From: Bilabrum cf. latius
Lineage: Eukaryota
Length of the DNA: 64,000 nucleotides
Assembly: GCA_965178125.1 (NCBI GenBank)
Contig: OZ237765.1
Span: 124,001 to 188,000, forward strand
Direction of reading: 5' to 3'
Part shown: piece after piece, positions 1 to 64,000 of the stretch
Position numbering within the stretch: position 1 is the first letter of the stretch
How the letters are laid out: every line of letters begins with the position of its first letter
Position numbers and translations under genes: made by a program
The notes under the pieces: generated by a model
The model's input: the letters and a program-made list of their open reading frames with translations, nothing else
Told to the model about the DNA's origin: nothing
Database searches by the model: none

Positions 1-2668
1 TATCTGCTTCAGCTGCCTCGCCGCTGGCATCAAGAGGGACGCGGAGCTCGCCATCATCCCCCTATTCGTCGTGGCCATCGTCGCGCATGGACACTTGCTC
101 GTCAGTACCCCCGCATGCACTGGTGTGCCTGGGGTCCTCATCCCGCGCATGCCCTGGCTCATCCATCTGGTCCTTCTTGTTATTGTCCTCGTCCTGCCGG
201 ATATTGGAAGCTGCAGCTTCCTTATCTTGCTCTTCATTGGTCCCAAATGCGTCACCAGCTGCCTACAGCACCTCATTGCGCATGGCCTGCCCCTCGACTC
301 CGCCTTCGATAGAGCCTTTGTGCGCCATTCGGCTCGTCTCATCACGGCCTCTGACCTCCTGCTTCTTCCCACCGTCCTCGTCCCCGTCCTCGTCGTTGTC
401 CATCGGTGCCTGTCCCGAACTGGCGCTCTCATTGGTACCACTGCCACCGGCCTCTTTCTTGACTGAGGTCGAGCTGCTAGCCCCAGCCCGAGCTCCAGCA
501 CCAGCACCAGCTCCAGCTCCAGCATCACCTGTCGAGTTGAGCCTGCACCTGAACTCAGCCTCTGGCCTCACCACCCGCTCCAGCCACGCCTCATGCGAAT
601 CCAGCCAATTGACATGCCCCCCCTCAGCCCCCCCCTGAGTCCCCCCCTGAGTCCCCCCCTCAGGCCCCCCCGTCAGCACCGCCGTCTCCCCTCGCCTCAC
701 CCTCCCGATCATCCCTGCCACGCTCCTGCTTACCCCGCCCGCATCCTGTTGTTCCCCGGTTGCAACCATCTCCCATAGCATAGCCACGTAACCCCCAGAC
801 CCTTGTTCCCTGACTAGCCACTCCACGGTGCTGCTCGCATCCAGGAGCACCTGGCGAGAGGCATCGCTAGGGCTGGCAACGCGGTTCGCCGCCCCGCAGA
901 GCAGCAGCTGCTGCGGACGGCCCGCCTGCGGAACCGACCGGATGGCGAGCGCGGCGCCGGGCAGTGCCCCGATCATGGGGGCCCACTTGCCCTTGCCCAG
1001 CTTCCTGGGTATCTCCGAGAGCGGCTTGGCGAGCGCCACGCTCAGTGCCCGCCTGGGGGGCACACCATGCTTGAGGGCCAGGGTGCGGGCGCGGGCGGAC
1101 GCAGGCAGCACGAAGATGACGGCGCGGTCTGGTTTGCAGGGGGGCAGCGGCCTGAGCGGCTGGGGGGGTTGCTGGTGTGACGAGTGCTCGGTCCCTTGTC
1201 GCATGCCGGCGCTCGGCCGCTTGAGGGGCGAGCCGAGCGCGGCGGCGGCTGCCTCCACAGCGGCCTCAGCGGGATCCGTTTCTCTGCCTGCTCCGCCTGC
1301 TCCGCCTGCTCCGCCACCGTCCATGATACCACCAGCGTCTTTGGCGCTGTCTTTCTGTGCACCCATGCTCTTCTCGCTGTCGGGCGAAGGACCGGATGGT
1401 GAACCGCCCGTTGCTGCTTTCTGCAGGGCGGGCCTCGTCTTGGCGCCCTGATGCACCTGGGCCTGCACCTGGGCTTGAGCCTGGGCCTGGGCCTGGGATG
1501 CAGACTCGGCTGGGCGAGCTGCAGCACCATGCAGTGCACTCGCGGTGGGAGAGTCGGCGGGAGGAGGAGTGAGTCCCGAGAAGGAGCCCATGCCTGCTCC
1601 AGTACCGCGCGACCCCTCGGTCTCGGTCCCAATGCGCAGCCCCTGCCGCTTCTCGTGTCGCTCTCCTACGGCCGGCACTGCGGCCCGCTCCTGCACCGCA
1701 ATGCGATGCATCGTCTCACGGCCCGGCAGGCTGTCCTCCATCGCAAGGGCACTGTCGTGCATTGCAGACTGATGCGGCCCCGATGCCCCCACGTTGGGGG
1801 GAAACCCCAGCAGGGAATCCCCCGGGATCAGCCCCCCCTGCCCACGAATGAAAGCCATGAGGCTGTCTTCGCCGGCCCCTGAGAGCGAGCCCAGACTGGC
1901 TCCATTGGTATTCGTCACACCCGGCCCCATCTCGTCCTTGTCCTGGTCCCAGGGCCGGCTGGTCCCACCCGCCAGAGAGTGGGGCAGACCCGGGGCACCG
2001 TACAGGCTGTTTCCTCCAAGCTCCAGGTCGTTTGCGGCAGGTGGCCACGGCGTGTGACTTGGATCAAAATCTCCTCGATAAAGTGCCATTGGCTAAGCCG
2101 CCGCAGAGGAAGATGAGGACAAGGACGTGGTGCTGCGTCCGATTTGGCTCGGGCCTGACTGGCGCTCGTGCTAGCGCGGCGGCAGTCGAGGAGGCGATAG
2201 CATTGTGCCTTGCTCGTCAGGATTCGGCAGATGCGCACCGGCTCGGGCGAGTGCTGCCTTCTGGTGCCTCTGCTGCAGCTTGATGGACCGGCTGGATTGT
2301 TTCTTGCCGGCTTGCTTCGCGGTGCTGCTGCTCGACCGTCGCGACGATGGTTTGGTTCCGCTGCGCTTTGAGTTTGCCTTTGAAAATGTCCTAGCCTTAC
2401 CATCAGAGCGGGGGATATTCCTTGAAGTCTTTGAGGATCCAGGCTTGGTGGATTTACTGGTCACTGCGAACATTGGCTGTCGCGGCGGCTCTGCGCCAGT
2501 CTCAGCCATAGGCAGGGAATCAAGCCCCGGTCCTTGAGATCCAGCACTACCACCCGAAGGCACAACGCGTTTCGAAGCAGGAGTCTTGATCAGAGCCTGC
2601 TACGGCTTACTGAGCGCTGCAAGTGCAGCTGCACGGGCTCCTTCGTACAGATTTTCTGCAACTTCCAT
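1..2668 (-). CDS. Low-complexity hypothetical protein, 3' end beyond the window; weak resemblance to the Cramped/TKI1 domain; needs TAG=Gln
   Basis: ATG at 2668, then one frame open to the window edge with only TAG interruptions (2600, 2171, 2093, 263, 62). It joins track ORFs 2171..2563 and 263..2089. The segment AVIFVLP..ARTLALKHGVPPRRALSV...KPLSEIPRKLGKGKW recalls CRAMP1/TKI1 (by eye only). Confidence 0.65.
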
Positions 2669-3339
2669 TCAAAAACCAACTAATCAAATCGGAGCACAGT
2701 AAATTCAAAATGTACGTGTGCAATATTGCAATATTTTTTCTCTTCAGTCCTAGGTATGTCGAGTCCTGGAGATAGATGAGCTTGGCTGCACCTCATTTGA
2801 AATTTGGCGCCGCGCTAAACGGAACCATTTGTGCGCGGTGCCGATCGGCTGGCGACCGATGGACGAGTCGACGATCGCAGACCTTATCTGGCCTGAATCT
2901 ATCGTCGGGGCGATCATTCGTACCATTTGTTGCTCCGCAATATGATTCGATGGCATCGAAAATCATCGCTGCCCGATGGGCCGCTGATCGTTGGTGCCCA
3001 TCGCCCGCCGATAGTCGGCCCCCGCATCGCGGCGCGATGGGCGCCGGAGCCCGCCGGCACCGCTCGTGGGGCGATGACTCGCCGATGAGACCGAAATCTA
3101 GAATCCCGGCTTTGGGCCTTGCTGCCTACTGCGAATGATTCAGATTTGATGCTAATGGTATAATGCGTAATGATTGTGCCTCTTGGTGGCCATGCCTTGG
3201 CCTAACACTGTACAAGCCTGCCCAAAAGTGCGATTCAGTTCCTGGGTTGCGACCACCCAGTACTCGCGATCCGATCCGATCTTCCGGCCACATGACTATG
3301 GCACTGCACCTTCTGTGAACCTCAGCGGTAGTACAATAA

Positions 3340-3422
3340 TGTTGGTACTGGTGCAGGTGCTGGTGCTGGTGCTGGTGCTGGCGCTGGTGCTGGTGCTAGT
3401 ACTGGTGCTGGTGCTGGTGGTG
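3340..3422. repeat. (GTGCTG)n hexanucleotide microsatellite, present only in duplication unit A
   Basis: Direct reading; the equivalent position in unit B (about 6090-6105) lacks the expansion. Confidence 0.8.
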
Positions 3423-3998
3423 TGGCTGGCTGGCTGGCTGGCCACCCATCTATCTCCTCCCTTGCTGTGCTCGTCATCGTATGTGGTTGTAGCCTGTGTA
3501 TGCGCACGCAACTGAGCTAATACCAGACGGCCGCCAGGCGTGGCAACTCGCTCAAGCCGACCCGGATACCGGCGCCAAAAGTTGAAGGACTTTCGGTAGG
3601 TTTGTTGTGAGGGATTATTTCAATACGTCATTTACGGACCGCGTGTAGCATTCCACTGACGGCCATCGAGGCAGACGTGGCAGGTGCGAGCTGCGAAGTG
3701 CGCTAGCCGGCGACCCCTCCGACTCACCCGGTGGGCCAGCTCAAACCAAACTACTGAGGGTACTACTAGGTGGATGTGCTTTATCCACCGCCACCAAGTG
3801 CAATATTCATGGAATTCATTTTTGACCGTTCGGCACCAGGCCCCAACAATTTTTGGGGGCACAGGATCTGTGACCCCCCTCCCCCTTCCCCTCCCCCACT
3901 GAGGGGTCTGTCTGCTCGTGAGAGCTTGTCTCCACCCGACTCGCACAAACCTCTGGAAGAGGTACACCGCCGGTCGTATCAACCTCAAATTTGCAGAA

Positions 3999-5681
3999 AT
4001 GCAATCAATCGTTTCTATTTTAGTTGCTCTTGTCGCCTGTTCGGCGGTCAGTGTGCACGGGCGACGAGCAGAAGGCCAGCTGCACCTTCGCAGCGCTGGC
4101 TCTATGTCGTCGGTCTCGGTCCACGCCAGCAGCAGCCACCATACGCGCGAGAGATGGTGGGCAAACCCGAACTTTGACAATGTTGATACATTGTCCTGCG
4201 ACGTGAGCGCCTTGGCCGAGAGGAAGCCGGCAGAGGGCGACAGGCTGCAGAGGGGCGAGATTCTGCACTCCGCCAGCGGCATGCACGAGAATGCCCTGGT
4301 CAAGGATAAGACGAAAGTGTGGCTCCGGAAGGACTGCAGACTGGTCGTTTATGGCAAGTATGGGTATTCCCTTGTGGATTTGTTCGTCTCCAACCCCAAC
4401 CCCGAGAAGCAGGCCGACCACTGCGCGCTGGTCTTGACGGATGCATCGTGCAGCACGCAGGGAGACCTGGCCATCATCGACACAGATACGGGCAAGTACC
4501 TCTGGCGGGTGAAATCATCTCTCTTCACACCCGAGGTCGACGTGTTTCAGGCCGTGGGGACCAGCAAAGCCACTCTCTTTCAGGAAGGCGGGCATAAGCT
4601 GTGGAGCACCTATCAAAACAGGAATTATCCGGGCAGTAAGGGGTTCTTCTACTTTGATCTGGAGGTGCGGGAGGACGTGCACAGTCTGCACTGCGATGCA
4701 GGGGCCCTGCAATCGTCATACAAACAAGCGTCCGACAACTACGTGCTATTGCCCCGGAGGATTCTGCGAGCCGGGACCTCATTGACGACGTACACGGGCT
4801 TCGAGCTGCGCATGCAGGATGACTGCAACCTGGTGGTGTACCGAGGGGGCCAGGCGATATTTGCAACCCGCACGATGGGCAAGGGTACCGAGGGGAAGTG
4901 TGCACTCGTCGTCACGGCGGAGGGGTGCGACACCCAAGGCGACATGGCCATCGTGGACAGCGCCTCCGGGCAGTACGTATGGCGGGTGCCTGCCTCTCTG
5001 ATGGATCCGGGTGCAGACACCCTTTTTCTGCAGGATGATGGGGATGTCGTCCTGTAGCTGCCGGGAGGTCCTATCGTGTGGCGGGCGGGGTCTTCGAACC
5101 TGGATAGTCCTCACGACGACAGCACCTTCGGCAATGGTCGCAAGATGAAGGCCCTGCATGCAGCTATCGAAGGGGCGGCTCCTCCTCGCTGCGACCCCCA
5201 GGCGCTTGCGAAGCGACCTGCCGCCAAGGGGGACTCTCTGTGGGAAAATGAGGTGCTGGCCATGGGGCAGTCGCTCCGGCCGCCAGATGCCGGCAAAAAG
5301 GAGGCTGTGACAGTCAAGGACGACTGCGTCCTGGAGGTGCTCAACAATGACGGAAACTTCGCTTGGAGGACGCATACCCAGGGCAAGGCCAAGAAGTGCG
5401 CACTCGTCATCACGGGAGAGGAGTGCGACCGCGCGGGAGATCTTGCTCTCGTGGACATGGACAGCGGGGCGTACCTGTGGCACACCGACACGTCCTACGT
5501 ACGGCCCACGGCCAGGGTGATGTAGCTGTGGGGCGACGACTTGATCCTGTTCCAGGATGGTACGTTCTATCGTATGTGGAAGTCGCGTCCTCGTTTCGAC
5601 GGCCCGCCGTACGATAGGCATGAGGTGCCTAAGAAATTCAGAGGTGCGTTCGAATATATGCACCAGTCCCAGGATGCGTGA
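3999..5681 (+). CDS. Secreted bulb-type (GNA/B-type) lectin-repeat protein, copy 1 (about 560 aa with TAG=Gln)
   Basis: Signal peptide MQSIVSILVALVACSAVS. Three repeated modules, including the QxDxNxVxY mannose-binding motif (MQDDCNLVVY) and FLQDDGDVVL. In-frame TAG at 5055 and 5523; ends at TGA 5679-5681. Confidence 0.8.
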
Positions 5682-6735
5682 GGGGGGTCTTCGTTCGGCG
5701 GTCGTGAAAGCACAGGCGGGGTGCAATTCCCAAGAAGCCAATCCGGCATCATGACAAAACCCGTTCTCGGCTTTTTCGGCAGATGTACTCGTATTGCTTC
5801 CGCACGGATCGGCACGAATTGAAATAATTGCAAGAATCATCGCTATCAATCTGAAGCGCACGCGCTACTAGAAACACATCAATCGATCTGCTGAGCATCG
5901 CTGCCCGATGGGCCGCTGATCGTCGGTGCCCATCGCCCGCCGATAGTTGGCCCCTACATCGCGGCGCGATGACTCGCCGATGAGCGCCGGAGCCCGCCGG
6001 CGCCGCTAGTGCCACCACTGACGATCCGATCCGATCCTCCAGCCACATGACCGTGACATTACACCTTCCAAAGCTCAGCGGTAGTACGATGATGCTAGTT
6101 GTGGTGTGGCTGGCCCCCCATCTGCCTCGTCCTCCTCCTCTGCTGTGCTCGTCCTCGTGGTGTGGCTGACCCACCTGTGTCTCGTCCTCGTCCTCTGCTG
6201 TGCTCGTCCTCGTGGTGTGGTTGTAGCCTGTGTATGCGCACGCAACTGAGCCGATACCAGACGGCCGTCATCAGGCGTGCCAACTCGCTCAAGCCGACCC
6301 GGATACCGGCGCCAAAAGTTGAAGGACTTTCGATAGGTTTGTTGTGAGGGATTATCTCAATACGTCATTTACGGACCGCGTGTAGCATTCCACTGACGGC
6401 CATCGAGGCAGACGTGGCAGGTGCGAGCTGCGAAGTGCGCTAGCCGGCGACCCCTCCGACTCACCCGGTGGGCCAGCTCAAACCAAACTACTGAGGGTAC
6501 TACTAGGTGGATGTGCTTTATCCACCGCCACCAAGTGCAATATTCATGGAATTCATTTTTGACCGTTCGGCACCAGGCCCCAACAATTTTTGGGGGCACA
6601 GGATCTGTGACCCCCCTCCCCCTTCCCCTCCCCCACTGAGGGGTCTGTCTGCTCGTGAGAGCTTGTCTCCACCCGACTCGCACAAACCTCTGGAAGAGGT
6701 ACACCGCCGGTCGTATCAACCTCAAATTTGCAGAA

Positions 6736-8421
6736 ATGCAATCAATCGTTTCTATTTTAGTTGCTCTTGTCGCCTGTTCGGCGGTCAGTGTGCACGGGCG
6801 ACGAGCAGAAGGCCAGCTGCACCTTCGCAGCGCTGGCTCTATGTCGTCGGTCTCGGTCCACGCCAGCAGCAGCCACCGTGAGCGCGAGAAGTGGAAGGCA
6901 AACCCGAACTTTGACAATGTTGATACATTGTCCTGCGACGTGAGCGCCTTGGCCGAGAGGAAGCCGGCAGAGGGCGACAGGCTGCAGAGGGGCGAGATTC
7001 TGCACTCCGCCAGCGGCATGCACGAGAATGCCCTGGTCAAGGATAAGACGAAAGTGTGGCTCCGGAAGGACTGTAGACTGGTCGTTCTTCAAACGTCTAG
7101 CTTTGGCAAGAAGGAGGATTTGTTCCTCTCCAACCGCAACCCCTCGATGCATGCCGAAAGCTGCGCGCTAATCTTGACGGATGCATCGTGCAGCACGCAA
7201 GGAGACCTGGCCATCATCGACACAGATACGGGCAAGTACCTCTGGCGGGTGCAATCCTCTGTCTTCACACCCGAGGTCGACGTGTTTGTGATCAAGTATG
7301 AAGGCAATGCCATTCTCTTTCAGAGAGACGGGCATCAGCTGTGGAGCACCTTACAAAAGAAGAACTTTCCGGGCAGTACGGGGTTCTTCCACTACGATCT
7401 GGAGGTGCAGGAGGACGTGCACAGTCTGCACTGCGATGCAGGGGCCCTGCAATCGTCATACAAGCAAGTGACCGACGGCGACGTGCTGTCTGCAGGGCAG
7501 GTGCTGAGAGCCGGGGCCGCCTTGAGGGCGGGCGAGTAGGAGGGGGTCGAGCTGCGCATGCAGGATGACTGCAACCTGATGGTACACCGGGGGGGCAAGG
7601 CGATATTCGCGACCCGCATGAATAACAAGGGTACCGAGGGGAAGTGTGCACTCGTCGTCACGGCGGAGGGGTGCGACACCCAAGGCGACCTGGCCATCGT
7701 GGACAGTGCCTCCGGGCAGTACATCTGGCGGGTGCCTGCCTCACTGACGGACCCGAGTGCAGACACCCTTCGTCTTCAGGGGGGCGGGAATGCCGTCCTG
7801 TAGCAGCCGGGAGGTGCTATCGTGTGGCGGACAGGGGTTTTTGACCCGATCAGACTCGACGGAACCTTCGGCAATGGTATCAAGAAGAAAGCGCTGCATG
7901 TAGCTATTGAAGGGGCGGCTCCTCATCGCTGCGACCCCCAGGCGCTCGCTAAGCGACCTGCCGCCAAGGGGGACTCTCTGTGGGAAAATGAGGTGCTGGC
8001 CATGGGGCAGTCGCTCCGGCTGCCAGAGGCCGAGGACAAGAGGGCTGTGATACTAACGGACGACTGCGTCCTGGAGGTGCTGAACATTGATGGATAGTTC
8101 GACTGGAGGACGCATACCCAGGGCAAGGCCAAGAAGTGCGCACTCGTCATCACGGGGGAGGAGTGCGACCGCGTGGGAGATTTCGCTCTCGTGGATATGG
8201 ACAGCGGGGCGTACCTGTGGCACATCGACACGTCCTACGTGCGGCCCACGGCCAAGGTGATGTAGCTGCGGGGCGACGACATGATCCTGTTCTAGCAGGC
8301 TACGCTCATATGTATGTGGAAGTCGCGTCCTAGGTATAAACATCCGCCGTTCGATCTGGACCGCAAGCCCCCAAGGTTCTATGAAGCTCTCGAATACGCG
8401 CGCGATTTTCATGAATATTAA
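6736..8421 (+). CDS. Secreted bulb-type lectin-repeat protein, copy 2 (about 561 aa with TAG=Gln)
   Basis: Colinear paralog of 3999-5681. In-frame TAG at 7537, 7801, 8095, 8263 and 8293; ends at TAA 8419-8421. Its length matches copy 1 only if TAG is read through. Confidence 0.8.
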
Positions 8422-8667
8422 GTGGGGCCTTTTTGTTCGGCGGTCGTGTAAGGTTACAAGCACAGGTGGGGTGCAATTCCCAAGATGCCAATCCGGCATG
8501 ACGGAACCCGCTCTCGGCTTTCTCGGCAGATGCATTCGTAATGCTTCCGCACGGATCTTTGAAATGATTGTAAGAGTCATCGCTATCAATCTGAAACACA
8601 CGAACTACTAGAAACACACGGAATCAGTCGGGCCTGATCCCAAGTCTTACCGTGTCGATTCCATCAA

Positions 8668-11600
8668 TCAACGGCGCATTATCTCGTACATGAACACGCA
8701 GATCGACCCCCCCGCCAGCAGCACAGCCACCCCGATGGACAGCCCGGACTCGTCCAGCCTCTCCTCCCAGTATAGAGACGGGTTCGTCCCACGCACAAGC
8801 AGGTCACTCCTGCTGCCTTTTTGGGGCGCTGGACCCACGCAGTACTCATGTCCGCACCCACCCACGATGCACACCAGAGCCCAGCCAACGCAGGCAAATA
8901 CGGCCATATCTTCCCACAGACGGTGCCACACCGATGTGCGATTGACAAACTGACGCAAGACAGAACTTGGCGGAGGAGGTGGCGGCAGGTCAAATGGAGG
9001 CGGTTGCTATTTACCATCATACTCCCTTGAGTCCATGTGGATCTCTTCCGTCGTATTCTCGAAATATCTTGATGCAAACCTGGGATCTGTGGCCTCCGAG
9101 ACACCCGACCACATGAGCAGCTGAGCGTCCCATTGGAGGATCTAGAGCGCGCGGAGTACAACTGCAGCGGCAGGGTGCGAGCCGATTGATTTCGCAACTG
9201 CCCGCGAGTGCAGCATGACTAGCTTGAACGATGTGCCTGCATCGGCGCGTGGCCCTGCTGCAGTCTTAACAGCATGTGAGAAACTAGCACTGGCATCCAG
9301 CCCACCGCCTGAAAGGATGCTTGCCCCTGGAGCCTGCATGGGCTGCTCGCGATTCGGGCCCAGGATCCCCCGATTGTGATTCCCCCCCTACCGTCCATCC
9401 AGCCACTCTTCGCTCTCAGATGTGCAGATTTTGTTGGCCTGCGACCTGTCTCCATTCAGAGAGGCAGTCACAGCATGGAGCTGCCCTCCATCGCTGGACC
9501 CCCGATGAGTACCCCGCTGAGATCGGTGGGCTGCACCCGCATCATTATCGAGGTAGCTGTACCCAAACAACTCTCTATCATCAACCGAGCCCAGCGCATG
9601 AAATTCAGAGCCGGCTTCGTTCGGTCTCGGGGTGACGTTTGTCACGTGGTCGGTGGACGCCAGCCGCGCGTTGTGACCACCGCTGGATGGGAGTCTTGGT
9701 GTGGCAGGTCCGCCACTGCGGCTACCCCCGCTTTCCAGGCTCCGACCCACCTTGCTTCTCATGCTGCTTCCACTGCTCTTGTAGGGCCCGTGGTCGAGTG
9801 TTCGAGCTGCAGGATGCAAAATCTCGCTCGTCACATCGTCTGCCCTTTGGAGTCGCAGCTTGGATCCGACTCCCGTGATAGTACTGACTCCATCCACATC
9901 GATAGCGCCAACACCTGCCCACTTAATTCTCCTGTTCCTTGTCTTGCCGTGCACAGTTCCGGCCCTGCTTGCTATCGCAAGGCCCAACACGTCCCCGTAC
10001 GCGGGATTGATCTGGCAGCAGGTGATGAGACAAGGCCGGCAGCAAGGGCAGGCAGCACAGCGACACTGGCAGAGCGCTCCCTGTCCGCGATCCACCCCGA
10101 CCCGATCTGGGCCAAGCCCAAGGAGAAGGAGTATCCTGTGGAGCAAGGCCAGGCCAAGGGCAAGGAACAGCGCGAGGGCAGGAAGCCTCATCCTGCCAGA
10201 GGAGAGGGCAGCTCCCAGAAGCCAGTACGTGCTAACGCGGTACAGCGCCAGCACAGCCAGTGTGCCATCTATCGGCGGGCTTGACAACAGCTGGGAGAGC
10301 CTGTCACAGCCACAAGATGTGCAACATAGCCATTGATCGCTGCATTGGCCCCGCACCACGTGCTCTCTGGGATCCCCGTCGTTCTCGTCCATTCGATTCT
10401 GCCCGACATGCCGGGTGCCGCTTGTGTTGACTTCGTTCGAGAACTCGTCGTCGTCCTAGTCGGGCACCTCCCAGCGCTTCTTGTCTTCCCAGTGGTCTAA
10501 AGCTGCAGTCTCATTGGGATTCCCGCCGACATTTGCCATGCCGTTGGCAGGGGCCAACGCTGGGTTGCCTGGGTAATGCCCTGGCGGAGATGCAGCTGCA
10601 GCGGCTGCGGGCCTGGGTACCCCCTTGCCCTTGGTCGCGGTGGCCAATGCAGTCTACAGTGGGGTGGCCGATGTGGCGTTTGGTGGAGCATCCACACTTG
10701 CCCCTGTTTGCTAACCGTGGACAGCGCCAGCGGGTGTGACCCACGCAGTCCGGTCGCGACCATAATCCTCAACAGCGCCGCTTGGCGCCTCTACCACGGA
10801 CGGGGCAACTGCCCAGCCAGCCGGACCGCTGTTGGGACCTACCGCTCCTTCGACTGCCTCTGACTCTGAAGATTTTCCTGCTGCTGTCTCCGTCCCAGCT
10901 GCAGCTGAAGCGATCGCCTGCTGCCATTGCCTGTGTGCTTGGAGAGCGGCCACCTGGCCAGTTGCTGACCTGCGCCCAGAGGCTCTAGCAGATCGATCCA
11001 GTACCACGCTTGCGTTGGTCGTGCTGGTGTCCCACCTCTCGTCCTCGCTGCTGCTTCTCCCGTGCATCAGGTTCGATCGGGCCCAGCCGCCCTCACGGCC
11101 CCGAATCGCTGCGGGCCCTGATTCCGATACGACAGTCGCTTCCATATCATCCGCATCGGTGGCTGGCCCGCGTTGCAGCGGGAGCACTGCACCTGCGGCG
11201 CTATCAATTTGGTGTGACGAGTGCTAGGAGTGGCGCTCAGTGCTGAGTACCGGCATGGAGCCATCGAGCAGAAGCAGGCCACCAGTGGATTCGTCGATGG
11301 ACGGCACGACGATCACGTCACCCCCACAGCGCTGGTGGCTCCTGTCGCTGGTGTCGTTCTCCACGTGACTGGGTGCATTAGAGCCGGTGCAGCTGCCACT
11401 GCCACTGGCGAGCTCTTCACTTGGTCCCTTTGCTTCGTTCGCTGCAGTTCGCGCGGCGCTCTGGGAATCGGATTCTACCGGCGCGAGTCTGGCCAGCTCC
11501 AATCGAGGCACTACGGGACCCTAACTGTGGGTGCTGCTGCTGCTGCTGCTAGTGCCTGGACCACGGACAGCAACACCTATACCCCTAGCTATTGCGATGC

Positions 11601-14600
11601 GGTCAACCTATGCCGATGCACCTACAGTCTTTGCCACGTGTGACCCGTCATTGGAAACCATCATCAGATTGGAATGGCTCGGCTTGGCTGAGGCGGGTCC
11701 TGCTGATGCAAGTGCGCTACTATCGCTGCATTCTACCGCGTGCTCAGTCATGGAGTCGCTGCATTCTACCGCGTGCTCAGTCATGGAGTCGCCCGTGCGT
11801 GTCTTGCGGTCGCTGGAGCCACCCCGTGCACTGCTTCGTGTTCGCTCCCTGCTGCTTGTCCACGCGCTGACACTACTGGCTATTGTTGTCTCGCGAGTAC
11901 GGTGCGGGACTGCCGTGCTGTGATGGTCGTGGTTTCGATTCGATCTACGGCGATGGGCTGCGTGGACAGGGCTGTGCGTGGCCGTGGATGGAGTGCGGCT
12001 GCTGGCATTCTCGATCATCGGGTCCTAGGCCTGTGCACTTTCTCGCTCCGGATGAGAAAGGGGCTCCTGATCCAGTTCATGCTGATGCGTTTGGACCTCC
12101 ACATGGAGCTGAGATTGCCTGCAACAGCTGCCACTGCCACTGCCATCATCTTCGACGTCGTTCTCCTCCTCCTCCGTGGCTTCGCTGACAGTGTCCCACC
12201 TCTCTGTCCCCATCTCGATCGAGGCAGCACGCGCCTCTGTCCCAATAACCAGGGATGACCCGCTCGTCACACTGCCATCCAAGGACTGCACCGCTCTTCG
12301 GATGGGTCGCTGTCCTAGTGCAAGGCCGCGGGTGCTCCTGCCCTGCCCGCTGTCGCCACCATGGCCAAAGGGGTAGAGCGGCAAACCGCCATACATTCTC
12401 TCACCACCACCAGCTGCATGAGACGCACCTGCTCCGGGCAGCATACCCCCTTCACTGAGACGATAGTCGCTTCCATCCCAACTTTCTCCGCCGTCCGCCT
12501 CGAGCAGCCCCTCCCTCAACTCCCTCTCGCGGCTGTCCTAGCCATCCGCGCCCCCCACGGCGGAACCCTTGTTCCACGTGACCCTCCGTGAGTGCCCCGC
12601 ACAGATGCACCCGATACCACCCACGCAGCTGGCCAGCAGAACCCACTGCACCATTGCCACTGGCCCCGACAGGGCATGAGATAGACCTGCGCCGCACTCA
12701 TTGGCGTTACGACCGGAACCGCCGTGCAGGCACGGAAGCTCAACGGCTACACTGACACTATCAGGCGCGGCAGCAGGCAGCCAGGCGCCTCCCTCCGCCC
12801 CCGGCCTCTCCCCCCTCAGGATCGCTCCCAGCTGCTGGGCCAGCGTGCCCGCAGATCTGCCCCGCTGCGCCTTTTGCCATCCATCCGATCCGAACAGGAC
12901 GATGGGAAGAGGCTCGAGCCTGATCGTCACATCGACCTCCATGGGGAGGTAGGGGGGCTCTCGGGGCGGAATTGGTGTGACGAGTGAGGGGGTTTCCCTG
13001 TCCGGATCCATATGGGTCTGCGGCAGCGGTGCCCTGACCTGCAGAACAACCACATTGACCACCCGTGTGTCCAAACTGGACTCATTTCTGCCAATAGGCC
13101 TCCTCCGCCTCATCGACGGCTCGAGTCCCTTGGTCCAGGCCTCCCAGTCGGGCCCCACAGCCCCTGCAGCCCCTTCCTGAACCGCCTTGAGCGTGGGGTC
13201 CCACTCCCCTAGCACGTCCATAACATCTGCCTGGATCTCGGCTTCCAGGCGGCCCACCTGCTGCACCGTGGGCTCGGGGTACGCCAAGCCGGGCCCGTCC
13301 ACTTGCCCAGCGAGAGTGGTGTACGCGGAAGGCCACTGGTTTCTATCAAAGAGCAGCGTGAACGACACTGTCGCAGACCCCGTGGGCTCCCGCTGGGCCC
13401 ATGGCGATGCGTCCCAGGACCGCAGGGAACTCGTATCCCTGACGCAACGAACGTTCGGCATGGTCTGGGTGGCGGGGTCAGACCCGGCGCTGCTTTCGCC
13501 ATGGATTCTGTACACCGGTGGATGCCAGTTTGCCCACCTCGTCCAACCGCCGAAACTAGCGACCAGCCCCGGACCCTGCTGATCCGATCTCGGCACCACG
13601 CTGCCGCTCTGCACCAGCGACGGAAACCCGCCCCACGCCGACAGCCACGGTCGTGCCAGAGAAGCGAGCGCCCGCCAGCCACCGCGCCCCTTTGCACTAT
13701 GGCCACCTTCCAGCCCAAGATCCACAGCGATCCTGCCGGGATCGTCACACTCCATCCTACACACCGGCCGCATGAAGAACGCCCCGATGGAAGACGTCTC
13801 CCCGCACGCCCAGTTCCCCCCCCTGATCCTGGGCAGGGACCGGGGGGGAGCATCCGCAACCACCCTCCAGAGGGCCGCCCCCCTGTACCTGGCCTTGGGC
13901 CCCTGGATGGGGGAGGGGTTGTCCAGGGGCGGCCACGCCTGGGAAGGATTCGGAGCGGGAATTGGGACTGGGGTTGTGGCCGGTTCCCCCGCGGCGATTT
14001 GAATCTCGCCCACGGTCGCGTTTGGCCACGCAGCCCCGCTGTGGCCAGCCATGCCCTAGGTGTCCAGCTGGCCGCCCATGGCAGCCGCGCGGGTGGAAGA
14101 GGCCGCGGGGTAGTCGCTGTGGATGAGGTCCACGTCCCAATCCACCGGTGGATCGGCCGTGGCGCCGACCCTGTGCGCCACCGAGCATCCGAACCGAGGC
14201 ACCTGAGCCCCCAGGGGCATCGCCTGCAGCTCCTCGCGGATCCACCGGCGGATCGCTCCGTACTGCTCGATCGATCCAGGGGATAGCCCAGGCGGCATCG
14301 CCGGGGAGCAGTTCCGGTGTATCACGCAGGAGGGGTCGTCCAGCAGCACCGAGATCGCAGTCACCTCGGGGTATCCAAAGGGCACCCTGTTGAACCCGTT
14401 GCTTGTCTCCAGCGCGCTGCACACCTGGAAGCCGCTGTCCAGCACGATGGGCACGTCTGGGTCTGCATTCGATCGGGCTGTCATGTCAGTCCGACTTTGG
14501 CCACTGTACGCGCCGGCGTGGCTGGTTTCACCACCCCTCCGTGGCCCGGTCGGCTTGTACGGGGACCACACGTTGTGGGGTATCGTGGGCAGGGACCACA

Positions 14601-15864
14601 TGACCTGCACCACGTGCCGCGGGTTGATGCGCCAGGGGTAGCTATCGTTGGATGACGAGGCCCCAACCCTGCCCCCAACCCCGCGCCGAGCCCCTGCCCC
14701 GCCCCCGGCCATGCCGAGTTCCTTTTCCTCCTTCGCACCCGTCTGCCAGTTCACAGCCATCTCGGCCACCGTCCCAGGCGGGTACACCACCGTGAGAAAC
14801 TGCTGCCACCGGTTGAATGCACCACCCCCGTCCGTTGCCCCAGGAAACCGCTTGGTCCCGGGGGCCCGGGGCAGCGCGAAGGTCGTCCCCGTAATCTGCT
14901 ACTGCGCCAGGCTGGTCTGGTTGCCCTCGAACGACGGAAGCAGGGACAGTTCCGGTCTGGCGGGGTGCGTCTCGCACTCCTCCGCACTCGTCACATTGAC
15001 CGGCTCTCGCCAGGCCATGGCCTGCCTGCACGTGTCGTTGGGCGCGATGGGCACGTCCATCGGGGTGCATGCCTCGCTGAGCACCGGCCTGGGGCACCGA
15101 AGCATGGGCAGCACCATGGTCGCAGCTTGCTGGTACTGGCCCGTGTAGTCCAAGGCATACATGCTGGAGGCGCCGTGGCCCACGTGTTCGAACCTCCAGG
15201 GCTTTGAATGGATGTGGGGCGGCTTACCGTGCCTGTCCCATGGGACCGGCATCCAGGGCTGGGGCTGTTCCCCAGAGTGGGCGTCGCCCCAGTAACGGCC
15301 GTGGGAGCCCATCCAAAGTGACCCCGTGGTTCTGGTCGCAACCGTGCTGGGCTGCTGGAAGACCATCACCCACTCCTCTGTGGTCCACGGCTCGACCGAT
15401 CGGGTGGGCGGAAGGAGCGCGCTGATCCTGGGGGGCTGCCCCGTGCCGTAGGGCGGCTCCTGCGGGGTCAGGGCGGCGGGAGTGAGCCCTCCGGAGGTCG
15501 ACATGATCGACGGTGTTAGCGCCGCTGCTGCCGCCGGCGGGGTCCTTTCACTCGTCACACCACGGGCGCCCAGCGTGGGTCGGTGTCCGCCTGGTCCCAC
15601 GGGCCAGCTCCAGTGGGCCGTAGGCACCTTGTCCTGCTGCTAAAGAATCGGGGGAAATGGAAGCTTGTAGAGGTTGCAGCCGGCCCGGTCGGCCCCCTCG
15701 GGAGACGGGCGAGCAGCTGCCTGGTCCCAGCGGAGAACGCGGTGCGACCTGTGCTACGAGCCGCTGGCTGTCCTGCCTATCCCCAGCGTGGATGGTCCCG
15801 GGGCCGCCATCCACGAAGCTGCGGAAACCAGCATGAAAATGTATTTGATTGCGTACGGTGACAT
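8668..15864 (-). CDS. Giant intronless predicted membrane/secretory protein (about 2398 aa with TAG=Gln), unknown function
   Basis: Eleven minus-strand track ORFs (8668..8958 through 14899..15627) share one frame and are separated only by TAG (15 TAGs; gaps checked, no TAA/TGA). Hydrophobic N-terminus MSPYAIKYIFMLVSAASWMA; TM-like segments VAMVQWVLLASCVGGIGCICAG, LPALALFLALGLALLHRILLLLGLG and MAVFACVGWALVCIVGG; ends at TGA 8668. Confidence 0.75.
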
Positions 15865-17100
15865 ATGGCATCATTACGAACGACCCTTGCGTATTAATTT
15901 GACGGCATTACCGACGAAAGCCCCTCACCGTTGCATGCTGAACCGTTGGACTGCACGGGCACGCCGAGCGGTACTGAGACCTGAGGACCAGCTGCTTGAA
16001 TAGCACTCCACACATCTATACCAACTGCCTGATCTGTACATGTGTATGCAAGGATGATGCACATGGAGAGAGCCCTCATCGGAAATAATGTGCGCATGGT
16101 CATGACAGTCGATCCTAGCCTCTCAAAATCAAGCGAATTGCGATGTCCTACAAGAACGTATCATTAATAAATCAACACTCGGCATTTTAACTGCCTGTGA
16201 TGCATGTTTCGAGAGTATTAGCTTAATTCAACAATCAGGTGAACGAACGTTCTACCCCTCAACTGGTCGCATTTTTAGTACGTGGTCGCACTACAGGTTA
16301 AGCATAATGGATCCCGGGAGCGTGCGCTTGCACGCGTGCCTCGAACTACACGCAGCATCTGCGCCATGGCGCCTGCCGAGTTGGCAGAGCTGGCATGTAG
16401 CATGCAGCAACCAGACCAGACCGTGGCCAAGCCGACTTGGCTAGCAATCATCATGCAGGCTAGGTCTTCCATCTGCACTCGCCGATTCACCGGCGCCTAG
16501 CTTTTCCTAGGCCCTTGCAACCACCCTGGCCATAGCACACATAGATGCACCCCGCAAGACACGCGCGCCCTGACCCTCAAGGGTACGTACCCACCGCCGT
16601 TAATCCACGCCGGATGAGTCCTGAGGGTACCTGACCATCAGGTTGGGGGCCCGAGGGAACAAGTGCTGGGCAGGGTCGAGCCTGACCCCTGCCAGCAATC
16701 ACTGCTCCCAGGCGCCGGATATACCAATTGCGCCTCGAAAAGGGAATCATTCAGACACCGAGTGGGACGTCAGAGGGAAGGGCGATGACGATGAGTAGGG
16801 ACCGGACGGCCGGCGGTGGAGGCACCGGAGGAGATTCGCAGGACCACTAGCTGGGCGGCTAGAGGGTCAGCCGGCTGCCACACGGAGTTGGTGAGAAGTG
16901 AAGGGGCGGGAGTAGTAGGCTGGGATAGTGCGTCTGGTTGGGGGAGACTGGGCCGAGTGAGCCCAGGATGCCTCTTTCAAGGTTCGTAGCGAACGTGCGC
17001 CGAACCCATCAGATCCACCGGTTGCTGTTGCCGCAACCCCGGGACATTGAGCTCCCATCGCTTCGATCCAATGCTTTATTTTGGTTTCTATACGCATTAA

Positions 17101-20100
17101 ATGAGTGGGGGATTTCGTTTGCCCAACCATGAGGCCGTGACGTACCGAACGCCCTCTATCTCCGCGCTTCGAGCATCTGGGTCTAGTACGCTACCATCCA
17201 TCGAGGGTGGGTGGTCGTACCCAGTGGCCGTTGCACCTGGTTCTTGGTTTTGGAGATTATTATGCCCATTTCCAGATCCCAGCATGGGATGCAAGCTGAG
17301 GAGGCTGCAGCTGGAGGTGGTGGACACCGTCGTGCTCTCCGAAGGCGGTTTGGGCGAGCACGTCCTCACGGATGCAGCCGCGGCCGCCCGCCGAAGCCTC
17401 CGCCCCTCCGGTCGACGAAATCCCAAATTAGGTTATACATCGATTCCGATTCGGGCGCTGGAAGCCGCTCGCCGCGCCATCGATCCGCTACGCGCGTCCG
17501 GGACGATCGGGAGCGCCGGGGCGCGTCTGTACGCAACGGGGCCTGCGGGGTTCGTGCGGTGCATCTGCAGCGCGGATGACGAGGAACTAGGGTTGGCGCT
17601 CGGGATGGGACCGGGCCCGGGCGGTTTTCCCGGGGGGGCTGGTGCTGGTTTGTAGGGGGAGGCGAGCAGCACCACAGGCGCCCTCACAGGAGCAGGTTTG
17701 CTCCGCCGATGGGCGGCGCTGAGTCGGAGGGATCTGCGTGTAGTGGGGAAGATGGGCGCGAACGGCGGGGCTGCGGCTGCACTGGACCGACTGGGCGTAC
17801 CCCTCGGGGTAGAAAGGCGGCTGCGTGCCCGCCTGGAGGGGATGGCGGGCGCCGCGCGGAGGTAGGTTCCGTTGAGGGTGAGTTCCCTGGGCTGTGGTGT
17901 GTCCGTGGCGGAGGCCCCCCACTGCGCACGGCTGGTGGAGCACTGTTCCCTGGAATGCCAGGCGGGTCACGCGGGTAGGGACACGGCGGAGAGGGACGTC
18001 GCAATGAGGGTGAGGGCGCTCTGGGTGGGTGCAGCGCACGGTGGTGCGGGGGATGGGCCGGGGTAGGACGCGGCGGGACCGAAGGGGCGGCGAGGGAGGC
18101 GCGGCTCGCTGGAGGGTGGCGCCGAGGGCGACTCGGAGTCGTATGTCTCCGGAAGGCTGCCAGGCGAGGTGCTGGATGCTGGGCACGAGCTCCAGCGGTG
18201 GGTACCCTGCCTGCGGGGCGGGCGTGTGACGAGTGTGAGGGTGCACTGGCGGGCCAAGGGGTTGCCTAGGCCCTCCCCCGCTGGGTGGGCGCTGACGGGG
18301 GGACACCACTGCGGCAGGCACCTGCGGGCTGGGCTGGGCCTGGGCCTGGGTCTAGGGGAGAGGGCAGCTGGGAGGGGGGATGTTCCGCCGTAGCAGCGGC
18401 GCCGCGCGAGCGTGCCTGCGTTGAGCCAACGAAACAACCGTGCGGCTAGCATGAGTGGAACACTGCCAGGGGTTGATGGTGGAAGGGGCGATCCTGAGGG
18501 GGATGGAGATGGGGATAGCGTTGTGCCTCTGGACGTGGGCAGCCGGGGGGAGAGAGCGCGGAGGAAACGGGGTCTTCTGTCGTCGGTTTCGCGAGAACAG
18601 GTGCTCCAAGAGGCGCTCCTCGCGCAGGTGCGTCCCAGCGATGCTCTCGACGACGGGCGAGGGAACAAGGATAGCAGGAGACCTCCCTTGACAGCCGCAG
18701 GGGGGGAAAGCAACCCCCAGGCGAATCAGGGGCCCGGCCCTGGTTCCGCAGGAGCTGGCGCCGCGGTACTCACCCCGATCGTGGGCGAGGACGGGGTGTC
18801 GGAGCAACTCCACGGGTGCGAGCGGCTGGCAGAGCACGTGTCCGCCGCGCTGGGGAGCCCCAAGAACCTATTTTCTGACCTGGTGTGCGACTTTGTGAGG
18901 GTGCCGGGCGGGTCAGCGGCCGCATCTGCGGTGAGGACCAGCAGGGGCCGAGAAAGAGCCCGTGAGAGGCGCTCTAATGGTGAGGGCGCCAGGCGTGGCT
19001 CCCGAGCTAGCGATGGAAGTGCTGCTGGTGCGCGAGAACAAGGTGCTGCCGATGGGTTGGAGGAGGCGCACGGTACCGAGGGAGTGTGGGCGCTGCTGCG
19101 GGTTAGGGCCTTTGGGCTGTTGCCGGAGCATCCAAAAGGGGGTTAGGGCTCGAGGACGGTGAAATAGCGGTGGGAAACTGGCATGGAGGTGCATGGCATG
19201 GTAGTGCAGTCGAAGGAAGGGGCCCATGGGAGCAGTCGGGGCCGTGTGGCAGGCGTGCGGGGGGCACTCACAGGACGCGATGTCGATGTCGATGTCGATG
19301 TCTCCAGCGCTCCTGCATCTCGTGAGATGGCTGCAATGGCCGATGCACGGCTGGTGGGCTCGATGAAATTGGGCAGACAAGATGCCGAGCAGCAGTTAGG
19401 TGGACTAGGAGTGCATGCACGTGCTGATGCCGTGCACCGCAGGAGGAAAAGGCCACAGTCAGCGGCGGCGATTTCCACGCGGCGGGGCATGGATCGCGGC
19501 AGGGGCAAACGCAACTACCCACATGTTGGAAACTTGCCATCAAAGAGTCGCTCCCAAGACCTCCTTGGGTCGCTGGGAGAGGGGGGCTCCAGCGGCGAAG
19601 AAGGGGGGGGCAAGTGGCAGCCGGGGGCATCCATGGGTCGCTGGGATTCCGCCCCTTTGCTGCCCCCCGTGGCGCGAGTGGCTGCGGGCTCGGCGGGGCC
19701 AGAGCTCGTCACACGGCCCGTCGGTAACCACGGTCTTCACGGTGCTCATGAGCATGGTGACGAGTGGGGGACTCCGCACGACGGCCAGCAAACGGTCCCG
19801 CAGCCCCGGACCCGCCGAGTGTCGTTCGCACGGGACGTAGCAAGGCGCAACGAGGCCTTTATCAACAACGCTAGAGTGACCCTGGCCCATGGACAGGATG
19901 CGTTAGAGACCCAAACGAGGCATAGGATGGCGGAGATTGAGGCCCGTGTGCGCGCTGCCACGGCACACCCGGGCCCGTACAGCAAGGAGGTCGTGTTTGT
20001 GAGGCACCGGGAGGCGCAATCCAGGCCCGCGAGGGTCATGCTGTCGCCCCCCCGGCCCCTGGACCGCTTGCCTGTGGCCCCGCCCGCTCTGCTCAGCGCC

Positions 20101-23100
20101 GCAGCGCTGGCACTCGTGTACTGGCCCCAGCTGTCCCCCGCGGTGGAGCGCGTCAGGATCGGGCCCAGGGGCGTGTTACTGCAGATGTCGCAGGGTGAGG
20201 GAGCCGAGACCGGGGGCCACACGCAGGACGCTGCAGGAGGGCTGGATGCACTGCACGCAAGGGGTCGCCCCAGCACGGCTGCAAAGGAGGGGGGCAAGCA
20301 GGAGGAGCAGGAGCAGGAGCATGACCGAAAATGGCCCAGGGGAGTGCGGCTGCTGCCCCCCGTCACTGGCACCGGGGGACCCGCTGGCCCCGCCCATGGT
20401 GGGGACAACCCCCCCGATATTGGGGTCCACGAAGAGGCTCCAGAGCCTGCAGATGTGTACTGGATGCCTGGGGAACACGGGCTTGTGCGGTACGCCCTGA
20501 CCCTTCCCCCCGACCTGCGGGCCGATGCAGGGGGGGTGTTTGACCCGCAAGGCGCGCTGGCCGGGAGCCAGCAGCTGCAGAGTCTTGGTCTGCTGGAGAA
20601 TGCCGAGGAGGATCCTCAACATGGAGACATCCTAGACATGGAGGGGAAGAGGCGGGGTGGAACGGGGAATGCCAGTGCTGACGGTGTAGGTGGTAAGACA
20701 GGTGGCAGCGGGCCGGTGCTCGGTTCGGGCATGCCGCTGCTGATGGGTGAGGGAACAACGGACCCTGTGGACGAGGACATTGCTGTGCTGGCCCTCCGTA
20801 CCAACCAGAGGGCGCCGACCCCCTCCAAGACCCTCCCGCGCAAGCTGCTGAGGCTAGCCAGGGAGTCAGAGGCGAGGCGGGTGGCGGGCTTGCTGGGGGA
20901 GGAAGGTGAGCAGCGGAGCGGCGATGAAGGAGTCACAGGGGGGGGCTATGGGGGGAGTGAGCGGCGGCGGCTGGTGGGTGCAGTCCATGGTAGTGCAGGT
21001 GCCAAGGACAATGCTCGCGCCGGTGCTGTCCATTCGGGGACACACCTGTTGTCACAGGCGGTGCGAGCATCGAAAAGCGCGAGACCAGGGCAGGCAGCTC
21101 CACCAGTCAGAGAACAAAACCAGGGCAAGCTAGTCCATGACGGGTGGAGCTACCTCCCCGTGCCCGTCACGCTTCCCTTCGACTGCGGGGACCTGCACGC
21201 TCACCAAGGCAGTGGCAGTGCGATGCACTCCACTGGGGGCCCTGGTGCCGATGCTGAACTAGACAAGTCGCAGCGCAGGCAGCTGATGGGGCGCCTGGCC
21301 AGACGAGGCTCGGTGGTTGCGGCTCCAGATGATCAGGACGGGACCAACACTCTTCACAGAGTGACCAACACTCTCGGAGTGTCCCTGGAGCAGGCCGTTG
21401 TTCCCTCGGTGGTGGGCGCCCAGGATGCGTGGTTCCTGCACGTGCATGCCGTGGCACGGTCGCAGGGGCAGTCGCTGGGTAGGCAGCAGCCAGGGCTGCT
21501 CCCACCCGGCGCGGCGCTGCGGTCCGCCCGCACTTCCGACCTGACGTCAGTTCCGCTGCTCATGTACGGCGAGGTGGCGGCTCTGGCTGGTTCAGTGGGA
21601 GTGAGGCAGGCGGGCTGGTTCGGGGCATCCAGGCGCAGGGGAAGGGCGGGTGGGGTCGGCAGTGCTGGCGCTGCCAGGAGTGGTGGCTTGGGCGGACAAG
21701 CTGATGGAATTGCTGCGATGCGCTTGTCCCTGCCTTCCTCATTTTCCTCCTCCTCCTCTAAGGGCACCTAGAGCAGAGGCAAGAAGCGGCGGGCGGGAGC
21801 TGCCAGCAGCACGGATCCCTCGTGGTCCAGGCACCGGTGCCCTATGTGCGGCGCTTGGCAGAGGAGGGAACACCTGCCCTTCGAGTCCACGGTGAAGCGA
21901 CTGCGGGATACTGCCACCGCACTCGTCAGGCGGCTGCCTGCCCACATGCTGTGGTCGGTTCCAGAGGCCGTTTGGAGGGTGCTTGCAGATGCATAGAGCG
22001 GGGCACCCGTGTCCTTTCGACTGCTCCAAGGGGGGGTAGAGGGGGGAGGGATCGACTCGCTCGGTGGTCTGGAGCCGCAGGAAATTCGGAGGGTGCTTGC
22101 ACCAGCTGTGCTCGCATCGGCGTGGGCCTGTGACTCGGGATTTGACCGCGTGCCGTCAGATAGGCTAGGGGCGTTCTATTGCGGGAATCGGACCCGGGCG
22201 GACCAGCAGCAGACTCGAGCCGCTTCTACTGGTATCATGTTTGACGGGCGTGGGTCCTTTTTGGGAGAGAACAACGCTCTGGCGGATCCGCTAGATACCG
22301 CGACGACTGTCGATGGCCAGCACCCGCGCCAGCACGCGGGCCATGCAGGCATGGAGACAAAGGCTGGAGAAGAGGACGGGGGCGGTGCAAGGACGCCGAT
22401 GGCGAGCACAGTGTCTGGCATGCTGCGGCGCTCGCTGAGCAGCCGCCGCAGGATCTCAAGTATAAGTTCGGCTGCCATCGCCAGGCAGGGCAGCAGCCGC
22501 AGCATGGGGAGTGAGCTGGGCCAGGGCATGGACGCGGCCCGGAGAACAGTGCGATCGGGTGAATCCCCGCACGGGCCGCGCCCCCGTGCATTGATATCGA
22601 CGGCAGCGGAGAGCGTGGGCGACGACGAAAAAGGAGATCCTTTCGATGCTGCGGCGGGGCTGGATGGTCCAGGTGGCAGCCCCGTCGGCCTCGGTGGAGG
22701 CAAGAGATTAGATTCCGGGTACTGGACCGGAGGCGGTCGTAAGGGTGGAGGTATGGGTGGCAGTGGCGGCAGACGGCCCGTCACTGTGGCCGGATCTGTG
22801 GGTGCCGGTGCGCTGGGGGGCGACAGAGCGGCCCAGCTGAAGCAGACCAGTCACATCCGATCGCAGACGGTGCGCGTGTGTGCCCTGTGCGCCGAGTTGC
22901 AGCTCCGGATGGAAAGACTCGCGGCCACCGCGCTGGAGACGATCGAGCTCGTGGGGTTTCTGTCCGTGTCCCCCCCGGGGCCTCATGCCGCCCAACGGAC
23001 ATATTTAGCCCGGCAAACCGACGCGCCTGCATCTGCAGAGCAGGCACAGGCACAGGCACAGGCACAGGAGTATGAGATTGATGCAGCTCTCGAGTTGGAC

Positions 23101-24622
23101 GAGTTGTCCATGTGCGGGGCATCGGCCTTGCTTGCCACGGCTGGTGGACTAGTCCGAACCTTTGACGACAGCATCGCAGCCGACGTGTCCTCCAGGGTAT
23201 CTCGCCGTGCCAAGTCCTCGTGGCTCGCCCTGGCGGCGTCATCCCATGGCGTGGGCTCGCTTGGGTTTCTTCAGCAGAAAAGAAGGCGGCAAGATGCCGG
23301 CCTTCCCTCGCAGGCAGAGGTGGGAATGGTGCTTGCGGCGGGCAGGAGACGGTCCCTCGCAGGGAGCATCGAGGGCGCGATGGGCATGCCTGGGGGGTTG
23401 GGGCAGGCCGCCCAGGGGATCGGAGCTCTGTTCGGCGGCGCCATGATGCTGTCCGCGGCAGGCGCGGGAGGTCAAGGGGGCGCCGCGCAGTTCCAGGGGC
23501 GTGTTCCGCCGCAGCCCCACCGCCGAGCTTCTGTGTCAGGCACGGAGCACGAGGAGCACAGGAGACCTAGGTTGAAGCGGAAGCTGTCCATGTCCCTTGG
23601 ACTGGCGCTGGACCTGCCCAGGGATCACATGGCGCAATTGCATGGAGTCGAACACCATGAGCACGGTGAAACGCACGGTGGTGCGCACAGCGCCGGCCCC
23701 CAGATGGGCCCATTGGTACCGCCGGCCCCTGGCAGGCGCCGACTCCCCGCCCTCGTGCCTCCAAATGGACCCCCGACGGATGGCTCCACGAGTGGCCAGT
23801 CCCTCCATCCCCATGGTGAGGACTAGTCACACAGGTGGCAGTAGACCCAAGGGCACCTGCGAGCAACCAGGACCGCAAGAGGCTCGCCGCTGCCACCACC
23901 CATCCAAGCAAACCAGAGGTCTTGGACCGCCCCTCAACAGCCCGCACCTTCTGCTTCCCAGGGATCTGCCACCACCGCCGGTGATTCCATCGTTCCAAGT
24001 ACAGCTTCAAGAAAGAGTGGCCCCCGGGGGTCCAGCACGCGCGACATGCGTCGGAGCCGGAGCACGATCGGCCAGCGGGGGTTCTGGCGAGGGCTCGCAT
24101 GGTCCAAGGCAGGACGAGGGGGCGCCTCTGTTCTAGGCGCCCTCGCTCTATCCCGCCCCAAGGAGCGGTTCAGAGAGATGAGGGAGAGGATGGGGGCGGA
24201 TGCAGGGCCTGGGGTCAGGCGGGGGAGCAAGCAGGGTGGCCTGCAGCTGGGGCCTGCAGGTGGTGGCAGAGGGCCAGACAGCGCGGGGCCATTCAGTGGT
24301 ACTTCTGGTCCGCGGCGTGGGTCCGTGTCCGGAGAGGCATTGGTGGGCAAGGGCAAGGCCGTTGCTAGCGGTGGCAATGCAGGAGTGGGGAGTGGCGGAA
24401 CGCCGCAGTTTCCAGAGGCCGTGTGCGCGGCTCGCCTGCTGGTGGGCCTCAATCGGCTTGACGTGGACCCGCTGGGGTGGCAGGGGATCCGCCGGGTGTG
24501 CAAGCAATGGCTGGCGGCGCAGATGCATGGGCGGGGGCATGGGCATGATGCGCATCAGCATCAAGGGGCCCATGGAGCGCATGGTGGCCTGAAGGGGTCA
24601 TAGGGTATACGAGCAGCTGAAG

Positions 24623-24676
<54 letters not shown>

Positions 24677-27600
24677 ATAGCAGTTATCATGAGTTGAAAG
24701 TTGCGCAGGGCAATGATTCCCGTGCAGGGGGTGTGGCTCAGAGCCCCATGGTGACCCGCCGCACTCTTGATGTGGTGACTCGCCGCACCCCTCTAAAGCC
24801 TCCAGCGCACAGGCTAGGCACGGTCATCAGGCCAGTGCGGCTTCAACCCCCGCCTAGTTAGGGGAAGCAATCGTCTGCGGAAGCTAGACAAACGGTGGGC
24901 AAGCGATCCAAAGGAAAGAAGAGAGGCAATGTGGGGTCAGGGAGCCGGCCGAGAGAACGACGAGCGGACCTGGGCATGGCTGTTGGGGAGGAGGCAAGCG
25001 GTGCAGCAAACGTGGACGACTTGCTATTCGGGACGATCCCGCAAGGAGATGAGCTGCAGGCGATGGGTGCAGCCCATGGTAGTGCAAGCAGGAGGGCCGG
25101 CAAGCGCCGCAAGAAGCGCCGCAAGAGGGCAAAGCAGCACGAGCGCCAGCACGATAGGCGTCTGTCAGCCGCCGGCAGCTCCTTCCCTGTGTCTACCTCC
25201 GGGTCGCGAAGAACACTTGAGGCCGGTCCAGATGAACCTATGCCTCCCAGCACCGAGCATGTATCTTCAAGGCAAATTAACCCGCCCTCGAACGTCCCAA
25301 CTGACCCCGAGCTAGACGTCTCAAGTGCCTCGCCCAGGCAGCCATTGGCAAGCAGCAGCAGGCGCAGCAGCAGGCGCAAGGACCGTACCTCGAGTGGGTC
25401 ACAGCATTCGCTCCACCACCACCCCTGTGCCCCGACAGACAACATTAGCTCCCCTTCACAGTCCACAGCAGCTGGCACGTTCACCGCGTCCACATCAAGC
25501 ACAACCGTGGAGCTCACCGATGTGAGGCTCTGGCTCAGGGTACGGCTGCTGGGCGGGTCAGCGTGGGTGCCTCTGTCTTAGACCACTCCCAGCGACGAGC
25601 GGGCGGCCTTACAAACCGGAACTGGTGCCAGGAGAGACCCCCCTGCGCCGCACTCGCCCATGCAGCCCCGCAGAAGGCACGATGGGGCCAGCATCGGGGC
25701 CCGCAGGAGCCAGCTCACCCCGGATGCTCTCACGTTTAGACCCACGGGACCCTCCCCCTTGCGCTGGATTCTGCCCATGGTGGCCGCGCTGGGGAACAAA
25801 CAGGTGGGTGTGACGAGCGAGGGAGGGGGCGGCGCCCATCCGCTGCCCGCATGCCTGCTGCCGTTCCTGTCCGAGAGGGCCGCGGTGCTGCGGTCCAGCG
25901 GGGCATGGTCCTTTGTTGGGAGACAGGAGGCGGCTCTTCTCAATGCAGCTGCTTCCAAGGGGAAAGCGGCCTTCTCAGGGAGCAAGGGGGTCCGGTCAAT
26001 GGGCAGGCGGGGTGCGTCGTCCTCAGCTAACGCGCGCACAGCACTCCCTGGCAAGGCCAGTGGCTCTGGGACTGGTGCTGGTGCTGGGCCTGGGCCTGCG
26101 GCAGGGTCTGTCCATGGCCCCACAAAAGTCCAAGGGATGTTGCAAGGGAGGTATCCACTCCAGGTGGAGCTGTGGGCCGCTGCAAGGGGGTTTCTGAAGC
26201 GACACCCAAAGGCTGGGGCACAGAGCGCTGCAAAGCGGCTGGGGCCCAGGTCCAGGGCAAGGGCAAAACCGGTGGAAGGGAGCCGTTCGGCTGCACGCCG
26301 CGTGGGATTTGCGCCTGAGCCGTGGAAAAATGCAGGCAAGATCCAGGTCGTGAAACAAGCTTCCCCTTAGTCTTCGACTTCCCGGTCATCCGCACTGACC
26401 CCAAGCGAGGTGCATCCCATGCTGCGGGGGGTCCTGCGAGGAGCCACTGGGTCTCGATCCCGGGACCTGGCCTCCGGAACGGTCCAGTCCGACAGTCAAA
26501 GATCCAGCAACAGGCCTAAACTTGATGTCTTGTCGTCGGATGTCGACGGTGGGATGCACAGCAGCAGTATTACCAGCACAAAACTCCAGCGGCAGCATCC
26601 TCGTGGCAGCCAAGTACCCCAGGGCACTGACGGCAGCACAAGGGTGAGGATGATGACCCGCGATGAGCCAGGGAACAATGAAGATCCCCAGTAGCAGTTC
26701 AGTCTGTCCCACGATCGGCTGCAGGCGGCTCAGGAGAGGGGTCGAGCGCTGGCGCGGACCCAGACCGAGGCGCACATCGCGAGCCTGAGGGCGGGGAGCA
26801 TGGGTGCACTGCACGGCGGTGCTTCCTCGGGGGCTGGGTCCAGCAGGCGAAGGAGACCGTCCATGAAGCTGCTGGGCGTAGACGCAACGCTGGTGGAAGA
26901 CGACGACGATGATGAAAGCTGTGCCAGTGGTGGCGCCAGGCCTCTAGGTGAGCATGCCAGTGGTGGCGATGGGACTGCGAGCAGCGCTCGAGAGGGCAGC
27001 GATGAGGAGTACTCAACGGATAGTTCCCAGGGGTACTCATCCCCTAAAAGCGAGGAAGAGGAGGAAGAAGAGGAAGATTGCGCTGATAACTCCAACTCCG
27101 CCTCAGCCTCGCCGTCGCACGCGGTGCCACGGGACTAGGCCCAGGCCAAGACAAAGACAAAGTCCGCGGTTGCAACCAGCATCGAGGATCTGGAGCTGCC
27201 GCGCCCCGCAACCAGCAGTGATGATGTGACGAGTGGTACTAGTTCCGGCTCTCTGCCCCCCTCGCTGTTGTCCACGAGTGTGTGCCTGGGCGCCCTCCCC
27301 CTGCCCTTGCGTCAGTTCGAGGGGGGGCAGCTGTCCACGGCCCGGGTCACGTCGGAGCTGCAGGTGCAGGTGCAGGGGCAGGTGCAGGGGTAGAGGTAGT
27401 CGGGGGTGGAGAGTGGCGGTCCGTCGAGCCCTGGTTTGCTTCCTTCGGGGCTGGGCAGGAGCGTGAGGCTGTCCTCCACTCTGGGCATGGACGCCGGGCC
27501 CTGCCTCTCTCGGCATGCGACCGACTGGCTGGAGGTGAGGTGCAGGTATGTGAGGGTGGGGGTGCCCGAGGCGGAGGTGAGGGGGGCAGTGGGCGGGGAA

Positions 27601-27753
27601 GGGGGGGATTGTGAGGGGGGGGCAGTGCCAGTGGGGGGTGTCGGTGGGGTGGCTGGGCCGGCCGGCGAGGGCGTTTGGCTGCCCACTGGTCGGGCTGCGG
27701 CGGCTTTCCTCAACTCGCTGCAGGCGCTTCCACCGGACTGGCTGCAGCAGTGA
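17101..27753 (+). CDS. Giant intronless low-complexity protein (about 3550 aa with TAG=Gln), unknown function, possible C2-like and CxxC segments
   Basis: Twelve plus-strand track ORFs from 17101..17655 to 27406..27753 share one frame, separated only by 18 TAGs (gaps read manually, no TAA/TGA). Terminates at TGA TGA TGA (27751-27759). Confidence 0.75.
24628..24675 (+). repeat. (GCT)n trinucleotide tract encoding poly-Ala inside the giant ORF
   Basis: Direct reading; in frame with 17101-27753. Confidence 0.85.
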
Positions 27754-27845
27754 TGATGATGCCGATTTCCTCCAAGTGTGTCCCAAGTATGCCAACGTCT
27801 CAAGGCTAGTCCGTGCATGCCACCAAGCTCGAAACTAAAAGAAAG

Positions 27846-30800
27846 ATGAATGCATGGAATACTTCGCCGCCGTCTCCAACCAAGGCACCACACAGGCGAT
27901 ACTGCATGGCCTACACAGCAATAAGCCCTACTTTTTAGCTTCCTGATCACGTTGCAGCCCATCTTTTGGCCTGCGGATCGCTCAAGTTGGCACAAGCCTC
28001 TCAGCATGCGGGGAGCAAGCATGCTCCAGAGGTCCACGGCGGAAGCCATCAGAAACTTGTATCGCCTCCGATGCTGCCGCGCACCCATGTTTTTGGCAAC
28101 GGTGAGCAAGACGTGCGGTCATCAGGGGCAGTTGGGCTCGATCTTGTGACCGTACTGGCGGACGAAGCTGCGCATTCCGTTGCTGGATCCCAGGCTCACT
28201 CAAAGCTCCAATACGGGACTACAAACGAGGTGGGGCACGTGAGAGATACTCTAGCTCATTCAATCTCACGGTATGATGGGCCCTCGCCGAAGCGCTACGC
28301 TCGGAGGCATCTTGCCGCTCTCGCGGTGCCAAGACTAGACCAGCTGCCGCGACAGCCGTTTTACACGCGAGGACTGCGCGCCCTTTGTCGCCGTATTATG
28401 GCTGTTGGGTTGCTTCGAAAGCGCCGAAGGGGTTTCAGCTCGTACCGCTCGAGCTTGGTCGCCAGCGAGCTCGTCGATTTCCTGGTGCATTCTCGCCAAG
28501 TGACTAGCCGAGTGGCCGCGTTGCAGCTGTGCCAGACACTGGTGCTGCACAGATACATCGTGCAGCTAGCTGAAGGGGCCGCCGCTGCAGCTGCAGCCAC
28601 GGAGCGCCGCCGGCGGATGGAGCGCAAGCGACAGGGCAAAGAGACGCAGGCTGATTTGGCTGCCTCCTCCCGGCGCTCCCCCTGGCTGGAGCCCTGCCCG
28701 GACCCGATTTTCGTGGATGATGACTCCCTCTATCGCCTGTCGAGCCGAGCCCACGAGGAAACCTCCAGGGGGACTGCGCCACCGGAGGCCCGGCTGGCTC
28801 TGTGGACGGAGGGAGCCGCAGCCCCCGGGGGTCACACCCTTGGGGGACACATCAGGGGGTCGTCCCCGCACGGGGGTCTCAGGGGATCTCCCCGGAGACC
28901 GGAGCGGAGGCTGCTGCATGCCCCCGGCACAGAGGCCCCCCAGGCCGACCCACCTGCCACCCCTGTCCCTGCCCCAGCCCCCGCCTCAGCACCGACCAAG
29001 GGGGCTCGCCAGCAGCCCCACTCGTCACACCCAGCCAGCACCAGCCAGTCCCCCTCGGGCACCTCCTCCCGCCGCGGCTCCGTGACGGGTCCCCGCAGAC
29101 GGGCCGCCTCTGTGGCGAGCGAGCAGGGTGCATCGCACGGTGGCGCGGGAGGGCCCAACGGATCCCCTTCTGGGTCCATCCAGCTTACAGACTCCCTGTC
29201 AACATCGAGACCCGGGGGCGGAGCCGGCGCCGCGCAGTCATACCAGTCCATGCCCAGAGAGGGCAGCGTGCAAGGGGGGGCTGAGGGCGAGGGGGCCAGC
29301 AGCGCGGGAGGGAAGCCGGGGGCTAAGGACGGAGGCAGCCCCCGGGGCGGGGCCCATGCCGCCCCAGTACCCGTCTCGAATAATGGCTCCGGATCCGCAG
29401 CGCCGGGCTCCGGCCAGGGGGCCAAGTCCGCCGGCGTCACCCCACGGCTGGGTCGCGCTGTCAGCGTGCTGGCCCCCGTGCACGAGGGGGACGAGGGGGG
29501 CCCAGGGAACAACAAACAAGGAGAGACAAATGTAGAGGGTGGTCGAACTCCGGGTGGCGCGGGTGGCACGGGTGGCGCGGGGAGTGGTGGTCCCAAGGAC
29601 GCGCACGCCAAGGCCGTGGCGGCGGGACGTGTCACGCGGGGGGCCATGGGCAGCGGAACCGCCGGCGCCGCCGCGCAGGCCTCACCGGGCAGCGACCCCG
29701 AGTCGGGCATTGCAAACACCCCTGGGAGCGGCGCCCTCCCCGCATTGGGGTCATACGAGGACACCCCCCCCGAATACAGGCAGCCGCTGCGGCAAGATGG
29801 AGGCGACGGGGGCAGCCCGGGCCACGGCCCTCACTCGTCACAGCAGCAGCAGCAGCAACAGCAGTCGCTGCAAAAGTCCCCGCTCAGCAAGCAGGCCCGC
29901 CCCCAGGAGGACCCCACCGTGGGGAAGACCCCCCCTCCCGATCGAGATAACAGTGGGGGGCAAAGCACGGAGGCGGGATCGGGGGCGGGGGCGGGGGCCG
30001 GCGCAGGTACGCCTTCCCCTTCCCCGCGTCCCGGATCGCACTCGTCACAGCAGCCGCGCGAGAGCCTGACCGAGGAGGAGGAGCTGGCTCTGAGGCGCAG
30101 GCAGCTGCAGGAGAGGGAAGCCGAGCTCGACGGTAAGACGGTGCGTGCCGGGTGGCTGACCAAGCAGGGGCACAGCTTCTTCACCTGGCGCCGGCGGTGG
30201 TTCGTCCTCAAGGGCAGGTGCCTCAGGTACTTTTCGGCTCCGGGTGAGCAGGACGTCAAGGCGAAAGGCGTGCTCGACCTTCTGCAGTATTCGCTGGTCC
30301 CCGCCGACTCGCCCAGGAAGGGCGTGTCGATGCGCCTGAGCCACAAGGACACCGCGGGGACGGAAAGGGATTACTACATGTACGCAGATAGCGACAGGGA
30401 TTTCATGGCGTGGGTCAAGGCGATCTCCATCGTGGTGCAGAACTACGACGATCTGAGGGACGCCCTGGCCGAGCTGGAGAGGGCGGAGGCTGAGCTCATG
30501 GTGCGGCGGGAGGACGAGGCTGCCAGGGCCATGTGGTCCGATGCGGGGGGGGCGGGGGGAGGGGTCGGACAGGGGGGGGCTGGAGGCGGCGGCAGCAGGC
30601 GGCGGGGGCTCAGCATGAGCAAGAGCAGGAGCAGGAGGGCGATCCTTGCTGCGCAAGGGGGGGTGATGGGTGCGGGGTCCGGCGGGAGGGTGATGATGGG
30701 GGGGGGTATGGGGCTGAGGCGGGCGGGGTCTGCGGTTCGTGTGTAGTCCGCGGGGGCGGGATCCGTGGCGGGTGGGGGCCAGGGGGGTCCCGCTGCGCGG

Positions 30801-30926
30801 CGCCTGCGGACGGCGGCGGCTTCGTCTGGTGGTGACGGGGGGGGTACCACGGCCGGGGGCAGCGGAACAACGGGGCCGTACGCTTCGAGCGCCTCGGGAT
30901 CGCAGGTGGAAGAATGGAGGGGCTGA
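27846..30926 (+). CDS. DEP-domain + PH-domain signalling protein (about 1026 aa with TAG=Gln; start uncertain)
   Basis: DEP-like YRSSLVASELVDFLV...SRVAALQLCQTLVLHRYI...FVDDDSLYRL; PH domain AGWLTKQGHSFFTWRRRWFVLKG...FMAWVKAI. TAG at 27936 and 30744; next true stop is TGA 30924-30926. Confidence 0.8.
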
Positions 30927-31067
30927 CAGGTAGTTTCCGTAGCTGGGCGGACTCTGTCATGCCGCTCTTGGGCAGTCTTCCGCCCGTCTTCATCGTCGTC
31001 GCTCGAACCGGTTGCAACCTATCGTCTCGAGCGACGGGTCCCAGCAGAACCGTTGAACTGCGCTAGA

Positions 31068-34000
31068 ATGGCTGCTGTTGCCGGAGCTTCCACGGAAAAG
31101 CCTCTCAACGTGATTGAGAAGATCCTTTTGCACCATGCTGTCGGTTTGCAATCTAAAGCCATCAAGCCGGGCGACGTGCTTTGCGTCAAAGTGAGAGCGC
31201 GATCCATCGGTGGCCTCGATACCCTTCTTGGCAGATACAGAGCATATGAAGAACGAGTAGATCGACAATTCAACTTAGAATTGCATATAGATATCATAAG
31301 GTGCAAGAATATGCACTGAACTACCCTGAATCAGGTTGTCGCTGCAACGCAACACATTTCTCACCGAGCGCCATGCTCTGCGTGTCGCAGGTGGACTGGA
31401 CCATGGCGAACGAGATTACCTGGAAGGGGATGCGCATGCTTTGGCGTCGCCTTGGAGAGCCCAAACCGGCAAACCGTGAGTAGCATTCTTCAGTCGCTCT
31501 TGGCACATATCAGACGTTGATGCTGGCGCCCCGATCCAAGCACAAGCGAGTTTACACTCGCATTCTGCATCGCACCGAATCCAACATTCCGTGGCAGCCC
31601 CTCTTTGCTCTCTGCAGCCGAGCGCGTGTGGCTGTCGGTGGACCACTCGACGGACCCTCGCATCAACCACGAGCCCAAGCCGCTCGAGCTCACCAAGCTG
31701 GTGACCCAGTTCGCCAGGGAACACAAGATCGTGGACTTCTTCCCCCCTAACACCTCCATTATGCACACCGAGTTCGCCCGCCAGCGCTCCCAACCCGGCC
31801 AGATTGTCATCGGGGCCGATTCCCACACGTGCTCCGGGGGCGGCATGGGGGCGTTCGCCGTGGGCCTCGGGGCGGGGGACGTGGTGCTCCCACTCGTCAC
31901 AGGGCGCACCTGGTTCCGCGTCCCCGAGACGATCCGCATCGAGCTCAAGGGCAGGCCCGCTTTCGGCATCAGCGGGAAAGACGTCATGCTGCACATCTTG
32001 GGCAAGCTCAAGCGCAACACCGTGGCCCTCGGGAGGGCGGTCGAGTATGGCGGGCCCGGGATGAAGTACCTCTCCTGCGACGCGAGATTCGCGCTGGCGA
32101 ACATGGCCACGGAGTTCGGGGCTCTCGCGGGCGTATGCGTGGCCGACGCCGTGACGGCAGCCGCCCTGGCCAAGCGGGAGAGGGTGGGCAAGGCCTTCGA
32201 CCAAGCCGCCAAAGGGTGCGGCTGCAGCCAGGCAGCGCCCGAGGTCGTGGGCGACGACGCCGAGCGAATGGACTCGGAGACGAAAGCCAAGGCCGAGGCC
32301 GCCATGGCCGAGGTGGTCCAGGGAACAACACCGGGATCCGGAGCCGCAAAGGCGGGGGACATCGAGGCGGATGGGGCCGCGTCCGTGACGGCCCGCGCCC
32401 CCTCCTCCTCGGCTGCCGCGCACACGTCAGAGGCGTTGTACTTCCAGCCGGATGACGAGTGCGAGTACGCGGGTGTGTACGAGATCGACCTGGGCGAGGT
32501 GTCCCCCGCGGTGGCGCGGTACCCAGACCCCGACAACTGCGTGCCGGTGAACGACCCTGCCGTCAAGGGCAAGCCCCTGGACGGCTGCTTCATCGGGGCG
32601 TGCACCACGGCTCAGGAAGAGCTGGTCCTTGCCGCGCTGGTGCTGGAGCAGGCCCTCAGGCAGGGCCGCAAGCCAGCGGTTGCAACCGCCACGGGGATGG
32701 GGAAGGCCCCGCAGCGGAGGGTCACCCCAGGGTCTGTCTAGATCTACGAGACTCTCGAGAGGCACGGCCTGCTGGACGTGTACCGCAGGGCGGGCTTTAC
32801 CGTGGGTTCGCCCGGGTGCTCCTTCTGCCTGGGGATCGCCGCTGACGTGGCACAGGAGGGCGAGATCTGGCTGTCCTCGCAAAACCGGAACTTCAAGGAC
32901 AGGATGGGCCGGGGGTCCATCGGGTCCCTGGCCTCTGCCGCGACGGTGGCGGCCAGCAGCTTGGGCATGGCGGTGGAGGACCCCACCCCTTTTCTGAAGG
33001 GGATCGATCCCGAGCGTTTCGAGGCGCTGCGGGGGGAGCTGAGGGTGGGACCCCCGGGAGGGGTCAGGGCCCTGCGCCCCCTGGTGGGGGCGGGGATTGG
33101 AGTGCGGGCTGGTCGCGCAGCTGTGACGATTGAGTACGACGCGGAAGGCCCCGCGGTGCCGAAGGAAGACCCAGCAGGCGCGGGGGCTGCTGCTGCTGCT
33201 GCTGCAGGGGGCAAAGAGGCGGAGGAAGAAGGTGAGGCGAAAGAAGAACAAGTAGAGGGAGAAGCAGGGGCGGCGGAGGGGGCCTCGGATGCAGTTGGGC
33301 TCTTGGCCCCCGAGGCACCACGGGACGATGCACTCGTCACATGGACCGAGCCGCAGCCCGAGCTCGCGACGGGGGCAGGAGGAGGTGCCTCCGCTGCCGA
33401 TGATGATGCGGCAGCAGCGGCCGATGGGGGCGAGCCGCCCGTCATCGGCCCTCACCTGCCCACGTCGGTCAAGGGAGCGGTGCAGCGTTTCGGGGCGCAC
33501 GTGGACACGGACGCGATCATTCCCGGACCTTTCCTGGCATGTTCCGCGGAAGACCGCGTCAAGCACGGGGAGAGGGCCGACATGACCGAGGACGAGTTTC
33601 TGGGGGCCAAGTGCTTCGCGTACGCGCGGCCCGAGTTCAGGGGCAGGGTCAAGGAGGGCCGCACGGTGGTGGTGGCGGGGGAGGGCTTCGGCAGCGGGAG
33701 CAGCCGAGAGGAGGCGGTGAGGGCGCTGAGGGCCGCGGGGGTGGGCGCGGTGGTGGCCCGGTCCTTCGCGTTCATCTACGGGCGGAACCAGCCGAACAAC
33801 AACCTGCTGGGCGTGACGGTGTCCTCGGATCGGTTCTACGAGCTGGCCCAGGAGGGATCCACCGTGGAGGTGGACGTGCCCAACCGGCAGGTGACCGTGT
33901 GGCCGTCCTCCTCGTCGTCGGGTGAGGGCGGCAGCGCTGGGGAGGGCGCAACGGAATCGTTTCCTTTCGAGCTTAGTCTTGTTGAGGAGCGATTTCTTCA

Positions 34001-34166
34001 GGCAGGTGGAGTGGAGCGCCTATACAAGCGCTTCGGGGCGGGTCTGTTCGAGGCCGTGCTGCAGGGCAAGACGGAGGGGTGCGTGCCCGACGACAAGGTC
34101 GAAATGGGGGAGCCTGCCAGCGTGAAAGGGAGAGATGCCGCCAGAGCAAGGACAACGAAGGGTTAA
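31068..34166 (+). CDS. Aconitase-family hydro-lyase, fused LeuC-like large + LeuD-like swivel domain (exons 31068-31190, 31391-31475, 31618-34166; about 918 aa)
   Basis: Motifs NVIEKIL, VDH, IGADSHTC, GKDVMLHI, LANMATEFGA, DGCFIGACTT, PGCSFCLG, SSQNRNFKDRMG, VDTDAIIP and GFGSGSSREEA. Two in-phase GT-AG introns; in-frame TAG at 32739 between the Fe-S cysteine ligands; TAA stop. Confidence 0.9.
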
Positions 34167-36674
34167 TTGTAAGATGGCAGGAGCCTGGTAGTGAGCGACG
34201 CGTATCGGCAGCAATGAGACCGGCTCGATTCAGAGTTGCAGCGAGGATCGTTCGTTTCTCAGTCCAGCAGGCTGTGGCTGCCCATGCACTTGCGCCGATG
34301 TTCAACGACTTGCAAAGTATTTGAGTATGCTTGGATTTCTACTACATCATTGCTCATTCGAAGCAAGGCTTCCACTCGAAGTTTGAAAGAAACGCGCAAC
34401 TATCATCATGATGCCGCAAATCAGACCGGCGATTAGATCGGCACCACACCAAGCCTATGCCATGCACTTGGCGGGAGTTCATTCATGTTGACTGTGAATA
34501 CTACTTGTTGGTCCTGCTCAAGACGTTCACTGCGCAGCTTCTACCACAGCAACTTGGTTCCTCCGGGATCCGGGGTTGGTGCGTTGGGTGCCGGTGCGTG
34601 GCAGCCAAATCAATATTATTCGCCTGATAAACCATCCAGAGCAGTGAAGCCTATCAACTCATTCATTATGTCGATGCGATGGCTTCGATTCATTGAGTAA
34701 TGGTTAGCAGGTTAGACGGATATACACGAAGGCTGGTGCGATGGGGGGTGTGTAGCAGGATGCAGAAATCAGCTCTAGGAAACAGCTTTGCGCACTAGAT
34801 ATCGGCACATTATATGTACATTTCTAGGAGCTTGCAATAACTTATCGTGGTCTTTCAGCGTCTGCAAATTGGGCGTGTGTTGCACAGCAAGACGGTAGTC
34901 GCCTGCTGAGCTCGTGACGCTTCTTGCAGGAACGGCTGCAAGTAGCACGCTAGAAAGCACCGCATCTACATAGAGGGGATCCTTGATCAAATTTCGCGTA
35001 ATGACAGGCACTCGTAGCACAGCGACCATGGCACTAGAGCCTCCCCAGTAGCGACCTCGCAGGCAGGGCCGTCGTGCCGCGACCATCAAGCCTTGATGAG
35101 TGTGAACAACCCTTCAAGCAGGTGCTCCGTGTCTTGTGTGCGCGACCAACCACACACCTACTGCTTCCGAGAGGCTTCCTTGCGGCGTAATGCCAAAACT
35201 TTGTGGCTGATGGGTTACTACAGTCTCTTGACTGTTTCTTTTTGAGTAGCTTATGAGCAATTTTGTGTTTTGTGGCAAATTGTGATGGAACCTGCTACGG
35301 GTCGAACATGCGCTCGTACGGTAGGCTTCATCGTCGGCATTTAGGGCGCACAATTATAAAGCGACTTCGATAGATATCATGAAGTTCTGCACGTATCTCT
35401 CCACGATTCGGAGAGGACAACAGTGGAACTCCGTCGGAGAGTAACAAGATCACCGGGATGAATGGCGTACGTCGTCCAGCAGCGGTACACAGCCCGGCGT
35501 AGGATATTTCATTGATAATGAATTTATGACAATGACGGTTGCGCACTCAATTTACGCTGTGCAGGATGCACAAGACAAGATAAACTGAGACCAGTCGGGC
35601 AGAAAATGTCAATGGCAGCTCGTGTGCAGGGATACAATCGCTGCGCCCGTCATTGGCAACGTTTGTCTTTTCCCTGTAAAACATGGTGCTGGGCATGTGT
35701 TTGAGTCGGTCAGTCATCCTGTGCATAGCATAGGTAGGCCTGGCCAATCGTGGTTCCGAATCCTGCCGTGACGATCGCTGGAGTCTCCACTAATCGGCCG
35801 TCACTCACACGTTTGCTTTATGGACCCTAGCGAGAGAGCTTTATCGACAACAAGTCTATCAAGGGGGTAGTCGCAGGGATCCTTTGGGGCTCAGCCGCGG
35901 CAAAGCTTGGCAACAGAGGCGTCGGACGTAGCGGTCGGCACTGCTGGAAACAAAGCATCGGCGACCGGTGGGATCGGTAGCACCGACACGAAACCGGAGC
36001 CAGATGTACCAACTGGAACGTCTGCTTTGGGTCACGAATCGGCGAACACTTCAAGTAGTGCGGGCGAATCGCAGGCAAACTAGAACTCGCAGACATTGAG
36101 CCAAAGGGCGGTGCCACCAGTGCGGGCGGTCGCGTCGTTGCAGCCGTCCCAATCACGACCATCCACTCCAGATCGAGCCGGGAGCGGTCAAATACCCTAG
36201 GATGATCCTAAATCATCGCTTGAGAGGTATGCAAGGACGAAGGAGGACGGGGTGTTGCTTCCGTGGGATTTGGCGGAGACCTCGTGGGGAGGAATTCATC
36301 TTGGGGAATTGACTGGCTGGGAATAACTTCGATAGATAGTAGTCCCGGCCCGTGCTGCTGCAAGGGTTTATCAGTAATGAAGCGATGCGCAATGCTTGGC
36401 TTGGCCTCTGCTGGGAGACCTGAGCTCTTGCAGACACTTGCAAAACCACACTTTTTCCACGCGTGGACGGCATCCGGGCTGAAAGTAATGCATGGTGTAA
36501 AGTCTAAAGCGACATTCAAGAATGTATTCTTTATTGTATGTGCCCGGCTTTGTACTGTCTAGACTCTAAAGTCTAGACTTGTGTAGTGGGCATAATGCAA
36601 GCGTCCATTGCTGCAGGCCAGGCTCTTACTTACTTCTGACGCAAACGAAACGCCAGTCTCCAGCTGCTCCACGT

Positions 36675-37976
36675 TCACGCGCCCCCCCTCGCGTGCTTCT
36701 GTAGCGTGGCAAGGATCTCGTAATACGCGGGCTTCTTCTGGAACTTCTCGTCGAAGGGCAGCGCGCTCGCTGTCTCCCCCCTCCAGCTCACTAGCGACGT
36801 GAAGCCCCATGTCTCGTATGACCGGAAGACGTCCGTACCCGCCTGCAGCGCGGCCTCGAGCAGCTGCCCGTAGATCATGGCCTGCTTCTCGAACTCCTCC
36901 TTGGTCTGTTCCTGCACGGACACGTCCAGCTCGGTGATGTGCACCTTGAGTCCCAGGGCGCCGAGCCTCTTGATGTTCTCGCCGACAGAGGTGAAGTTGG
37001 GGTAGTGAGACGTCGTGAAGTGGCACTGCAGGCCCACCCCGTCCACCCTCACGCCCTTGTCCTTGAAACCCTGCACCATCTTGTACACCCTGTCCGACTT
37101 GGCGTTCACCTCCTCGGCCGAGTAGTCGTTGTAGAAGAGGGGGATCTGCTTGGTGGTGGAAGAAGCCGTCTGGAAGGCCAGCTACACGTAGTCATCCACT
37201 GCAGCAATAGCGAGAAAACGCAAAATGAAGGGAAAGAAGGAAAATGACATGCAAGTAAATCGTAGTTGGAGAGCTGCTCCAGAGGGCACGCATGGGTCGA
37301 GTGCGTGCAACTCACGTGCAGGGTACCACGGGTCAGCCTTCTTGAAGATGGACTGCCCGGGCTTGAAGGCCCCCCCATCCGCGATGGCCTCGTTCACCAC
37401 GTCGACTGCCACCACCTTGCCCCCGCCCGCGTGCCTGTCCTGGGCGTCGTACCTAGACACGACCTTGGTCACGTGATCCTCCAAGATCGCCTGCAGCTTG
37501 GAGGGAGAGAAGCCGCCCCCCGTCAGCCACTTGGGGTTGTACACCCCCCACACCATGTTGTGCAGGCGGAATACTCCGTCGGCGCTGTCCGCGCCCTTGG
37601 CAGTGCTGACGTTGAAAATCTGGTCGCAGCCGTCGTATGTGTACGAGCCCTCGTTCGGCTCTGTCGGGCCGAACTTGCACGAGTTCTCTGCCGTGGCTAG
37701 GTCGTACTCTGTGGTAAATACCTGGCGGTACTGCTCCTTTTGCGCCCCAGTGGTGATGTAATTGTGGTTAACCGCGGCACCGACGTAGATCCCGGCGGCC
37801 TTTGCCGCTTCTCGCAGCGTCTACGAAGCATCGACGCCGAACTTTTTGTAGTTCAGCTCGGACGCAGGCGGCAAGGGAGCTGGATTCGGGTAATGCTGCG
37901 CGATTTCTTCCTCGGATAGATGCCGCCCAAACGCAGCCGCAGTAAGGGCAGTTGCAGTGAGGATCTTTGATAGCAT
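36675..37976 (-). CDS. Secreted glycoside hydrolase family 10 (endo-1,4-beta-xylanase-like), exons 37976-37316 and 37198-36675, about 394 aa
   Basis: Signal peptide MLSKILTATALTAAAFG. GH10 motifs ENSCKF, RLHNMVW, VDVVNEAI (acid/base Glu), LFYNDY, VDGVGLQCH and ITELDV (nucleophile Glu). 117-nt GT-AG intron; TAG at 37821 and 37182; TGA stop. Confidence 0.9.
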
Positions 37977-38279
37977 TCTGCGGCGTTCATTTAGGGATGG
38001 CTTGCAACAGCGCGATGCGGTTGGGTCGAGAACAAAAAATAACCAGGGTGCAATCTAGACGAGATGAGCCACTGAGTGTGCCTCACTTGTCCACGAAGAA
38101 AGAGGTGATGACGCTTTCCGGATCGATCAGGCAAATCGAAGGTTCGTGATGACGCTTTCCGGAATGGCTGCCAAGTGCAACTACAGAGATTGCTGCGACC
38201 ACGGCGGTACAACAACTCTAAAAAATCACCGTGGGAATGGGGGCTACGCATGAGTAGTGGCTAGTCCGACGTGGCGGCG

Positions 38280-39908
38280 TCATGTGGACGCCCCCGCTCC
38301 TGTTCCTGGCGAAGCCGTGCGAAGCCCGCCAACAGCCTCCACGAGTGCATCGCACTGCCCCGCATCCGCCTTCAGCTTGGGATAGTCCCAGGCGCACATC
38401 TCGTGCCTCCTCGCGGCCAGCACCGCCAGGGCGGCGCCGCGCAACGGAACCGGCCTCAGCGCCAGCACGGCCCCGAGCACCCCCTCTGCCCTGTCCGCCT
38501 GCACCATCTGCTTGTGCTCTAGGTCCTAGGGAACAACGCGCCCCTGCCACTGGTCCCACAGTATTGGGGCGCCGCTGGAATCACCGCCGTTGGCAGCAGC
38601 AGCAGCATCGCCAGAAGAAGCCCCTGATGGTTCTGTGACGCTGCTGTCGCCATCATCGAGCGACGGCTTCAGCAGGCCGAATGCCTCCCTCGCTGCCTTG
38701 CACACCGCATCTGCCTGGTCTGCTCCTTCTGGGTTTGATGCCTCCTCCCCTCTGGCTTCGCGGAGAGCACTCGTCACACTATCCAGCGGCCCGAGCAGGA
38801 TTCCGCACACCCACAGCGCGCGCACAAGCTCCGATCTAGCCGCTATCAATGCCTCACGCGCGTCTCCCACCAGACCCCCGGCTGTCCCATCTCCCTTGCT
38901 GGCCCCGGCTTCCATCCGTCCAGTCGCACCGCTAGCCGCGCCACCCCCGGATGGAGCACCCCGACCACCACCCCCCAACGCCGCATCGCACTGCAGTGCA
39001 ATGCGGTCCAGCCACCACACGGCCCCTGCGGCGAGGTAGCACGCGTCTCCGACCGCCTGCGGGCTGCGAGCCCTCCCCGGTTGCAACCTCCCGAGGAAGG
39101 CCCCCATGTGCCGGCACACCGCCCCCAGGGCCAGCGACCCCCAGAGGGCTCGCAGGCCGGTCCCAGCGACGGGCCGGAGGTCCCACCAACCGGTGGACAG
39201 GTGGAAGAACGCACTCGTCACGCCGTAGCTCGCCTTCTTCCCCTGGAAGAACGGCCGCCGGAAGTCCCAGGCCTGTCTCCCCAGGCTGCCCAGGGAACAA
39301 GAGGGGCCCAGCCTGTCTGTCGAGAAGGAGGCGCTGAGGGCCGCGGCGGTGGATCGCAGGCCCGCGGAGGCCAGCAGCTGGGTTCGTAGGGAACCTTCTG
39401 CGGCGGCGCTCGCGGCGGCCGCGACTGCGGTGCATGCCACGGCCCTCGCCCGCGCGCCGGCACCGAGCACCGCGCTTGTGTGACGAGTGTCACCGGGGGC
39501 CGGTCCCAGGTCGATTGGCCCCTCTTGGGCCGGCGCGAGAGGAGGCGCTGCCCACGCGGCCGGCCCGCACGCTCGTTCTAGAGTGGTCCACAGAGCAACT
39601 GCTTGCTCGCTCGCTGCCGTCGCGTCAGCTGGCAGCATCGGGGCGATGACCGGGGCGGAGCTGGCTTGCTCCCCCTGGCGCTGCAACCAACGCATGGCTC
39701 TGCGGCAATCCGTGTCGACACAACGCGCCCCTTTCGAACTCTGTGCGGCCCACTGCAGGCAAGTCGCGGCCGGCTGCAGGGCCGAGCCTGATGCCATGGC
39801 AGCGCTCGCCGCTGCGATAATCTTCACCACGTGGGATGATGCGGCTACAGTAGTCCCATGTATTACTGGCGTGTGATCGTCGCCATCGTAAGCATCGATG
39901 GCAGCCAA
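38280..39908 (-). CDS. Ala-rich helical hypothetical protein (5' end unresolved)
   Basis: ORF 38526..39908 continues through TAG 38526 into in-frame ORF 38280..38507, ending at TGA. No in-frame ATG upstream before a TAA, so an upstream exon or an internal ATG start is likely. Confidence 0.55.
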
Positions 39909-40203
39909 TGAGGCGGCATCTGGTCTGCAGACCGGTGTAGTTGAAAACAGGTGAGCGGCCGAGCATCGGGCTGTGCGGATATTTACACATGCGTATGAGA
40001 CGATTCTTTAATATATCTTACTCTGTGAATGATTCTGTATCTAGAAGGTCCATTACAGCCTGCATATCTAGCGTTATAGCTGGGCTTACAACGGACGAAT
40101 CCTTTGTCAAAGAATCGAACGTTCGATCAACCCTGTAAACTACACGGTACTGTATACACAAACAAGATTGCCAAATAGCAAAAACGGAGCAACCGTGTTG
40201 AAT

Positions 40204-41805
40204 ATGGCAGGTGCTGTCGACATAATTGGCTCAGCAAGATTTGGAAAATATGACGAGCTGCTAGATGCGATCCGCTCCGACAAAGATGCTGTCAAAAAGG
40301 CCGTAAATTCCGTGAGGTGAATGTGTATTGTGTGCAAGAGTCTGAACAATTCTAGTGTCCACAGTGCAAAGGGCACACGGGCAGTGATAGCACTCAAAGA
40401 TACGAAGCTGCATGGCTGGTCGTGCATTCTCCGCTAGTCATGTGCAACGGATCAGGGCGCAATGCAACGCTATCGCTGAAATCAAGATGCTGCGAGAGCA
40501 CCGTGTCTTGCACTCGACTACCAACATGCATGCACTCCTCCCACGTGTGCCGCAGGACGGAGAATCTGCGTTGCATGCTGCCGCAGACGCGAATCAGGTT
40601 GGGGCTCTGTAGTCCCTGCTGGACATCGGACTCCCCACCGATGCGACGGACTTGGGGGGCAGGAATTGCGTTCACGCCGCAGCTGCGTCCGACTCATCCG
40701 CGAGCATACTGGTGGTTGCGCAGCGGGCGTCAGACTCGGCCCCTCTCCTAGCCGGAACGAACGTGAGCTCAGCTCCGACTGCTGCTGCCCTGGATCGCTG
40801 CAGCCCGCGAGCAAGCAGCTGCATACTTGACACAATCGCCATGCCATCCCGCATCCCTGCCGATCTCATCCCACTGCCATCCCATCGCAGTCGGGAAACA
40901 CCCCGTTGCATCGAGCGGCGGCCTACGGCAGCCTGCGAGCCCTGCGAGTCCTCGTGCAGGTCGCGCAGGTGCCGCCCAGCGCGGGACCCTCTAGCGCGGC
41001 GGCGAGTGGGGGTGACGACGACGATGCTGGGGATGGTCGACCCGTGAATGCGCGGAATGGGGGCGGCATGACACCTTTGGCGCGGGCCGCCCGGTGGGGG
41101 CACGCGGACTGCGCGAGGGCTTTGCTCCGGTCAGGGGCGGATCCGGGACTGCGAGACGGGGAGGGGAAATCCCCTGGGGACTGGGCGGGGGCAAAGGGTC
41201 ACCAGGGGGTGTTGGGGGTGCTGCGAGAATGGGAGGGGGCGGGGGAGGAGCAGCGGGAGGTATGGTGCGCGGAGGAATCGAGGGCGCAGGAGGGGGAGCT
41301 GCAAGCGGCACAGGGGGACGTGGAGGAGGACGGGGCGAGGGCGCGAGCCGCGGGTCTTGGTGCCATGGGCATCAGCACGAGCGAGGAAACTGAAGATGAA
41401 GAGGACGAGGACGGGGAAGGCAGGAAGGGCGGCTCCAAGCGGCTGAGGGGGAAGAGCTTCGCGCTGGCACCCGGCAGCTCCTTCGAGCAGGGAACAGCGG
41501 TGCGCGTGGAGGGCTGGATGGCAAAGAAGGGACATTGGTTTCGAAACTGGAAGAACCGGTGGTTCGTCCTGGAGGGCAGGAAGATGCGGTACTACGGAAA
41601 GCAGGGGGACAGCGCTCCCAAGGGGGAGATCCACCTGGTGGACGGGACGCAGGTGTCGCCCCAGATCGACCACCGGGAGCGGGATTTTTGTTTCCGGGTT
41701 GACACGCCCAGCAAGAAGTTCGTGCTGCAGGCCGCGGATGACGAGGAGAGGGATGAGTGGGTGACGGCCATCGAGACCAACCTCAAGTATGCCAAGGACG
41801 AGTGA
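40204..41805 (+). CDS. Ankyrin-repeat + PH-domain protein (exons 40204-40311, 40556-40762, 40891-41805; about 409 aa)
   Basis: Ankyrin motifs DGESALHAAA, GRNCVHAAA, GNTPLHRAAAYG and GMTPLARAARWG; PH domain VEGWMAKKGHWFRNWKNRWFVL...ERDEWVTAI. Two phase-0 GT-AG introns; TAG at 40610 inside an ankyrin helix. Confidence 0.85.
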
Positions 41806-42040
41806 ATGGTCGACGTGAAAGGACGAGTGAAAGGGCGGGTTGGATCCTGGCGGTTCGGGCCGTCTGTGTGCGGTCACAGGAAGGCATGGGAGGGGCGGAA
41901 CCGGTCGGGGAGAAAGATGTTGCCACTTCCGGTCTTGGCTGGTGCCGAGGTGCGAGAAATGTGCTCCATCTAGTGGGATATCGCGGGCCGCACTGGTCAG
42001 CAAGCATCCTTAGATTCTAGTTATATCAATAGATATTTCA

Positions 42041-45000
42041 ATGGCTACAGAATCGGAGGCACAAAGACTCGCACCAAGCGTTACGGATGCGCTGCCGGAG
42101 CACCTTCCGATTGGAGCCTCCCCGGCGGGAAGGCACTCCGTTGTTGTATCGCTCCCAACTATGGCAGACGTGCACGCATACGAGCAAGGAGATCCCACAG
42201 CTCGCGCTTGCATTCAGCTTGGATATCCCCGCTTCGTGCGCCACTCTTTGATCCGGATGGCCGAAGACTTGCTGTTTGATGGCAGCACCATCTGCAGGGC
42301 GCAGGCCAAGTCTGACGCAGATCCGATGTTTTCGTGCGTGAAGGACGAGTCTAAAGTATGCGATGCTACCGAATGCGCCCTCTCCATCCCTGCGGTGCTG
42401 GCCGAGCCGCTGGCACACCTGTCTCAATCGGCGGAGTGTCCGGGCTCTAGCGAGACTACCAGTAGTACCAGCGGAAGCTCCGTGCAGTGGGTGTGCAGGC
42501 TCCTTGGATCGGAAGAAAGCGCAGAGGGTCTCACTCGGTACGTCCGTCGCTCACTTCGCGCGGATGCAGATGCCACTGCCAGTGCTGGTAGCAAGTTTTC
42601 CTCCTCCGAACCGGGTGCGACGACCGTGACGAGGAGCATGCCTCAGGCTGGCAGCGGCAGCGGTGCCATGCTCGCTTACCAGGCAGTCGCCCAGGTGCAC
42701 GCCTGCCTCGACGCGTTCCCACAGATGCACGATCGGGTTAGTTTGAAGATGAAGACTGCCGGCACTACTAACGGTCGGAACGTTCTACCTGCAGGCGCCA
42801 CTGCTCCCGCTGCCAGCGACGGCGCGGGATCGGGATCGGCAGCCAGCAACACAGGTGGGGTGCGCGCCGACCTGTGGGTTGCGATCCTTGGATTTTCGAT
42901 TCCGGACGAAGTACGCACTGGGAATGTTCCCTCTGCCCCCGGGACCGCTGCCAGCCCAGCCCCCGCCCCTCCAGCTGCGGCACCCATGGTGGATGCGGCC
43001 GCTTCACACGCCAAGTCATTTCTGCAGCACACGGGGTCGGGGGCCAGCTCGAGGGAGGCGGAGGTTCTGCTGGAGGCGGCCTGGTGTGACGAACTTGCGC
43101 GGCGCCGCGGACGTTCCGCAGGGCACCTGGTGGTGGACTGGGTGCGGCGCAGCGACGGCGGGCCTTTGGTTTGGAGTCCGAGCGGTGATGGTGTGGGGGT
43201 AGATGGTGTGACGAGTGCATCGGGCGAGGTGGGTCCTGCGCCTTCATCTCATTGCGTGCCTCTTCCTTTGGCGCCCCCCGTGTTCGCACCAAAGAGCTTG
43301 GAAGGCATCGTTTGTATGTTGGACCAGGGCCCGAATGCCGAGGCAGCCGACAAACCCGTCCCGCCCGGCTGCGACGCTGCAATGCGTTGCACCTGGCCCG
43401 CTGCCAGCCTGGACCCCTGGATGGTTCGTCTGCTGAGGCCGCTTCTGGGTGGATCGGCGAGCAAAGGGAACACGAGGGGAGGGGACGAGAGGGGAGGGGA
43501 CGAGAGGGGAGGGAACACGAGGGGAGGGAACACGAGGGGAGGGGACGAGAGGGGAGGGAACACGAGGGGAGGGGACGAGAGGGGAGGGGCAGGTGATGAT
43601 GCAGGATCGGCGGTGACACGAGAGCCACATGTGGCGCTGTGCCGCAGTGGGATGAATGCATTTTATGCGCTATACCGGGCCATCTGCAGAGCCCAGCTGC
43701 AGCGGGATGAGGAGGACCACATTACGGATACAGGGATTGGCTGTGGTACCGGCAGCGGCAGAGGTAGGGACGTGTGGGTGCAGATCGGGTGGCTCTATGT
43801 TGACACGACCATGATTCTGTCGAGAGTGGGGGTGGAGGGGGCACTCGGGGGCGGGGAAGGGGTTGCTGGGGATCGTGGCGTGGGGGATGGAGGGAAAGGG
43901 CAGGGCAAGGGGCAGGGAGTGAGCGGTGTGGGGGATCGGGCGACCCCTGCAGCCCCTGGGGGCATGGTGGGGGGAGTGCCCCCCACCCCCACGGTGGGGC
44001 CTCGTGCGGCCCCTCCAGACGGGGGCATCACCGGCCTGCACCCCGCCGTCAGTGTGACGAGTGCCCCCGGCGGGGTTGTTCTCTCGATCACAGAGGCCTC
44101 GGACCAGGCGGCCATCCGCTCCGTGTTCGAGGCGTGCGGGCCCAGGATCGCGGGAGTCGTCACGGAGGTCCCCACGAACCCCTCGGTTAGATGCGGGGAC
44201 CTACTGCTCCTCAGGAAGCTGTGTGACGAGTGCGGGGCGGCGCTGGTGCTGGACCCGACGATGTGCTCGGCGTTCTGCGTCGGTGTCGCCGGGCTGGCAG
44301 ACGCGACCGTCCTGTCGCTGACCAAGTATTTCGGCTCCGGGGCATCGGTGATGGCGGGGGCGCTCGCCGTCAATCCGGAGCGGAAAATAGGCGCGATGCT
44401 GATGCCGAAGCAACCGGGAGCGATCGAAGGTAGCAGCGCCGGTGGCAGCAGCGCCGCGGGATCCACGCATGTTCCGCAACCAGAGCCGATCTCGGCTGCT
44501 GACCTGGCTGCGATCGTGCGCGGCGCCGCCTATGTTCCGCAAGTGCTCCCCGCGATGCTGCGCAACACGCGGTAGGTGGCCAAGGCCGCCGAAGAGTTCC
44601 TCCCAAATATTGCAGATGGGGCAGGTGCTGGGTCTGGTGCTGGTGCTGGTGCTGGTGCTGGTGCTGGTGCTGGTGCTGAGACCAGCACTAGACCTACCAC
44701 TCGGGGAACAACGAGCGAACGTTCGCTCCTTTCCGAGGTGGACTGGGCCATGTCACCAGCCTGCCTGCCTTCGCTCGGGCCGTGGCTGCGGGACCCTGGT
44801 GAGGCGGTGCGCGGCGCCTTTGGTTCCGTTGGGATCGACCTGAGCGGGCACCCCATGGTGGGGACAGGCGCGGCGCCCCTGCCCCCCGTTGGCTGCATCG
44901 TGAGCCTGGGGTTCCGCAGCGAGTCGGCCCTGCGCGGCGCCTACGACGGCCTCCGGTTCGTGAAGGGTCCCTCGTTCGGGACCTCGTTCTCGCTGGCATG

Positions 45001-45199
45001 CCCCTTTGTGTTCCTCGCGCACTACGACATGGCCAGCACGAAGGAGGGGCGCCGCGCACTGCGGAACCACGGGATAAATCCGTTCGTGCTTCGGCTGTCG
45101 GTCGGGGCGGAGGGAGGGGGTGCCCCGGGGAGGCACGTGAAAGAGCTGCTTGAGGCCGTGCGGCGAGAAGAGTTGGGGGGAGAGGACGAGGGTTGCTGA
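42041..45199 (+). CDS. Cystathionine gamma-synthase-like PLP enzyme (Cys/Met metabolism family), about 1052 aa with large low-complexity inserts
   Basis: [18 protein letters not shown]...[28 protein letters not shown] (PLP lysine), [22 protein letters not shown] and LRLSVG. TAG at 44573 joins ORFs 42041..44575 and 44576..45199. Confidence 0.85.
43465..43588 (+). repeat. 15-bp coding minisatellite ([10 protein letters not shown] pentapeptide repeat)
   Basis: About 8 units of gggaacacgagggga / ggggacgagagggga, in frame within the CGS-like gene. Confidence 0.85.
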
Positions 45200-45316
45200 C
45201 ATAGTATCGGTTTTTGCCGGGGGGCTGACGGGGCACCAAAGCAGCAGCCGGCTGGGCATGGGGTGCAGGGGATTGCAGCCAGCACTTGAAGTTCTCGTTT
45301 TGGATGCACTATTCCC

Positions 45317-46739
45317 ATGATGGGGCATGGAAAAGGTGAAACTGCCACGCATATATCAGCTAGGCTTAATAGGTACAGGATCGTGGAGGCGCTTGTGAAA
45401 GCAGACATTACAGGAACTCCGTAAGTGCAGCGTACACACTGAGACGTCTGCTCCGCCTTTGGTATCGAACAACGGTGTTTGCATGATACTGCATTATATC
45501 CATGTGCGCAGTAACTCACAGGACGCATGCGGGAGGACTCCGCTGCATGTTGCGTGCGAGCAGGGGTACGACACGATCGCCAAGCTGCTGCTTCAGAATG
45601 GGGCAGACCCCAACATGGTCGATATGAGGCACAGGCAGCCGCTGCACTATGCCGCAGATGGGGGCCATTTGGCATCTTGCAAGCTACTGCTAGATTTTGG
45701 GTCGCTGGTGGATGTTCGGGACGAGGAGGGGCATACCGCGGTCGATTTGGCGGGCGAATCGGGGCACGAGGGCTGCTGCTTTGTCATTTTGAACCGTGCC
45801 ATGCAGCTGGCCATGGGACCTAACGGCGAGTTTGATCTGATGGACGACATCGACGATTGCAGGGACTTGGAGCTTGAGCCGTCAGGGAAACATGCTTCCT
45901 TGAGCGAGCAGCCCCTCCCGGTCGAAACCGCGGCGCACGACGGGCCCGCGCTGAAGAAGAAGCAGGCCGCTGCAGGTGCCGGCTCTGCGCAATCCGCAGC
46001 ACTGGCAAGGCGAGCCTGGAAATCCTCGATGCGGGAGGGCGAGCGGTGGGCGAGCATGATGACGATCCAGCTGGCGAGGGAGGTGCGGGAGGGCAGAAAG
46101 ACTTTGAGCCAGGTCGTGGACAGCATCAGGGCGAAAGAGAAAGAGTCCAAAGGTGTCGGTGATTCTGAGAAACGTGCCTGCTCGGGTTCTGGCGCAGGTG
46201 CAGGCGGTGTGTTGCCCTCGTCCGGCCTTGCAACGGGCCATACCTCGGCTGTTGCTCGCTTGGGCAGGGATGGCAACGGGGGCGGCGAGGGAGGCGACTC
46301 GACTGGTGCTGTCGGTGGTGCCTCCAGCTCGACTAGAATAGCTGCAAGCGGTGGTGACCATGGCGGCGGTGCGGATGGGGACTCGGCCTGCGCAGGGCCG
46401 GTGGAGGGGCCGGGCGATGGCGGCGTGATCGGCGCGGGTGAGCTGGGTCTGGGTATGGACCTGGATCTGCTCGGCGGAAAAATGGGCTCTGGCATCGGTG
46501 ATCGGTGTGACGAGTGCGAGGGGCTGGGGCTGGTGACCTCGCTATTGCTTGGTGCGATTCGAAAGCAGGAGGGCGGTGCTGGGAAGAAGACAGAAGGTGA
46601 GCCATGCGAGTCGGCCGCTGGATCTGCATCGATAGAAGGCGCGTCTATGTCTCTGCCTGGGCCTGGCAGCAGGCAATCGGGTGAGGCAGTGTCCAAGGCG
46701 AGTGCTGGTGGTTCATGCAGCAGTGATGGAGGCAATTGA
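45317..46739 (+). CDS. Ankyrin-repeat protein (exons 45317-45420, 45512-46739; about 443 aa)
   Basis: GETATHISARLN, GRTPLHVACEQG, RQPLHYAADGG and GHTAVDLA. GTAAGT...GCAG intron in phase; TGA stop. Confidence 0.8.
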
Positions 46740-46918
46740 TATTGTTGAATGCACAGACGAAAATGGGACATCTGTATCTGGAACCACTCCGCTCTTTCAG
46801 TGTCTCGGCATTGAGCGCGGCTCCCCCATCCCCTGCTGTTCATGCAATACAGTGCACTGCACCCGCATACCCACCCGACCCTGCATACCCATTGCACCTC
46901 CCAATCAAAGTCACCTGC

Positions 46919-47964
46919 TCACTGCCTCCCCCCCTCCTGCCCCCCCTCAAACCTCCTGTCCTGCTCCTGCACCGCCGCCTCCATCGCGTCCTCCTCCTCC
47001 AGCCGCATCCGGCTCTCCACCAGCCGCCCATCGTCGTCCACAAGCGCGCGGACGTCCTCAGGCAGCGCCTCGAGGCCCCTCTGCAGCCGGGCCTTCTCCA
47101 CATCCTTCTCCGCCTTCTTTTGCAGCGCGAACTTGCCTCTCCGCATGGCGGTGTTGAGCTCGCTGCGGGTCGGGCGCAGTGCCCAAGGGTGGTCCGAGGG
47201 AACCTTCATCTTGCGGCCGAACCTCTTGATCGTGACCAGGTCGCCCACCAATCGGCTCCGGATCCCCGTGCGGCCCTGGGACTTCCACGCGTGCGGCTTC
47301 TCCTGCGGCTTGATCAGGCTGGCCGCCTCGGGCTCCTTGGCCGGCTGCAGCGCGCTGGGGTAATCGGCCGCGTCCTGCCGCACGCGGTCCAGGGTCCGGA
47401 AGGCCCTCTGGCGCTCGCCCAGGACCACCTTAATGCGAGACATGGTGCGCTTGACCAACGACCATCGGCGCATGTCCGGGCCCGCCAGCCGCTTTTGCTT
47501 GAAGTAGAGGCGCTCGGTGGCGAGCATGTCGCGCTCGCGAAGGCACACGAACCAGAGCTTGTGCAGGTCTTCCAAGGACTTTTGGCGCAGCTCGGAAGCA
47601 AGCCACGGTCTTCCTACGGACACATAATTCTGGTGTTGGCAATCACATAGTGATGGGGCAGACTTGCACTGGAACGACGCGAGGTCAAGCACGGGAGCTT
47701 CCTCAGGGACATAAAGGAAATCAACCGCAACCATTCGGTGATTTTCTGGTAGAAAAACGAGCATGACAACTTACCAGCAATCTATCTCTGCGTACCATCT
47801 TCCCGCATCTCGTATGATGGGCCAAAGAACTCATCAAAGCCCGCCATTGCCGGTGCTGATGTCGAGACCGCTCTGGCAGGCGTGCTTGCCGAGCAAGTGC
47901 GAGTTCCAGCCTTTACTATGGACACTATTACATTTCGAGCTACTGCTGGAAGCCTCAACGACAT
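46919..47964 (-). CDS. MRPL47: Mitochondrial ribosomal protein uL29m/L47 (exons 47964-47775, 47613-46919; about 294 aa)
   Basis: Presequence-like N-terminus [18 protein letters not shown] motif in exon 1; [31 protein letters not shown] in exon 2. TAG at 47782 lies just before the GTAAGT donor. Confidence 0.88.
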
Positions 47965-48101
47965 CGTACAAGCTGCGTTATGGGGCGAAAAGCGCAGCCT
48001 GCGGCGAACGCGCTCGTCATCCCAACTCGCCGCTTGCACTTTGCCAGTGTTCGAACTGTTGCGCAGCTTATACCCGGGTCTGGTGCATACTAGGGGTAAT
48101 C
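47965..48101. promoter_or_regulatory. Probable bidirectional promoter between divergent MRPL47 and TOP6A (137 bp)
   Basis: Head-to-head ATGs at 47964 and 48102; inferred from gene arrangement only. Confidence 0.45.
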
Positions 48102-50216
48102 ATGCCGGTCTTAAAGTCTCCAAAGAAGAAACGTCGTCTGGTCCGGCGCTCGGCTGATGCGGATGCCTTGGCCTCGATAGAGTCGGGCGGTTCGAACGGA
48201 TCGGGACGAGGTGGTGGATTCTCGGATGTTGAAGACAGCGACGGGGAGACCAGAGCAAGCATGGCATCTGTACCGATGCAAGTATCGCAATCATCCCTAG
48301 GATCTGTACGAGGATCGCAATCAAGGCGTGCAGCTGCTCGGAACGTGCGCTCGTACAAGGAGGTCGCTTCCGACGCCAGCAGCAACAGCGAACAAGAAAG
48401 CGAAGGTGCCTCGGGCAGCGCATCCGACGCTTCCGCATCAATTAGCGAAGACGAAACATCGGACGACGACACAACGCTCGGCGAGGTGCTCGCGAGCAGC
48501 CGAGCCGCTCCTCTCTCCTCCCCCTCCTCTGCAGCAGCAGGCGCTGCCAGTGGCAGCCGAAGCAAAACGAAAGCCGCGTCGGCCAGGGCGGGCCGGAAGC
48601 GGCCCAGGGACGAAATCGGCAGGGGCATCGCTTCATCGCCAGCATCGAGCAGCAAGGTCAAGCCATCGAAGCGAGCACCGAGCAAGTCGGCCGGCGCAAA
48701 GCCCAAGTCCAAACCCAAGCCCAAGGGTGGCAGGGGCGGGGGCAAGCGCTCCTCGGTGCCGGCCGTATCGCCAGCTATCGCCATGAGGGCGGTTCTCGCC
48801 CTGAGGGACCGTCTCAGGGAACACGTGATGACTGTGGCCAGGGCGGAGGATGCGAGGAGGAGCAAGGCAAGCAAGGGCAAGGGCAAGGGGAAGGGCAAGG
48901 GGAAAGAGGGCGGCAGCGGGGCAGCCACGGGCGGGGCAGCAGCAGCCGCATCTTCGTCGTCGTCATCATCGTTGGCGTCTACGTCATCCTCATCTTCATC
49001 TTCATCTTCATCTTCATCTTCATCTTCATCTTCATCTTCATCTTCATCTCTGGCGGGGCCTCCACCGGCCTCCGAGGTTGCCTCCCTCGCGGCTGCCTCT
49101 CGCTCGCAGGCCGTGCTTGCCTCGCTCGGGATCGAGGGGGTGAGGGAGGTGGCCGACTTGGGCACGGGGACGGTCCTGGGCCGGCTGGAGGACATTTTCG
49201 CTGACGTGGCGGCAAGTATCCTGTCGGGGGAGGCCTTCGCTTACAGAGTGCCGAATCGCGGTGCCGGCAACCAGCTGTACGTGCCTCAAATCGATCGGAT
49301 TGTGCTGAAGGATAAGGCCACGGCCCGGCCCTTCCTTGGCCTGGGTACGGTCCGGAAGACCACGATCATGACCCGGGTCATGCAGATGATCCACGAGGTG
49401 GTGCACCGGGGCATCCACACCACCAAGCGCGACCTCTTCTACGCCGATGTGAAGCTCTTCAAGTCCCAGGACGAGTCCAATGCCGTGCTGGACGACGTGG
49501 CGTGCATGGTGGGCTGCACCCGCACCTCGCTGCACGTGGTCGCCTCTGAGAAAGGCGTGGTGGTGGGCAGGCTCCAGTTCCAGGAGGACGGGGACGAGAT
49601 CGATTGCAGCCGCATGGGCGTGGGAGGCAAGGCCATCCCCCCGTTCGCCGACAAGATAACGAACCTTCGCTCGGACGCCGCGTTCATCCTGCTGGTGGAG
49701 AAGGACGCGGCCTTCATGCGACTGGCAGAGGACCGGTTCTACAACAAGTACCCCTGCATCATCATTACGGCCAAGGGCCAGCCAGACGTGGCGACTCGGC
49801 TGTTCCTCAGGCGGTGCCGGGACGATCTTCGGATCCCCGTGCTGGGGCTGGTGGACGCGGACCCTTACGGTCTCAAGATCCTGTCCGTGTACATGTCCGG
49901 GAGCAAGAACATGAGCTACGACAGCGCGAGCCTGACGACGCCCGACATCAAGTGGCTCGGTGTGCGTCCGTCCGATTTGGACAAGTTTGACATCCCGGAG
50001 CAGTGCCGCCTCAAGATGACCGACACTGACATCAAGACCGGGAAGGACCTGCTGAAGGAGGCCTTCATCGCCAAGAACGAAGACTGGATGGCAGAGCTCA
50101 GAACCATGCTCGCCACAAAGGAAAAGGCAGAGATTCAGTCGCTATCGTCGTACGGATTCCAGTACTTGACGCAGGAATACCTGCCGCGCAAGCTCGCCGA
50201 GGGTGATTGGGTGTGA
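48102..50216 (+). CDS. TOP6A: DNA topoisomerase VI subunit A (SPO11-3 type), about 704 aa with Ser-rich N-terminal extension
   Basis: [26 protein letters not shown] (catalytic Tyr), [52 protein letters not shown] and KAEIQSL; TGA stop. Confidence 0.93.
48985..49049 (+). repeat. (TCATCT)n hexanucleotide tract encoding poly-Ser in TOP6A
   Basis: Direct reading. Confidence 0.85.
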
Positions 50217-50344
50217 CGAGTGCGGCTGCCGCTGCAGCAAGATGGTTCTTAATCCGAGCATCGCCGAGCCATCCAACACATTTCTGAGCAAAAAACCGAA
50301 GAAAACAAGCAATCTCGCATACATCAGTGCAAATAAGTGATACA

Positions 50345-52388
50345 ATGCAAGAAGAACACCACGAACATGTCGGTATTGAGGAGGCGTTCGCCGGCCCTTC
50401 GGGTTCTGAGGCCGTATTCGACGACCATGCAATAGCTCAGGCTGCTCACACCGGGGCGTGGGCGATTCCAGACGAAGCTAGACGATTAGCAGCCGGAGGA
50501 ATCAGCGGAATCGCAGAAGTTATCACAACGCATCCTATCGACTTAGGTGAGACGGTGATTTAGACTATGGATGCGTGATGAGGTGGCAGAAACTTGGCGC
50601 CGTATTCGATTTGCCTTGCTCCGCCTGCTTTTTACGCGTGTTTGGTTGCCAATTGTAGGATATTGTGGTAATAAAGTTTTGTTTGGTAGTATTTGTGTGG
50701 TTGTGCAGTGTATGCTGTGGCTGCTGTTGCCAGCAGGGCCCCGGAGATGCTTGAAGGCGCGTTGCAGCCGATCCCGGGTGTCCACGTGGGAATGCTAGCT
50801 TGCGCGGCATTCGCGCCAGTAACTTGGGTATTTGGCCCAACCAGTGTGATTCGCATGCATGGTTCATTCATATATGCGTGATGGGTAGGCGAGTACGTGT
50901 CGAATGGCTGAGATGAAGCCGCACTTGCAGTTGGTGCGACCGGCTGTTGCAGTTCGACCGTCTTGCAGTTGACGCTGCAGCGGGTCATGCCTTGGAAAAG
51001 CTTGCCTCACAAGCCGCCGTATGCCTGTAGATTGTGACATATAAGGATGCACCGCGAGGAAGGGCGGGTCAACATGCACGCAGGCTCCACGGTTGGCTGG
51101 AAAGCCCCACGTGACGCGCTGCGCCGGGCGCGGTGCCAAGTGTCCGGTAGCACACCAGTAAGCCGCTCATACGCATGAATCCGCGCACGTAGATGACGGT
51201 AGGCTGCAAAATATAATACTCCAATGTATGTACCTATACTGCTGGCGATTAGAACAGAGTTCGCTGCTGTGGGTTGCGACTCAGCCTGACTTGAGGGCCG
51301 GCTGACTTCCACCCGACAGGCCAGCGACTCGCTCCCGAGTGGCTGGTCGGCCGGTTCCGGCATGTGTGTACGCGGCATGAACGTGGCTTGACTTCCTTTG
51401 GGTTCAGCCACGTGTTGATATGGGTTGGTTTTGCATTGGAAATCAGCGTAGATTGCTCGTCGCGTGTCGTGCAGTGTTTCGCGCTTGTCGCCACACATCT
51501 GGCGTTGCCACACCCCCGCCCCCCCGTTCCATCACCATTTCTGTGCTTGCTATCGCAGTCAAGACACGCATGTAGCAGGCCTACGAGCTGGGGCGCCCTG
51601 CAGGCCCCGCCCCCGTGATCAGGGAGGCCATCGCCAGGGGCGGGCTTGCCGAGCTGTACGCGGGCTTCGTGCCCAGGCTGCTCGGCGTGGTGCCCATGCG
51701 CGTCACTTTCTGGGGCACGCAGAGCATCACCAAGCATAGGCTGGACGAGAATTTCCCGCACGTGCACCAGCTGGCCCGTGTGCTCGCCACGGGCACCATT
51801 GCGGGCACTGCCCAGACAGTCATCGACGGCCCCATCGAGGCGATGAAGATCCGGGCCATGACCTCGGGCAAGAGCGTGTCGCTGTGGGAAGTGATCAAGG
51901 GAGGAAGATTGCCGGGGTTTTCGGCAACGCTCGCGAGAAACGTGGTGTTTGCGGGCGCCTTCGCAACGGGCTTGTACATGGGCGCAGACGACTCTGCGCT
52001 TGATTAGGCCATGATCCGGGGGGCGGGGGCGGGCCTGGTGGCTTCCATCGTGTCGCAGCCCCTGGACTTCGTCAAGACGATTGCTCAGATGGAGGGCGGG
52101 CGCTCGCAGCCCATGCTGCGGGTGCTGACCCAGACCCCCCTGAAGACGCTCATGTCGGGCTGGATTCCCCGGGCTGCGCTTGGCATGGTGTCCATGTCTG
52201 TGGGGGCTGTGGTGTTCCGGGCGGTGGAGAACTTCCTCATCTCCGGCGCGCTCTTCACCAAGTGCCAGGACACCGCGCTGCAGCACCCCGCATCTGCGCA
52301 CACGGCACAGCGGCAGCTTGACTTGAAGAGGGTGCAGCACGCGAGGAGGCGAGCGGACGAGGCTGTGGCGGGGGAGGGCAGGCAGTGA
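50345..52388 (+). CDS. Mitochondrial carrier (SLC25) protein (exons 50345-50546, 51559-52388; about 343 aa)
   Basis: Three carrier signatures: THPIDL/VKTRM(TAG)Q across the intron, GPIEAMKIR and QPLDFVKT. TAG at 51573 and 52005; TGA stop. Confidence 0.9.
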
Positions 52389-52965
52389 GCAGGTGTGTGT
52401 GCTTCAGGGGGGAGGGAGGGGCGGCCCCATTCGGCAGACGGATGAGCAAGAGGGTTGAATGGAAACAGGACAGCGGGACAGTAGTGATGGCTTCGCAGCC
52501 GCACAGTGGAAGCGCGTGCGAGGGAAAGAAGGCGGCGGCATGGCTGGCGGCAGCGGGCGCGGTGCTCTGGTACAGAGACGCGCCCGGTGACCGCGGCCGT
52601 GTCCGTCGTTTCCCTCGCTGCTTCAAATCCTCGTCCATAAGGTATCAATGGAGCAGTATGCGGGGGGCATACGCATCAGGCCGAATGGGGGCAAGTAAGG
52701 AGGTTGTTGCTAGTTGAGTGTTGCGTGATTCGTGCAGATTTGAACGCTTCCGTGAAGTGCCGTGACAGCGTATCGTTCACGATCCGCGCCCTGAATTCAT
52801 TTGCATGGATACTGTCGAATAGATGCGTCCAAGTTAAGCTGCATTCGGTTGGGTTCAGCGGCAACAAGTTACGCAGGGCTGCGCCCAGGCCTACCTCTCC
52901 GCCTCCCACCAGCGAACCCACATGCGTGCGGCTTTCACGGTCCTAGCAACCCAGTCCCAGCCTAT

Positions 52966-53661
<696 letters not shown>

Positions 53662-53844
53662 GCTTGCAGTATTATTTTGTCTTACGCTCAGCATTCGAGC
53701 TGGTGGTTCGATGATCGGATTACACTCGTCATATGCACTGATGTCCATTTCCTGGACCCCCATTGCAACTTCCTTTCGGTTTGCCGCGAGTTTTAGCCCG
53801 CGATAGCATGAAAGAAATTATATACAGTTGAATCATTTGCGAGT

Positions 53845-55657
53845 ATGCGAAGAAACCGCGTAGTTCAAAGATGCATACGGACACTTGCAGTGCAATTGCG
53901 TGTTCGATTCCAGCAATACGGGATGAGGTGGGCAACCACACATCCTAGCGTTGATGTTGTTGTCATTGGAGGTGGACATGCTGGATGTGAGGCGGCGGCT
54001 GCTTCTGCACGCGCAGGGGCAAACACGGTGCTCCTTACGCAAACTGCCGAGCAGGTGGGCGAGCTCAGCTGCAACCCGTCCATCGGGGGCGTAGGCAAAG
54101 GCACTCTTGTCCGTGAGGTTTCCGCCATGGGAGGCATCATGAGCCGCGCCGCAGACGAGGCCGGCATCCTGTTTCGCATGCTGAACCGCAGCAGGGGCCC
54201 GGCCGTGCACGGCCCGAGGGCCCAGGTCGACAGAGCCCTCTACAAGGCCGCGGTGCATCGCATGGTGTTGCAGGAGACCCCTAACCTGCAGCTGCACGAG
54301 GGCCTGGCACAGGATGTGGTCATCTCCCAGGCCAGCGGGCGAGTGACGGCTGTGCTCACCGAGGCGGGCGACGTGCTGCCCTGCAGGGCCGTGGTGCTCA
54401 CCACTGGGACATTCCTGAGGGGCGTGATCCACGTGGGGGACAGGCAGATCCCCGCGGGGAGGAGAAAGAGGTCCAGGGCGGAACTGGAAGCGGACGGAGA
54501 CGGCTGCAACCCGAAATCAATAACCGCCGCCCCAGGGCGCGGGGTGCGGCTAGACGACGAGGCGGAGGCGGAGAAGGAGAAGGATATCGACCTGGCGGAG
54601 CCCCCGAGCGAGGGATTGGCGCTGACGCTGGAGCGAATGCAGCTGCCTCTGGGACGACTGAAAACCGGCACCCCTCCCCGCCTGGACGGCCGCACCATCA
54701 ACTGGGAGTGTCCAGGGCTGGAGGCGCAGAGCACCGACGAGCAGCCGTGGGTGTTCGATTACCGCCGGGAATACGCGGGCGAGCTTCCCCCCGTGGTGGC
54801 GAGGGGGGAGACCATCCGGTGCATGGCCACGAGGACGAACGCCAGAACGCATGCCATCGTGTCGGAGAACAGGCTGAGGCTACCTACATTCGTGGGGGGG
54901 GGTCCGCAGGGGGAGGGCAAGGGGCCGAGGAACTGCCCCTCGATCGAGTCCAAGGTCAGGAAGTTCCCCGACAGGGAACAACACCTCGTCTGGCTGGAGC
55001 CCGAGGGGATTCGGAGCCACATTGTGTACCCCGCAGGCATCTCCACGGGCCTACCCGAGGACGCCCAGCTCAGGATGGTCCGGTCCATCCGTGGGCTGGA
55101 AGAGGCCGAGATGGTCGCACCGGCCTATGCCGTGGAATACGACCACGTGGACCCCAGGTGCCTCGACCCTACCCTGCAGCTCAAGGGGGGCGGGGCCACG
55201 GGGCTCGCGCGGTCCGGATCCACTTCCGGTTTGGGGCCGGGCTCCGGTTCTGGTTCCGGTTTCTTCCTGGCCGGTTAGATCAACGGCACCACTGGGTACG
55301 AAGAGGCCGCGGCCCAGGGGCTGGTGGCCGGTGCCAACGCCGCCCTTCTGTCGCTGGGCAAGCCCCCCATGGTGCTGGACAGGACCCGGAGCCTGACAGG
55401 TGTGATGATTGACGACCTCACCAGCAGGGGGGTGGCCGAGCCGTACCGCATGTACACTGGCAGATCCGAGTACAGGCTATCGGTAAGGGCAGACAATGCT
55501 GACCTGAGGCTGACCCCGGCGGCGTGCGAGGCGGGGCTGCTGCGGCGGGAGGGGCTGAGGAACAGCGGGGGTGCGGTGCATTATTTTGCCTGGCCTGACG
55601 TCACTGCGGAGCTGCCTCCGCTGGATTGCCAAGACGAGCACGGCGAGGAGCACCTCT

Positions 55658-55688
<31 letters not shown>

Positions 55689-56979
55689 ACATTAGCAGCA
55701 GCAGCAGCACCAGCAGGAACATCAGCAGCAGCAGCCCACGACAGAGGGAGGTGGAGGCGCCAAGGCTGCACCATTTCTGGGCGACCGCCCCGACTGGGCC
55801 GATGCTGTGGTGCTAGAGACAAGGCAAGATAGGGCCGCCGCAGGGCGTGACGAGTGGCTGGCGAGGGCTGGCGAGGACCAGTGGAGGGGGTTCCGACGGC
55901 GGGCGAGGCGCGTTGAGATGGCGGGGTAGGCTCTTCGGGAGGCTGTCCTAAGGCCGGGGGAGTGGGGAACAAAGGGAGTCCAGGGAATAACCGAGGATAT
56001 CGGTCGCGGTGCTAAGACGGGGAACAAGCCGGGGAACAAGCCCAGGGCGGTGAGCGAGCTGCTTCAGGCAGGCGTGGTGAGTACTGGGGAGGACGCAGCG
56101 GGGCTCATGCAGCGGGCTGCTCTGGGCCGACTGCAAGAGGCAAGGCAGCTCCTGAAAGACGCGATGAGCGTGTATTTCGGGGGGGACTGTGTGACGAACA
56201 GGTAGGCGTGGGTGGAGCAGAAAGCTGCAGGGGCTCTGTCTGGCCTATTGCAGCGCGGGGAAGACAGCATCTTCGACGGTAAGGAACATGTGACGAGTGC
56301 TTGGGCCAGGGAACAGATGGACGGCTCCCGGTCGGGCGGCGAAGATGGCGAAGTGGACCAGCGGGACAGGTCCTTGCCCTGGTCGGCTGCCCTGCGAGGT
56401 GTATTCGGGGCCGGCCTGCAGCCAGACATAGAGCGGGCGGCCGGGCTGATCCAGGGGGCGGCGGAGCTGTGCGACCACGTCAGTGCGGCGGGTCACCATG
56501 CGGCTAGAACCACCGCTGGGGTGGAAGCGAGGTACTCGTCACACGTGCAGCGGCAGGCGCGGGAGGTGGGACGTGTGACGAGGGCGGGGCGTCTGCCCCT
56601 TCCTCAGTGGGTGACGAGTGCGTGGCTGGCCGTGCCGGGGATTCCCCGCGCCGACGCAGAGGCCCTGCAGTCTGCCGGTGTGACGAGTGTGGGGGAGGCG
56701 GGGCGGGTGCCCGGGGTGCGCCCGTCCACCGTGTCGCTGCTGGCGGCGCTGGCCTCGGGCGAGGCAGCCACTGCCAGGCCCGGGGTCGCAAGTGGGGGTG
56801 ACGGTGCATCGCATGGTGGTGCAAGAAGTGGGGGTGTGGATAGGCAGGGAACAGGTCTAGAGGAATAGGCTCGCACAGCTGCCGTCGCTGATGCTGGCAG
56901 TGGTAGTACCCAGCCTGAGGGTGTGACCGCCGGAATCAGCGCCAGGCAGCGGAGGCGGTTGAAAGCTGCACAGACCTAA
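53845..56979 (+). CDS. MTO1: Mitochondrial tRNA U34 modification enzyme MTO1/GidA (MnmG), about 1044 aa with TAG=Gln
   Basis: [68 protein letters not shown](TAG)[40 protein letters not shown] and C-terminal [16 protein letters not shown]. Six TAGs; TAA stop at 56977. Confidence 0.93.
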
Positions 56980-57139
56980 TTAACGTTGTTTCGATCCATG
57001 GGTGCATGTCTGCTGCAGTTCGGGGACACCCCATGGCGGCGTTCCACGGCTCAGCGGTTGCAACCTCCTTTTCAGAGTTGCTGTGACGAGTGCTGAGGAA
57101 CCCCACCCACAGCCGCACAATAAGGAACCATAACAGAAC

Positions 57140-58420
57140 ATGTCGGCTTGGAAGCGAGCCGCTGCGTCGGGAGGCAGTATCGCTAAAACAATTGCCTCGG
57201 CGTAGGTCGTTGGTGTGGAAGGAAAGGCTGAATCAGGGCCTGCAGCAGCCGTCGAAGCAGCGTCGGTTGTGGTTGCGCCAAGCTTGCCGTCTGGCTCCAC
57301 TGCGCCTTCTACGGGTTCATCGTCTGCCCCAACAGCTGCAACTACTACTGAGGGTGGATCTATGTCAGCTGCAGGCGCAGGAGTACCGTCGACTGCGCCT
57401 TCATCAGGTGCGGGGGCATCAGGCGGGAAGAGTAAATCGGGTCGTAAAGGCGAGCATTGGAATGTGTTTAGCGAAGCTGTACAGCTGATCATCAGCGAAT
57501 GGCCTATTCTACGTACAGCATTGCAGCAGCAAAGTGCAGGTTCGAAGACAAGAGAGCGTTTCGATGATATGCTCGACGTGCTGCTTGAGAACTTGGTGGA
57601 GGTATGGGATGAAGGCGATTCTTTATCATGGCTAAGCGTATTCGACTACTTGGAAGAAGTGTTAGATACAGACCTCAACGTCGACTTTGACGGCGATGCA
57701 CAGTTGCAGGCGGTGAGTATTTCGACAGTATTTGACGTGGATGTATGGTGGAGAGCTGCCGCGTGATGCATACTTTTTCCAATGGCCCCGAAGCTTTCGC
57801 GGTGTGGGCAACCTTTTTAAGATCGTTAGGACTGATGGCACTCTCCATTACTATGCTCGAATCCCCGCACGTTGCGCGGTTTTCGAATCATGCTTGCTGC
57901 AAGCGCCAGTTCTGTTACGAATCACACATCTTGCACGATCTAATACCCGCGATTTGTTTGCATTGCATCGCAGGTATCCCGACAGGTTGAGAAACTCTTC
58001 AACGATTGCGCGGCGGGCAAGCCGGAGCCGGCCCAGGCGCTCATCAAGGTCTTCGAGGAGCGCCTCGAGCAGGAGGCCGAGGAGGCGCGCGCCATGGGGG
58101 CCAAGGGGGGAAGCGCTGCGGCTGCCGGTGAAGATCATCATGACGATGACGATGACGAGGAGGAGGAGGAGGGCGATGATGGGTGGGCCAGGCCAAAGGG
58201 AGGCAAGGGCAAGGGAGGAGCAGGAGCAGGCAGCGGGGCGGCATCGCCGGCAGCGGCTGCCACAGGCGGTGCTGGTGCTGGAAGTGCTGCTGTCAGCTCT
58301 GCTGCTGCTGCATAGGCGGCTCCCGCGAGTAAGGCTGATGGAGAGGATGGTGACGAGGATGATAGCGATGACGACGGCTGGAAGGTGGTTGCGGGGGGCA
58401 AGGGGAGGAAGGGGAAGTGA
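57140..58420 (+). CDS. TSR2: Pre-rRNA-processing protein TSR2-like (exons 57140-57712, 57974-58420; about 339 aa)
   Basis: FSEAVQLIISEWPILRTAL...DYLEEVLDTDLNVDFDGD|VSRQVEKLFNDCAAG, an acidic tract and C-terminal DDDGWKVVAGGKGRKGK. TAG at 57203 and 58313; TGA stop. Confidence 0.75.
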
Positions 58421-58606
58421 GGTTATCGCAACACATACCAGCCATCTGCTAGCACACCAGCACGAATACCAGGGCCCAAGTGCCCCATTTGCTCCACTTG
58501 CATGTTATATTGTATACTGGTAGACGATCCCTGTGATGTTTCCCGTTGCACACAAACCATTACGACAATCTGGAGCCGATCTGATCCGATCCGATCTATG
58601 CTCACC

Positions 58607-61534
58607 TCACCGGAGCACTTGCCTGACCATCCTCGGCGCCCTCCCCGTCTGCAGCACGCACGCGTCCCAGGGCCCCTCGCCCCCGGGCGTCTCCTTCGCG
58701 ATCGTGGCCGGCCCTGCAAGAGGCGGGTCGCACCCGGCCTCTCGAGCCGCCGCTGGCCTAGGCTCGAAGCTGCCGTCGGGCCGGAACTCACCGCAGTGCT
58801 CGCCTCTCAGAGCTCGCTCCGCCATGGCCACCAGCCCCTCCTCCTGCGCGGCTTGCTCCTCCTCTCTCGATTCGCTGACTCGGGCTAGTGCCTCTCCGAG
58901 GAGAGCCATCGCGTGCGAGGGCGGGAGGTGAACGGACCTGTGCTTCTTCACGTACACGGATTCAGGGGAGACCAGCCGGGGGTCCAGCCGAGAGCCGAGG
59001 CGAGTCTGATCACTTCCGCTGCTGTCTCCCTCCCTGGTTTCGACGCCCCTACCCCCGCCGCTCCTCCCAGCGGCCCCAAGCCACCCGCCGCTCCCCTGCG
59101 GCCGGTACACCTGGTGCGATAGGCCCTCGGCCGCGGCCCCCAGGTCGCTAAAGTAGCGGACGGGATTGCCCAGCGGCTGCATCTGCACGACAGCGGAACC
59201 GGCGCCGCGCATCCACAGCATGTTGGACAGCTCGTTCCCGTGCACGGTCACCATCACGTCGGCCGCCCTCACGAGCCGCACCTGTTCGTGGAAATCGAAT
59301 CGGCCCAGGGTGCTGAGCCTCACGTCGAGCACCACGGGCTGCAGGCCAAATCGAGCATTTTCTCCATGGGTTTCCGTTGATTTTTCGATCACCGCATTGA
59401 TCTGCTGCCTGGCCGCCGCCAGCTGAGCCCGCGTGACTGGATCGTCTCCCTGTGTCTCGTTGGCAAGGGACCAAGGCACGCGGCTGGGCAGGACGAGATC
59501 CTCGGGGGCAATACCTAGCACTGCACCGAGAGTCTGGTGCAGGTTGCTCTGGCTCCTCCTCCACCCCGTGCGGTACAGCCACAGCACTCGTATGACCCGC
59601 GTGAGAGAGGCGTGGGGCCATGGGCCCTTCGCCCACCTCTGCAATGCGTCCGCTCCATCGCCCTATCTGTTGTTCCCTGAGGCACCCAGGGGGGCGGCCT
59701 TGTCGCGTGTTTCTGGTTCGTATTGCAACATCCAGCTGGGTACCGCAGCAGAGCCTTCATGCAATGCACCCTACCCGCCCTCGGTAGATCCGGGCACGGC
59801 CCACACCCTAGATCGGAACAATGATTCCTGCTCCGGGTCCACCCCGGGCACGAAGCCTCCAGCCTCGAGCGACTTCCAGCCGCCCTCCCTTGTGTTCTCA
59901 AGCACGCTCACGGGCGCAGCGCCCGCCGCTCGCCAAGCAGCCACACGGGCCACCGCTGCGGTCCGTCTCCTGATCTGGATGGGGCTGTAGGGAGCAGGGG
60001 TAGCCGGGGGCATGCCCACGTGCACCCTCTCAAGACACAGCGAATCATGACCATCCTCATCTTCATCCTCATGATGGCCCCCCTCGTTCTTCGAATCCTA
60101 GGGGGGTGCATGACTGCCCCAGCCCCCTCCATGGCCCAGCCTGTCCCCGGGACTCACTGCCGCCAGCTCCCGAGCCACGAATATATCCGTTACGAGCCTG
60201 GGAGGAGGCCTTCCCCAGCGCTGCACTGCATTGCGCTGCCCCACGGCGGCAGGAGTTTGTCTCCCGGTTTTGCTGTTGCTGTCGCTGGTGCCGCGTGAGT
60301 CAGGCGATGTGGTGGGCAGCCCCTCCGGCCAGGCTCCGAATCCTGTCAGAAGGACGGTGTGTTCCCCGAAACCGTCCGCCGGCCACAGCCCCGATCCACC
60401 GTAGCCCGCGTTTGGCCCCGTGGGCACCTGCTGGTAGTTCGGTAGGATGGCGAGGACGAGTGGCCTGGGTGCGCCTAGGTTGAGCCAATGGTCAAGGGCG
60501 GGCAGGTATCCGTTGAGTAGCCAGTGGGCCAAGTGAAACGCCGAGTACCACCTGGTCGCAAGCACCGTTGCGCCTAGGAGCCTCGGGTGACACCTCGAGG
60601 CATGAGCACGCTGACCAGCTGCTTCCCCCCTGCCGCTTGTTCCCCCCCTCCCTCTTGTTCCCCCACTCCCTCCCGCTCTGGCTGCGACTCGCGTTGGGGG
60701 GAGGATCGGCAGCCTGTGCACGCGTTCTCTGAGCGGAAGGTCTCGCGAGATTGCGGTGGTGTGAATGTCGATGGCACGTGTCCCCACTGGCAGTGGCAGG
60801 GTGCGGACCGCACCGCTGCCGCTGCCCTCGCCAACAGCTGGCACTGGCACTGCAAGGGCTGCTCCAGGACCGTCTGAGGCGCGTGCTTGGCGGCGAACTC
60901 CCAGCGCTATCGCCGCCTAGAAGAAGCATATCATGTGTGGCAGCGCCCCTGCTTCCAGCACGTCGTGGCTGCGCTGGTCCCCGTCGCTCTGCCTTGCGAG
61001 GCCCGCGCATAGCGGCAGCGGCACTGCGCTGCGACTGTCCCACGGCCTCGTCACTGATTTCGATGCGTTTGCAAGCAGACGAGCTGTGGCCAGATGATGC
61101 AATGTCAGGCCTTGCGACACTGGGTGAAACCCCGGATTGCCACCGCCATGGCGCAATTTCGGTGGGAGTAGTAGTGAAATGCGTAGGCCATCCTACTGCA
61201 GTGAATTACCAATTGCGTCTGCAGGCAATTTATAGCCTGATTGCTCGCCAAGCACAGGCAGCCGGACGGGTACCGCTCCTGGCCATCCTATTACTTCGAA
61301 TAGCCTTCGATTGCCAGACTACTCATTGTACGGTAATAACCATGGCATTCCAGAGTTTCGGAATGCATTTGAATGATGCTCCACACTCGTCCAACTAACG
61401 CATATGAAGACCATGAAAACCGCTATGATGGACAAGGCTACAATCCGGATGGTTGAAGAATTATTGCTTCGGCACGGTGCACATTGTCGCAGCTTAGCAA
61501 GTGGCCGGTGATGTACCCTCTAGTGACCACGCAT
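58607..61534 (-). CDS. Glycosyltransferase family 61-like type II membrane protein (about 975 aa with TAG=Gln)
   Basis: N-terminal anchor IRIVALSIIAVFMVFICVSW; FHLAHWLLNGYLP; FDFHEQVRLVRAADVMVTVHGNELSNMLWM...AVVQM. Single frame with six TAGs (61520, 61193, 60917, 60098, 59771, 59663); TGA stop. Confidence 0.78.
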
Positions 61535-62888
61535 TTGCAATCACCACTAAAGGTATGAGTTGCTCGGAAGATCCGGCATATCGTTATGATTAGCGGTGTA
61601 AGGCACGTGCAACCACTGGCAACTCGAACCGGAATTGCTGCACGGCCGGCGGCGCGCAGCGCGGATTTTGGCATGGCACGCGCGGGCACACACGAAAAAG
61701 CAATCGAATCAAAGTTCATACGGCCTTGTGAGCAGCTTTCTGGGGCTAAGATTGGCGTGGTATTGCAACTGGCGGGACAAGTCGCGAAGCCAGGTGCACG
61801 CAACGATGCACGGCGAGGTTGCACGGACGAGTTGACCTGTTTCCGATGCGAGAGATGGGTGTGCTGTAGTATGGACTACGCGCGCAGTCCTACCAGTGTT
61901 GTGGCACAACGAGGCTTGGCGATGCGCTCAACCATCTTCAAAACGTGAAGCCAGAGCTATCCAAAACTTGATGAGACTAAGAAGCCGGCAATTTGACTCA
62001 AACAGGCTTTTCAAATCGATCGCTAGGCGGACACAGCGTCTCTCCGCTGGCATCATCCAAATTCACTAGCCACGAGCAGATGGCGTCCGGCGTGCACGGC
62101 TTGATCCACTGCGCCTGGTCTCCTTGCTTCTTCTTGCAGCCGTATGTCTCCCAGTACACCACATTCCGAAGCGCCCAAATAATACTTTCAAGTGATTTCA
62201 CGCACTGCAGACTCGTTTGAAGAAAGGCAAACTTGTGGCAGAAGAAAATGGGAGGCATGACTGGCCGCTGTGAGGACATTTGCACGGTTGCTGCTCACTG
62301 CTCTCTATTGCTCGGGCGTTTTAAGTCCCCTGCACGTGTATGGTTGACCCTATTCATGGTTTGAAAGGACATACGTGCACACCGCGCACATGTCAGAGGC
62401 CTATCCTAGCTAGGATTCTTCTGCCTCTCCCTCCTCCGGCTAGTTCAGCTGAATGAGGGACATCACATCGCTCTCGCCCCCTTCAAAGACTGCCTAACTC
62501 GCATCCGTCACGTGCCGGGCGAGCGCCGTGGGTAGCTCAGCTTGCGCCCCCTCCCCGTCCGCGTTCGATCGAAGCGATGCTCGATTTGCTTGGTGCCTAT
62601 TTCTCCGACCCTACGCCTAGTTGCTCGGGCGAAACCCAAACGAAACCCCAACACATAGGCAAATCACCAAAAGTACTGGTCCCATGGGCCAGAGGACCCA
62701 GTTATTGGGAGCCTGAGCTGCGAAAGCCAGCACACATCCGATATACATAAAACCGCACGTTACCCCCAGAAAGTGCAACTTGCATAAACTTGATTATTTT
62801 CCCACTGCATCACGCCGTGATAAGCTGCGATAGCGTAGTAACAGAGTGGCCGCAATCGAATCAAGCATACAAGTTTGGCCGTCAAGTG

Positions 62889-64000
62889 TCACTGGCCGCC
62901 ACCACGCCCAAGCCGCTGTTGCTGCGCCCCTTGCAGTGCGTCCGTCAGCTGTCGGATGGTGTCGAGCATCTAACGACGGGGCACTTGCGCGGCGCCTCCA
63001 CCTCCGGAACCAGTTGCCTGTCCAGACTATGACCCAGCCTCACTTCTGATCGAAGTCCCCGTCGGACCGGGGTGACCCCCTCGTCTCCTCCCAGGGGAAA
63101 TCCCCCCCCTCAACCCCGCGGGGGTGGACTCCGCCCGTCGCAGCACGGAGCGACCCGCCGCCAGCGCCGCGGCGTGGGATGGCTTTAGGCCCCCCCTTGG
63201 CGCCGATCCGCGTGCCAGCTCTTTTGCGAGGGGGGTGATCGCGTCCTCCTCCTCCTCCTCCTCCTCTTGCTCTGCCCCTGCCCCTGCCCTTCCAACTCCC
63301 AGCCCGCTGCGGTTCCTCATCGACCCCCGGCTCCGGCTCCGGGTCATGCCCCCCCTCCCGAGCGCCAGACGACTCACATCGTCTTCATCTTCATCTTCAT
63401 TCTCACCGTCGCTGCCCCCAAGGTACCGAACGAAGGCCCCACCCCCCGCCGACTTGAACCGGCGCAACCCCCTGTCCCTGTCCCTGCCAGTACCCTCTTT
63501 GCCTGCGGAACCGGCGACGCGACCTAAGGACCGGGCCCCCGGCGATGCCCCTGCGCTTAGGTCCCGCCCCGCTGCGCGGCGCCCCTCGCTGCGACCTCTT
63601 TGCGGAACCTCACCACGGAACGACCGGTCCCTGTCCCCGTACCCCCTTGCCCTATCAGTTCCCTGTCCCTGCTTATGTCCCTGCTTCCCACGACCCCTGC
63701 CCCGGCCCCGGCCTCGACCAAGCCCAGCCCCCGCAGCGGCGCGACCTCCGGCCCCTGGCCTCATGGCCCCTGCAGCCGCTGTGGATGATCTCGTGAGAGT
63801 GCCCCGCCGGCCATACCTGTAGAACTCAAGCGCGGGGGGCCCGCCCGGAGTGCGCCCGCCCCGTTGTTCCCTGGACCTCCCCAAATCCTGCTCGCCCCCC
63901 TCCCCCTCCCCTTCCCCCATGGACGTGTCATCATCCCCATCCAGCCCAAGCCCGAGATCATCACCCTCACCCACTGCACGGACACCATCGTCGCTGGGAC
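62889..64000 (-). CDS. 3' part of a low-complexity Gly/Arg-rich hypothetical protein (5' end outside window)
   Basis: ORF 63027..63974 continues through TAG 63027 and 62970 to TGA 62889. Confidence 0.6.

Follow-up and report, generated by a model that had tools for sequence, protein, structure and literature searches.

The stretch of 64,000 nucleotides analysed here (the window) raises the question of how the triplet UAG is read in the nucleus of the organism from which it comes, since TAG recurs in reading frames that continue beyond it. The explanation that best accounts for the data, and which is held with high confidence, is a joint one: the window would come from the nucleus of a heterotrophic stramenopile with a GC-rich genome, in which UAG is read as glutamine in the ordinary way and termination is left to UAA and UGA alone. 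This is the non-standard code put forward in the original prediction, and it agrees with the use of TAG as sense, with glutamine columns among homologues, and with gene ends fixed by homology.

TAG codons within reading frames

The coding content was assessed on 19 long stop-to-stop frames (16,945 codons), picked by length, GC3 and Pfam content and bounded by TAA or TGA, with TAG taken as sense. TAG occurs in frame 72 times in this set and TAA and TGA not at all, these zero counts being partly circular because the same two triplets delimit the frames, so that the independent support lies in frame length and in the five homology-fixed gene ends described below, a small number. At least one TAG is present in 14 of the 19 frames, and the first in-frame ATG precedes 70 of the 72, the other two lying upstream of it; some of the 72 may fall within unrecognised in-frame introns or 5′ leaders. 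The earlier figure of about 70 TAG codons is thereby upheld, its tally of 17 genes giving way to 19 frames, 14 of them with TAG. The in-frame count is near the off-frame level for TAG in the same frames (86 and 84), the corresponding off-frame counts being 23 and 54 for TAA and 269 and 255 for TGA.

Under the standard code the longest frame in the window spans 935 codons. Release of TAG alone yields frames of 3,550 and 2,400 codons, and with TGA alone released the longest frame still has 935 codons. The 3,550-codon frame (17101–27753, + strand), which encodes a low-complexity protein without a Pfam family, holds 18 TAG and neither TAA nor TGA, of which together some 53 would be expected from overall trinucleotide frequency; the 2,400-codon frame (8668–15870, − strand) has 15 TAG, a TGA end and likewise no Pfam family. 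Further TAG-containing frames, all ending in TGA, are a 977-codon frame with a weak GT61 match (58607–61540, − strand; seven TAG), a protein with DEP and PH domains (27615–30926, + strand; three TAG) and one resembling PLP enzymes of Cys/Met metabolism (41831–45199, + strand; two TAG). The in-frame TAG pattern of the window exceeds chance. At the 28 other TOP6A loci listed, which include GC-rich ones (GC 0.56–0.62), the longest frame is hardly altered by release of TAG (e.g. 780 to 783 or 885 to 885 codons). The same operation extends the longest frame from 522 to 980 codons in L001, the metagenome contig of a related organism; this contig is syntenic with window positions 49080–58194 and shares 80% nucleotide identity with it in TOP6A. 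Among 80 metagenome loci with TOP6A, L001 is the only one with an in-frame TAG in the matched stretch without an insertion.

Gene ends and the meaning of UAA and UGA

Eighteen frame ends lie inside the window, 14 of them TGA and four TAA, TAG being excluded from this set by construction. The original prediction had listed 19 ends (15 TGA, four TAA, no TAG), of which the four TAA stand; the recount lowers the other two figures, and the absence of TAG follows from how the frames were built. More informative are the five ends that homology fixes. TOP6A/Spo11 (47742–50216, + strand; 824 codons, no TAG, Pfam match) shares its C-terminus with its L001 counterpart, followed by TGA in both. The ubiquitin–ribosomal protein L40 fusion (52966–53661, − strand), in which the ATG at 53661 and five further codons form exon 1, a GT–AG intron occupies 53335–53643 and exon 2 starts from 53334, is terminated by TAA (52966–52968) at the same C-terminus (KKKLK) in the window and in L001. 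MTO1/GidA (53812–56979, + strand), which runs for 1,055 codons without interruption and contains six TAG (Pfam GIDA, E 2e-124; PDB MnmG, E 1e-126), ends in TAA at 56977–56979, where its L001 orthologue has the terminal TGA. In a pair of tandem lectin-like paralogues, of which the first (3903–5681, + strand) shows a weak Pfam match to PQQ_2/B_lectin, the TGA of the first member aligns with the TAA of the second (6640–8421, + strand). Both TAA and TGA thus terminate genes at ends set by homology, as had been proposed, and none of the five ends is TAG.

A reading in which UAG is ambiguous, being glutamine within genes and, depending on context, a terminator near some 3′ ends, draws on the fact that homology fixes only these five ends and that a true TAG gene end would be hidden, because TAG was counted as sense when the frames were drawn. 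It is nonetheless improbable: TGA or TAA stands at all five, two dedicated stop codons are still available, and TAG codons close to gene ends are followed by conserved sequence, both in MTO1, where one lies 37 codons ahead of the stop, and in the TOP6A of L001, where two lie 26 and 18 codons ahead of it. The public standard-code protein for this L001 gene halts just before the first of these C-terminal TAGs, 26 residues before the conserved end.

It has to be considered as well that UAA and UAG might both encode glutamine (UAR = Gln, NCBI table 6), with TAA too rare in 64 kb of GC-rich DNA to appear in frame. TAA is indeed the rarest stop trinucleotide on the + strand (170, against 388 TAG and 789 TGA), and most known variant codes change UAA and UAG jointly, according to one account (PMC11687900). 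If TAA meant glutamine, however, and were used relative to TAG as CAA is to CAG in these frames (146:517), it should appear in frame some 20 times, and none is observed; the four longest frames of the window do not change when TAA alone is released, the longest remaining at 935 codons; and in both organisms TAA is the stop that follows the conserved C-terminus of ubiquitin-L40, and in MTO1 and between the two paralogues it stands opposite a TGA stop. A shared reassignment of UAA is accordingly very unlikely.

Glutamine as the residue at UAG

That UAG is read as glutamine is indicated first by columns of homologous proteins. Within a stretch of MTO1 that the original prediction had quoted, and which was found literally, the TAG at 55276–55278 falls on an invariant glutamine, the counterpart of a Q in E. 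coli MnmG and conserved as Q across 120/120 homologues; in the MTO1 orthologue of L001 this codon is CAG. Two TAG codons in the TOP6A of L001, opposite CAG codons 799 and 807 of the window gene, occupy columns with Q in 118/119 and 119/119 homologues, and in one further column, at a TAG of the L001 MTO1, Q is the commonest residue (55/120). Three of these columns are invariant or nearly so.

The second line of evidence is the codon found opposite TAG in close relatives. Window-versus-L001 and paralogue alignments with a local identity of at least 0.5 give 23 observations, in which the partner is Q 12 times, TAG six times (three pairs, each counted from both sides), K twice, and S, Y and N once each; ordinary-codon partners are hence CAG or CAA in 12 of 17 cases. 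The BLOSUM62 sum over the partners is 61 for Q, 24 for E and 20 for K. Ordinary glutamine codons are paired with Q or TAG in 75% of cases (n = 150), and codons for E, K, R, S, Y, L and W in 0–3% in the same alignments. Together with the invariant MTO1 column and the two in the relative's TOP6A, these partners bear out the glutamine assignment that had been made earlier.

Individual sites can be listed by gene. In the mitochondrial carrier (51381–52388, + strand; TGA end; Pfam Mito_carr, E 3e-19), whose TAG codons are at 51573–51575 and 52005–52007, the window has KTRM-TAG-CAG where L001 has KTRM-CAA-TAG, and the second TAG is opposite CAG; the string PIDLVKTRM* quoted for this protein is absent from every frame, the actual one being AIAVKTRM-TAG-Q. 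A TAG within a ten-residue stretch of ubiquitin-L40 in L001 corresponds to CAG in the window. Both TAG codons of lectin-like paralogue 1 (5055–5057 and 5523–5525) are TAG in paralogue 2, whose five (at 7537, 7801, 8095, 8263 and 8293) otherwise face one CAG, one TAC and one AAC, and the predicted CAG/TAG swap between the two is present (codon 551 versus 552). The TAGs reported inside a CAG run are likewise there, at 55657–55659 and 55693–55695 in a poly-Gln tract of MTO1 (55657–55695, + strand), a CAG/CAC/GAA repeat that is an insertion without counterpart in the 120 homologues.

Glutamine is not the homologous residue at every TAG site. The column is variable at MTO1 codon 661 (E 56/120) and at codons 886 (E 51/120, Q 9/120) and 971 (K 41/120) of the L001 MTO1, and also at the single TAG of an aconitase-family gene of the fused homoaconitase/isopropylmalate isomerase type (31521–34166, + strand; TAA end; Pfam and PDB matches), which shows P 55, E 24 and Q 10 (n = 120). 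A GH10 xylanase (36675–38126, − strand; TGA end; Pfam E 8e-71) has three TAG, two of them after the first ATG; PDB alignments place these two at variable positions, facing V and E in the solved homologues.

Two further alternatives carry very little probability. The first holds that TAG is not translated as such, but represents an assembly or sequencing error for CAG, is converted into CAG by mRNA editing, or is spliced out with tiny introns. A single transition separates the two triplets, but the independent L001 assembly has its own TAG codons at sites other than those of the window, one of them within ubiquitin, three sites have TAG on both sides of an aligned pair, and sporadic errors would not give an in-frame frequency close to the off-frame one; contiguous conserved residues flank the TAGs at invariant glutamine columns, leaving no space for an intron, and nuclear mRNA is not known to undergo site-specific U-to-C editing on such a scale. 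The second, that UAG is sense for another residue, for instance Glu or Lys, which is the case in certain ciliates and trypanosomatids, could appeal to E or K being commonest at some TAG columns (MTO1 661, L001 MTO1 971) and to the two K partners, but is hardly credible given the three invariant-glutamine columns, the predominance of Q among the partners and in the BLOSUM sum, the TAGs within the CAG repeat, and the pairing of E and K codons with Q or TAG in just 2–3% of cases.

Lineage of the organism

The organism is apparently a stramenopile. TOP6A has its best named matches in an entry filed as Symbiodinium sp. KB8 (81%) and in Cafeteria (78%), and those of MTO1 and the aconitase-family gene are oomycetes; the best named matches of these three genes being stramenopiles, the earlier view that the source fits neither fornicates nor ciliates is sustained. 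The TOP6A tree pairs the window with L001 (100/99) and groups both with Cafeteria at 92/95, a placement based on one gene and with support under the tool's star threshold, so that a position near this bicosoecid is probable, with moderate support. UAG as glutamine is common to the source organism and L001, so that the trait is older than their split.

Proposed mechanism and comparison with known codes

By analogy with the mechanism outlined in PMC11687900, UAG would be read by a tRNA-Gln whose anticodon, CUA, differs by a single base from the normal CUG; such a tRNA would leave UAA alone, and eRF1 would no longer be an effective competitor at UAG. No tRNA genes were found in the 64-kb window or in L001.

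Reassignment of UAG alone is a rare code change, although the code in which only UAG means glutamine is already known elsewhere, in Iotanema, Protocruzia and some phyllopharyngean ciliates. A stramenopile case was not found in the literature, within an incomplete search coverage, which is in keeping with the suggestion that this one is possibly undescribed. The fornicate Iotanema spirale has the same table, with UAG alone reassigned to glutamine and UAA and UGA as stops, but is described in PMC5304391 as an anaerobic metamonad with UAA as the predominant stop, whereas the window appears to come from a GC-rich aerobic stramenopile with mitochondrial genes, in which TGA is the commonest end (14/18); the two being unrelated, the origin would be independent. 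Two lineages of phyllopharyngean ciliates and Protocruzia tuzeti likewise read UAG as glutamine and keep UAA as a stop, but they belong to a different supergroup lineage and prefer UAA as stop, and UAG is reported to make up 18.5% and 31.8% of glutamine codons in ciliates (both points from PMC11687900), against 9.8%, or about one in ten, in the 19 window frames. The UAR = Gln codes of many ciliates, Ulvophyceae, Hexamita, Streblomastix and Amoeboaphelidium (NCBI table 6 type) resemble the present one in turning a stop into glutamine, probably via a mutated tRNA-Gln, and differ in that UAA is reassigned too, whereas in the window TAA is absent in frame and terminates genes. Finally, in the uncultured rhizarian exLh and a phyllopharyngean lineage from TARA, UAG encodes leucine and UAA is a stop, so that UAG and UAA have parted in meaning as they have here; in the present alignments, however, 1% of the leucine codons have Q or TAG opposite them, and TAG acts as glutamine.

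In-Frame TAG Codons and Reading-Frame Length

The original prediction, made from the sequence of the window, was that UAG is read as glutamine in Bilabrum cf. latius, with UAA and UGA being retained as stops, TAG having been seen in frame in many genes. The latter is borne out by the 19 stop-to-stop reading frames of the window, which were picked by length, GC3, and Pfam content, are delimited by TAA or TGA with TAG being allowed, and total 16,945 codons. TAG occurs in these frames 72 times, with 14 of the 19 frames containing at least one, and TAA and TGA occur at zero positions each, a result that is partly circular, as it was these two trinucleotides that delimited the frames. In these stretches, the other two frames contain 86 and 84 TAG, 23 and 54 TAA, and 269 and 255 TGA, i.e. 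TAG is equally common in and out of frame, and TAA and TGA are excluded from the frame. All but two of the TAGs (70 of 72) are located downstream of the first in-frame ATG, and TAGs are present within the Pfam-identified domains of MTO1/GidA (53812-56976, +), a mitochondrial carrier (51381-52385, +), a GH10 xylanase (36678-38126, −), and an aconitase-family enzyme (31521-34163, +). The GH10 frame also contains an in-frame, hydrophobic, and unconserved insertion of approximately 50 codons (37190-37340, −) that separates the halves of its Pfam match and in its sequence looks like an unspliced in-frame intron, a hint that introns may account for some of the 72 TAGs.

Non-circular support is provided by the lengths of the frames and by those gene ends that are fixed by homology. 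With the standard code, no stop-to-stop frame of the window exceeds 935 codons. Releasing TAG alone, i.e. counting it as sense, yields longest frames of 3,550, 2,400, 1,122, 1,103, 1,055, and 977 codons; with TAA alone released the four longest frames stay as they were, and with TGA alone released the longest is still 935 codons, despite TGA being the most frequent of the stop trinucleotides. As a GC-rich control, TAG was released in 28 other TOP6A loci, some of them with a GC content of 0.56-0.62, and the longest frame there barely shifts (780 to 783, 885 to 885, and 944 to 944, the largest shift being 956 to 1,201).

The same procedure extends the longest frame from 522 to 980 in L001, a metagenome contig of a related organism that was retrieved by scanning metagenome contigs with TOP6A. 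This contig comprises 9,678 bases with a GC content of 0.57, is collinear with positions 49080-58194 of the window, and is 80% identical to it in TOP6A DNA. It contains in-frame TAGs of its own in TOP6A (three), the carrier (four), ubiquitin (one), and MTO1 (four).

Termination at UAA and UGA

Of the frame ends located inside the window, 14 are TGA and four are TAA, with TAG being impossible by construction at these 18 ends. Five of them are fixed by homology, a small number, and none of the five is TAG; the other 13 cannot be TAG by construction. The gene for the ubiquitin-L40 fusion, identified by translation (52966-53661, −, in the window and 3939-4609, −, in L001), terminates with TAA after the same C-terminus (KKKLK) in both sequences, and the C-terminus of TOP6A/Spo11 (Pfam; 47742-50213, +) is identical between the two, with TGA after it in each. 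MTO1 terminates with TAA in the window and TGA in L001, with an equal number of residues past the conserved SAR-Q-RRRL motif, and the two tandem lectin-like paralogues of the window (3903-5681 and 6640-8421, both +) have aligned ends, TGA and TAA, respectively. If TAA encoded glutamine, approximately 20 in-frame occurrences would be expected in the window frames at the CAA:CAG ratio of 146:517, and none was found in the 16,945 codons.

In the window and in L001, UAA thus functions as a terminator rather than as a sense codon, and UGA likewise acts as a terminator, with 269 and 255 TGA out of frame and none in frame, and in that the part of the prediction concerning the two remaining stops is sustained. 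The UAR=Gln code (NCBI table 6) was rejected on the same grounds, with in-frame TAA being absent, release of TAA having no effect on the four longest frames, and TAA ending genes. It has to be noted that UAG may have a dual role, acting both as a sense codon and as a stop, the anchored ends being five; against this, conserved sequence continues past TAGs that are located 18-37 codons before the true stops.

Identity of the Residue Read at UAG

Within the window, glutamine is indicated by the MTO1 TAG at 55276-55278, which lies in a stretch of 22 residues and aligns with Q of the E. coli MnmG, in a column occupied by Q in all 120 homologues. Two further MTO1 TAGs are located inside a CAG repeat. 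The relative L001 is the strongest evidence for glutamine identity: the two C-terminal TAGs of its TOP6A correspond to CAG codons of the window and occupy columns with Q in 118/119 and 119/119 homologues, and the carrier reads KTRM-TAG-CAG in the window vs KTRM-CAA-TAG in L001.

The partners of TAG were counted by pooling all window-L001 orthologue pairs and the pair of paralogues at a local identity of at least 0.5. The resulting 23 TAG observations are partnered by Q (12), TAG (6), K (2), S (1), Y (1), and N (1), the six TAG-TAG partners representing three conserved pairs, each counted from both sides; CAG or CAA is therefore the partner at 12 of the 17 TAG sites that are paired with a non-TAG codon. 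The summed BLOSUM62 scores at TAG sites are 61 for Q, 24 for E, and 20 for K. For ordinary Gln codons in the same alignments, the partner is Q or TAG in 75% of 150 cases, and for E, K, R, S, Y, L, and W codons in 0-3%. The proposed assignment to glutamine is thus upheld both by three invariant or nearly invariant Q columns and by the partner codons, and together these comparisons indicate that UAG is read as a sense codon at Gln positions, where it makes up 9.8% of the Gln codons in the 19 frames.

Other TAG columns are variable: the one of the aconitase-family enzyme is P in 55, E in 24, and Q in 10 of 120 homologues, that of MTO1 codon 661 is E in 56/120, those of L001 MTO1 codons 886 and 971 are E in 51/120 and K in 41/120, respectively, and the GH10 TAGs face V and E of solved xylanases. 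Such columns are compatible with Gln and equally with many other residues, and those of GH10 and the aconitase-family enzyme were dropped as evidence of identity since they are variable.

As the evidence here is at the DNA level, mRNA editing could conceivably account for the TAG sites, although with low probability. Among the sequencing runs listed, 13 entries contain the window or part of it, six of them at least half of its words; four of these six come from a single sample and may be its source, and none of the 13 is recorded as RNA. Removal of the TAGs as micro-introns cannot explain those that are flanked by invariant residues, which are contiguous on both sides. An assembly error is unlikely, since an independent assembly of a different organism behaves alike at different sites and three TAGs are kept as TAG between paired sequences. 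The reading of UAG as a sense codon, being common to the window and to L001, i.e. to diverged organisms, would be a trait of the lineage and no oddity of a strain. Its consequence for databases is seen in P0003, a public standard-code protein from L001 (3-1514, +), which ends just before an in-frame TAG and thereby lacks the last 26 residues up to the conserved C-terminus of TOP6A, a concrete truncation caused by the code.

Phylogenetic Position of the Organism

Among named sequences, TOP6A best matches a record labelled Symbiodinium sp. KB8 (81%), with Cafeteria roenbergensis (78%) next and oomycetes and red algae after these, and the best named matches of MTO1 and of the aconitase-family enzyme are oomycetes. 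A maximum-likelihood tree of TOP6A was built from 31 rows, comprising the window and 30 sequences chosen by us among the 120 matches listed. It pairs the window with L001 at 100/99 and places both in a seven-row clade with moderate support (92/95), together with two Cafeteria sequences, the KB8-labelled record, one lgn-source sequence, and one ena-source sequence. The matches and the tree group conserved genes of the window with stramenopile sequences, and the organism is probably a heterotrophic stramenopile from the neighbourhood of the bicosoecids, although a tree of one gene is thin evidence. Cafeteria itself presumably uses the standard code and is culturable.

Two other origins were considered and rejected. 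A green alga, suggested by the GC-rich low-complexity proteins, was dropped in view of the match lists and the TOP6A tree, and an aphelid, suggested by an association of UAG=Gln with that group, is discounted by the description of the aphelid code as UAR=Gln and by the grouping of the genes with stramenopiles. An attempt to date the origin of the code by means of further metagenome relatives failed, as only L001 among 80 metagenome TOP6A loci groups with the window, the rest being mostly Ostreococcus-like or from other algae. In contigs from prokaryotic bins, a scan with the carrier found no DNA of this organism, and a scan with TOP6A likewise found none, returning only the contig of an Asgard archaeon. 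The TOP6A of the latter (L081, 5952-6950, from a MAG labelled Candidatus Asgardarchaeum abyssi) is 56% identical to that of the window over all 333 residues, and is either unusually close for an archaeon or mis-binned eukaryotic DNA.

Gene Content of the Window

The window is gene-dense, with a GC content of 0.59-0.67 in 4-kb steps. Pfam matches further identify MRP-L47 (46922-47770, −), a Cys/Met PLP enzyme-like protein, ankyrin/PH and DEP/PH proteins, and, weakly, a GT61. For the mitochondrial carrier, a search of the PDB was negative. The lectin-like paralogues, which have weak B_lectin and PQQ_2 matches, are 79% identical in protein sequence; their first 78 frame residues are identical, including 32 codons upstream of the first ATG, which suggests that they were duplicated recently or that gene conversion has acted at the 5′ end. 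The unbroken frames of 3,550 codons (17101-27753, +) and 2,400 codons (8668-15870, −) correspond to low-complexity proteins rich in Ala, Gly, Ser, and Arg, and neither these two nor six smaller frames matched a Pfam family.

MTO1 apparently lacks introns and contains long insertions of low complexity, a poly-Gln tract among them, extending to 1,055 codons vs approximately 630 in the bacterial MnmG, with a much longer C-terminal half. The ubiquitin-L40 gene of the window contains a canonical GT-AG intron of 309 bases straight after codon 6 (MQIFVK), and in L001 a GT likewise follows straight after those six codons; its coding block, at 92% DNA identity, is by far the most conserved part of the syntenic region. 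No tRNA or other RNA family was detected in the window by ARAGORN and Rfam, and no tRNA in L001; searches of the window for an rRNA gene (Rfam) and for an eRF1 gene (Pfam scans of long frames) were likewise negative.

Possible Mechanism and Comparison with Known Codes

By analogy with other codes, the reassignment could have involved a tRNA-Gln with its anticodon altered from CUG to CUA, reading UAG and leaving UAA, along with an eRF1 that would no longer recognize UAG efficiently, as outlined in the main text of PMC11687900. Because such a CUA anticodon would read UAG but not UAA, the two codons could diverge in meaning. Codes that split UAG from UAA are few, being listed in that text for Iotanema, Protocruzia, phyllopharyngean ciliates, a rhizarian, and Scotinosphaera (PMC11687900), and they serve as test cases for the way in which release factor and suppressor tRNA can separate two codons that mostly shift as a pair. 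If true, a case from a stramenopile with a GC-rich genome would add an independent origin in another compositional setting, next to Cafeteria. It would matter both to research on code evolution and to annotators of this lineage, in which standard-code gene callers cut or split most genes (the 14 TAG-containing frames here would break), such that annotations, orthologue sets, and metagenome bins that include the lineage are distorted until the right table is applied.

The main texts of PMC11687900 and PMC5304391 attribute UAG=Gln with UAA as a stop to Iotanema spirale, Protocruzia tuzeti, and two lineages of phyllopharyngeans; for UAG=Leu they name a rhizarian and some ciliates, for UAG=Ser Scotinosphaera, and for UAR=Gln many groups, including Amoeboaphelidium. 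The word "stramenopile" is absent from both main texts, and the literature searched, which included few subscription journals, yielded no stramenopile with a reported change of its nuclear code, so that a stramenopile code change is provisionally regarded as undescribed.

Overall, the observation behind the original prediction is confirmed and its interpretation is supported in every part that could be tested. The most far-reaching reading, to which we give an even chance, is that no nuclear code change had been seen in stramenopiles before this one and that UAG=Gln arose here independently, UAA and UGA being kept as stops, in a heterotroph that is free-living, GC-rich, and close to Cafeteria, as a lineage trait of at least two organisms, and in a TGA-dominated genome, i.e. 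a mutational setting unlike that of the UAG-only cases for which a preferred stop has been reported. What is described here is a known kind of code in an apparently new lineage, involving no new principle. It resembles that of Iotanema in being a nuclear code in which UAG alone is reassigned to Gln, listed as NCBI table 15, and differs from it in the main terminator, which is TGA in the window, whereas UAA is given as the preferred stop in Iotanema and in phyllopharyngean ciliates in the main texts of PMC5304391 and PMC11687900.

Follow-up and report, generated by a model that had tools for sequence, protein, structure and literature searches.

Mitochondrial carriers of the SLC25 family carry the motif Px[DE]xx[KR]xxxQ, a matrix salt-bridge motif with a glutamine brace. 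In the passages of PMC7611774 that treat this motif, the brace lies four residues after [KR], hydrogen-bonds the matrix salt bridge in solved carriers and occurs one to three times per carrier. Among variant nuclear codes, as described in sections of PMC5304391 and PMC11687900, UAG is read as Gln with UAA and UGA as stops in the fornicate Iotanema spirale, the ciliate Protocruzia tuzeti and two phyllopharyngean ciliate lineages, and a suppressor tRNA and eRF1 are described for some of these taxa. The same sections place the reading of both UAA and UAG as Gln (table 6) in many ciliates, Dasycladales and other ulvophytes, Hexamita, Streblomastix and Amoeboaphelidium, and since UAA and UAG mostly change in concert, a change of UAG alone is rare. 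Every independent instance of it is useful for testing the route of stop-codon capture, whether near-cognate reading by tRNA-Gln, a change in eRF1 or GC pressure.

Here we describe a carrier gene in a window of 64,000 nucleotides (the whole stretch of DNA analysed) in which an in-frame TAG occupies the brace position of the first repeat. Very probably, the window comes from the nuclear genome of a GC-rich eukaryote in which UAG encodes Gln and UAA and UGA are stops, and the UAG of the carrier is its Q-brace glutamine.

A predicted three-repeat carrier and its in-frame TAG codons

The carrier gene comprises the following features, all on the forward strand:

50345..50546, +, carrier exon 1, from the ATG to HPIDL plus G, the first base of a split Val codon (placed by translation and Pfam)
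50547..51558, +, spliceosomal GT..AG intron of 1012 nt, phase 1 (placed by a contig joint)
51225..51227, +, alternative donor within the intron, tccaat/gtatgt, with its acceptor at 51559
51559..52388, +, carrier exon 2, from tc/aag to the TGA stop at 52386-52388; its translation with TAG as Q has 275 residues
51573..51575, +, first carrier TAG, at the Q-brace position in helix 1, PIDLVKTRM-TAG-Q
52005..52007, +, second in-frame carrier TAG, SALD-TAG-AMIRG

Exon 2 matches the Pfam profile Mito_carr (PF00153) in three stretches, with an E-value of 1.1e-18 and 67.2 bits (cutoff 22.3). Profile positions 7-28 correspond to exon 1 residues 46-67 and positions 30-92 to exon 2 residues 1-61; because the exon matches stop at 28 and restart at 30, the split codon G/TC (Val) supplies the missing position 29. 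The profile is thus continuous across the joint; an alignment to Mito_carr had been suggested as a check in the sequence-only reading of this locus. The Px[DE]xx[KR] signature is present in all three repeats (PIDLVK across the splice, PIEAMK and PLDFVK), and the brace is TAG in repeat 1, Met in repeat 2 and Q in repeat 3 (PLDFVKTIAQ). From these features, the gene at 50345-52388 is predicted to encode a divergent three-repeat carrier of the SLC25 fold with a putative mitochondrial location. No solved carrier was matched when the protein was searched with phmmer against PDB sequences (0 matches at E ≤ 0.001).

Among 150 relatives, the column of the first carrier TAG contains Gln in 129, a gap in 19, Ile in one and His in one, which agrees with the earlier assignment of this TAG to the conserved Gln of the carrier motif. 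In the homologous locus of a second species (L001), the corresponding codon is CAA, and the next codon is TAG where the window has CAG. The second in-frame TAG, at 52005-52007, had been missed by the sequence-only reading. It is CAG in L001 in an identical context, and across the wider family its column varies (N 30, E 16 and Q 14 of 150). A public ortholog, P0003, also has Q at this position and provides no independent support, because it is the same ortholog as that of L001.

TAG at glutamine columns and the remaining stop codons

Three features outside the carrier bear on the meaning of TAG and TAA:

55276..55278, +, TAG in the MTO1/MnmG gene (53812-56979), the Gln of a stretch of 17 protein letters not shown
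52966..52968, -, TAA stop of a ubiquitin-L40e fusion gene; the Pfam L40e match (1-50/50) ends one residue earlier
56977..56979, +, TAA stop of MTO1; L001 has TGA at an equal distance after the aligned C-terminus

The carrier had been put forward as a second, independent family in favour of Gln, and MTO1/MnmG stands beside it as the other. The MTO1 TAG falls at a column that is Q in all 120 homologues and in the aligned E. coli MnmG chains, and L001 has CAG at the corresponding codon; two MTO1 TAGs are situated within a poly-Q run. The ubiquitin gene of L001 also carries an in-frame TAG. In the aconitase-family gene, whose protein NCBIfam did not place in fungal homoaconitase, a TAG stands opposite K or E of two archaeal chains.

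It is improbable that TAG is a sense codon for something other than Gln, or for more than Gln, whether as a different residue or as a context-dependent codon that doubles as a stop. Context-dependent precedents exist in the UAA of Blastocrithidia and the stop codons of Condylostoma, several TAG columns are variable, and only 11 frame ends were read. At 20 true-frame sites, moreover, the L001 partners of TAG include AAG (2), CAC (2), TCG (1) and GGC (1). Fourteen partners are CAG or CAA, a proportion near the overall amino-acid identity between the two species, and TAG stands at none of the 11 frame ends. All four near-invariant TAG columns are Gln: 129 of the 131 residues at the carrier brace, 120/120 in MTO1, and 118/120 and 119/120 homologues at two Top6A TAGs of L001. 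TAG also lies opposite CAG or CAA in 11 of 36 non-coding-frame rows that were set aside from the comparison, and the exchange between window and L001 is in part mutational.

Frame lengths point to TAG as the only reassigned stop. The longest frame has 936 codons under the standard reading, and lengths of 3551 and 2401 codons are reached when TAG alone is read as sense; when TAA alone is read as sense, no long frame in the window gains. The 3550-codon frame contains 18 TAG against 21.5 expected, 0 TAA against 9.6 and 0 TGA against 40.9, with expectations derived from background, and the absence of TAA and TGA is informative only through frame lengths because the counted frames are delimited by these two triplets. 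Across 12 usable frames, from which a mis-framed GH10 row was left out, 59 in-frame TAG codons occur in 13,266 codons; the presumed Gln codons are TAG 59, CAG 408 and CAA 125, so that TAG makes up about 10%. The 11 frame ends, a small sample, comprise eight TGA, three TAA and no TAG.

A table 6 code, in which TAA and TAG both encode Gln and TAA is merely scarce in a GC-rich genome, is very improbable. The joint change of UAA and UAG is the usual one in the sections cited above (PMC5304391, PMC11687900), and of the three stop triplets TAA is the least frequent in the window. Against this reading, in addition to the frame lengths and the 9.6 TAA expected in the longest frame, TAA stands at the canonical C-terminus of the ubiquitin-L40e gene in both the window and L001, at the same place. 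TAA and TGA are also swapped between the two species at two homologous gene ends. At the first, the MTO1 C-terminus aligns as ..ARQRRRL plus five residues before the TGA of L001, and DNA similarity between window and L001 ceases past the TAA of the window; the second is the end of a 208-codon frame starting at 57140. The aconitase-family frame likewise ends in TAA. Taken over these frames and gene ends, the reassignment appears to be limited to TAG, with TAA remaining a stop, and the code change appears to be genome-wide and of the type of NCBI table 15.

Splicing and conservation of the carrier gene

Exon 1 ends in cat cct atc gac tta g at 50546 and is followed by gtgaga, the intron ends in ctatcgcag with its last base at 51558, and exon 2, read directly from 51559, opens with tc aag aca cgc atg TAG cag. 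The sequence-only reading had joined HPIDL-g to this opening across the intron and had proposed spliced reads over 50546/51559 as a check. This joint, which skips 1012 nt with GT..AG borders, is found in Logan contigs of three sequencing runs from two studies, P1 and P2, with a depth of 101 in X1, 604 in X2 and 74 in X3. It is absent from the near-identical DNA run X11, which may be the source of the window (0/1 DNA run, compared with 3/3 RNA-like runs). Contigs of X1-X3 either join or end at 50546. The labels of X1-X3 ('RNA?', and 'probably DNA' for X2) are guesses, and none of the runs listed for this sequence is recorded as RNA; we infer that they contain RNA because splice joints are present and exon depth exceeds intron depth. 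A second joint, 51225/51559, skips 333 nt with GT..AG borders in X2 and X3 and has its acceptor in common with the first. The intron part that it retains, read on from exon 1, runs into a TGA within a few codons, and this form is therefore probably non-productive.

Both joints use 51558/51559, and none of the contigs of X1-X3 showed an acceptor that coincides with or follows the TAG at 51573-51575, the arrangement that would have taken this codon out of the message. Since the acceptor lies upstream of the TAG, the codon stays in the mRNA. Single contigs that start at 51557 or 51559 and reach 52409-52500 or further show neither other letters nor a joint within exon 2. The TAG at 51573-51575 is thus kept unedited in the mRNA, although contigs drop rare variants, and edited or differently spliced transcripts could go unseen if they are a minority.

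We give hardly any weight to a standard code in which the TAG is spliced out or edited to CAG before translation. An alternative donor does exist in the intron, and minor forms can hide in contigs, but the acceptor precedes the TAG in both joints, and with the donor at 50546 the later sites tag/cag and cag/gcc would break the frame. Contigs of all three runs keep both carrier TAGs, from 51557 to 52409 or further, and the same removal or editing would be needed for each of the 59 TAGs in the 12 frames.

The gene is also conserved as a coding unit in L001. Its exon 1 corresponds to L001 1633-1837, and the L001 intron of 1002 nt has the same position and phase; identity is 44% in the intron and 74% in exon 2. 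The two proteins share 78% amino-acid identity, with pN 0.16 and pS 0.74 (saturated), giving a dN/dS of about 0.06. Frame, intron position and TGA stop are all conserved, and the in-frame TAGs, two in the window and five in L001, lie at different places. By this comparison, the carrier gene is functional and under purifying selection. A pseudogene, or a gene cut short at its TAG under the standard code, can be practically dismissed: the gene has two in-frame TAGs under table 11, and its ortholog is split by public gene callers, but it is spliced, with deeper coverage than its intron, the low dN/dS and the conserved frame, intron position and stop speak against decay, and other genes that are essential and conserved contain TAGs as well, namely MTO1 and, in L001, Top6A and ubiquitin.

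With UAG as Gln, the in-frame TAGs of the carrier would result from the genome-wide change of code. A single 1012-nt GT-AG intron interrupts the first signature motif and is removed by splicing, the mature mRNA reads P-I-D-L-V-K-T-R-M-UAG-Q, and the UAG would be translated as the Q-brace glutamine. Decoding would presumably depend on a tRNA-Gln with anticodon CUA and on an eRF1 that no longer recognises UAG. ARAGORN found no tRNA gene in the window or in L001, Rfam gave no match within the window, and the window contains no eRF1 gene.

Lineage, giant viruses and comparison with known systems

The organism probably belongs to the stramenopiles, close to the bicosoecid Cafeteria, a placement with moderate support. 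The best named matches are oomycetes for MTO1 and Cafeteria for Top6A (81%), and the genome has a GC content of about 62%. A green alga and the aphelid Amoeboaphelidium were considered at first and dropped, given these stramenopile matches and, for the aphelid, a code summarised as UAR = Gln. Synteny of the carrier gene with Top6A, ubiquitin-L40 and MTO1 is conserved in the two species. Public records list the Top6A of Cafeteria, one of the nearest named relatives, as a complete protein. A literature search for a nuclear code variant in stramenopiles or bicosoecids found no report. Tentatively, this may be the first nuclear code change in stramenopiles, present in at least two species (those of the window and L001), in a lineage that could supply hosts for giant viruses using TAG as Gln.

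Giant viruses infect Cafeteria-type flagellates, and for this reason such a lineage would be a concrete candidate host of TAG=Gln giant viruses; if the Cafeteria placement holds, it would be a cellular partner to seek among such viruses. Mimivirus encodes a carrier. A query of viral contigs with the single carrier found no related locus, and an alignment query found 16 viral loci with a related carrier (L081-L096, from giant-virus MAGs in IMG/VR). These loci have 19-34% GC. We considered them as a link to TAG=Gln viruses and rejected it, because the frames of all 16 loci barely grow with TAG as sense. Code 15 was among the codes tested in the catalogue PMC13524828.

The public ortholog P0003 consists only of the piece between two TAGs. 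Standard gene callers fragment the proteins of this organism, and annotation and metagenome binning of the lineage therefore need table 15. For the question of stop-codon capture, the case adds a GC-rich genome in which TAG makes up a tenth or so of the presumed Gln codons.

The carrier resembles the short carriers of giant viruses, which are about 210-260 residues long and 30-33% identical to it (E-values of 5e-21 and 6e-37), in the blocks VPMRxxFWGTQ, TLxRN and MSVG; the viral proteins have Q at the brace (HPLDYYKTLKQ and HPIEYFKTLKQ). The window gene differs from them in being cellular, with a spliceosomal intron, TAG codons, a GC-rich coding sequence and conserved synteny. With SLC25 carriers at large it shares three Mito_carr repeats with signature motifs, and Q braces on repeats 1 and 3, whereas it is very divergent, has Met at the brace of repeat 2 and bears N- and C-terminal extensions.

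At the level of the code, the window has in common with table 6 codes that a stop codon is captured by Gln, and differs in that TAA appears not to be a sense codon, since it ends the L40e, MTO1 and aconitase-family frames and is absent from all long frames. With the table 15-type nuclear codes it shares the reassignment of TAG alone, to Gln, termination at TAA and TGA, and the interchange of TAG, CAG and CAA between relatives. It differs from them in host lineage, with best matches among stramenopiles and a GC-rich genome.

Splicing upstream of the carrier TAG

The carrier (SLC25) gene was re-read in the window, and exon 1 ends HPIDL-g and exon 2 opens with tc aag aca cgc atg TAG cag, exactly as in the sequence-only reading, which proposed that the TAG (51573-51575) completes the carrier signature PxDxxKTRxQ across an intron.

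Features of the carrier gene and of MTO1/MnmG
50345-50546, + strand: carrier exon 1, with its ATG at 50345; reads MQEEHH...GGISGIAEVITTHPIDL, with a lone final G at 50546, then gtgaga
51557-51558, + strand: AG at the 3′ end of the carrier intron (...ctatcgcag)
51559-52388, + strand: carrier exon 2, starting tc aag aca cgc atg TAG cag gcc; stop TGA at 52386-52388
52005-52007, + strand: second in-frame carrier TAG, absent from the sequence-only reading
53812-56979, + strand: MTO1/MnmG (Pfam GIDA, E 2e-124)

With TAG counted as a residue, exon 2 forms a frame of 275 codons up to its TGA. Pfam Mito_carr matches exon 2 in three stretches (E 1.1e-18), residues 1-61 falling on profile positions 30-92, and residues 46-67 at the end of exon 1 fall on positions 7-28. 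The split codon G/TC (Val) supplies the lone absent position, and the family profile thus runs through the proposed splice without a break.

Logan contigs from four public runs were mapped to 50200-52500. A joint at ~50546/51559, skipping 1012 bases (GT..AG), is found in three RNA-like runs from two studies (X1, X2 and X3; depths 101, 604 and 74) and is absent over this interval from the contigs of X11, a near-identical DNA run that is possibly the source of the window. Contig depth is greater over exons than over the intron; for X2 it is 964 in exon 1 and 531 in exon 2, dropping from 331 to 48 within the intron. The run labels ('RNA?'; 'probably DNA' for X2) are guesses, and we infer that X1-X3 are RNA from the joints and the exon-intron depth contrast. 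A second joint in X2 and X3, 51225/51559, pairs an intron-internal donor (tccaat/gtatgt) with the same acceptor. This form is probably non-productive, because reading on past exon 1 soon reaches a TGA.

A real acceptor lying at or after the TAG (tag/cag or cag/gcc) would remove the codon from the mRNA. No joint with an acceptor at or 3′ of the TAG occurs in the contigs of the four runs over 50200-52500, both joints seen using the acceptor upstream of it, and joining either candidate to the donor at 50546 loses the carrier frame, as read from the sequence. Single contigs span exon 2, starting at 51557/51559 and reaching 52409-52500 or further, with no deviating letters, so the assembled majority form retains both TAGs unedited, minor forms being possibly hidden in such contigs.

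The carrier glutamine column and its relatives

A search of 1.84 billion representatives yielded 709 carrier relatives at E <= 0.001, the best 150 of which were aligned with the spliced translation, with X at the TAG positions. As the sequence-only reading had it, the TAG stands at a conserved Gln: among these 150 the column holds Gln in 129, a gap in 19 (N-terminally cut proteins), Ile in one and His in one. The column of the second TAG is variable (N 30, E 16 and Q 14 of the same 150). The first position is known as the Q brace of the motif Px[DE]xx[KR]xxxQ, whose glutamine is described as hydrogen-bonding the matrix salt bridge in solved ADP/ATP carriers (PMC7611774).

The carrier is very divergent, with solved carriers unmatched by phmmer, and its best relatives are short metagenome proteins of ~210-260 aa. 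A profile scan recovered 16 relatives in giant-virus MAG contigs, two examples of which share 33% (E 6e-37) and 30% (E 5e-21) identity with the window carrier. These viral loci are AT-rich, and reading TAG as sense adds almost nothing to their frames; they provide no direct link to TAG-reading viruses. In the giant-virus catalogue, confirmed isolates are described as all coming from standard-code hosts, with code 15 among the codes tested (PMC13524828). The intron, the TAG codons and the synteny kept in two species mark the window gene as cellular.

A metagenome scan with the protein of the adjacent Top6A gene as query recovered L001 (9678 nt), the contig of a relative that shares the gene order Top6A, carrier, ubiquitin-L40 and MTO1 at 74-92% nucleotide identity. 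Its carrier exon 1 (1633-1837) ends ...CAT CCA ATT GAT TTA G, its intron (1002 nt, GT..AG) has the same place and phase, and its exon 2 starts TT AAA ACG CGG ATG CAA TAG GCA. Thus ATG TAG CAG in the window faces ATG CAA TAG in L001, the brace codon being an ordinary Gln codon in the relative and the next codon a TAG. The second window TAG is CAG in L001, in identical context. The window carrier has two in-frame TAGs and that of L001 five, at mostly different sites. Protein identity is 78%, with pN 0.16, pS 0.74 (saturated) and dN/dS ~0.06, and identity across the aligned intron positions is only 44%, which indicates strong purifying selection on the gene in both species despite its in-frame TAGs. 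P0003, an 87%-identical public protein, is by eye the segment of an L001-type ortholog between two TAGs and is therefore not independent evidence. GC is lower in first exons (carrier exon 1 55%, intron 56%, exon 2 66%), with the same trend in L001.

Aligning the coding frames common to the window and L001 (Top6A, carrier, ubiquitin-L40, MTO1 and one of 208 codons at 57140) gave 21 TAG sites. One lies opposite a gap and 14 of the other 20 face CAG or CAA, the remaining partners being AAG (2), CAC (2), TCG (1) and GGC (1). The 36 of 57 aligned TAG rows left out are non-coding frames of the same DNA; there TAG also faces CAG or CAA 11 times, and TAG nine times, so the signal is partly plain C/T transition and the count alone cannot fix the amino acid. 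Ubiquitin residue 28, Ala or Ser in most eukaryotes, is Gln here (ENVKQKIQ), written CAG in the window (53271, - strand) and TAG in L001 (4244). In the Top6A/Spo11 frame (47742-50216, + strand), ~530 extra N-terminal residues with long poly-Ser runs precede TP6A_N and Toprim; TAG is absent from this frame in the window and occurs three times in that of L001.

TAG, TAA and TGA across the window

With TAG alone as sense, frames of 3551 codons (17101-27753, + strand) and 2401 codons (8668-15870, - strand) open in the window, against a longest frame of 936 codons when it is a stop. No long window frame gains length with TAA alone as sense, and TGA as sense yields merely random frames on both strands. 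Within the ~3550-codon frame, TAG occurs 18 times against 21.5 expected from the window background, TAA never (9.6 expected) and TGA never (40.9 expected). Because frames are by definition bounded by TAA and TGA, it is their lengths that are informative. Twelve usable frames, a mis-framed GH10 row excluded, contain 59 in-frame TAGs in 13,266 codons, with 407-408 CAG and 115-125 CAA. In-frame TAG is genome-wide, and the carrier TAG reflects an altered code and is nothing peculiar to the carrier gene.

The carrier had been offered as a second family supporting Gln, and MTO1/MnmG likewise points to Gln: its TAG at 55276-55278 is Q in E. coli MnmG chains and in 120 of 120 homologues, and CAG in L001. 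Two TAGs of L001 Top6A lie on columns that are Q in 118/120 and 119/120 homologues, so that all four TAGs on near-invariant columns (carrier, MTO1 and these two) fall on Gln columns. In a lineage-specific poly-Q/His insertion of MTO1 (55650-55760, + strand), two Gln positions are TAG. Two archaeal chains have K or E opposite a TAG in an aconitase-family gene, in an unconserved column; this gene seemingly opens with short AT-richer exons (31070-31700).

TAA and TGA are terminators. Ubiquitin-L40e (- strand) covers positions 1-50 of the 50-position L40e profile and ends ...PKKKLK one residue on, followed by TAA at 52966-52968, a stop identical in L001. MTO1 stops at TAA in the window and at TGA in L001 (...ARqRRRLAGGNA-TGA) at equal distance, and at the end of the 208-codon frame, of equal length in both, the window has TGA and L001 has TAA. 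Among 11 frame ends read, TGA closes eight, TAA three and TAG none. With TAA retained as a stop, the code is of the table 15 type, with TAG alone as Gln. Table 6, with TAA also Gln, is contradicted by the TAA ends of ubiquitin-L40e and the TAA/TGA swaps.

Low-complexity stretches of Ala, Gly, Ser and Gln abound in the two longest frames, in which Pfam detects no domain at E <= 1e-5. Tandem paralogues at 3903-5678 and 6640-8418 (+ strand), with near-identical N-termini and weak B_lectin/PQQ_2-like repeats, have TAGs in common at two aligned sites, and a further TAG of the second copy (MILFxQA) is opposite a Q of the first (LILFQDG). A GH10 (xylanase family) gene (36678-38126, - strand; Pfam E 1.5e-70) has an apparent intron and in-frame TAGs at unconserved positions.

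Placement of the organism and known code variants

MTO1 best matches, among named organisms, oomycetes (50-52% identity), then Pseudopedinella and Ochromonas. Top6A best matches an unnamed metagenome protein of the L001 type (95%) and a record labelled Symbiodinium sp. KB8 (84%), followed by Cafeteria roenbergensis (81%) and Pythium (77%). A maximum-likelihood Top6A tree of the window and 24 of the 120 hits listed (the organism-named ones and five top unnamed) joins the window to the L001 type with support 100/99. The pair then clusters with Cafeteria, unnamed sequences and the KB8-labelled record, at a support (87/87) short of what counts as a firm branch. With moderate confidence, these comparisons suggest a stramenopile, probably near the bicosoecids. 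The Top6A of Cafeteria is a complete protein in public-record annotation; the Cafeteria genome is described as 70% GC, with a mitochondrial genome annotated with UGA = Trp (10.1101/751586).

Given the splice, the retained UAG, the Gln column and CAA/CAG in the ortholog, both the observation and the interpretation of the sequence-only reading hold. UAG would be decoded by a tRNA-Gln(CUA), presumably alongside an altered eRF1; the carrier's location and substrate are likewise putative. No report of a nuclear code variant in stramenopiles or bicosoecids was found in the literature accessible to the search, which does not prove novelty. The public runs are from 2025, and those who produced them may well be aware of the variant. 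Elsewhere, UAG is described as Leu in a rhizarian and Ser in Scotinosphaera (PMC5304391, PMC11687900). Reassignment of UAG only to Gln is common to the present case and to Iotanema spirale, Protocruzia tuzeti and two phyllopharyngean ciliate lineages (PMC5304391, PMC11687900); the kind of variant is thus already known, and the interest of this case lies chiefly in the lineage that carries it.

Follow-up and report, generated by a model that had tools for sequence, protein, structure and literature searches.

The 64-kb stretch of DNA that we analyzed, referred to here as the window, contained a gene of the MnmG/GidA/MTO1 type. Proteins of this type are tRNA uridine-5-carboxymethylaminomethyl modification enzymes, and MTO1 and its GTPase partner modify U34 of mitochondrial tRNAs. 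The features of the gene were as follows, with residues numbered along the protein P0001.

53845..56979, plus strand, MnmG/GidA/MTO1-type gene, a single exon with six in-frame TAG codons and a TAA terminator
55276..55278, plus strand, in-frame TAG described in the original prediction, residue 452, within a 22-residue motif
55657..55659, plus strand, in-frame TAG, residue 579, directly 5' of nine consecutive CAG codons (ctc TAG cag cag...)
55693..55695, plus strand, in-frame TAG, residue 591, inside a poly-Q tract
55927..55929, plus strand, in-frame TAG, residue 669, in a 15-residue context
56203..56205, plus strand, in-frame TAG, residue 761, in the context CVTNR-TAG-AWVEQ
56494..56778, plus strand, C-terminal MnmG domain of weak similarity, in frame with the N-terminal part and 3' of five TAGs
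56866..56868, plus strand, in-frame TAG, residue 982, 36 codons 5' of the TAA
56977..56979, plus strand, TAA terminator of the MnmG gene

The MnmG reading frame was 1044 codons long when counted from the ATG at 53845, or 1018 codons long when counted from the ATG at 53923, and an Arg-rich leader lay between the two. Over the 1044 codons, no TGA or TAA accompanied the six TAGs before the terminator. The frame matched the Pfam family GIDA (PF01134) in three stretches (E value of 1.9e-124; 416.2 bits versus a curated cutoff of 22.1), which was the alignment proposed as a check in the original prediction, and the protein matched the PDB chains of E. coli MnmG with an E value of 2.6e-127 in a phmmer search. 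Near the N terminus, GGGHAG at residues 16 to 21 of P0001 fit GxGxxG, the dinucleotide (FAD) binding motif, and its columns were conserved. Both of the conserved MnmG cysteine motifs, which have a catalytic role, were present (SCNP at 49 and NCPSIE at 337); the sole change in them was an N before the Cys, where 118 of 120 homologs have a Y. Overall, 110 of the 114 invariant columns and 171 of the 185 columns with at least 95% conservation were kept, and the gene had no frameshifts. As predicted from these features, the gene would encode an intact, functional MnmG/MTO1 protein, and it was the only MnmG locus that tblastn found within the 64-kb window.

The original prediction had described all of the other catalytic and C-terminal motifs as intact. 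This description was correct for the catalytic motifs listed above, but not for the C-terminal part, which was strongly divergent. Specifically, PF13932 (SAM_GIDA_C) scored 18.7 bits, which was under its cutoff of 27.1, and PF21680 was not detected in the MnmG protein in the Pfam scan. The C-terminal domain did align with residues 618 to 710 of P0002 in tblastn (E value of 9e-8, 30.5% identity over 95 residues), and the phmmer alignment of residues 861 to 942 with residues 558 to 637 of E. coli MnmG was weak (independent E value of 0.74).

The protein shared the GIDA domain, the GGGHAG FAD motif, both Cys motifs, and the 17-residue signature motif discussed below with E. coli MnmG (3ces, 3cp2, and 9hip), other bacterial MnmG/GidA proteins, and MTO1, and its core was about 50 to 53% identical to oomycete and alphaproteobacterial proteins. 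It differed from the known MnmG/MTO1 proteins in its length (1018 to 1044 residues versus about 620 to 720), in a C-terminal domain that scored under the Pfam cutoff, and in its lineage-specific inserts. One insert of about 40 residues followed residue 181, another of 22 residues directly preceded the signature motif, and about 240 additional residues, among them the poly-Q tract, separated the core from the C-terminal domain. The C-terminal part spanned about 317 residues, compared to about 75 in E. coli MnmG. The Arg-rich leader and a nearby MRP-L47 gene were at most suggestive of a mitochondrial location, and a gene for an MnmE/GTPBP3/MSS1 partner was not present within the window. MnmG itself modifies a tRNA wobble base; no link between this activity and a code change was seen here.

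The nucleotides at 55261 to 55320 read ttc ttc ctg gcc ggt TAG atc aac ggc acc act ggg tac gaa gag gcc gcg gcc cag ggg, which matched the letters quoted in the original prediction exactly, and the TAG at 55276 to 55278 was in frame. When this TAG was read as Q, all of the residues of the 17-residue MnmG motif were present. The claim that the signature Gln is invariant also held up: when the protein was aligned by MAFFT with its 120 best database homologs, the column occupied by the TAG was Q in 120 of 120, and the surrounding residues (A, G, I, G, T, T, G, Y, E, and E) were likewise invariant. The same column was Q in the close relative P0222. Because just 3 of the 114 invariant columns in the alignment were Q, the chance that an accidental TAG in such a column would fall on an invariant Gln was about 2.6%. 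The phmmer alignment to the E. coli MnmG structures covered query residues 225 to 543 with no break at the TAG, and the tblastn alignment likewise passed through it uninterrupted. An intron at this TAG was ruled out, as the homolog alignments were gap-free across the codon. Under the code proposed below, the TAG at 55276 to 55278 would be an ordinary codon that specifies the invariant Gln in the 17-residue FAD-domain motif.

The site had been put forward as the cleanest single proof that TAG encodes Gln. The site is real, but a single site is not proof, and the case stands on 64 in-frame TAGs in 12 open reading frames (ORFs) and on several sites that aligned with Q. Five of these TAGs, at 55657, 55693, 55927, 56203, and 56866, were in the MnmG gene itself and had gone unmentioned in the original prediction. 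The TAG at residue 591 was part of the sequence gaa cat TAG cag cag cag cag, and 24 bases further on the DNA read gaa cat CAG cag cag cag. The TAGs at residues 669 and 761 were both opposite Q in P0222 (SARQALRES and CETGRQ, respectively); at residue 669 the closer relative P0363 had R, and at residue 761 P0362 had W. In the case of residue 982, P0362 had G.

The features listed below extended the analysis to the rest of the window.

3903..5681 and 6640..8421, plus strand, tandem paralogous lectin-like genes with 2 and 5 in-frame TAGs, respectively
8668..15870, minus strand, 2401-codon ORF with 15 in-frame TAGs, zero TGA or TAA, and no Pfam family
17101..27753, plus strand, 3551-codon ORF with 18 in-frame TAGs, zero TGA or TAA, and no Pfam family
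31521..34166, plus strand, aconitase-family gene with an in-frame TAG at 32739..32741 (TPGSV-TAG-IYETL)
51573..51575, plus strand, TAG at a putative mitochondrial-carrier Gln position in the exon at 51540..52388 (AVKTRM-TAG)
52966..52968, minus strand, TAA ending the ubiquitin-L40 fusion gene, located at the canonical C terminus ...RPKKKLK

When TAG was treated as a sense codon, the longest ORF in the window increased from 936 to 3551 codons, and the next longest was 2401 codons; the ORF at 17101 to 27753 was the largest frame that was open only under this reading. When TAA or TGA was treated as a sense codon instead, the longest ORF was still 936 codons, even though TGA was about twice as common as TAG. 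The 12 long ORFs comprised 14,421 codons, and the density of TAG in them was 4.4 per 1,000 codons in frame, compared to 5.3 per 1,000 in the other two frames. Off-frame TGA and TAA occurred at 15.5 and 2.3 per 1,000, respectively, and both were absent in frame, although the ORFs were defined as frames free of TGA and TAA and these zero counts were therefore partly by construction. For this reason, the independent weight lies with ORF length and homology.

As for homology, TAGs were located inside the matched stretches of the MnmG gene, the aconitase-family gene, and GH10. The aconitase-family alignments continued across the TAG at 32739; the six commonest residues in this column among 120 homologs were P (55), E (24), Q (10), I (9), S (5), and A (4), and 3 of the 14 best hits had Q. 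The lectin-like paralogs were identical in 462 of 596 aligned columns, and they had two TAGs in common; the remaining TAGs were opposite CAG, TAC, and AAC, one each. The carrier gene matched Pfam Mito_carr with an E value of 3e-19, and its TAG at 51573 fell where the carrier motif Px[DE]xx[KR]x[RK]xQ would have its last Q. The third repeat of the carrier protein read PLDFVKTIAQ, and the PDB alignments of this protein did not cover the motif stretch with the TAG. Codon context was also examined. CAG or CAA accounted for 16 of the 132 neighbors of TAG, which placed TAG first among 61 codons in its rate of Gln-codon neighbors; the corresponding value for CAG itself was 89 of 880, and the mean for all codons was 3.9%.

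The remaining stop codons are TAA and TGA. That TAA is a stop is shown by the ubiquitin-L40 gene, which ends with TAA at its canonical C terminus. In addition, the lectin-like paralogs terminated at one aligned column, one with TGA and the other with TAA, and reading through TAA lengthened four genes by a mere 16 to 46 codons. A code in which both UAA and UAG encode Gln was ruled out, as reading TAA as sense yielded no meaningful gain in ORF length and TAA ended the ubiquitin-L40 gene and a lectin-like paralog. A readthrough motif was ruled out as well. None of the 66 TAGs examined was part of a TAG-CAR-YYA motif, 30 different codons followed these TAGs, and the +4 base tracked the background; these three observations argued against context-dependent readthrough.

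We think that the window belongs to a GC-rich, intron-poor nuclear genome in which UAG is a sense codon, most likely for Gln, and UAA and UGA terminate translation (NCBI table 15), and we put the probability of this reading at roughly 0.86. The original prediction that TAG is a sense codon for Gln drew support from the site at 55276 and from independent evidence elsewhere in the window. Decoding would be carried out by a tRNA-Gln with the anticodon CUA, which is one mutation from tRNA-Gln(CUG), and eRF1 would have lost efficient recognition of UAG. We propose these two components because they form the established mechanism of such codes (PMC5304391). The mechanism is only inferred, since neither gene lies in the window: ARAGORN found no tRNA genes in it, there were no Rfam matches at gathering thresholds, and an eRF1 gene was not found among its Pfam-scanned ORFs.

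An unlikely refinement of this reading is that TAG has two meanings, namely Gln within genes and a context-dependent terminator at some gene ends. Context-dependent stop/sense codons occur in some ciliates and in Blastocrithidia. Ambiguous codes are documented (PMC4967479 and bioRxiv 10.1101/2022.04.12.488043). In two genes of the window, the last TAG was near the gene end (residue 982 of 1018 in MnmG and residue 1044 of 1103 in a DEP/PH protein). However, all 13 of the genes with examined ends reached a TGA or TAA, some of them at conserved C termini. Among these few genes, one case was open to a test of terminator use, the MnmG TAG at residue 982. To judge by the tail that follows it, which is conserved in P0362 with an identical 13-residue stretch, this TAG is read through.

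It is quite improbable that TAG, although sense, specifies a different residue of the kind seen in other UAG reassignments (Ser, Leu, Glu, Lys, Tyr, or Trp), or that near-cognate tRNAs decode it ambiguously. UAG encodes Ser in Scotinosphaera and Leu in a rhizarian and some ciliates (PMC11687900). Within the window, only one TAG, that at residue 452, occupied an invariant column, and the partners of TAG at the other alignable sites varied; they included R, W, G, Y, N, P, and E (R at 669 in P0363, W at 761 and G at 982 in P0362, TAC and AAC codons in the lectin-like pair, and mostly P or E in the aconitase family). Such variable sites indicate tolerance rather than the identity of the amino acid. 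Against another residue, the sole invariant column was Q in every homolog, P0222 provided two additional Q matches, TAGs lay within CAG runs and had the highest Gln-codon neighbor rate noted above, and no TAG was seen at an invariant column for a residue other than Gln. Judged from these alignments and codon contexts, Gln is the best-supported meaning of TAG.

Editing of the mRNA from U to C, which would convert TAG to CAG before translation and leave the code itself standard, would likewise yield Gln at every site. This explanation is highly improbable: it would call for at least 64 site-specific events in 12 genes of one 64-kb window, low-complexity regions included, and we know of no nuclear U-to-C editing system of such extent. 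A pseudogene with a nonsense mutation, an error of sequencing or assembly, and an unspliced intron together have almost no probability, and the first two were ruled out by the TAG-only stops and the conserved columns. A single in-frame stop does typify pseudogenes, and the protein was unusually divergent in its middle and C-terminal parts, but all six in-frame stops in MnmG were TAG (probability of 1.5e-4 at the off-frame TAG share of 0.231), as were 64 of 64 across the window (probability of 1.8e-41), the frame was unbroken, the strongly conserved columns were retained, and the lineage-specific MnmG regions were conserved in three database relatives.

The probable reassignment of UAG to Gln has consequences for annotation. 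A standard code would truncate or split 10 of the 12 long ORFs (the exceptions were the ankyrin and Spo11 genes), and it would end MnmG at residue 451, within the FAD domain. Therefore, table 15 would be needed to obtain correct annotation, proteome, and orthology calls for this genome and for its relatives. Database fragments that were about 80% identical and broke internally hinted that the code may be shared by one or more relatives, and the fragmentary proteins P0362 and P0363 look like artefacts of standard-code annotation.

The best named matches of the MnmG and aconitase-family proteins were from oomycetes, with about 50 to 65% local identity. A search of the ESM Atlas with the Spo11 domain was of no help in the placement. 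A FastTree analysis included 65 sequences: besides the query, there were 14 oomycete, 16 fungal, and 34 unnamed sequences, 64 in all, taken from the 120 hits listed, of which the other 56 were left out. In this tree, the query grouped with 12 unnamed sequences (support of 91) beside the oomycete clade (support of 99) and apart from the fungi, and the query branch was long (0.55). This placement, which came from one gene and a quick method, is only a lead. A more tentative proposal, which we consider somewhat doubtful, is that the window represents an independent and unreported origin of UAG-only-to-Gln reassignment in a GC-rich, intron-poor, aerobic relative of the stramenopiles, outside the ciliates and fornicates. 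If so, TAG would already account for about 10% of Gln codons, and an A/T-rich stop codon would have been reassigned at 63% G+C, which is a poor fit to 'codon capture' under AT pressure. The genome would also be a tractable case of uncoupled UAG and UAA evolution. Codes in which UAG and UAA differ in meaning are few (PMC5304391 and PMC11687900). A further lineage, notably a GC-rich one that is not a ciliate, informs the evolution of eRF1 and tRNA-Gln(CUA) and why Gln recurs. A UAG-to-Gln code in a stramenopile or in a GC-rich nuclear genome other than that of a ciliate was not found in the full-text literature, with most subscription journals lying outside this search.

Reassignment of UAG alone to Gln is a rare, already described kind of code change. 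The window shares the stop-to-Gln change, with TAG as Gln, with the UAR-to-Gln codes (table 6 type) of many ciliates, Dasycladales and other ulvophytes, hexamitin diplomonads, Streblomastix, and Amoeboaphelidium protococcarum (PMC5304391, PMC11687900, and PMC6299283). In contrast to the window, those codes also read TAA as Gln; here, TAA ends the ubiquitin-L40 gene and matches the TGA of a paralog. In the UAG-to-Leu and UAG-to-Ser codes (PMC11687900), as in the window, only UAG has changed and UAA is a stop, but the invariant column, the poly-Q context, and the close relative P0222 favor Gln in the window. The 'code 15' of crAss-like and other gut phages (PMC9523058) involves the identical codon and amino acid; those phages infect bacteria, whereas the window contains eukaryotic nuclear genes with spliceosomal-type introns (in ubiquitin-L40 and GH10).

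The closest counterparts are the UAG-only-to-Gln codes (table 15 type) of the fornicate Iotanema spirale, the ciliate Protocruzia tuzeti, and two phyllopharyngean ciliate lineages (PMC5304391 and PMC11687900). As in the window, TAG is Gln and TAA and TGA are terminators in these hosts, and the expected decoder is tRNA-Gln(CUA). The hosts given in these sources are a fornicate and ciliates, and the window looks like neither. Unlike them, it has 62.6% G+C, long intron-poor genes with Ala-, Gly-, Ser-, and Gln-rich inserts, and mitochondrial translation genes (MTO1 and MRP-L47), and its best named matches are from oomycetes.

The original prediction placed a TAG codon at positions 55276-55278, at the invariant Gln of the MnmG/GidA signature, and the sequence quoted for it (55261-55320) matched the window letter for letter. 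The standard code breaks the reading frame at this TAG, into 53812..55278 and 55279..55659. With TAG read as a residue, there was a single frame of 1,055 codons (53812..56979) that ended in a TAA terminator at 56977-56979. The protein from this frame, P0001, was 1,018 residues long when started at the ATG at 53923, and it contained six TAG codons, at residues 452 (in the signature), 579, 591, 669, 761, and 982. An upstream in-frame ATG at 53845 adds a 26-residue Arg-rich leader, which could be a mitochondrial presequence. When P0002, the best database homolog of P0001, was used as a tblastn query, only one MnmG locus was found in the window. The first HSP (53953-55542) spanned the signature TAG, and the second (56494-56778; E 9e-8) covered the C-terminal domain. 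Because the two HSPs shared one frame, the MnmG enzyme is a single reading frame in which at least five TAGs must be translated.

In agreement with the family assignment in the original prediction, P0001 matched Pfam GIDA (PF01134) with an E value of 1.9e-124. It also matched solved MnmG structures (E 2.6e-127), and the second aligned stretch (query 225-543) was continuous through residue 452. The best 120 of 8,000 scored database proteins served as the homolog set; the best named matches among them came from oomycetes and, in one case, from Pseudopedinella (48-53% local identity), with alphaproteobacterial MnmG next in rank. When P0001 and these homologs were aligned with MAFFT, the column of TAG 452 was Q in 120 of 120, and only 3 of the 114 invariant columns were Q. 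P0001 retained 110 of the 114 invariant columns and 171 of the 185 columns with at least 95% conservation. GGGHAG (residue 16), SCNP (49), NCPSIE (337), and the entire signature (450) were retained. P0001 was unusually long and had unusual inserts: about 40 residues after residue 181, 22 Gly/Ser-rich residues immediately preceding the signature, and, in place of a segment of about 75 residues in E. coli MnmG, about 317 residues that included a poly-Q tract. The C-terminal domain PF13932 scored 18.7 bits, which was under the 27.1-bit cut-off, and the Pfam scan of P0001 reported no match to PF21680.

The effect of TAG extended across the window. The longest stop-free frame was 936 codons under the standard code, and it was still 936 codons when TAA was read as sense or when TGA was read as sense, despite a TGA frequency about twice that of TAG in every frame. 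With TAG as sense, the longest frames were 3,551, 2,401, 1,123, 1,104, and 1,056 codons. Twelve ORFs (14,421 codons) contained 64 in-frame TAGs, and their other two frames contained 154 TAG, 446 TGA, and 67 TAA codons. The lack of in-frame TGA and TAA follows from the ORF definition, but the ORF lengths do not. By our own arithmetic from the frame counts, the off-frame TGA plus TAA rate was 1.78% per codon; at this rate, chance would leave a frame of 1,044 codons open about once in 1e8 and would essentially never do so for 3,550 codons. TAG occurred 4.4 times per 1,000 codons in-frame versus 5.3 off-frame, which indicated that it was tolerated in coding frames near the off-frame rate. It made up 10.3% of CAG, CAA, and TAG combined.

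The window had a G+C content of 62.6%, and its gene content was that of eukaryotic nuclear genes. The features located are as follows.

Features of the window other than MnmG
3903..5681 and 6640..8421, plus strand, tandem lectin-like paralogs
8668..15870, minus strand, giant ORF, 2,401 codons, no Pfam family
17101..27753, plus strand, giant ORF, 3,551 codons, no Pfam family
27615..30926, DEP and PH protein
31521..34166, plus strand, aconitase-family dehydratase, large and small subunits fused
36675..38126, minus strand, GH10 xylanase, one intron
40831..41805, ankyrin protein with PH domain
41831..45199, plus strand, Cys/Met-PLP-like protein
45399..46739, ankyrin protein
46919..47770, minus strand, mitochondrial ribosomal protein L47 (MRP-L47)
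47742..50216, plus strand, Spo11/Top6A
51381..52388, plus strand, mitochondrial carrier, in-frame TAGs, coordinates without the first exon
52966..53661, minus strand, ubiquitin-L40 fusion, one intron
57134..58420, plus strand, TSR2, two exons, in-frame TAGs
58607..61540, minus strand, GT61-like protein

Both giant ORFs were rich in Ala/Gly/Ser/Arg low-complexity sequence and were open only with TAG as sense. The lectin-like paralogs, about 2.7 kb apart, were secreted-looking proteins of about 590 residues each with weak B_lectin and PQQ_2 matches, and antisense ORFs upstream of them (3632..4348 and 6369..7088) were duplicated too. The dehydratase, of the homoaconitase/isopropylmalate isomerase type, carried two long inserts rich in Ala, Glu, and Gly; the 12 database sequences closest to it were together placed next to oomycete proteins in a quickly built tree. 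What appeared to be an intron, in frame and at about 37197..37358, separated the halves of the GH10 domain, and query residues 257-310 were skipped in PDB alignments. The Cys/Met-PLP-like protein had 1,122 residues, only 100 of which were covered by the enzyme match, and an internal tandem peptide repeat. The Spo11/Top6A gene contained no TAG; its catalytic domains (residues 538-818) followed a Ser/Ala/Lys-rich N-terminal extension of about 530 residues that included a poly-Ser run. The ubiquitin-L40 exon coordinates were derived from ORF lists, and the 309-nt GT..AG intron (53335..53643) lay directly after the first six codons (MQIFVK).

The lineage-specific region of P0001 had database relatives. 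In a search restricted to shorter database proteins, the best local alignment of P0222 (433 residues) to P0001 was 74% identical, and P0222 also contained the lineage-specific region. A HMMER search with P0001 residues 544-1018 against the full set of 1.84 billion representatives yielded 64 proteins at E ≤0.001, three of which reached ≤1e-10. P0362 (275 residues; identical at 215 of 277 aligned positions) spanned P0001 residues 748-1018, P0363 (88 residues; 69 of 83) spanned 608-690, and P0364 (92 residues) was identical at 56 of 92 positions. All three matched segments of the C-terminal half that is specific to this lineage, at 61-83% identity, and began at an internal Met; P0362 and P0363 also stopped short of the end of the gene. 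The comparison suggests that P0362, P0363, and P0364 are pieces of a relative's MnmG, cut by standard-code gene calling across TAGs. The 13-residue stretch 3' of TAG 982 was identical in P0362, and this shared tail indicated that TAG 982 was read through and was not a terminator. The residues of the three relatives opposite TAG 761, TAG 982, and TAG 669 were W, G, and R, respectively, which marks these positions as variable.

Several sites bore on the amino acid encoded. In addition to the invariant column of TAG 452, P0222 had Q in the signature and opposite TAG 669 (MAG-TAG-ALREA versus SARQALRES) and TAG 761 (CVTNR-TAG versus CETGRQ). TAG 579 began a run of nine CAG codons, and TAG 591 lay in gaa cat TAG cag cag cag cag, of which a repeat copy read gaa cat CAG cag cag cag. 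The lectin-like paralogs were identical in 462 of 596 aligned columns; two of their five TAG columns were common to both, and the others were opposite CAG, TAC, and AAC. In the mitochondrial carrier, TAG 51573 followed AVKTRM, and the third repeat read PLDFVKTIAQ; the TAG presumably corresponds to the final Q in the carrier motif, a stretch outside the PDB alignments. The TAG column of the aconitase-family protein was compatible with Gln and uninformative: the six commonest residues in 120 homologs were P (55), E (24), Q (10), I (9), S (5), and A (4), and the 14 best matches had E (7), Q (3), A (3), and I (1). The GH10 TAG lay at a variable position, where solved xylanases have E or D. TAG ranked first among the 61 codons with enough data in its share of CAG/CAA neighbors (16/132), compared with 89/880 for CAG itself and a mean of 3.9%. 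Among the alignable TAG sites of the window, none fell at an invariant non-Gln column.

TAA and TGA behaved differently from TAG. The ubiquitin-L40 gene had TAA at the canonical C terminus (...RPKKKLK), the lectin-like paralogs had a common terminal column with TGA in one and TAA in the other, and reading through TAA added only 16 to 46 codons in four genes and merged no ORFs. These results indicated that TAG was sense and that TAA and TGA were stops.

Context-dependent readthrough of UAG would be the alternative to general decoding. The codons 3' of 66 examined TAGs were of 30 different kinds, the +4 base tracked background, and the TAG-CAR-YYA motif occurred after none of the 66, which argues for general decoding. 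By analogy with established codes, UAG, and not UAA, would be read by a tRNA-Gln(CUA) one anticodon mutation away from tRNA-Gln(CUG), and eRF1 would have lost UAG recognition; these two changes are described as the basis of such codes (PMC5304391). No tRNA gene, Rfam match, or eRF1 gene was found within the 64-kb window.

The original reading of TAG as Gln was supported by the Q column, the Q matches in P0222, the poly-Q context, and the neighbor statistic. At the level of sequence, the data support reassignment of UAG to Gln throughout the genome, a type of code already known, and it is visible in an intact MTO1/MnmG gene. UAG alone is reported to encode Gln in Iotanema spirale, Protocruzia tuzeti, and phyllopharyngean ciliates (PMC5304391, PMC11687900), Leu in a rhizarian and some ciliates, and Ser in Scotinosphaera (both PMC11687900). 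UAR is reported to encode Gln in many ciliates, ulvophytes, hexamitins, Streblomastix, and Amoeboaphelidium (PMC11687900, PMC5304391, PMC6299283). In the quick single-gene tree mentioned above, the window's dehydratase adjoined the oomycete clade, separate from fungi, and the literature searched, an incomplete set, yielded no report of UAG-to-Gln in such a lineage. The organism may be a new lineage for this code. The window resembled neither ciliate nor fornicate DNA: it had high G+C and, over 64 kb, long, intron-poor genes, it carried mitochondrial-translation genes, and its best named matches were oomycete proteins.
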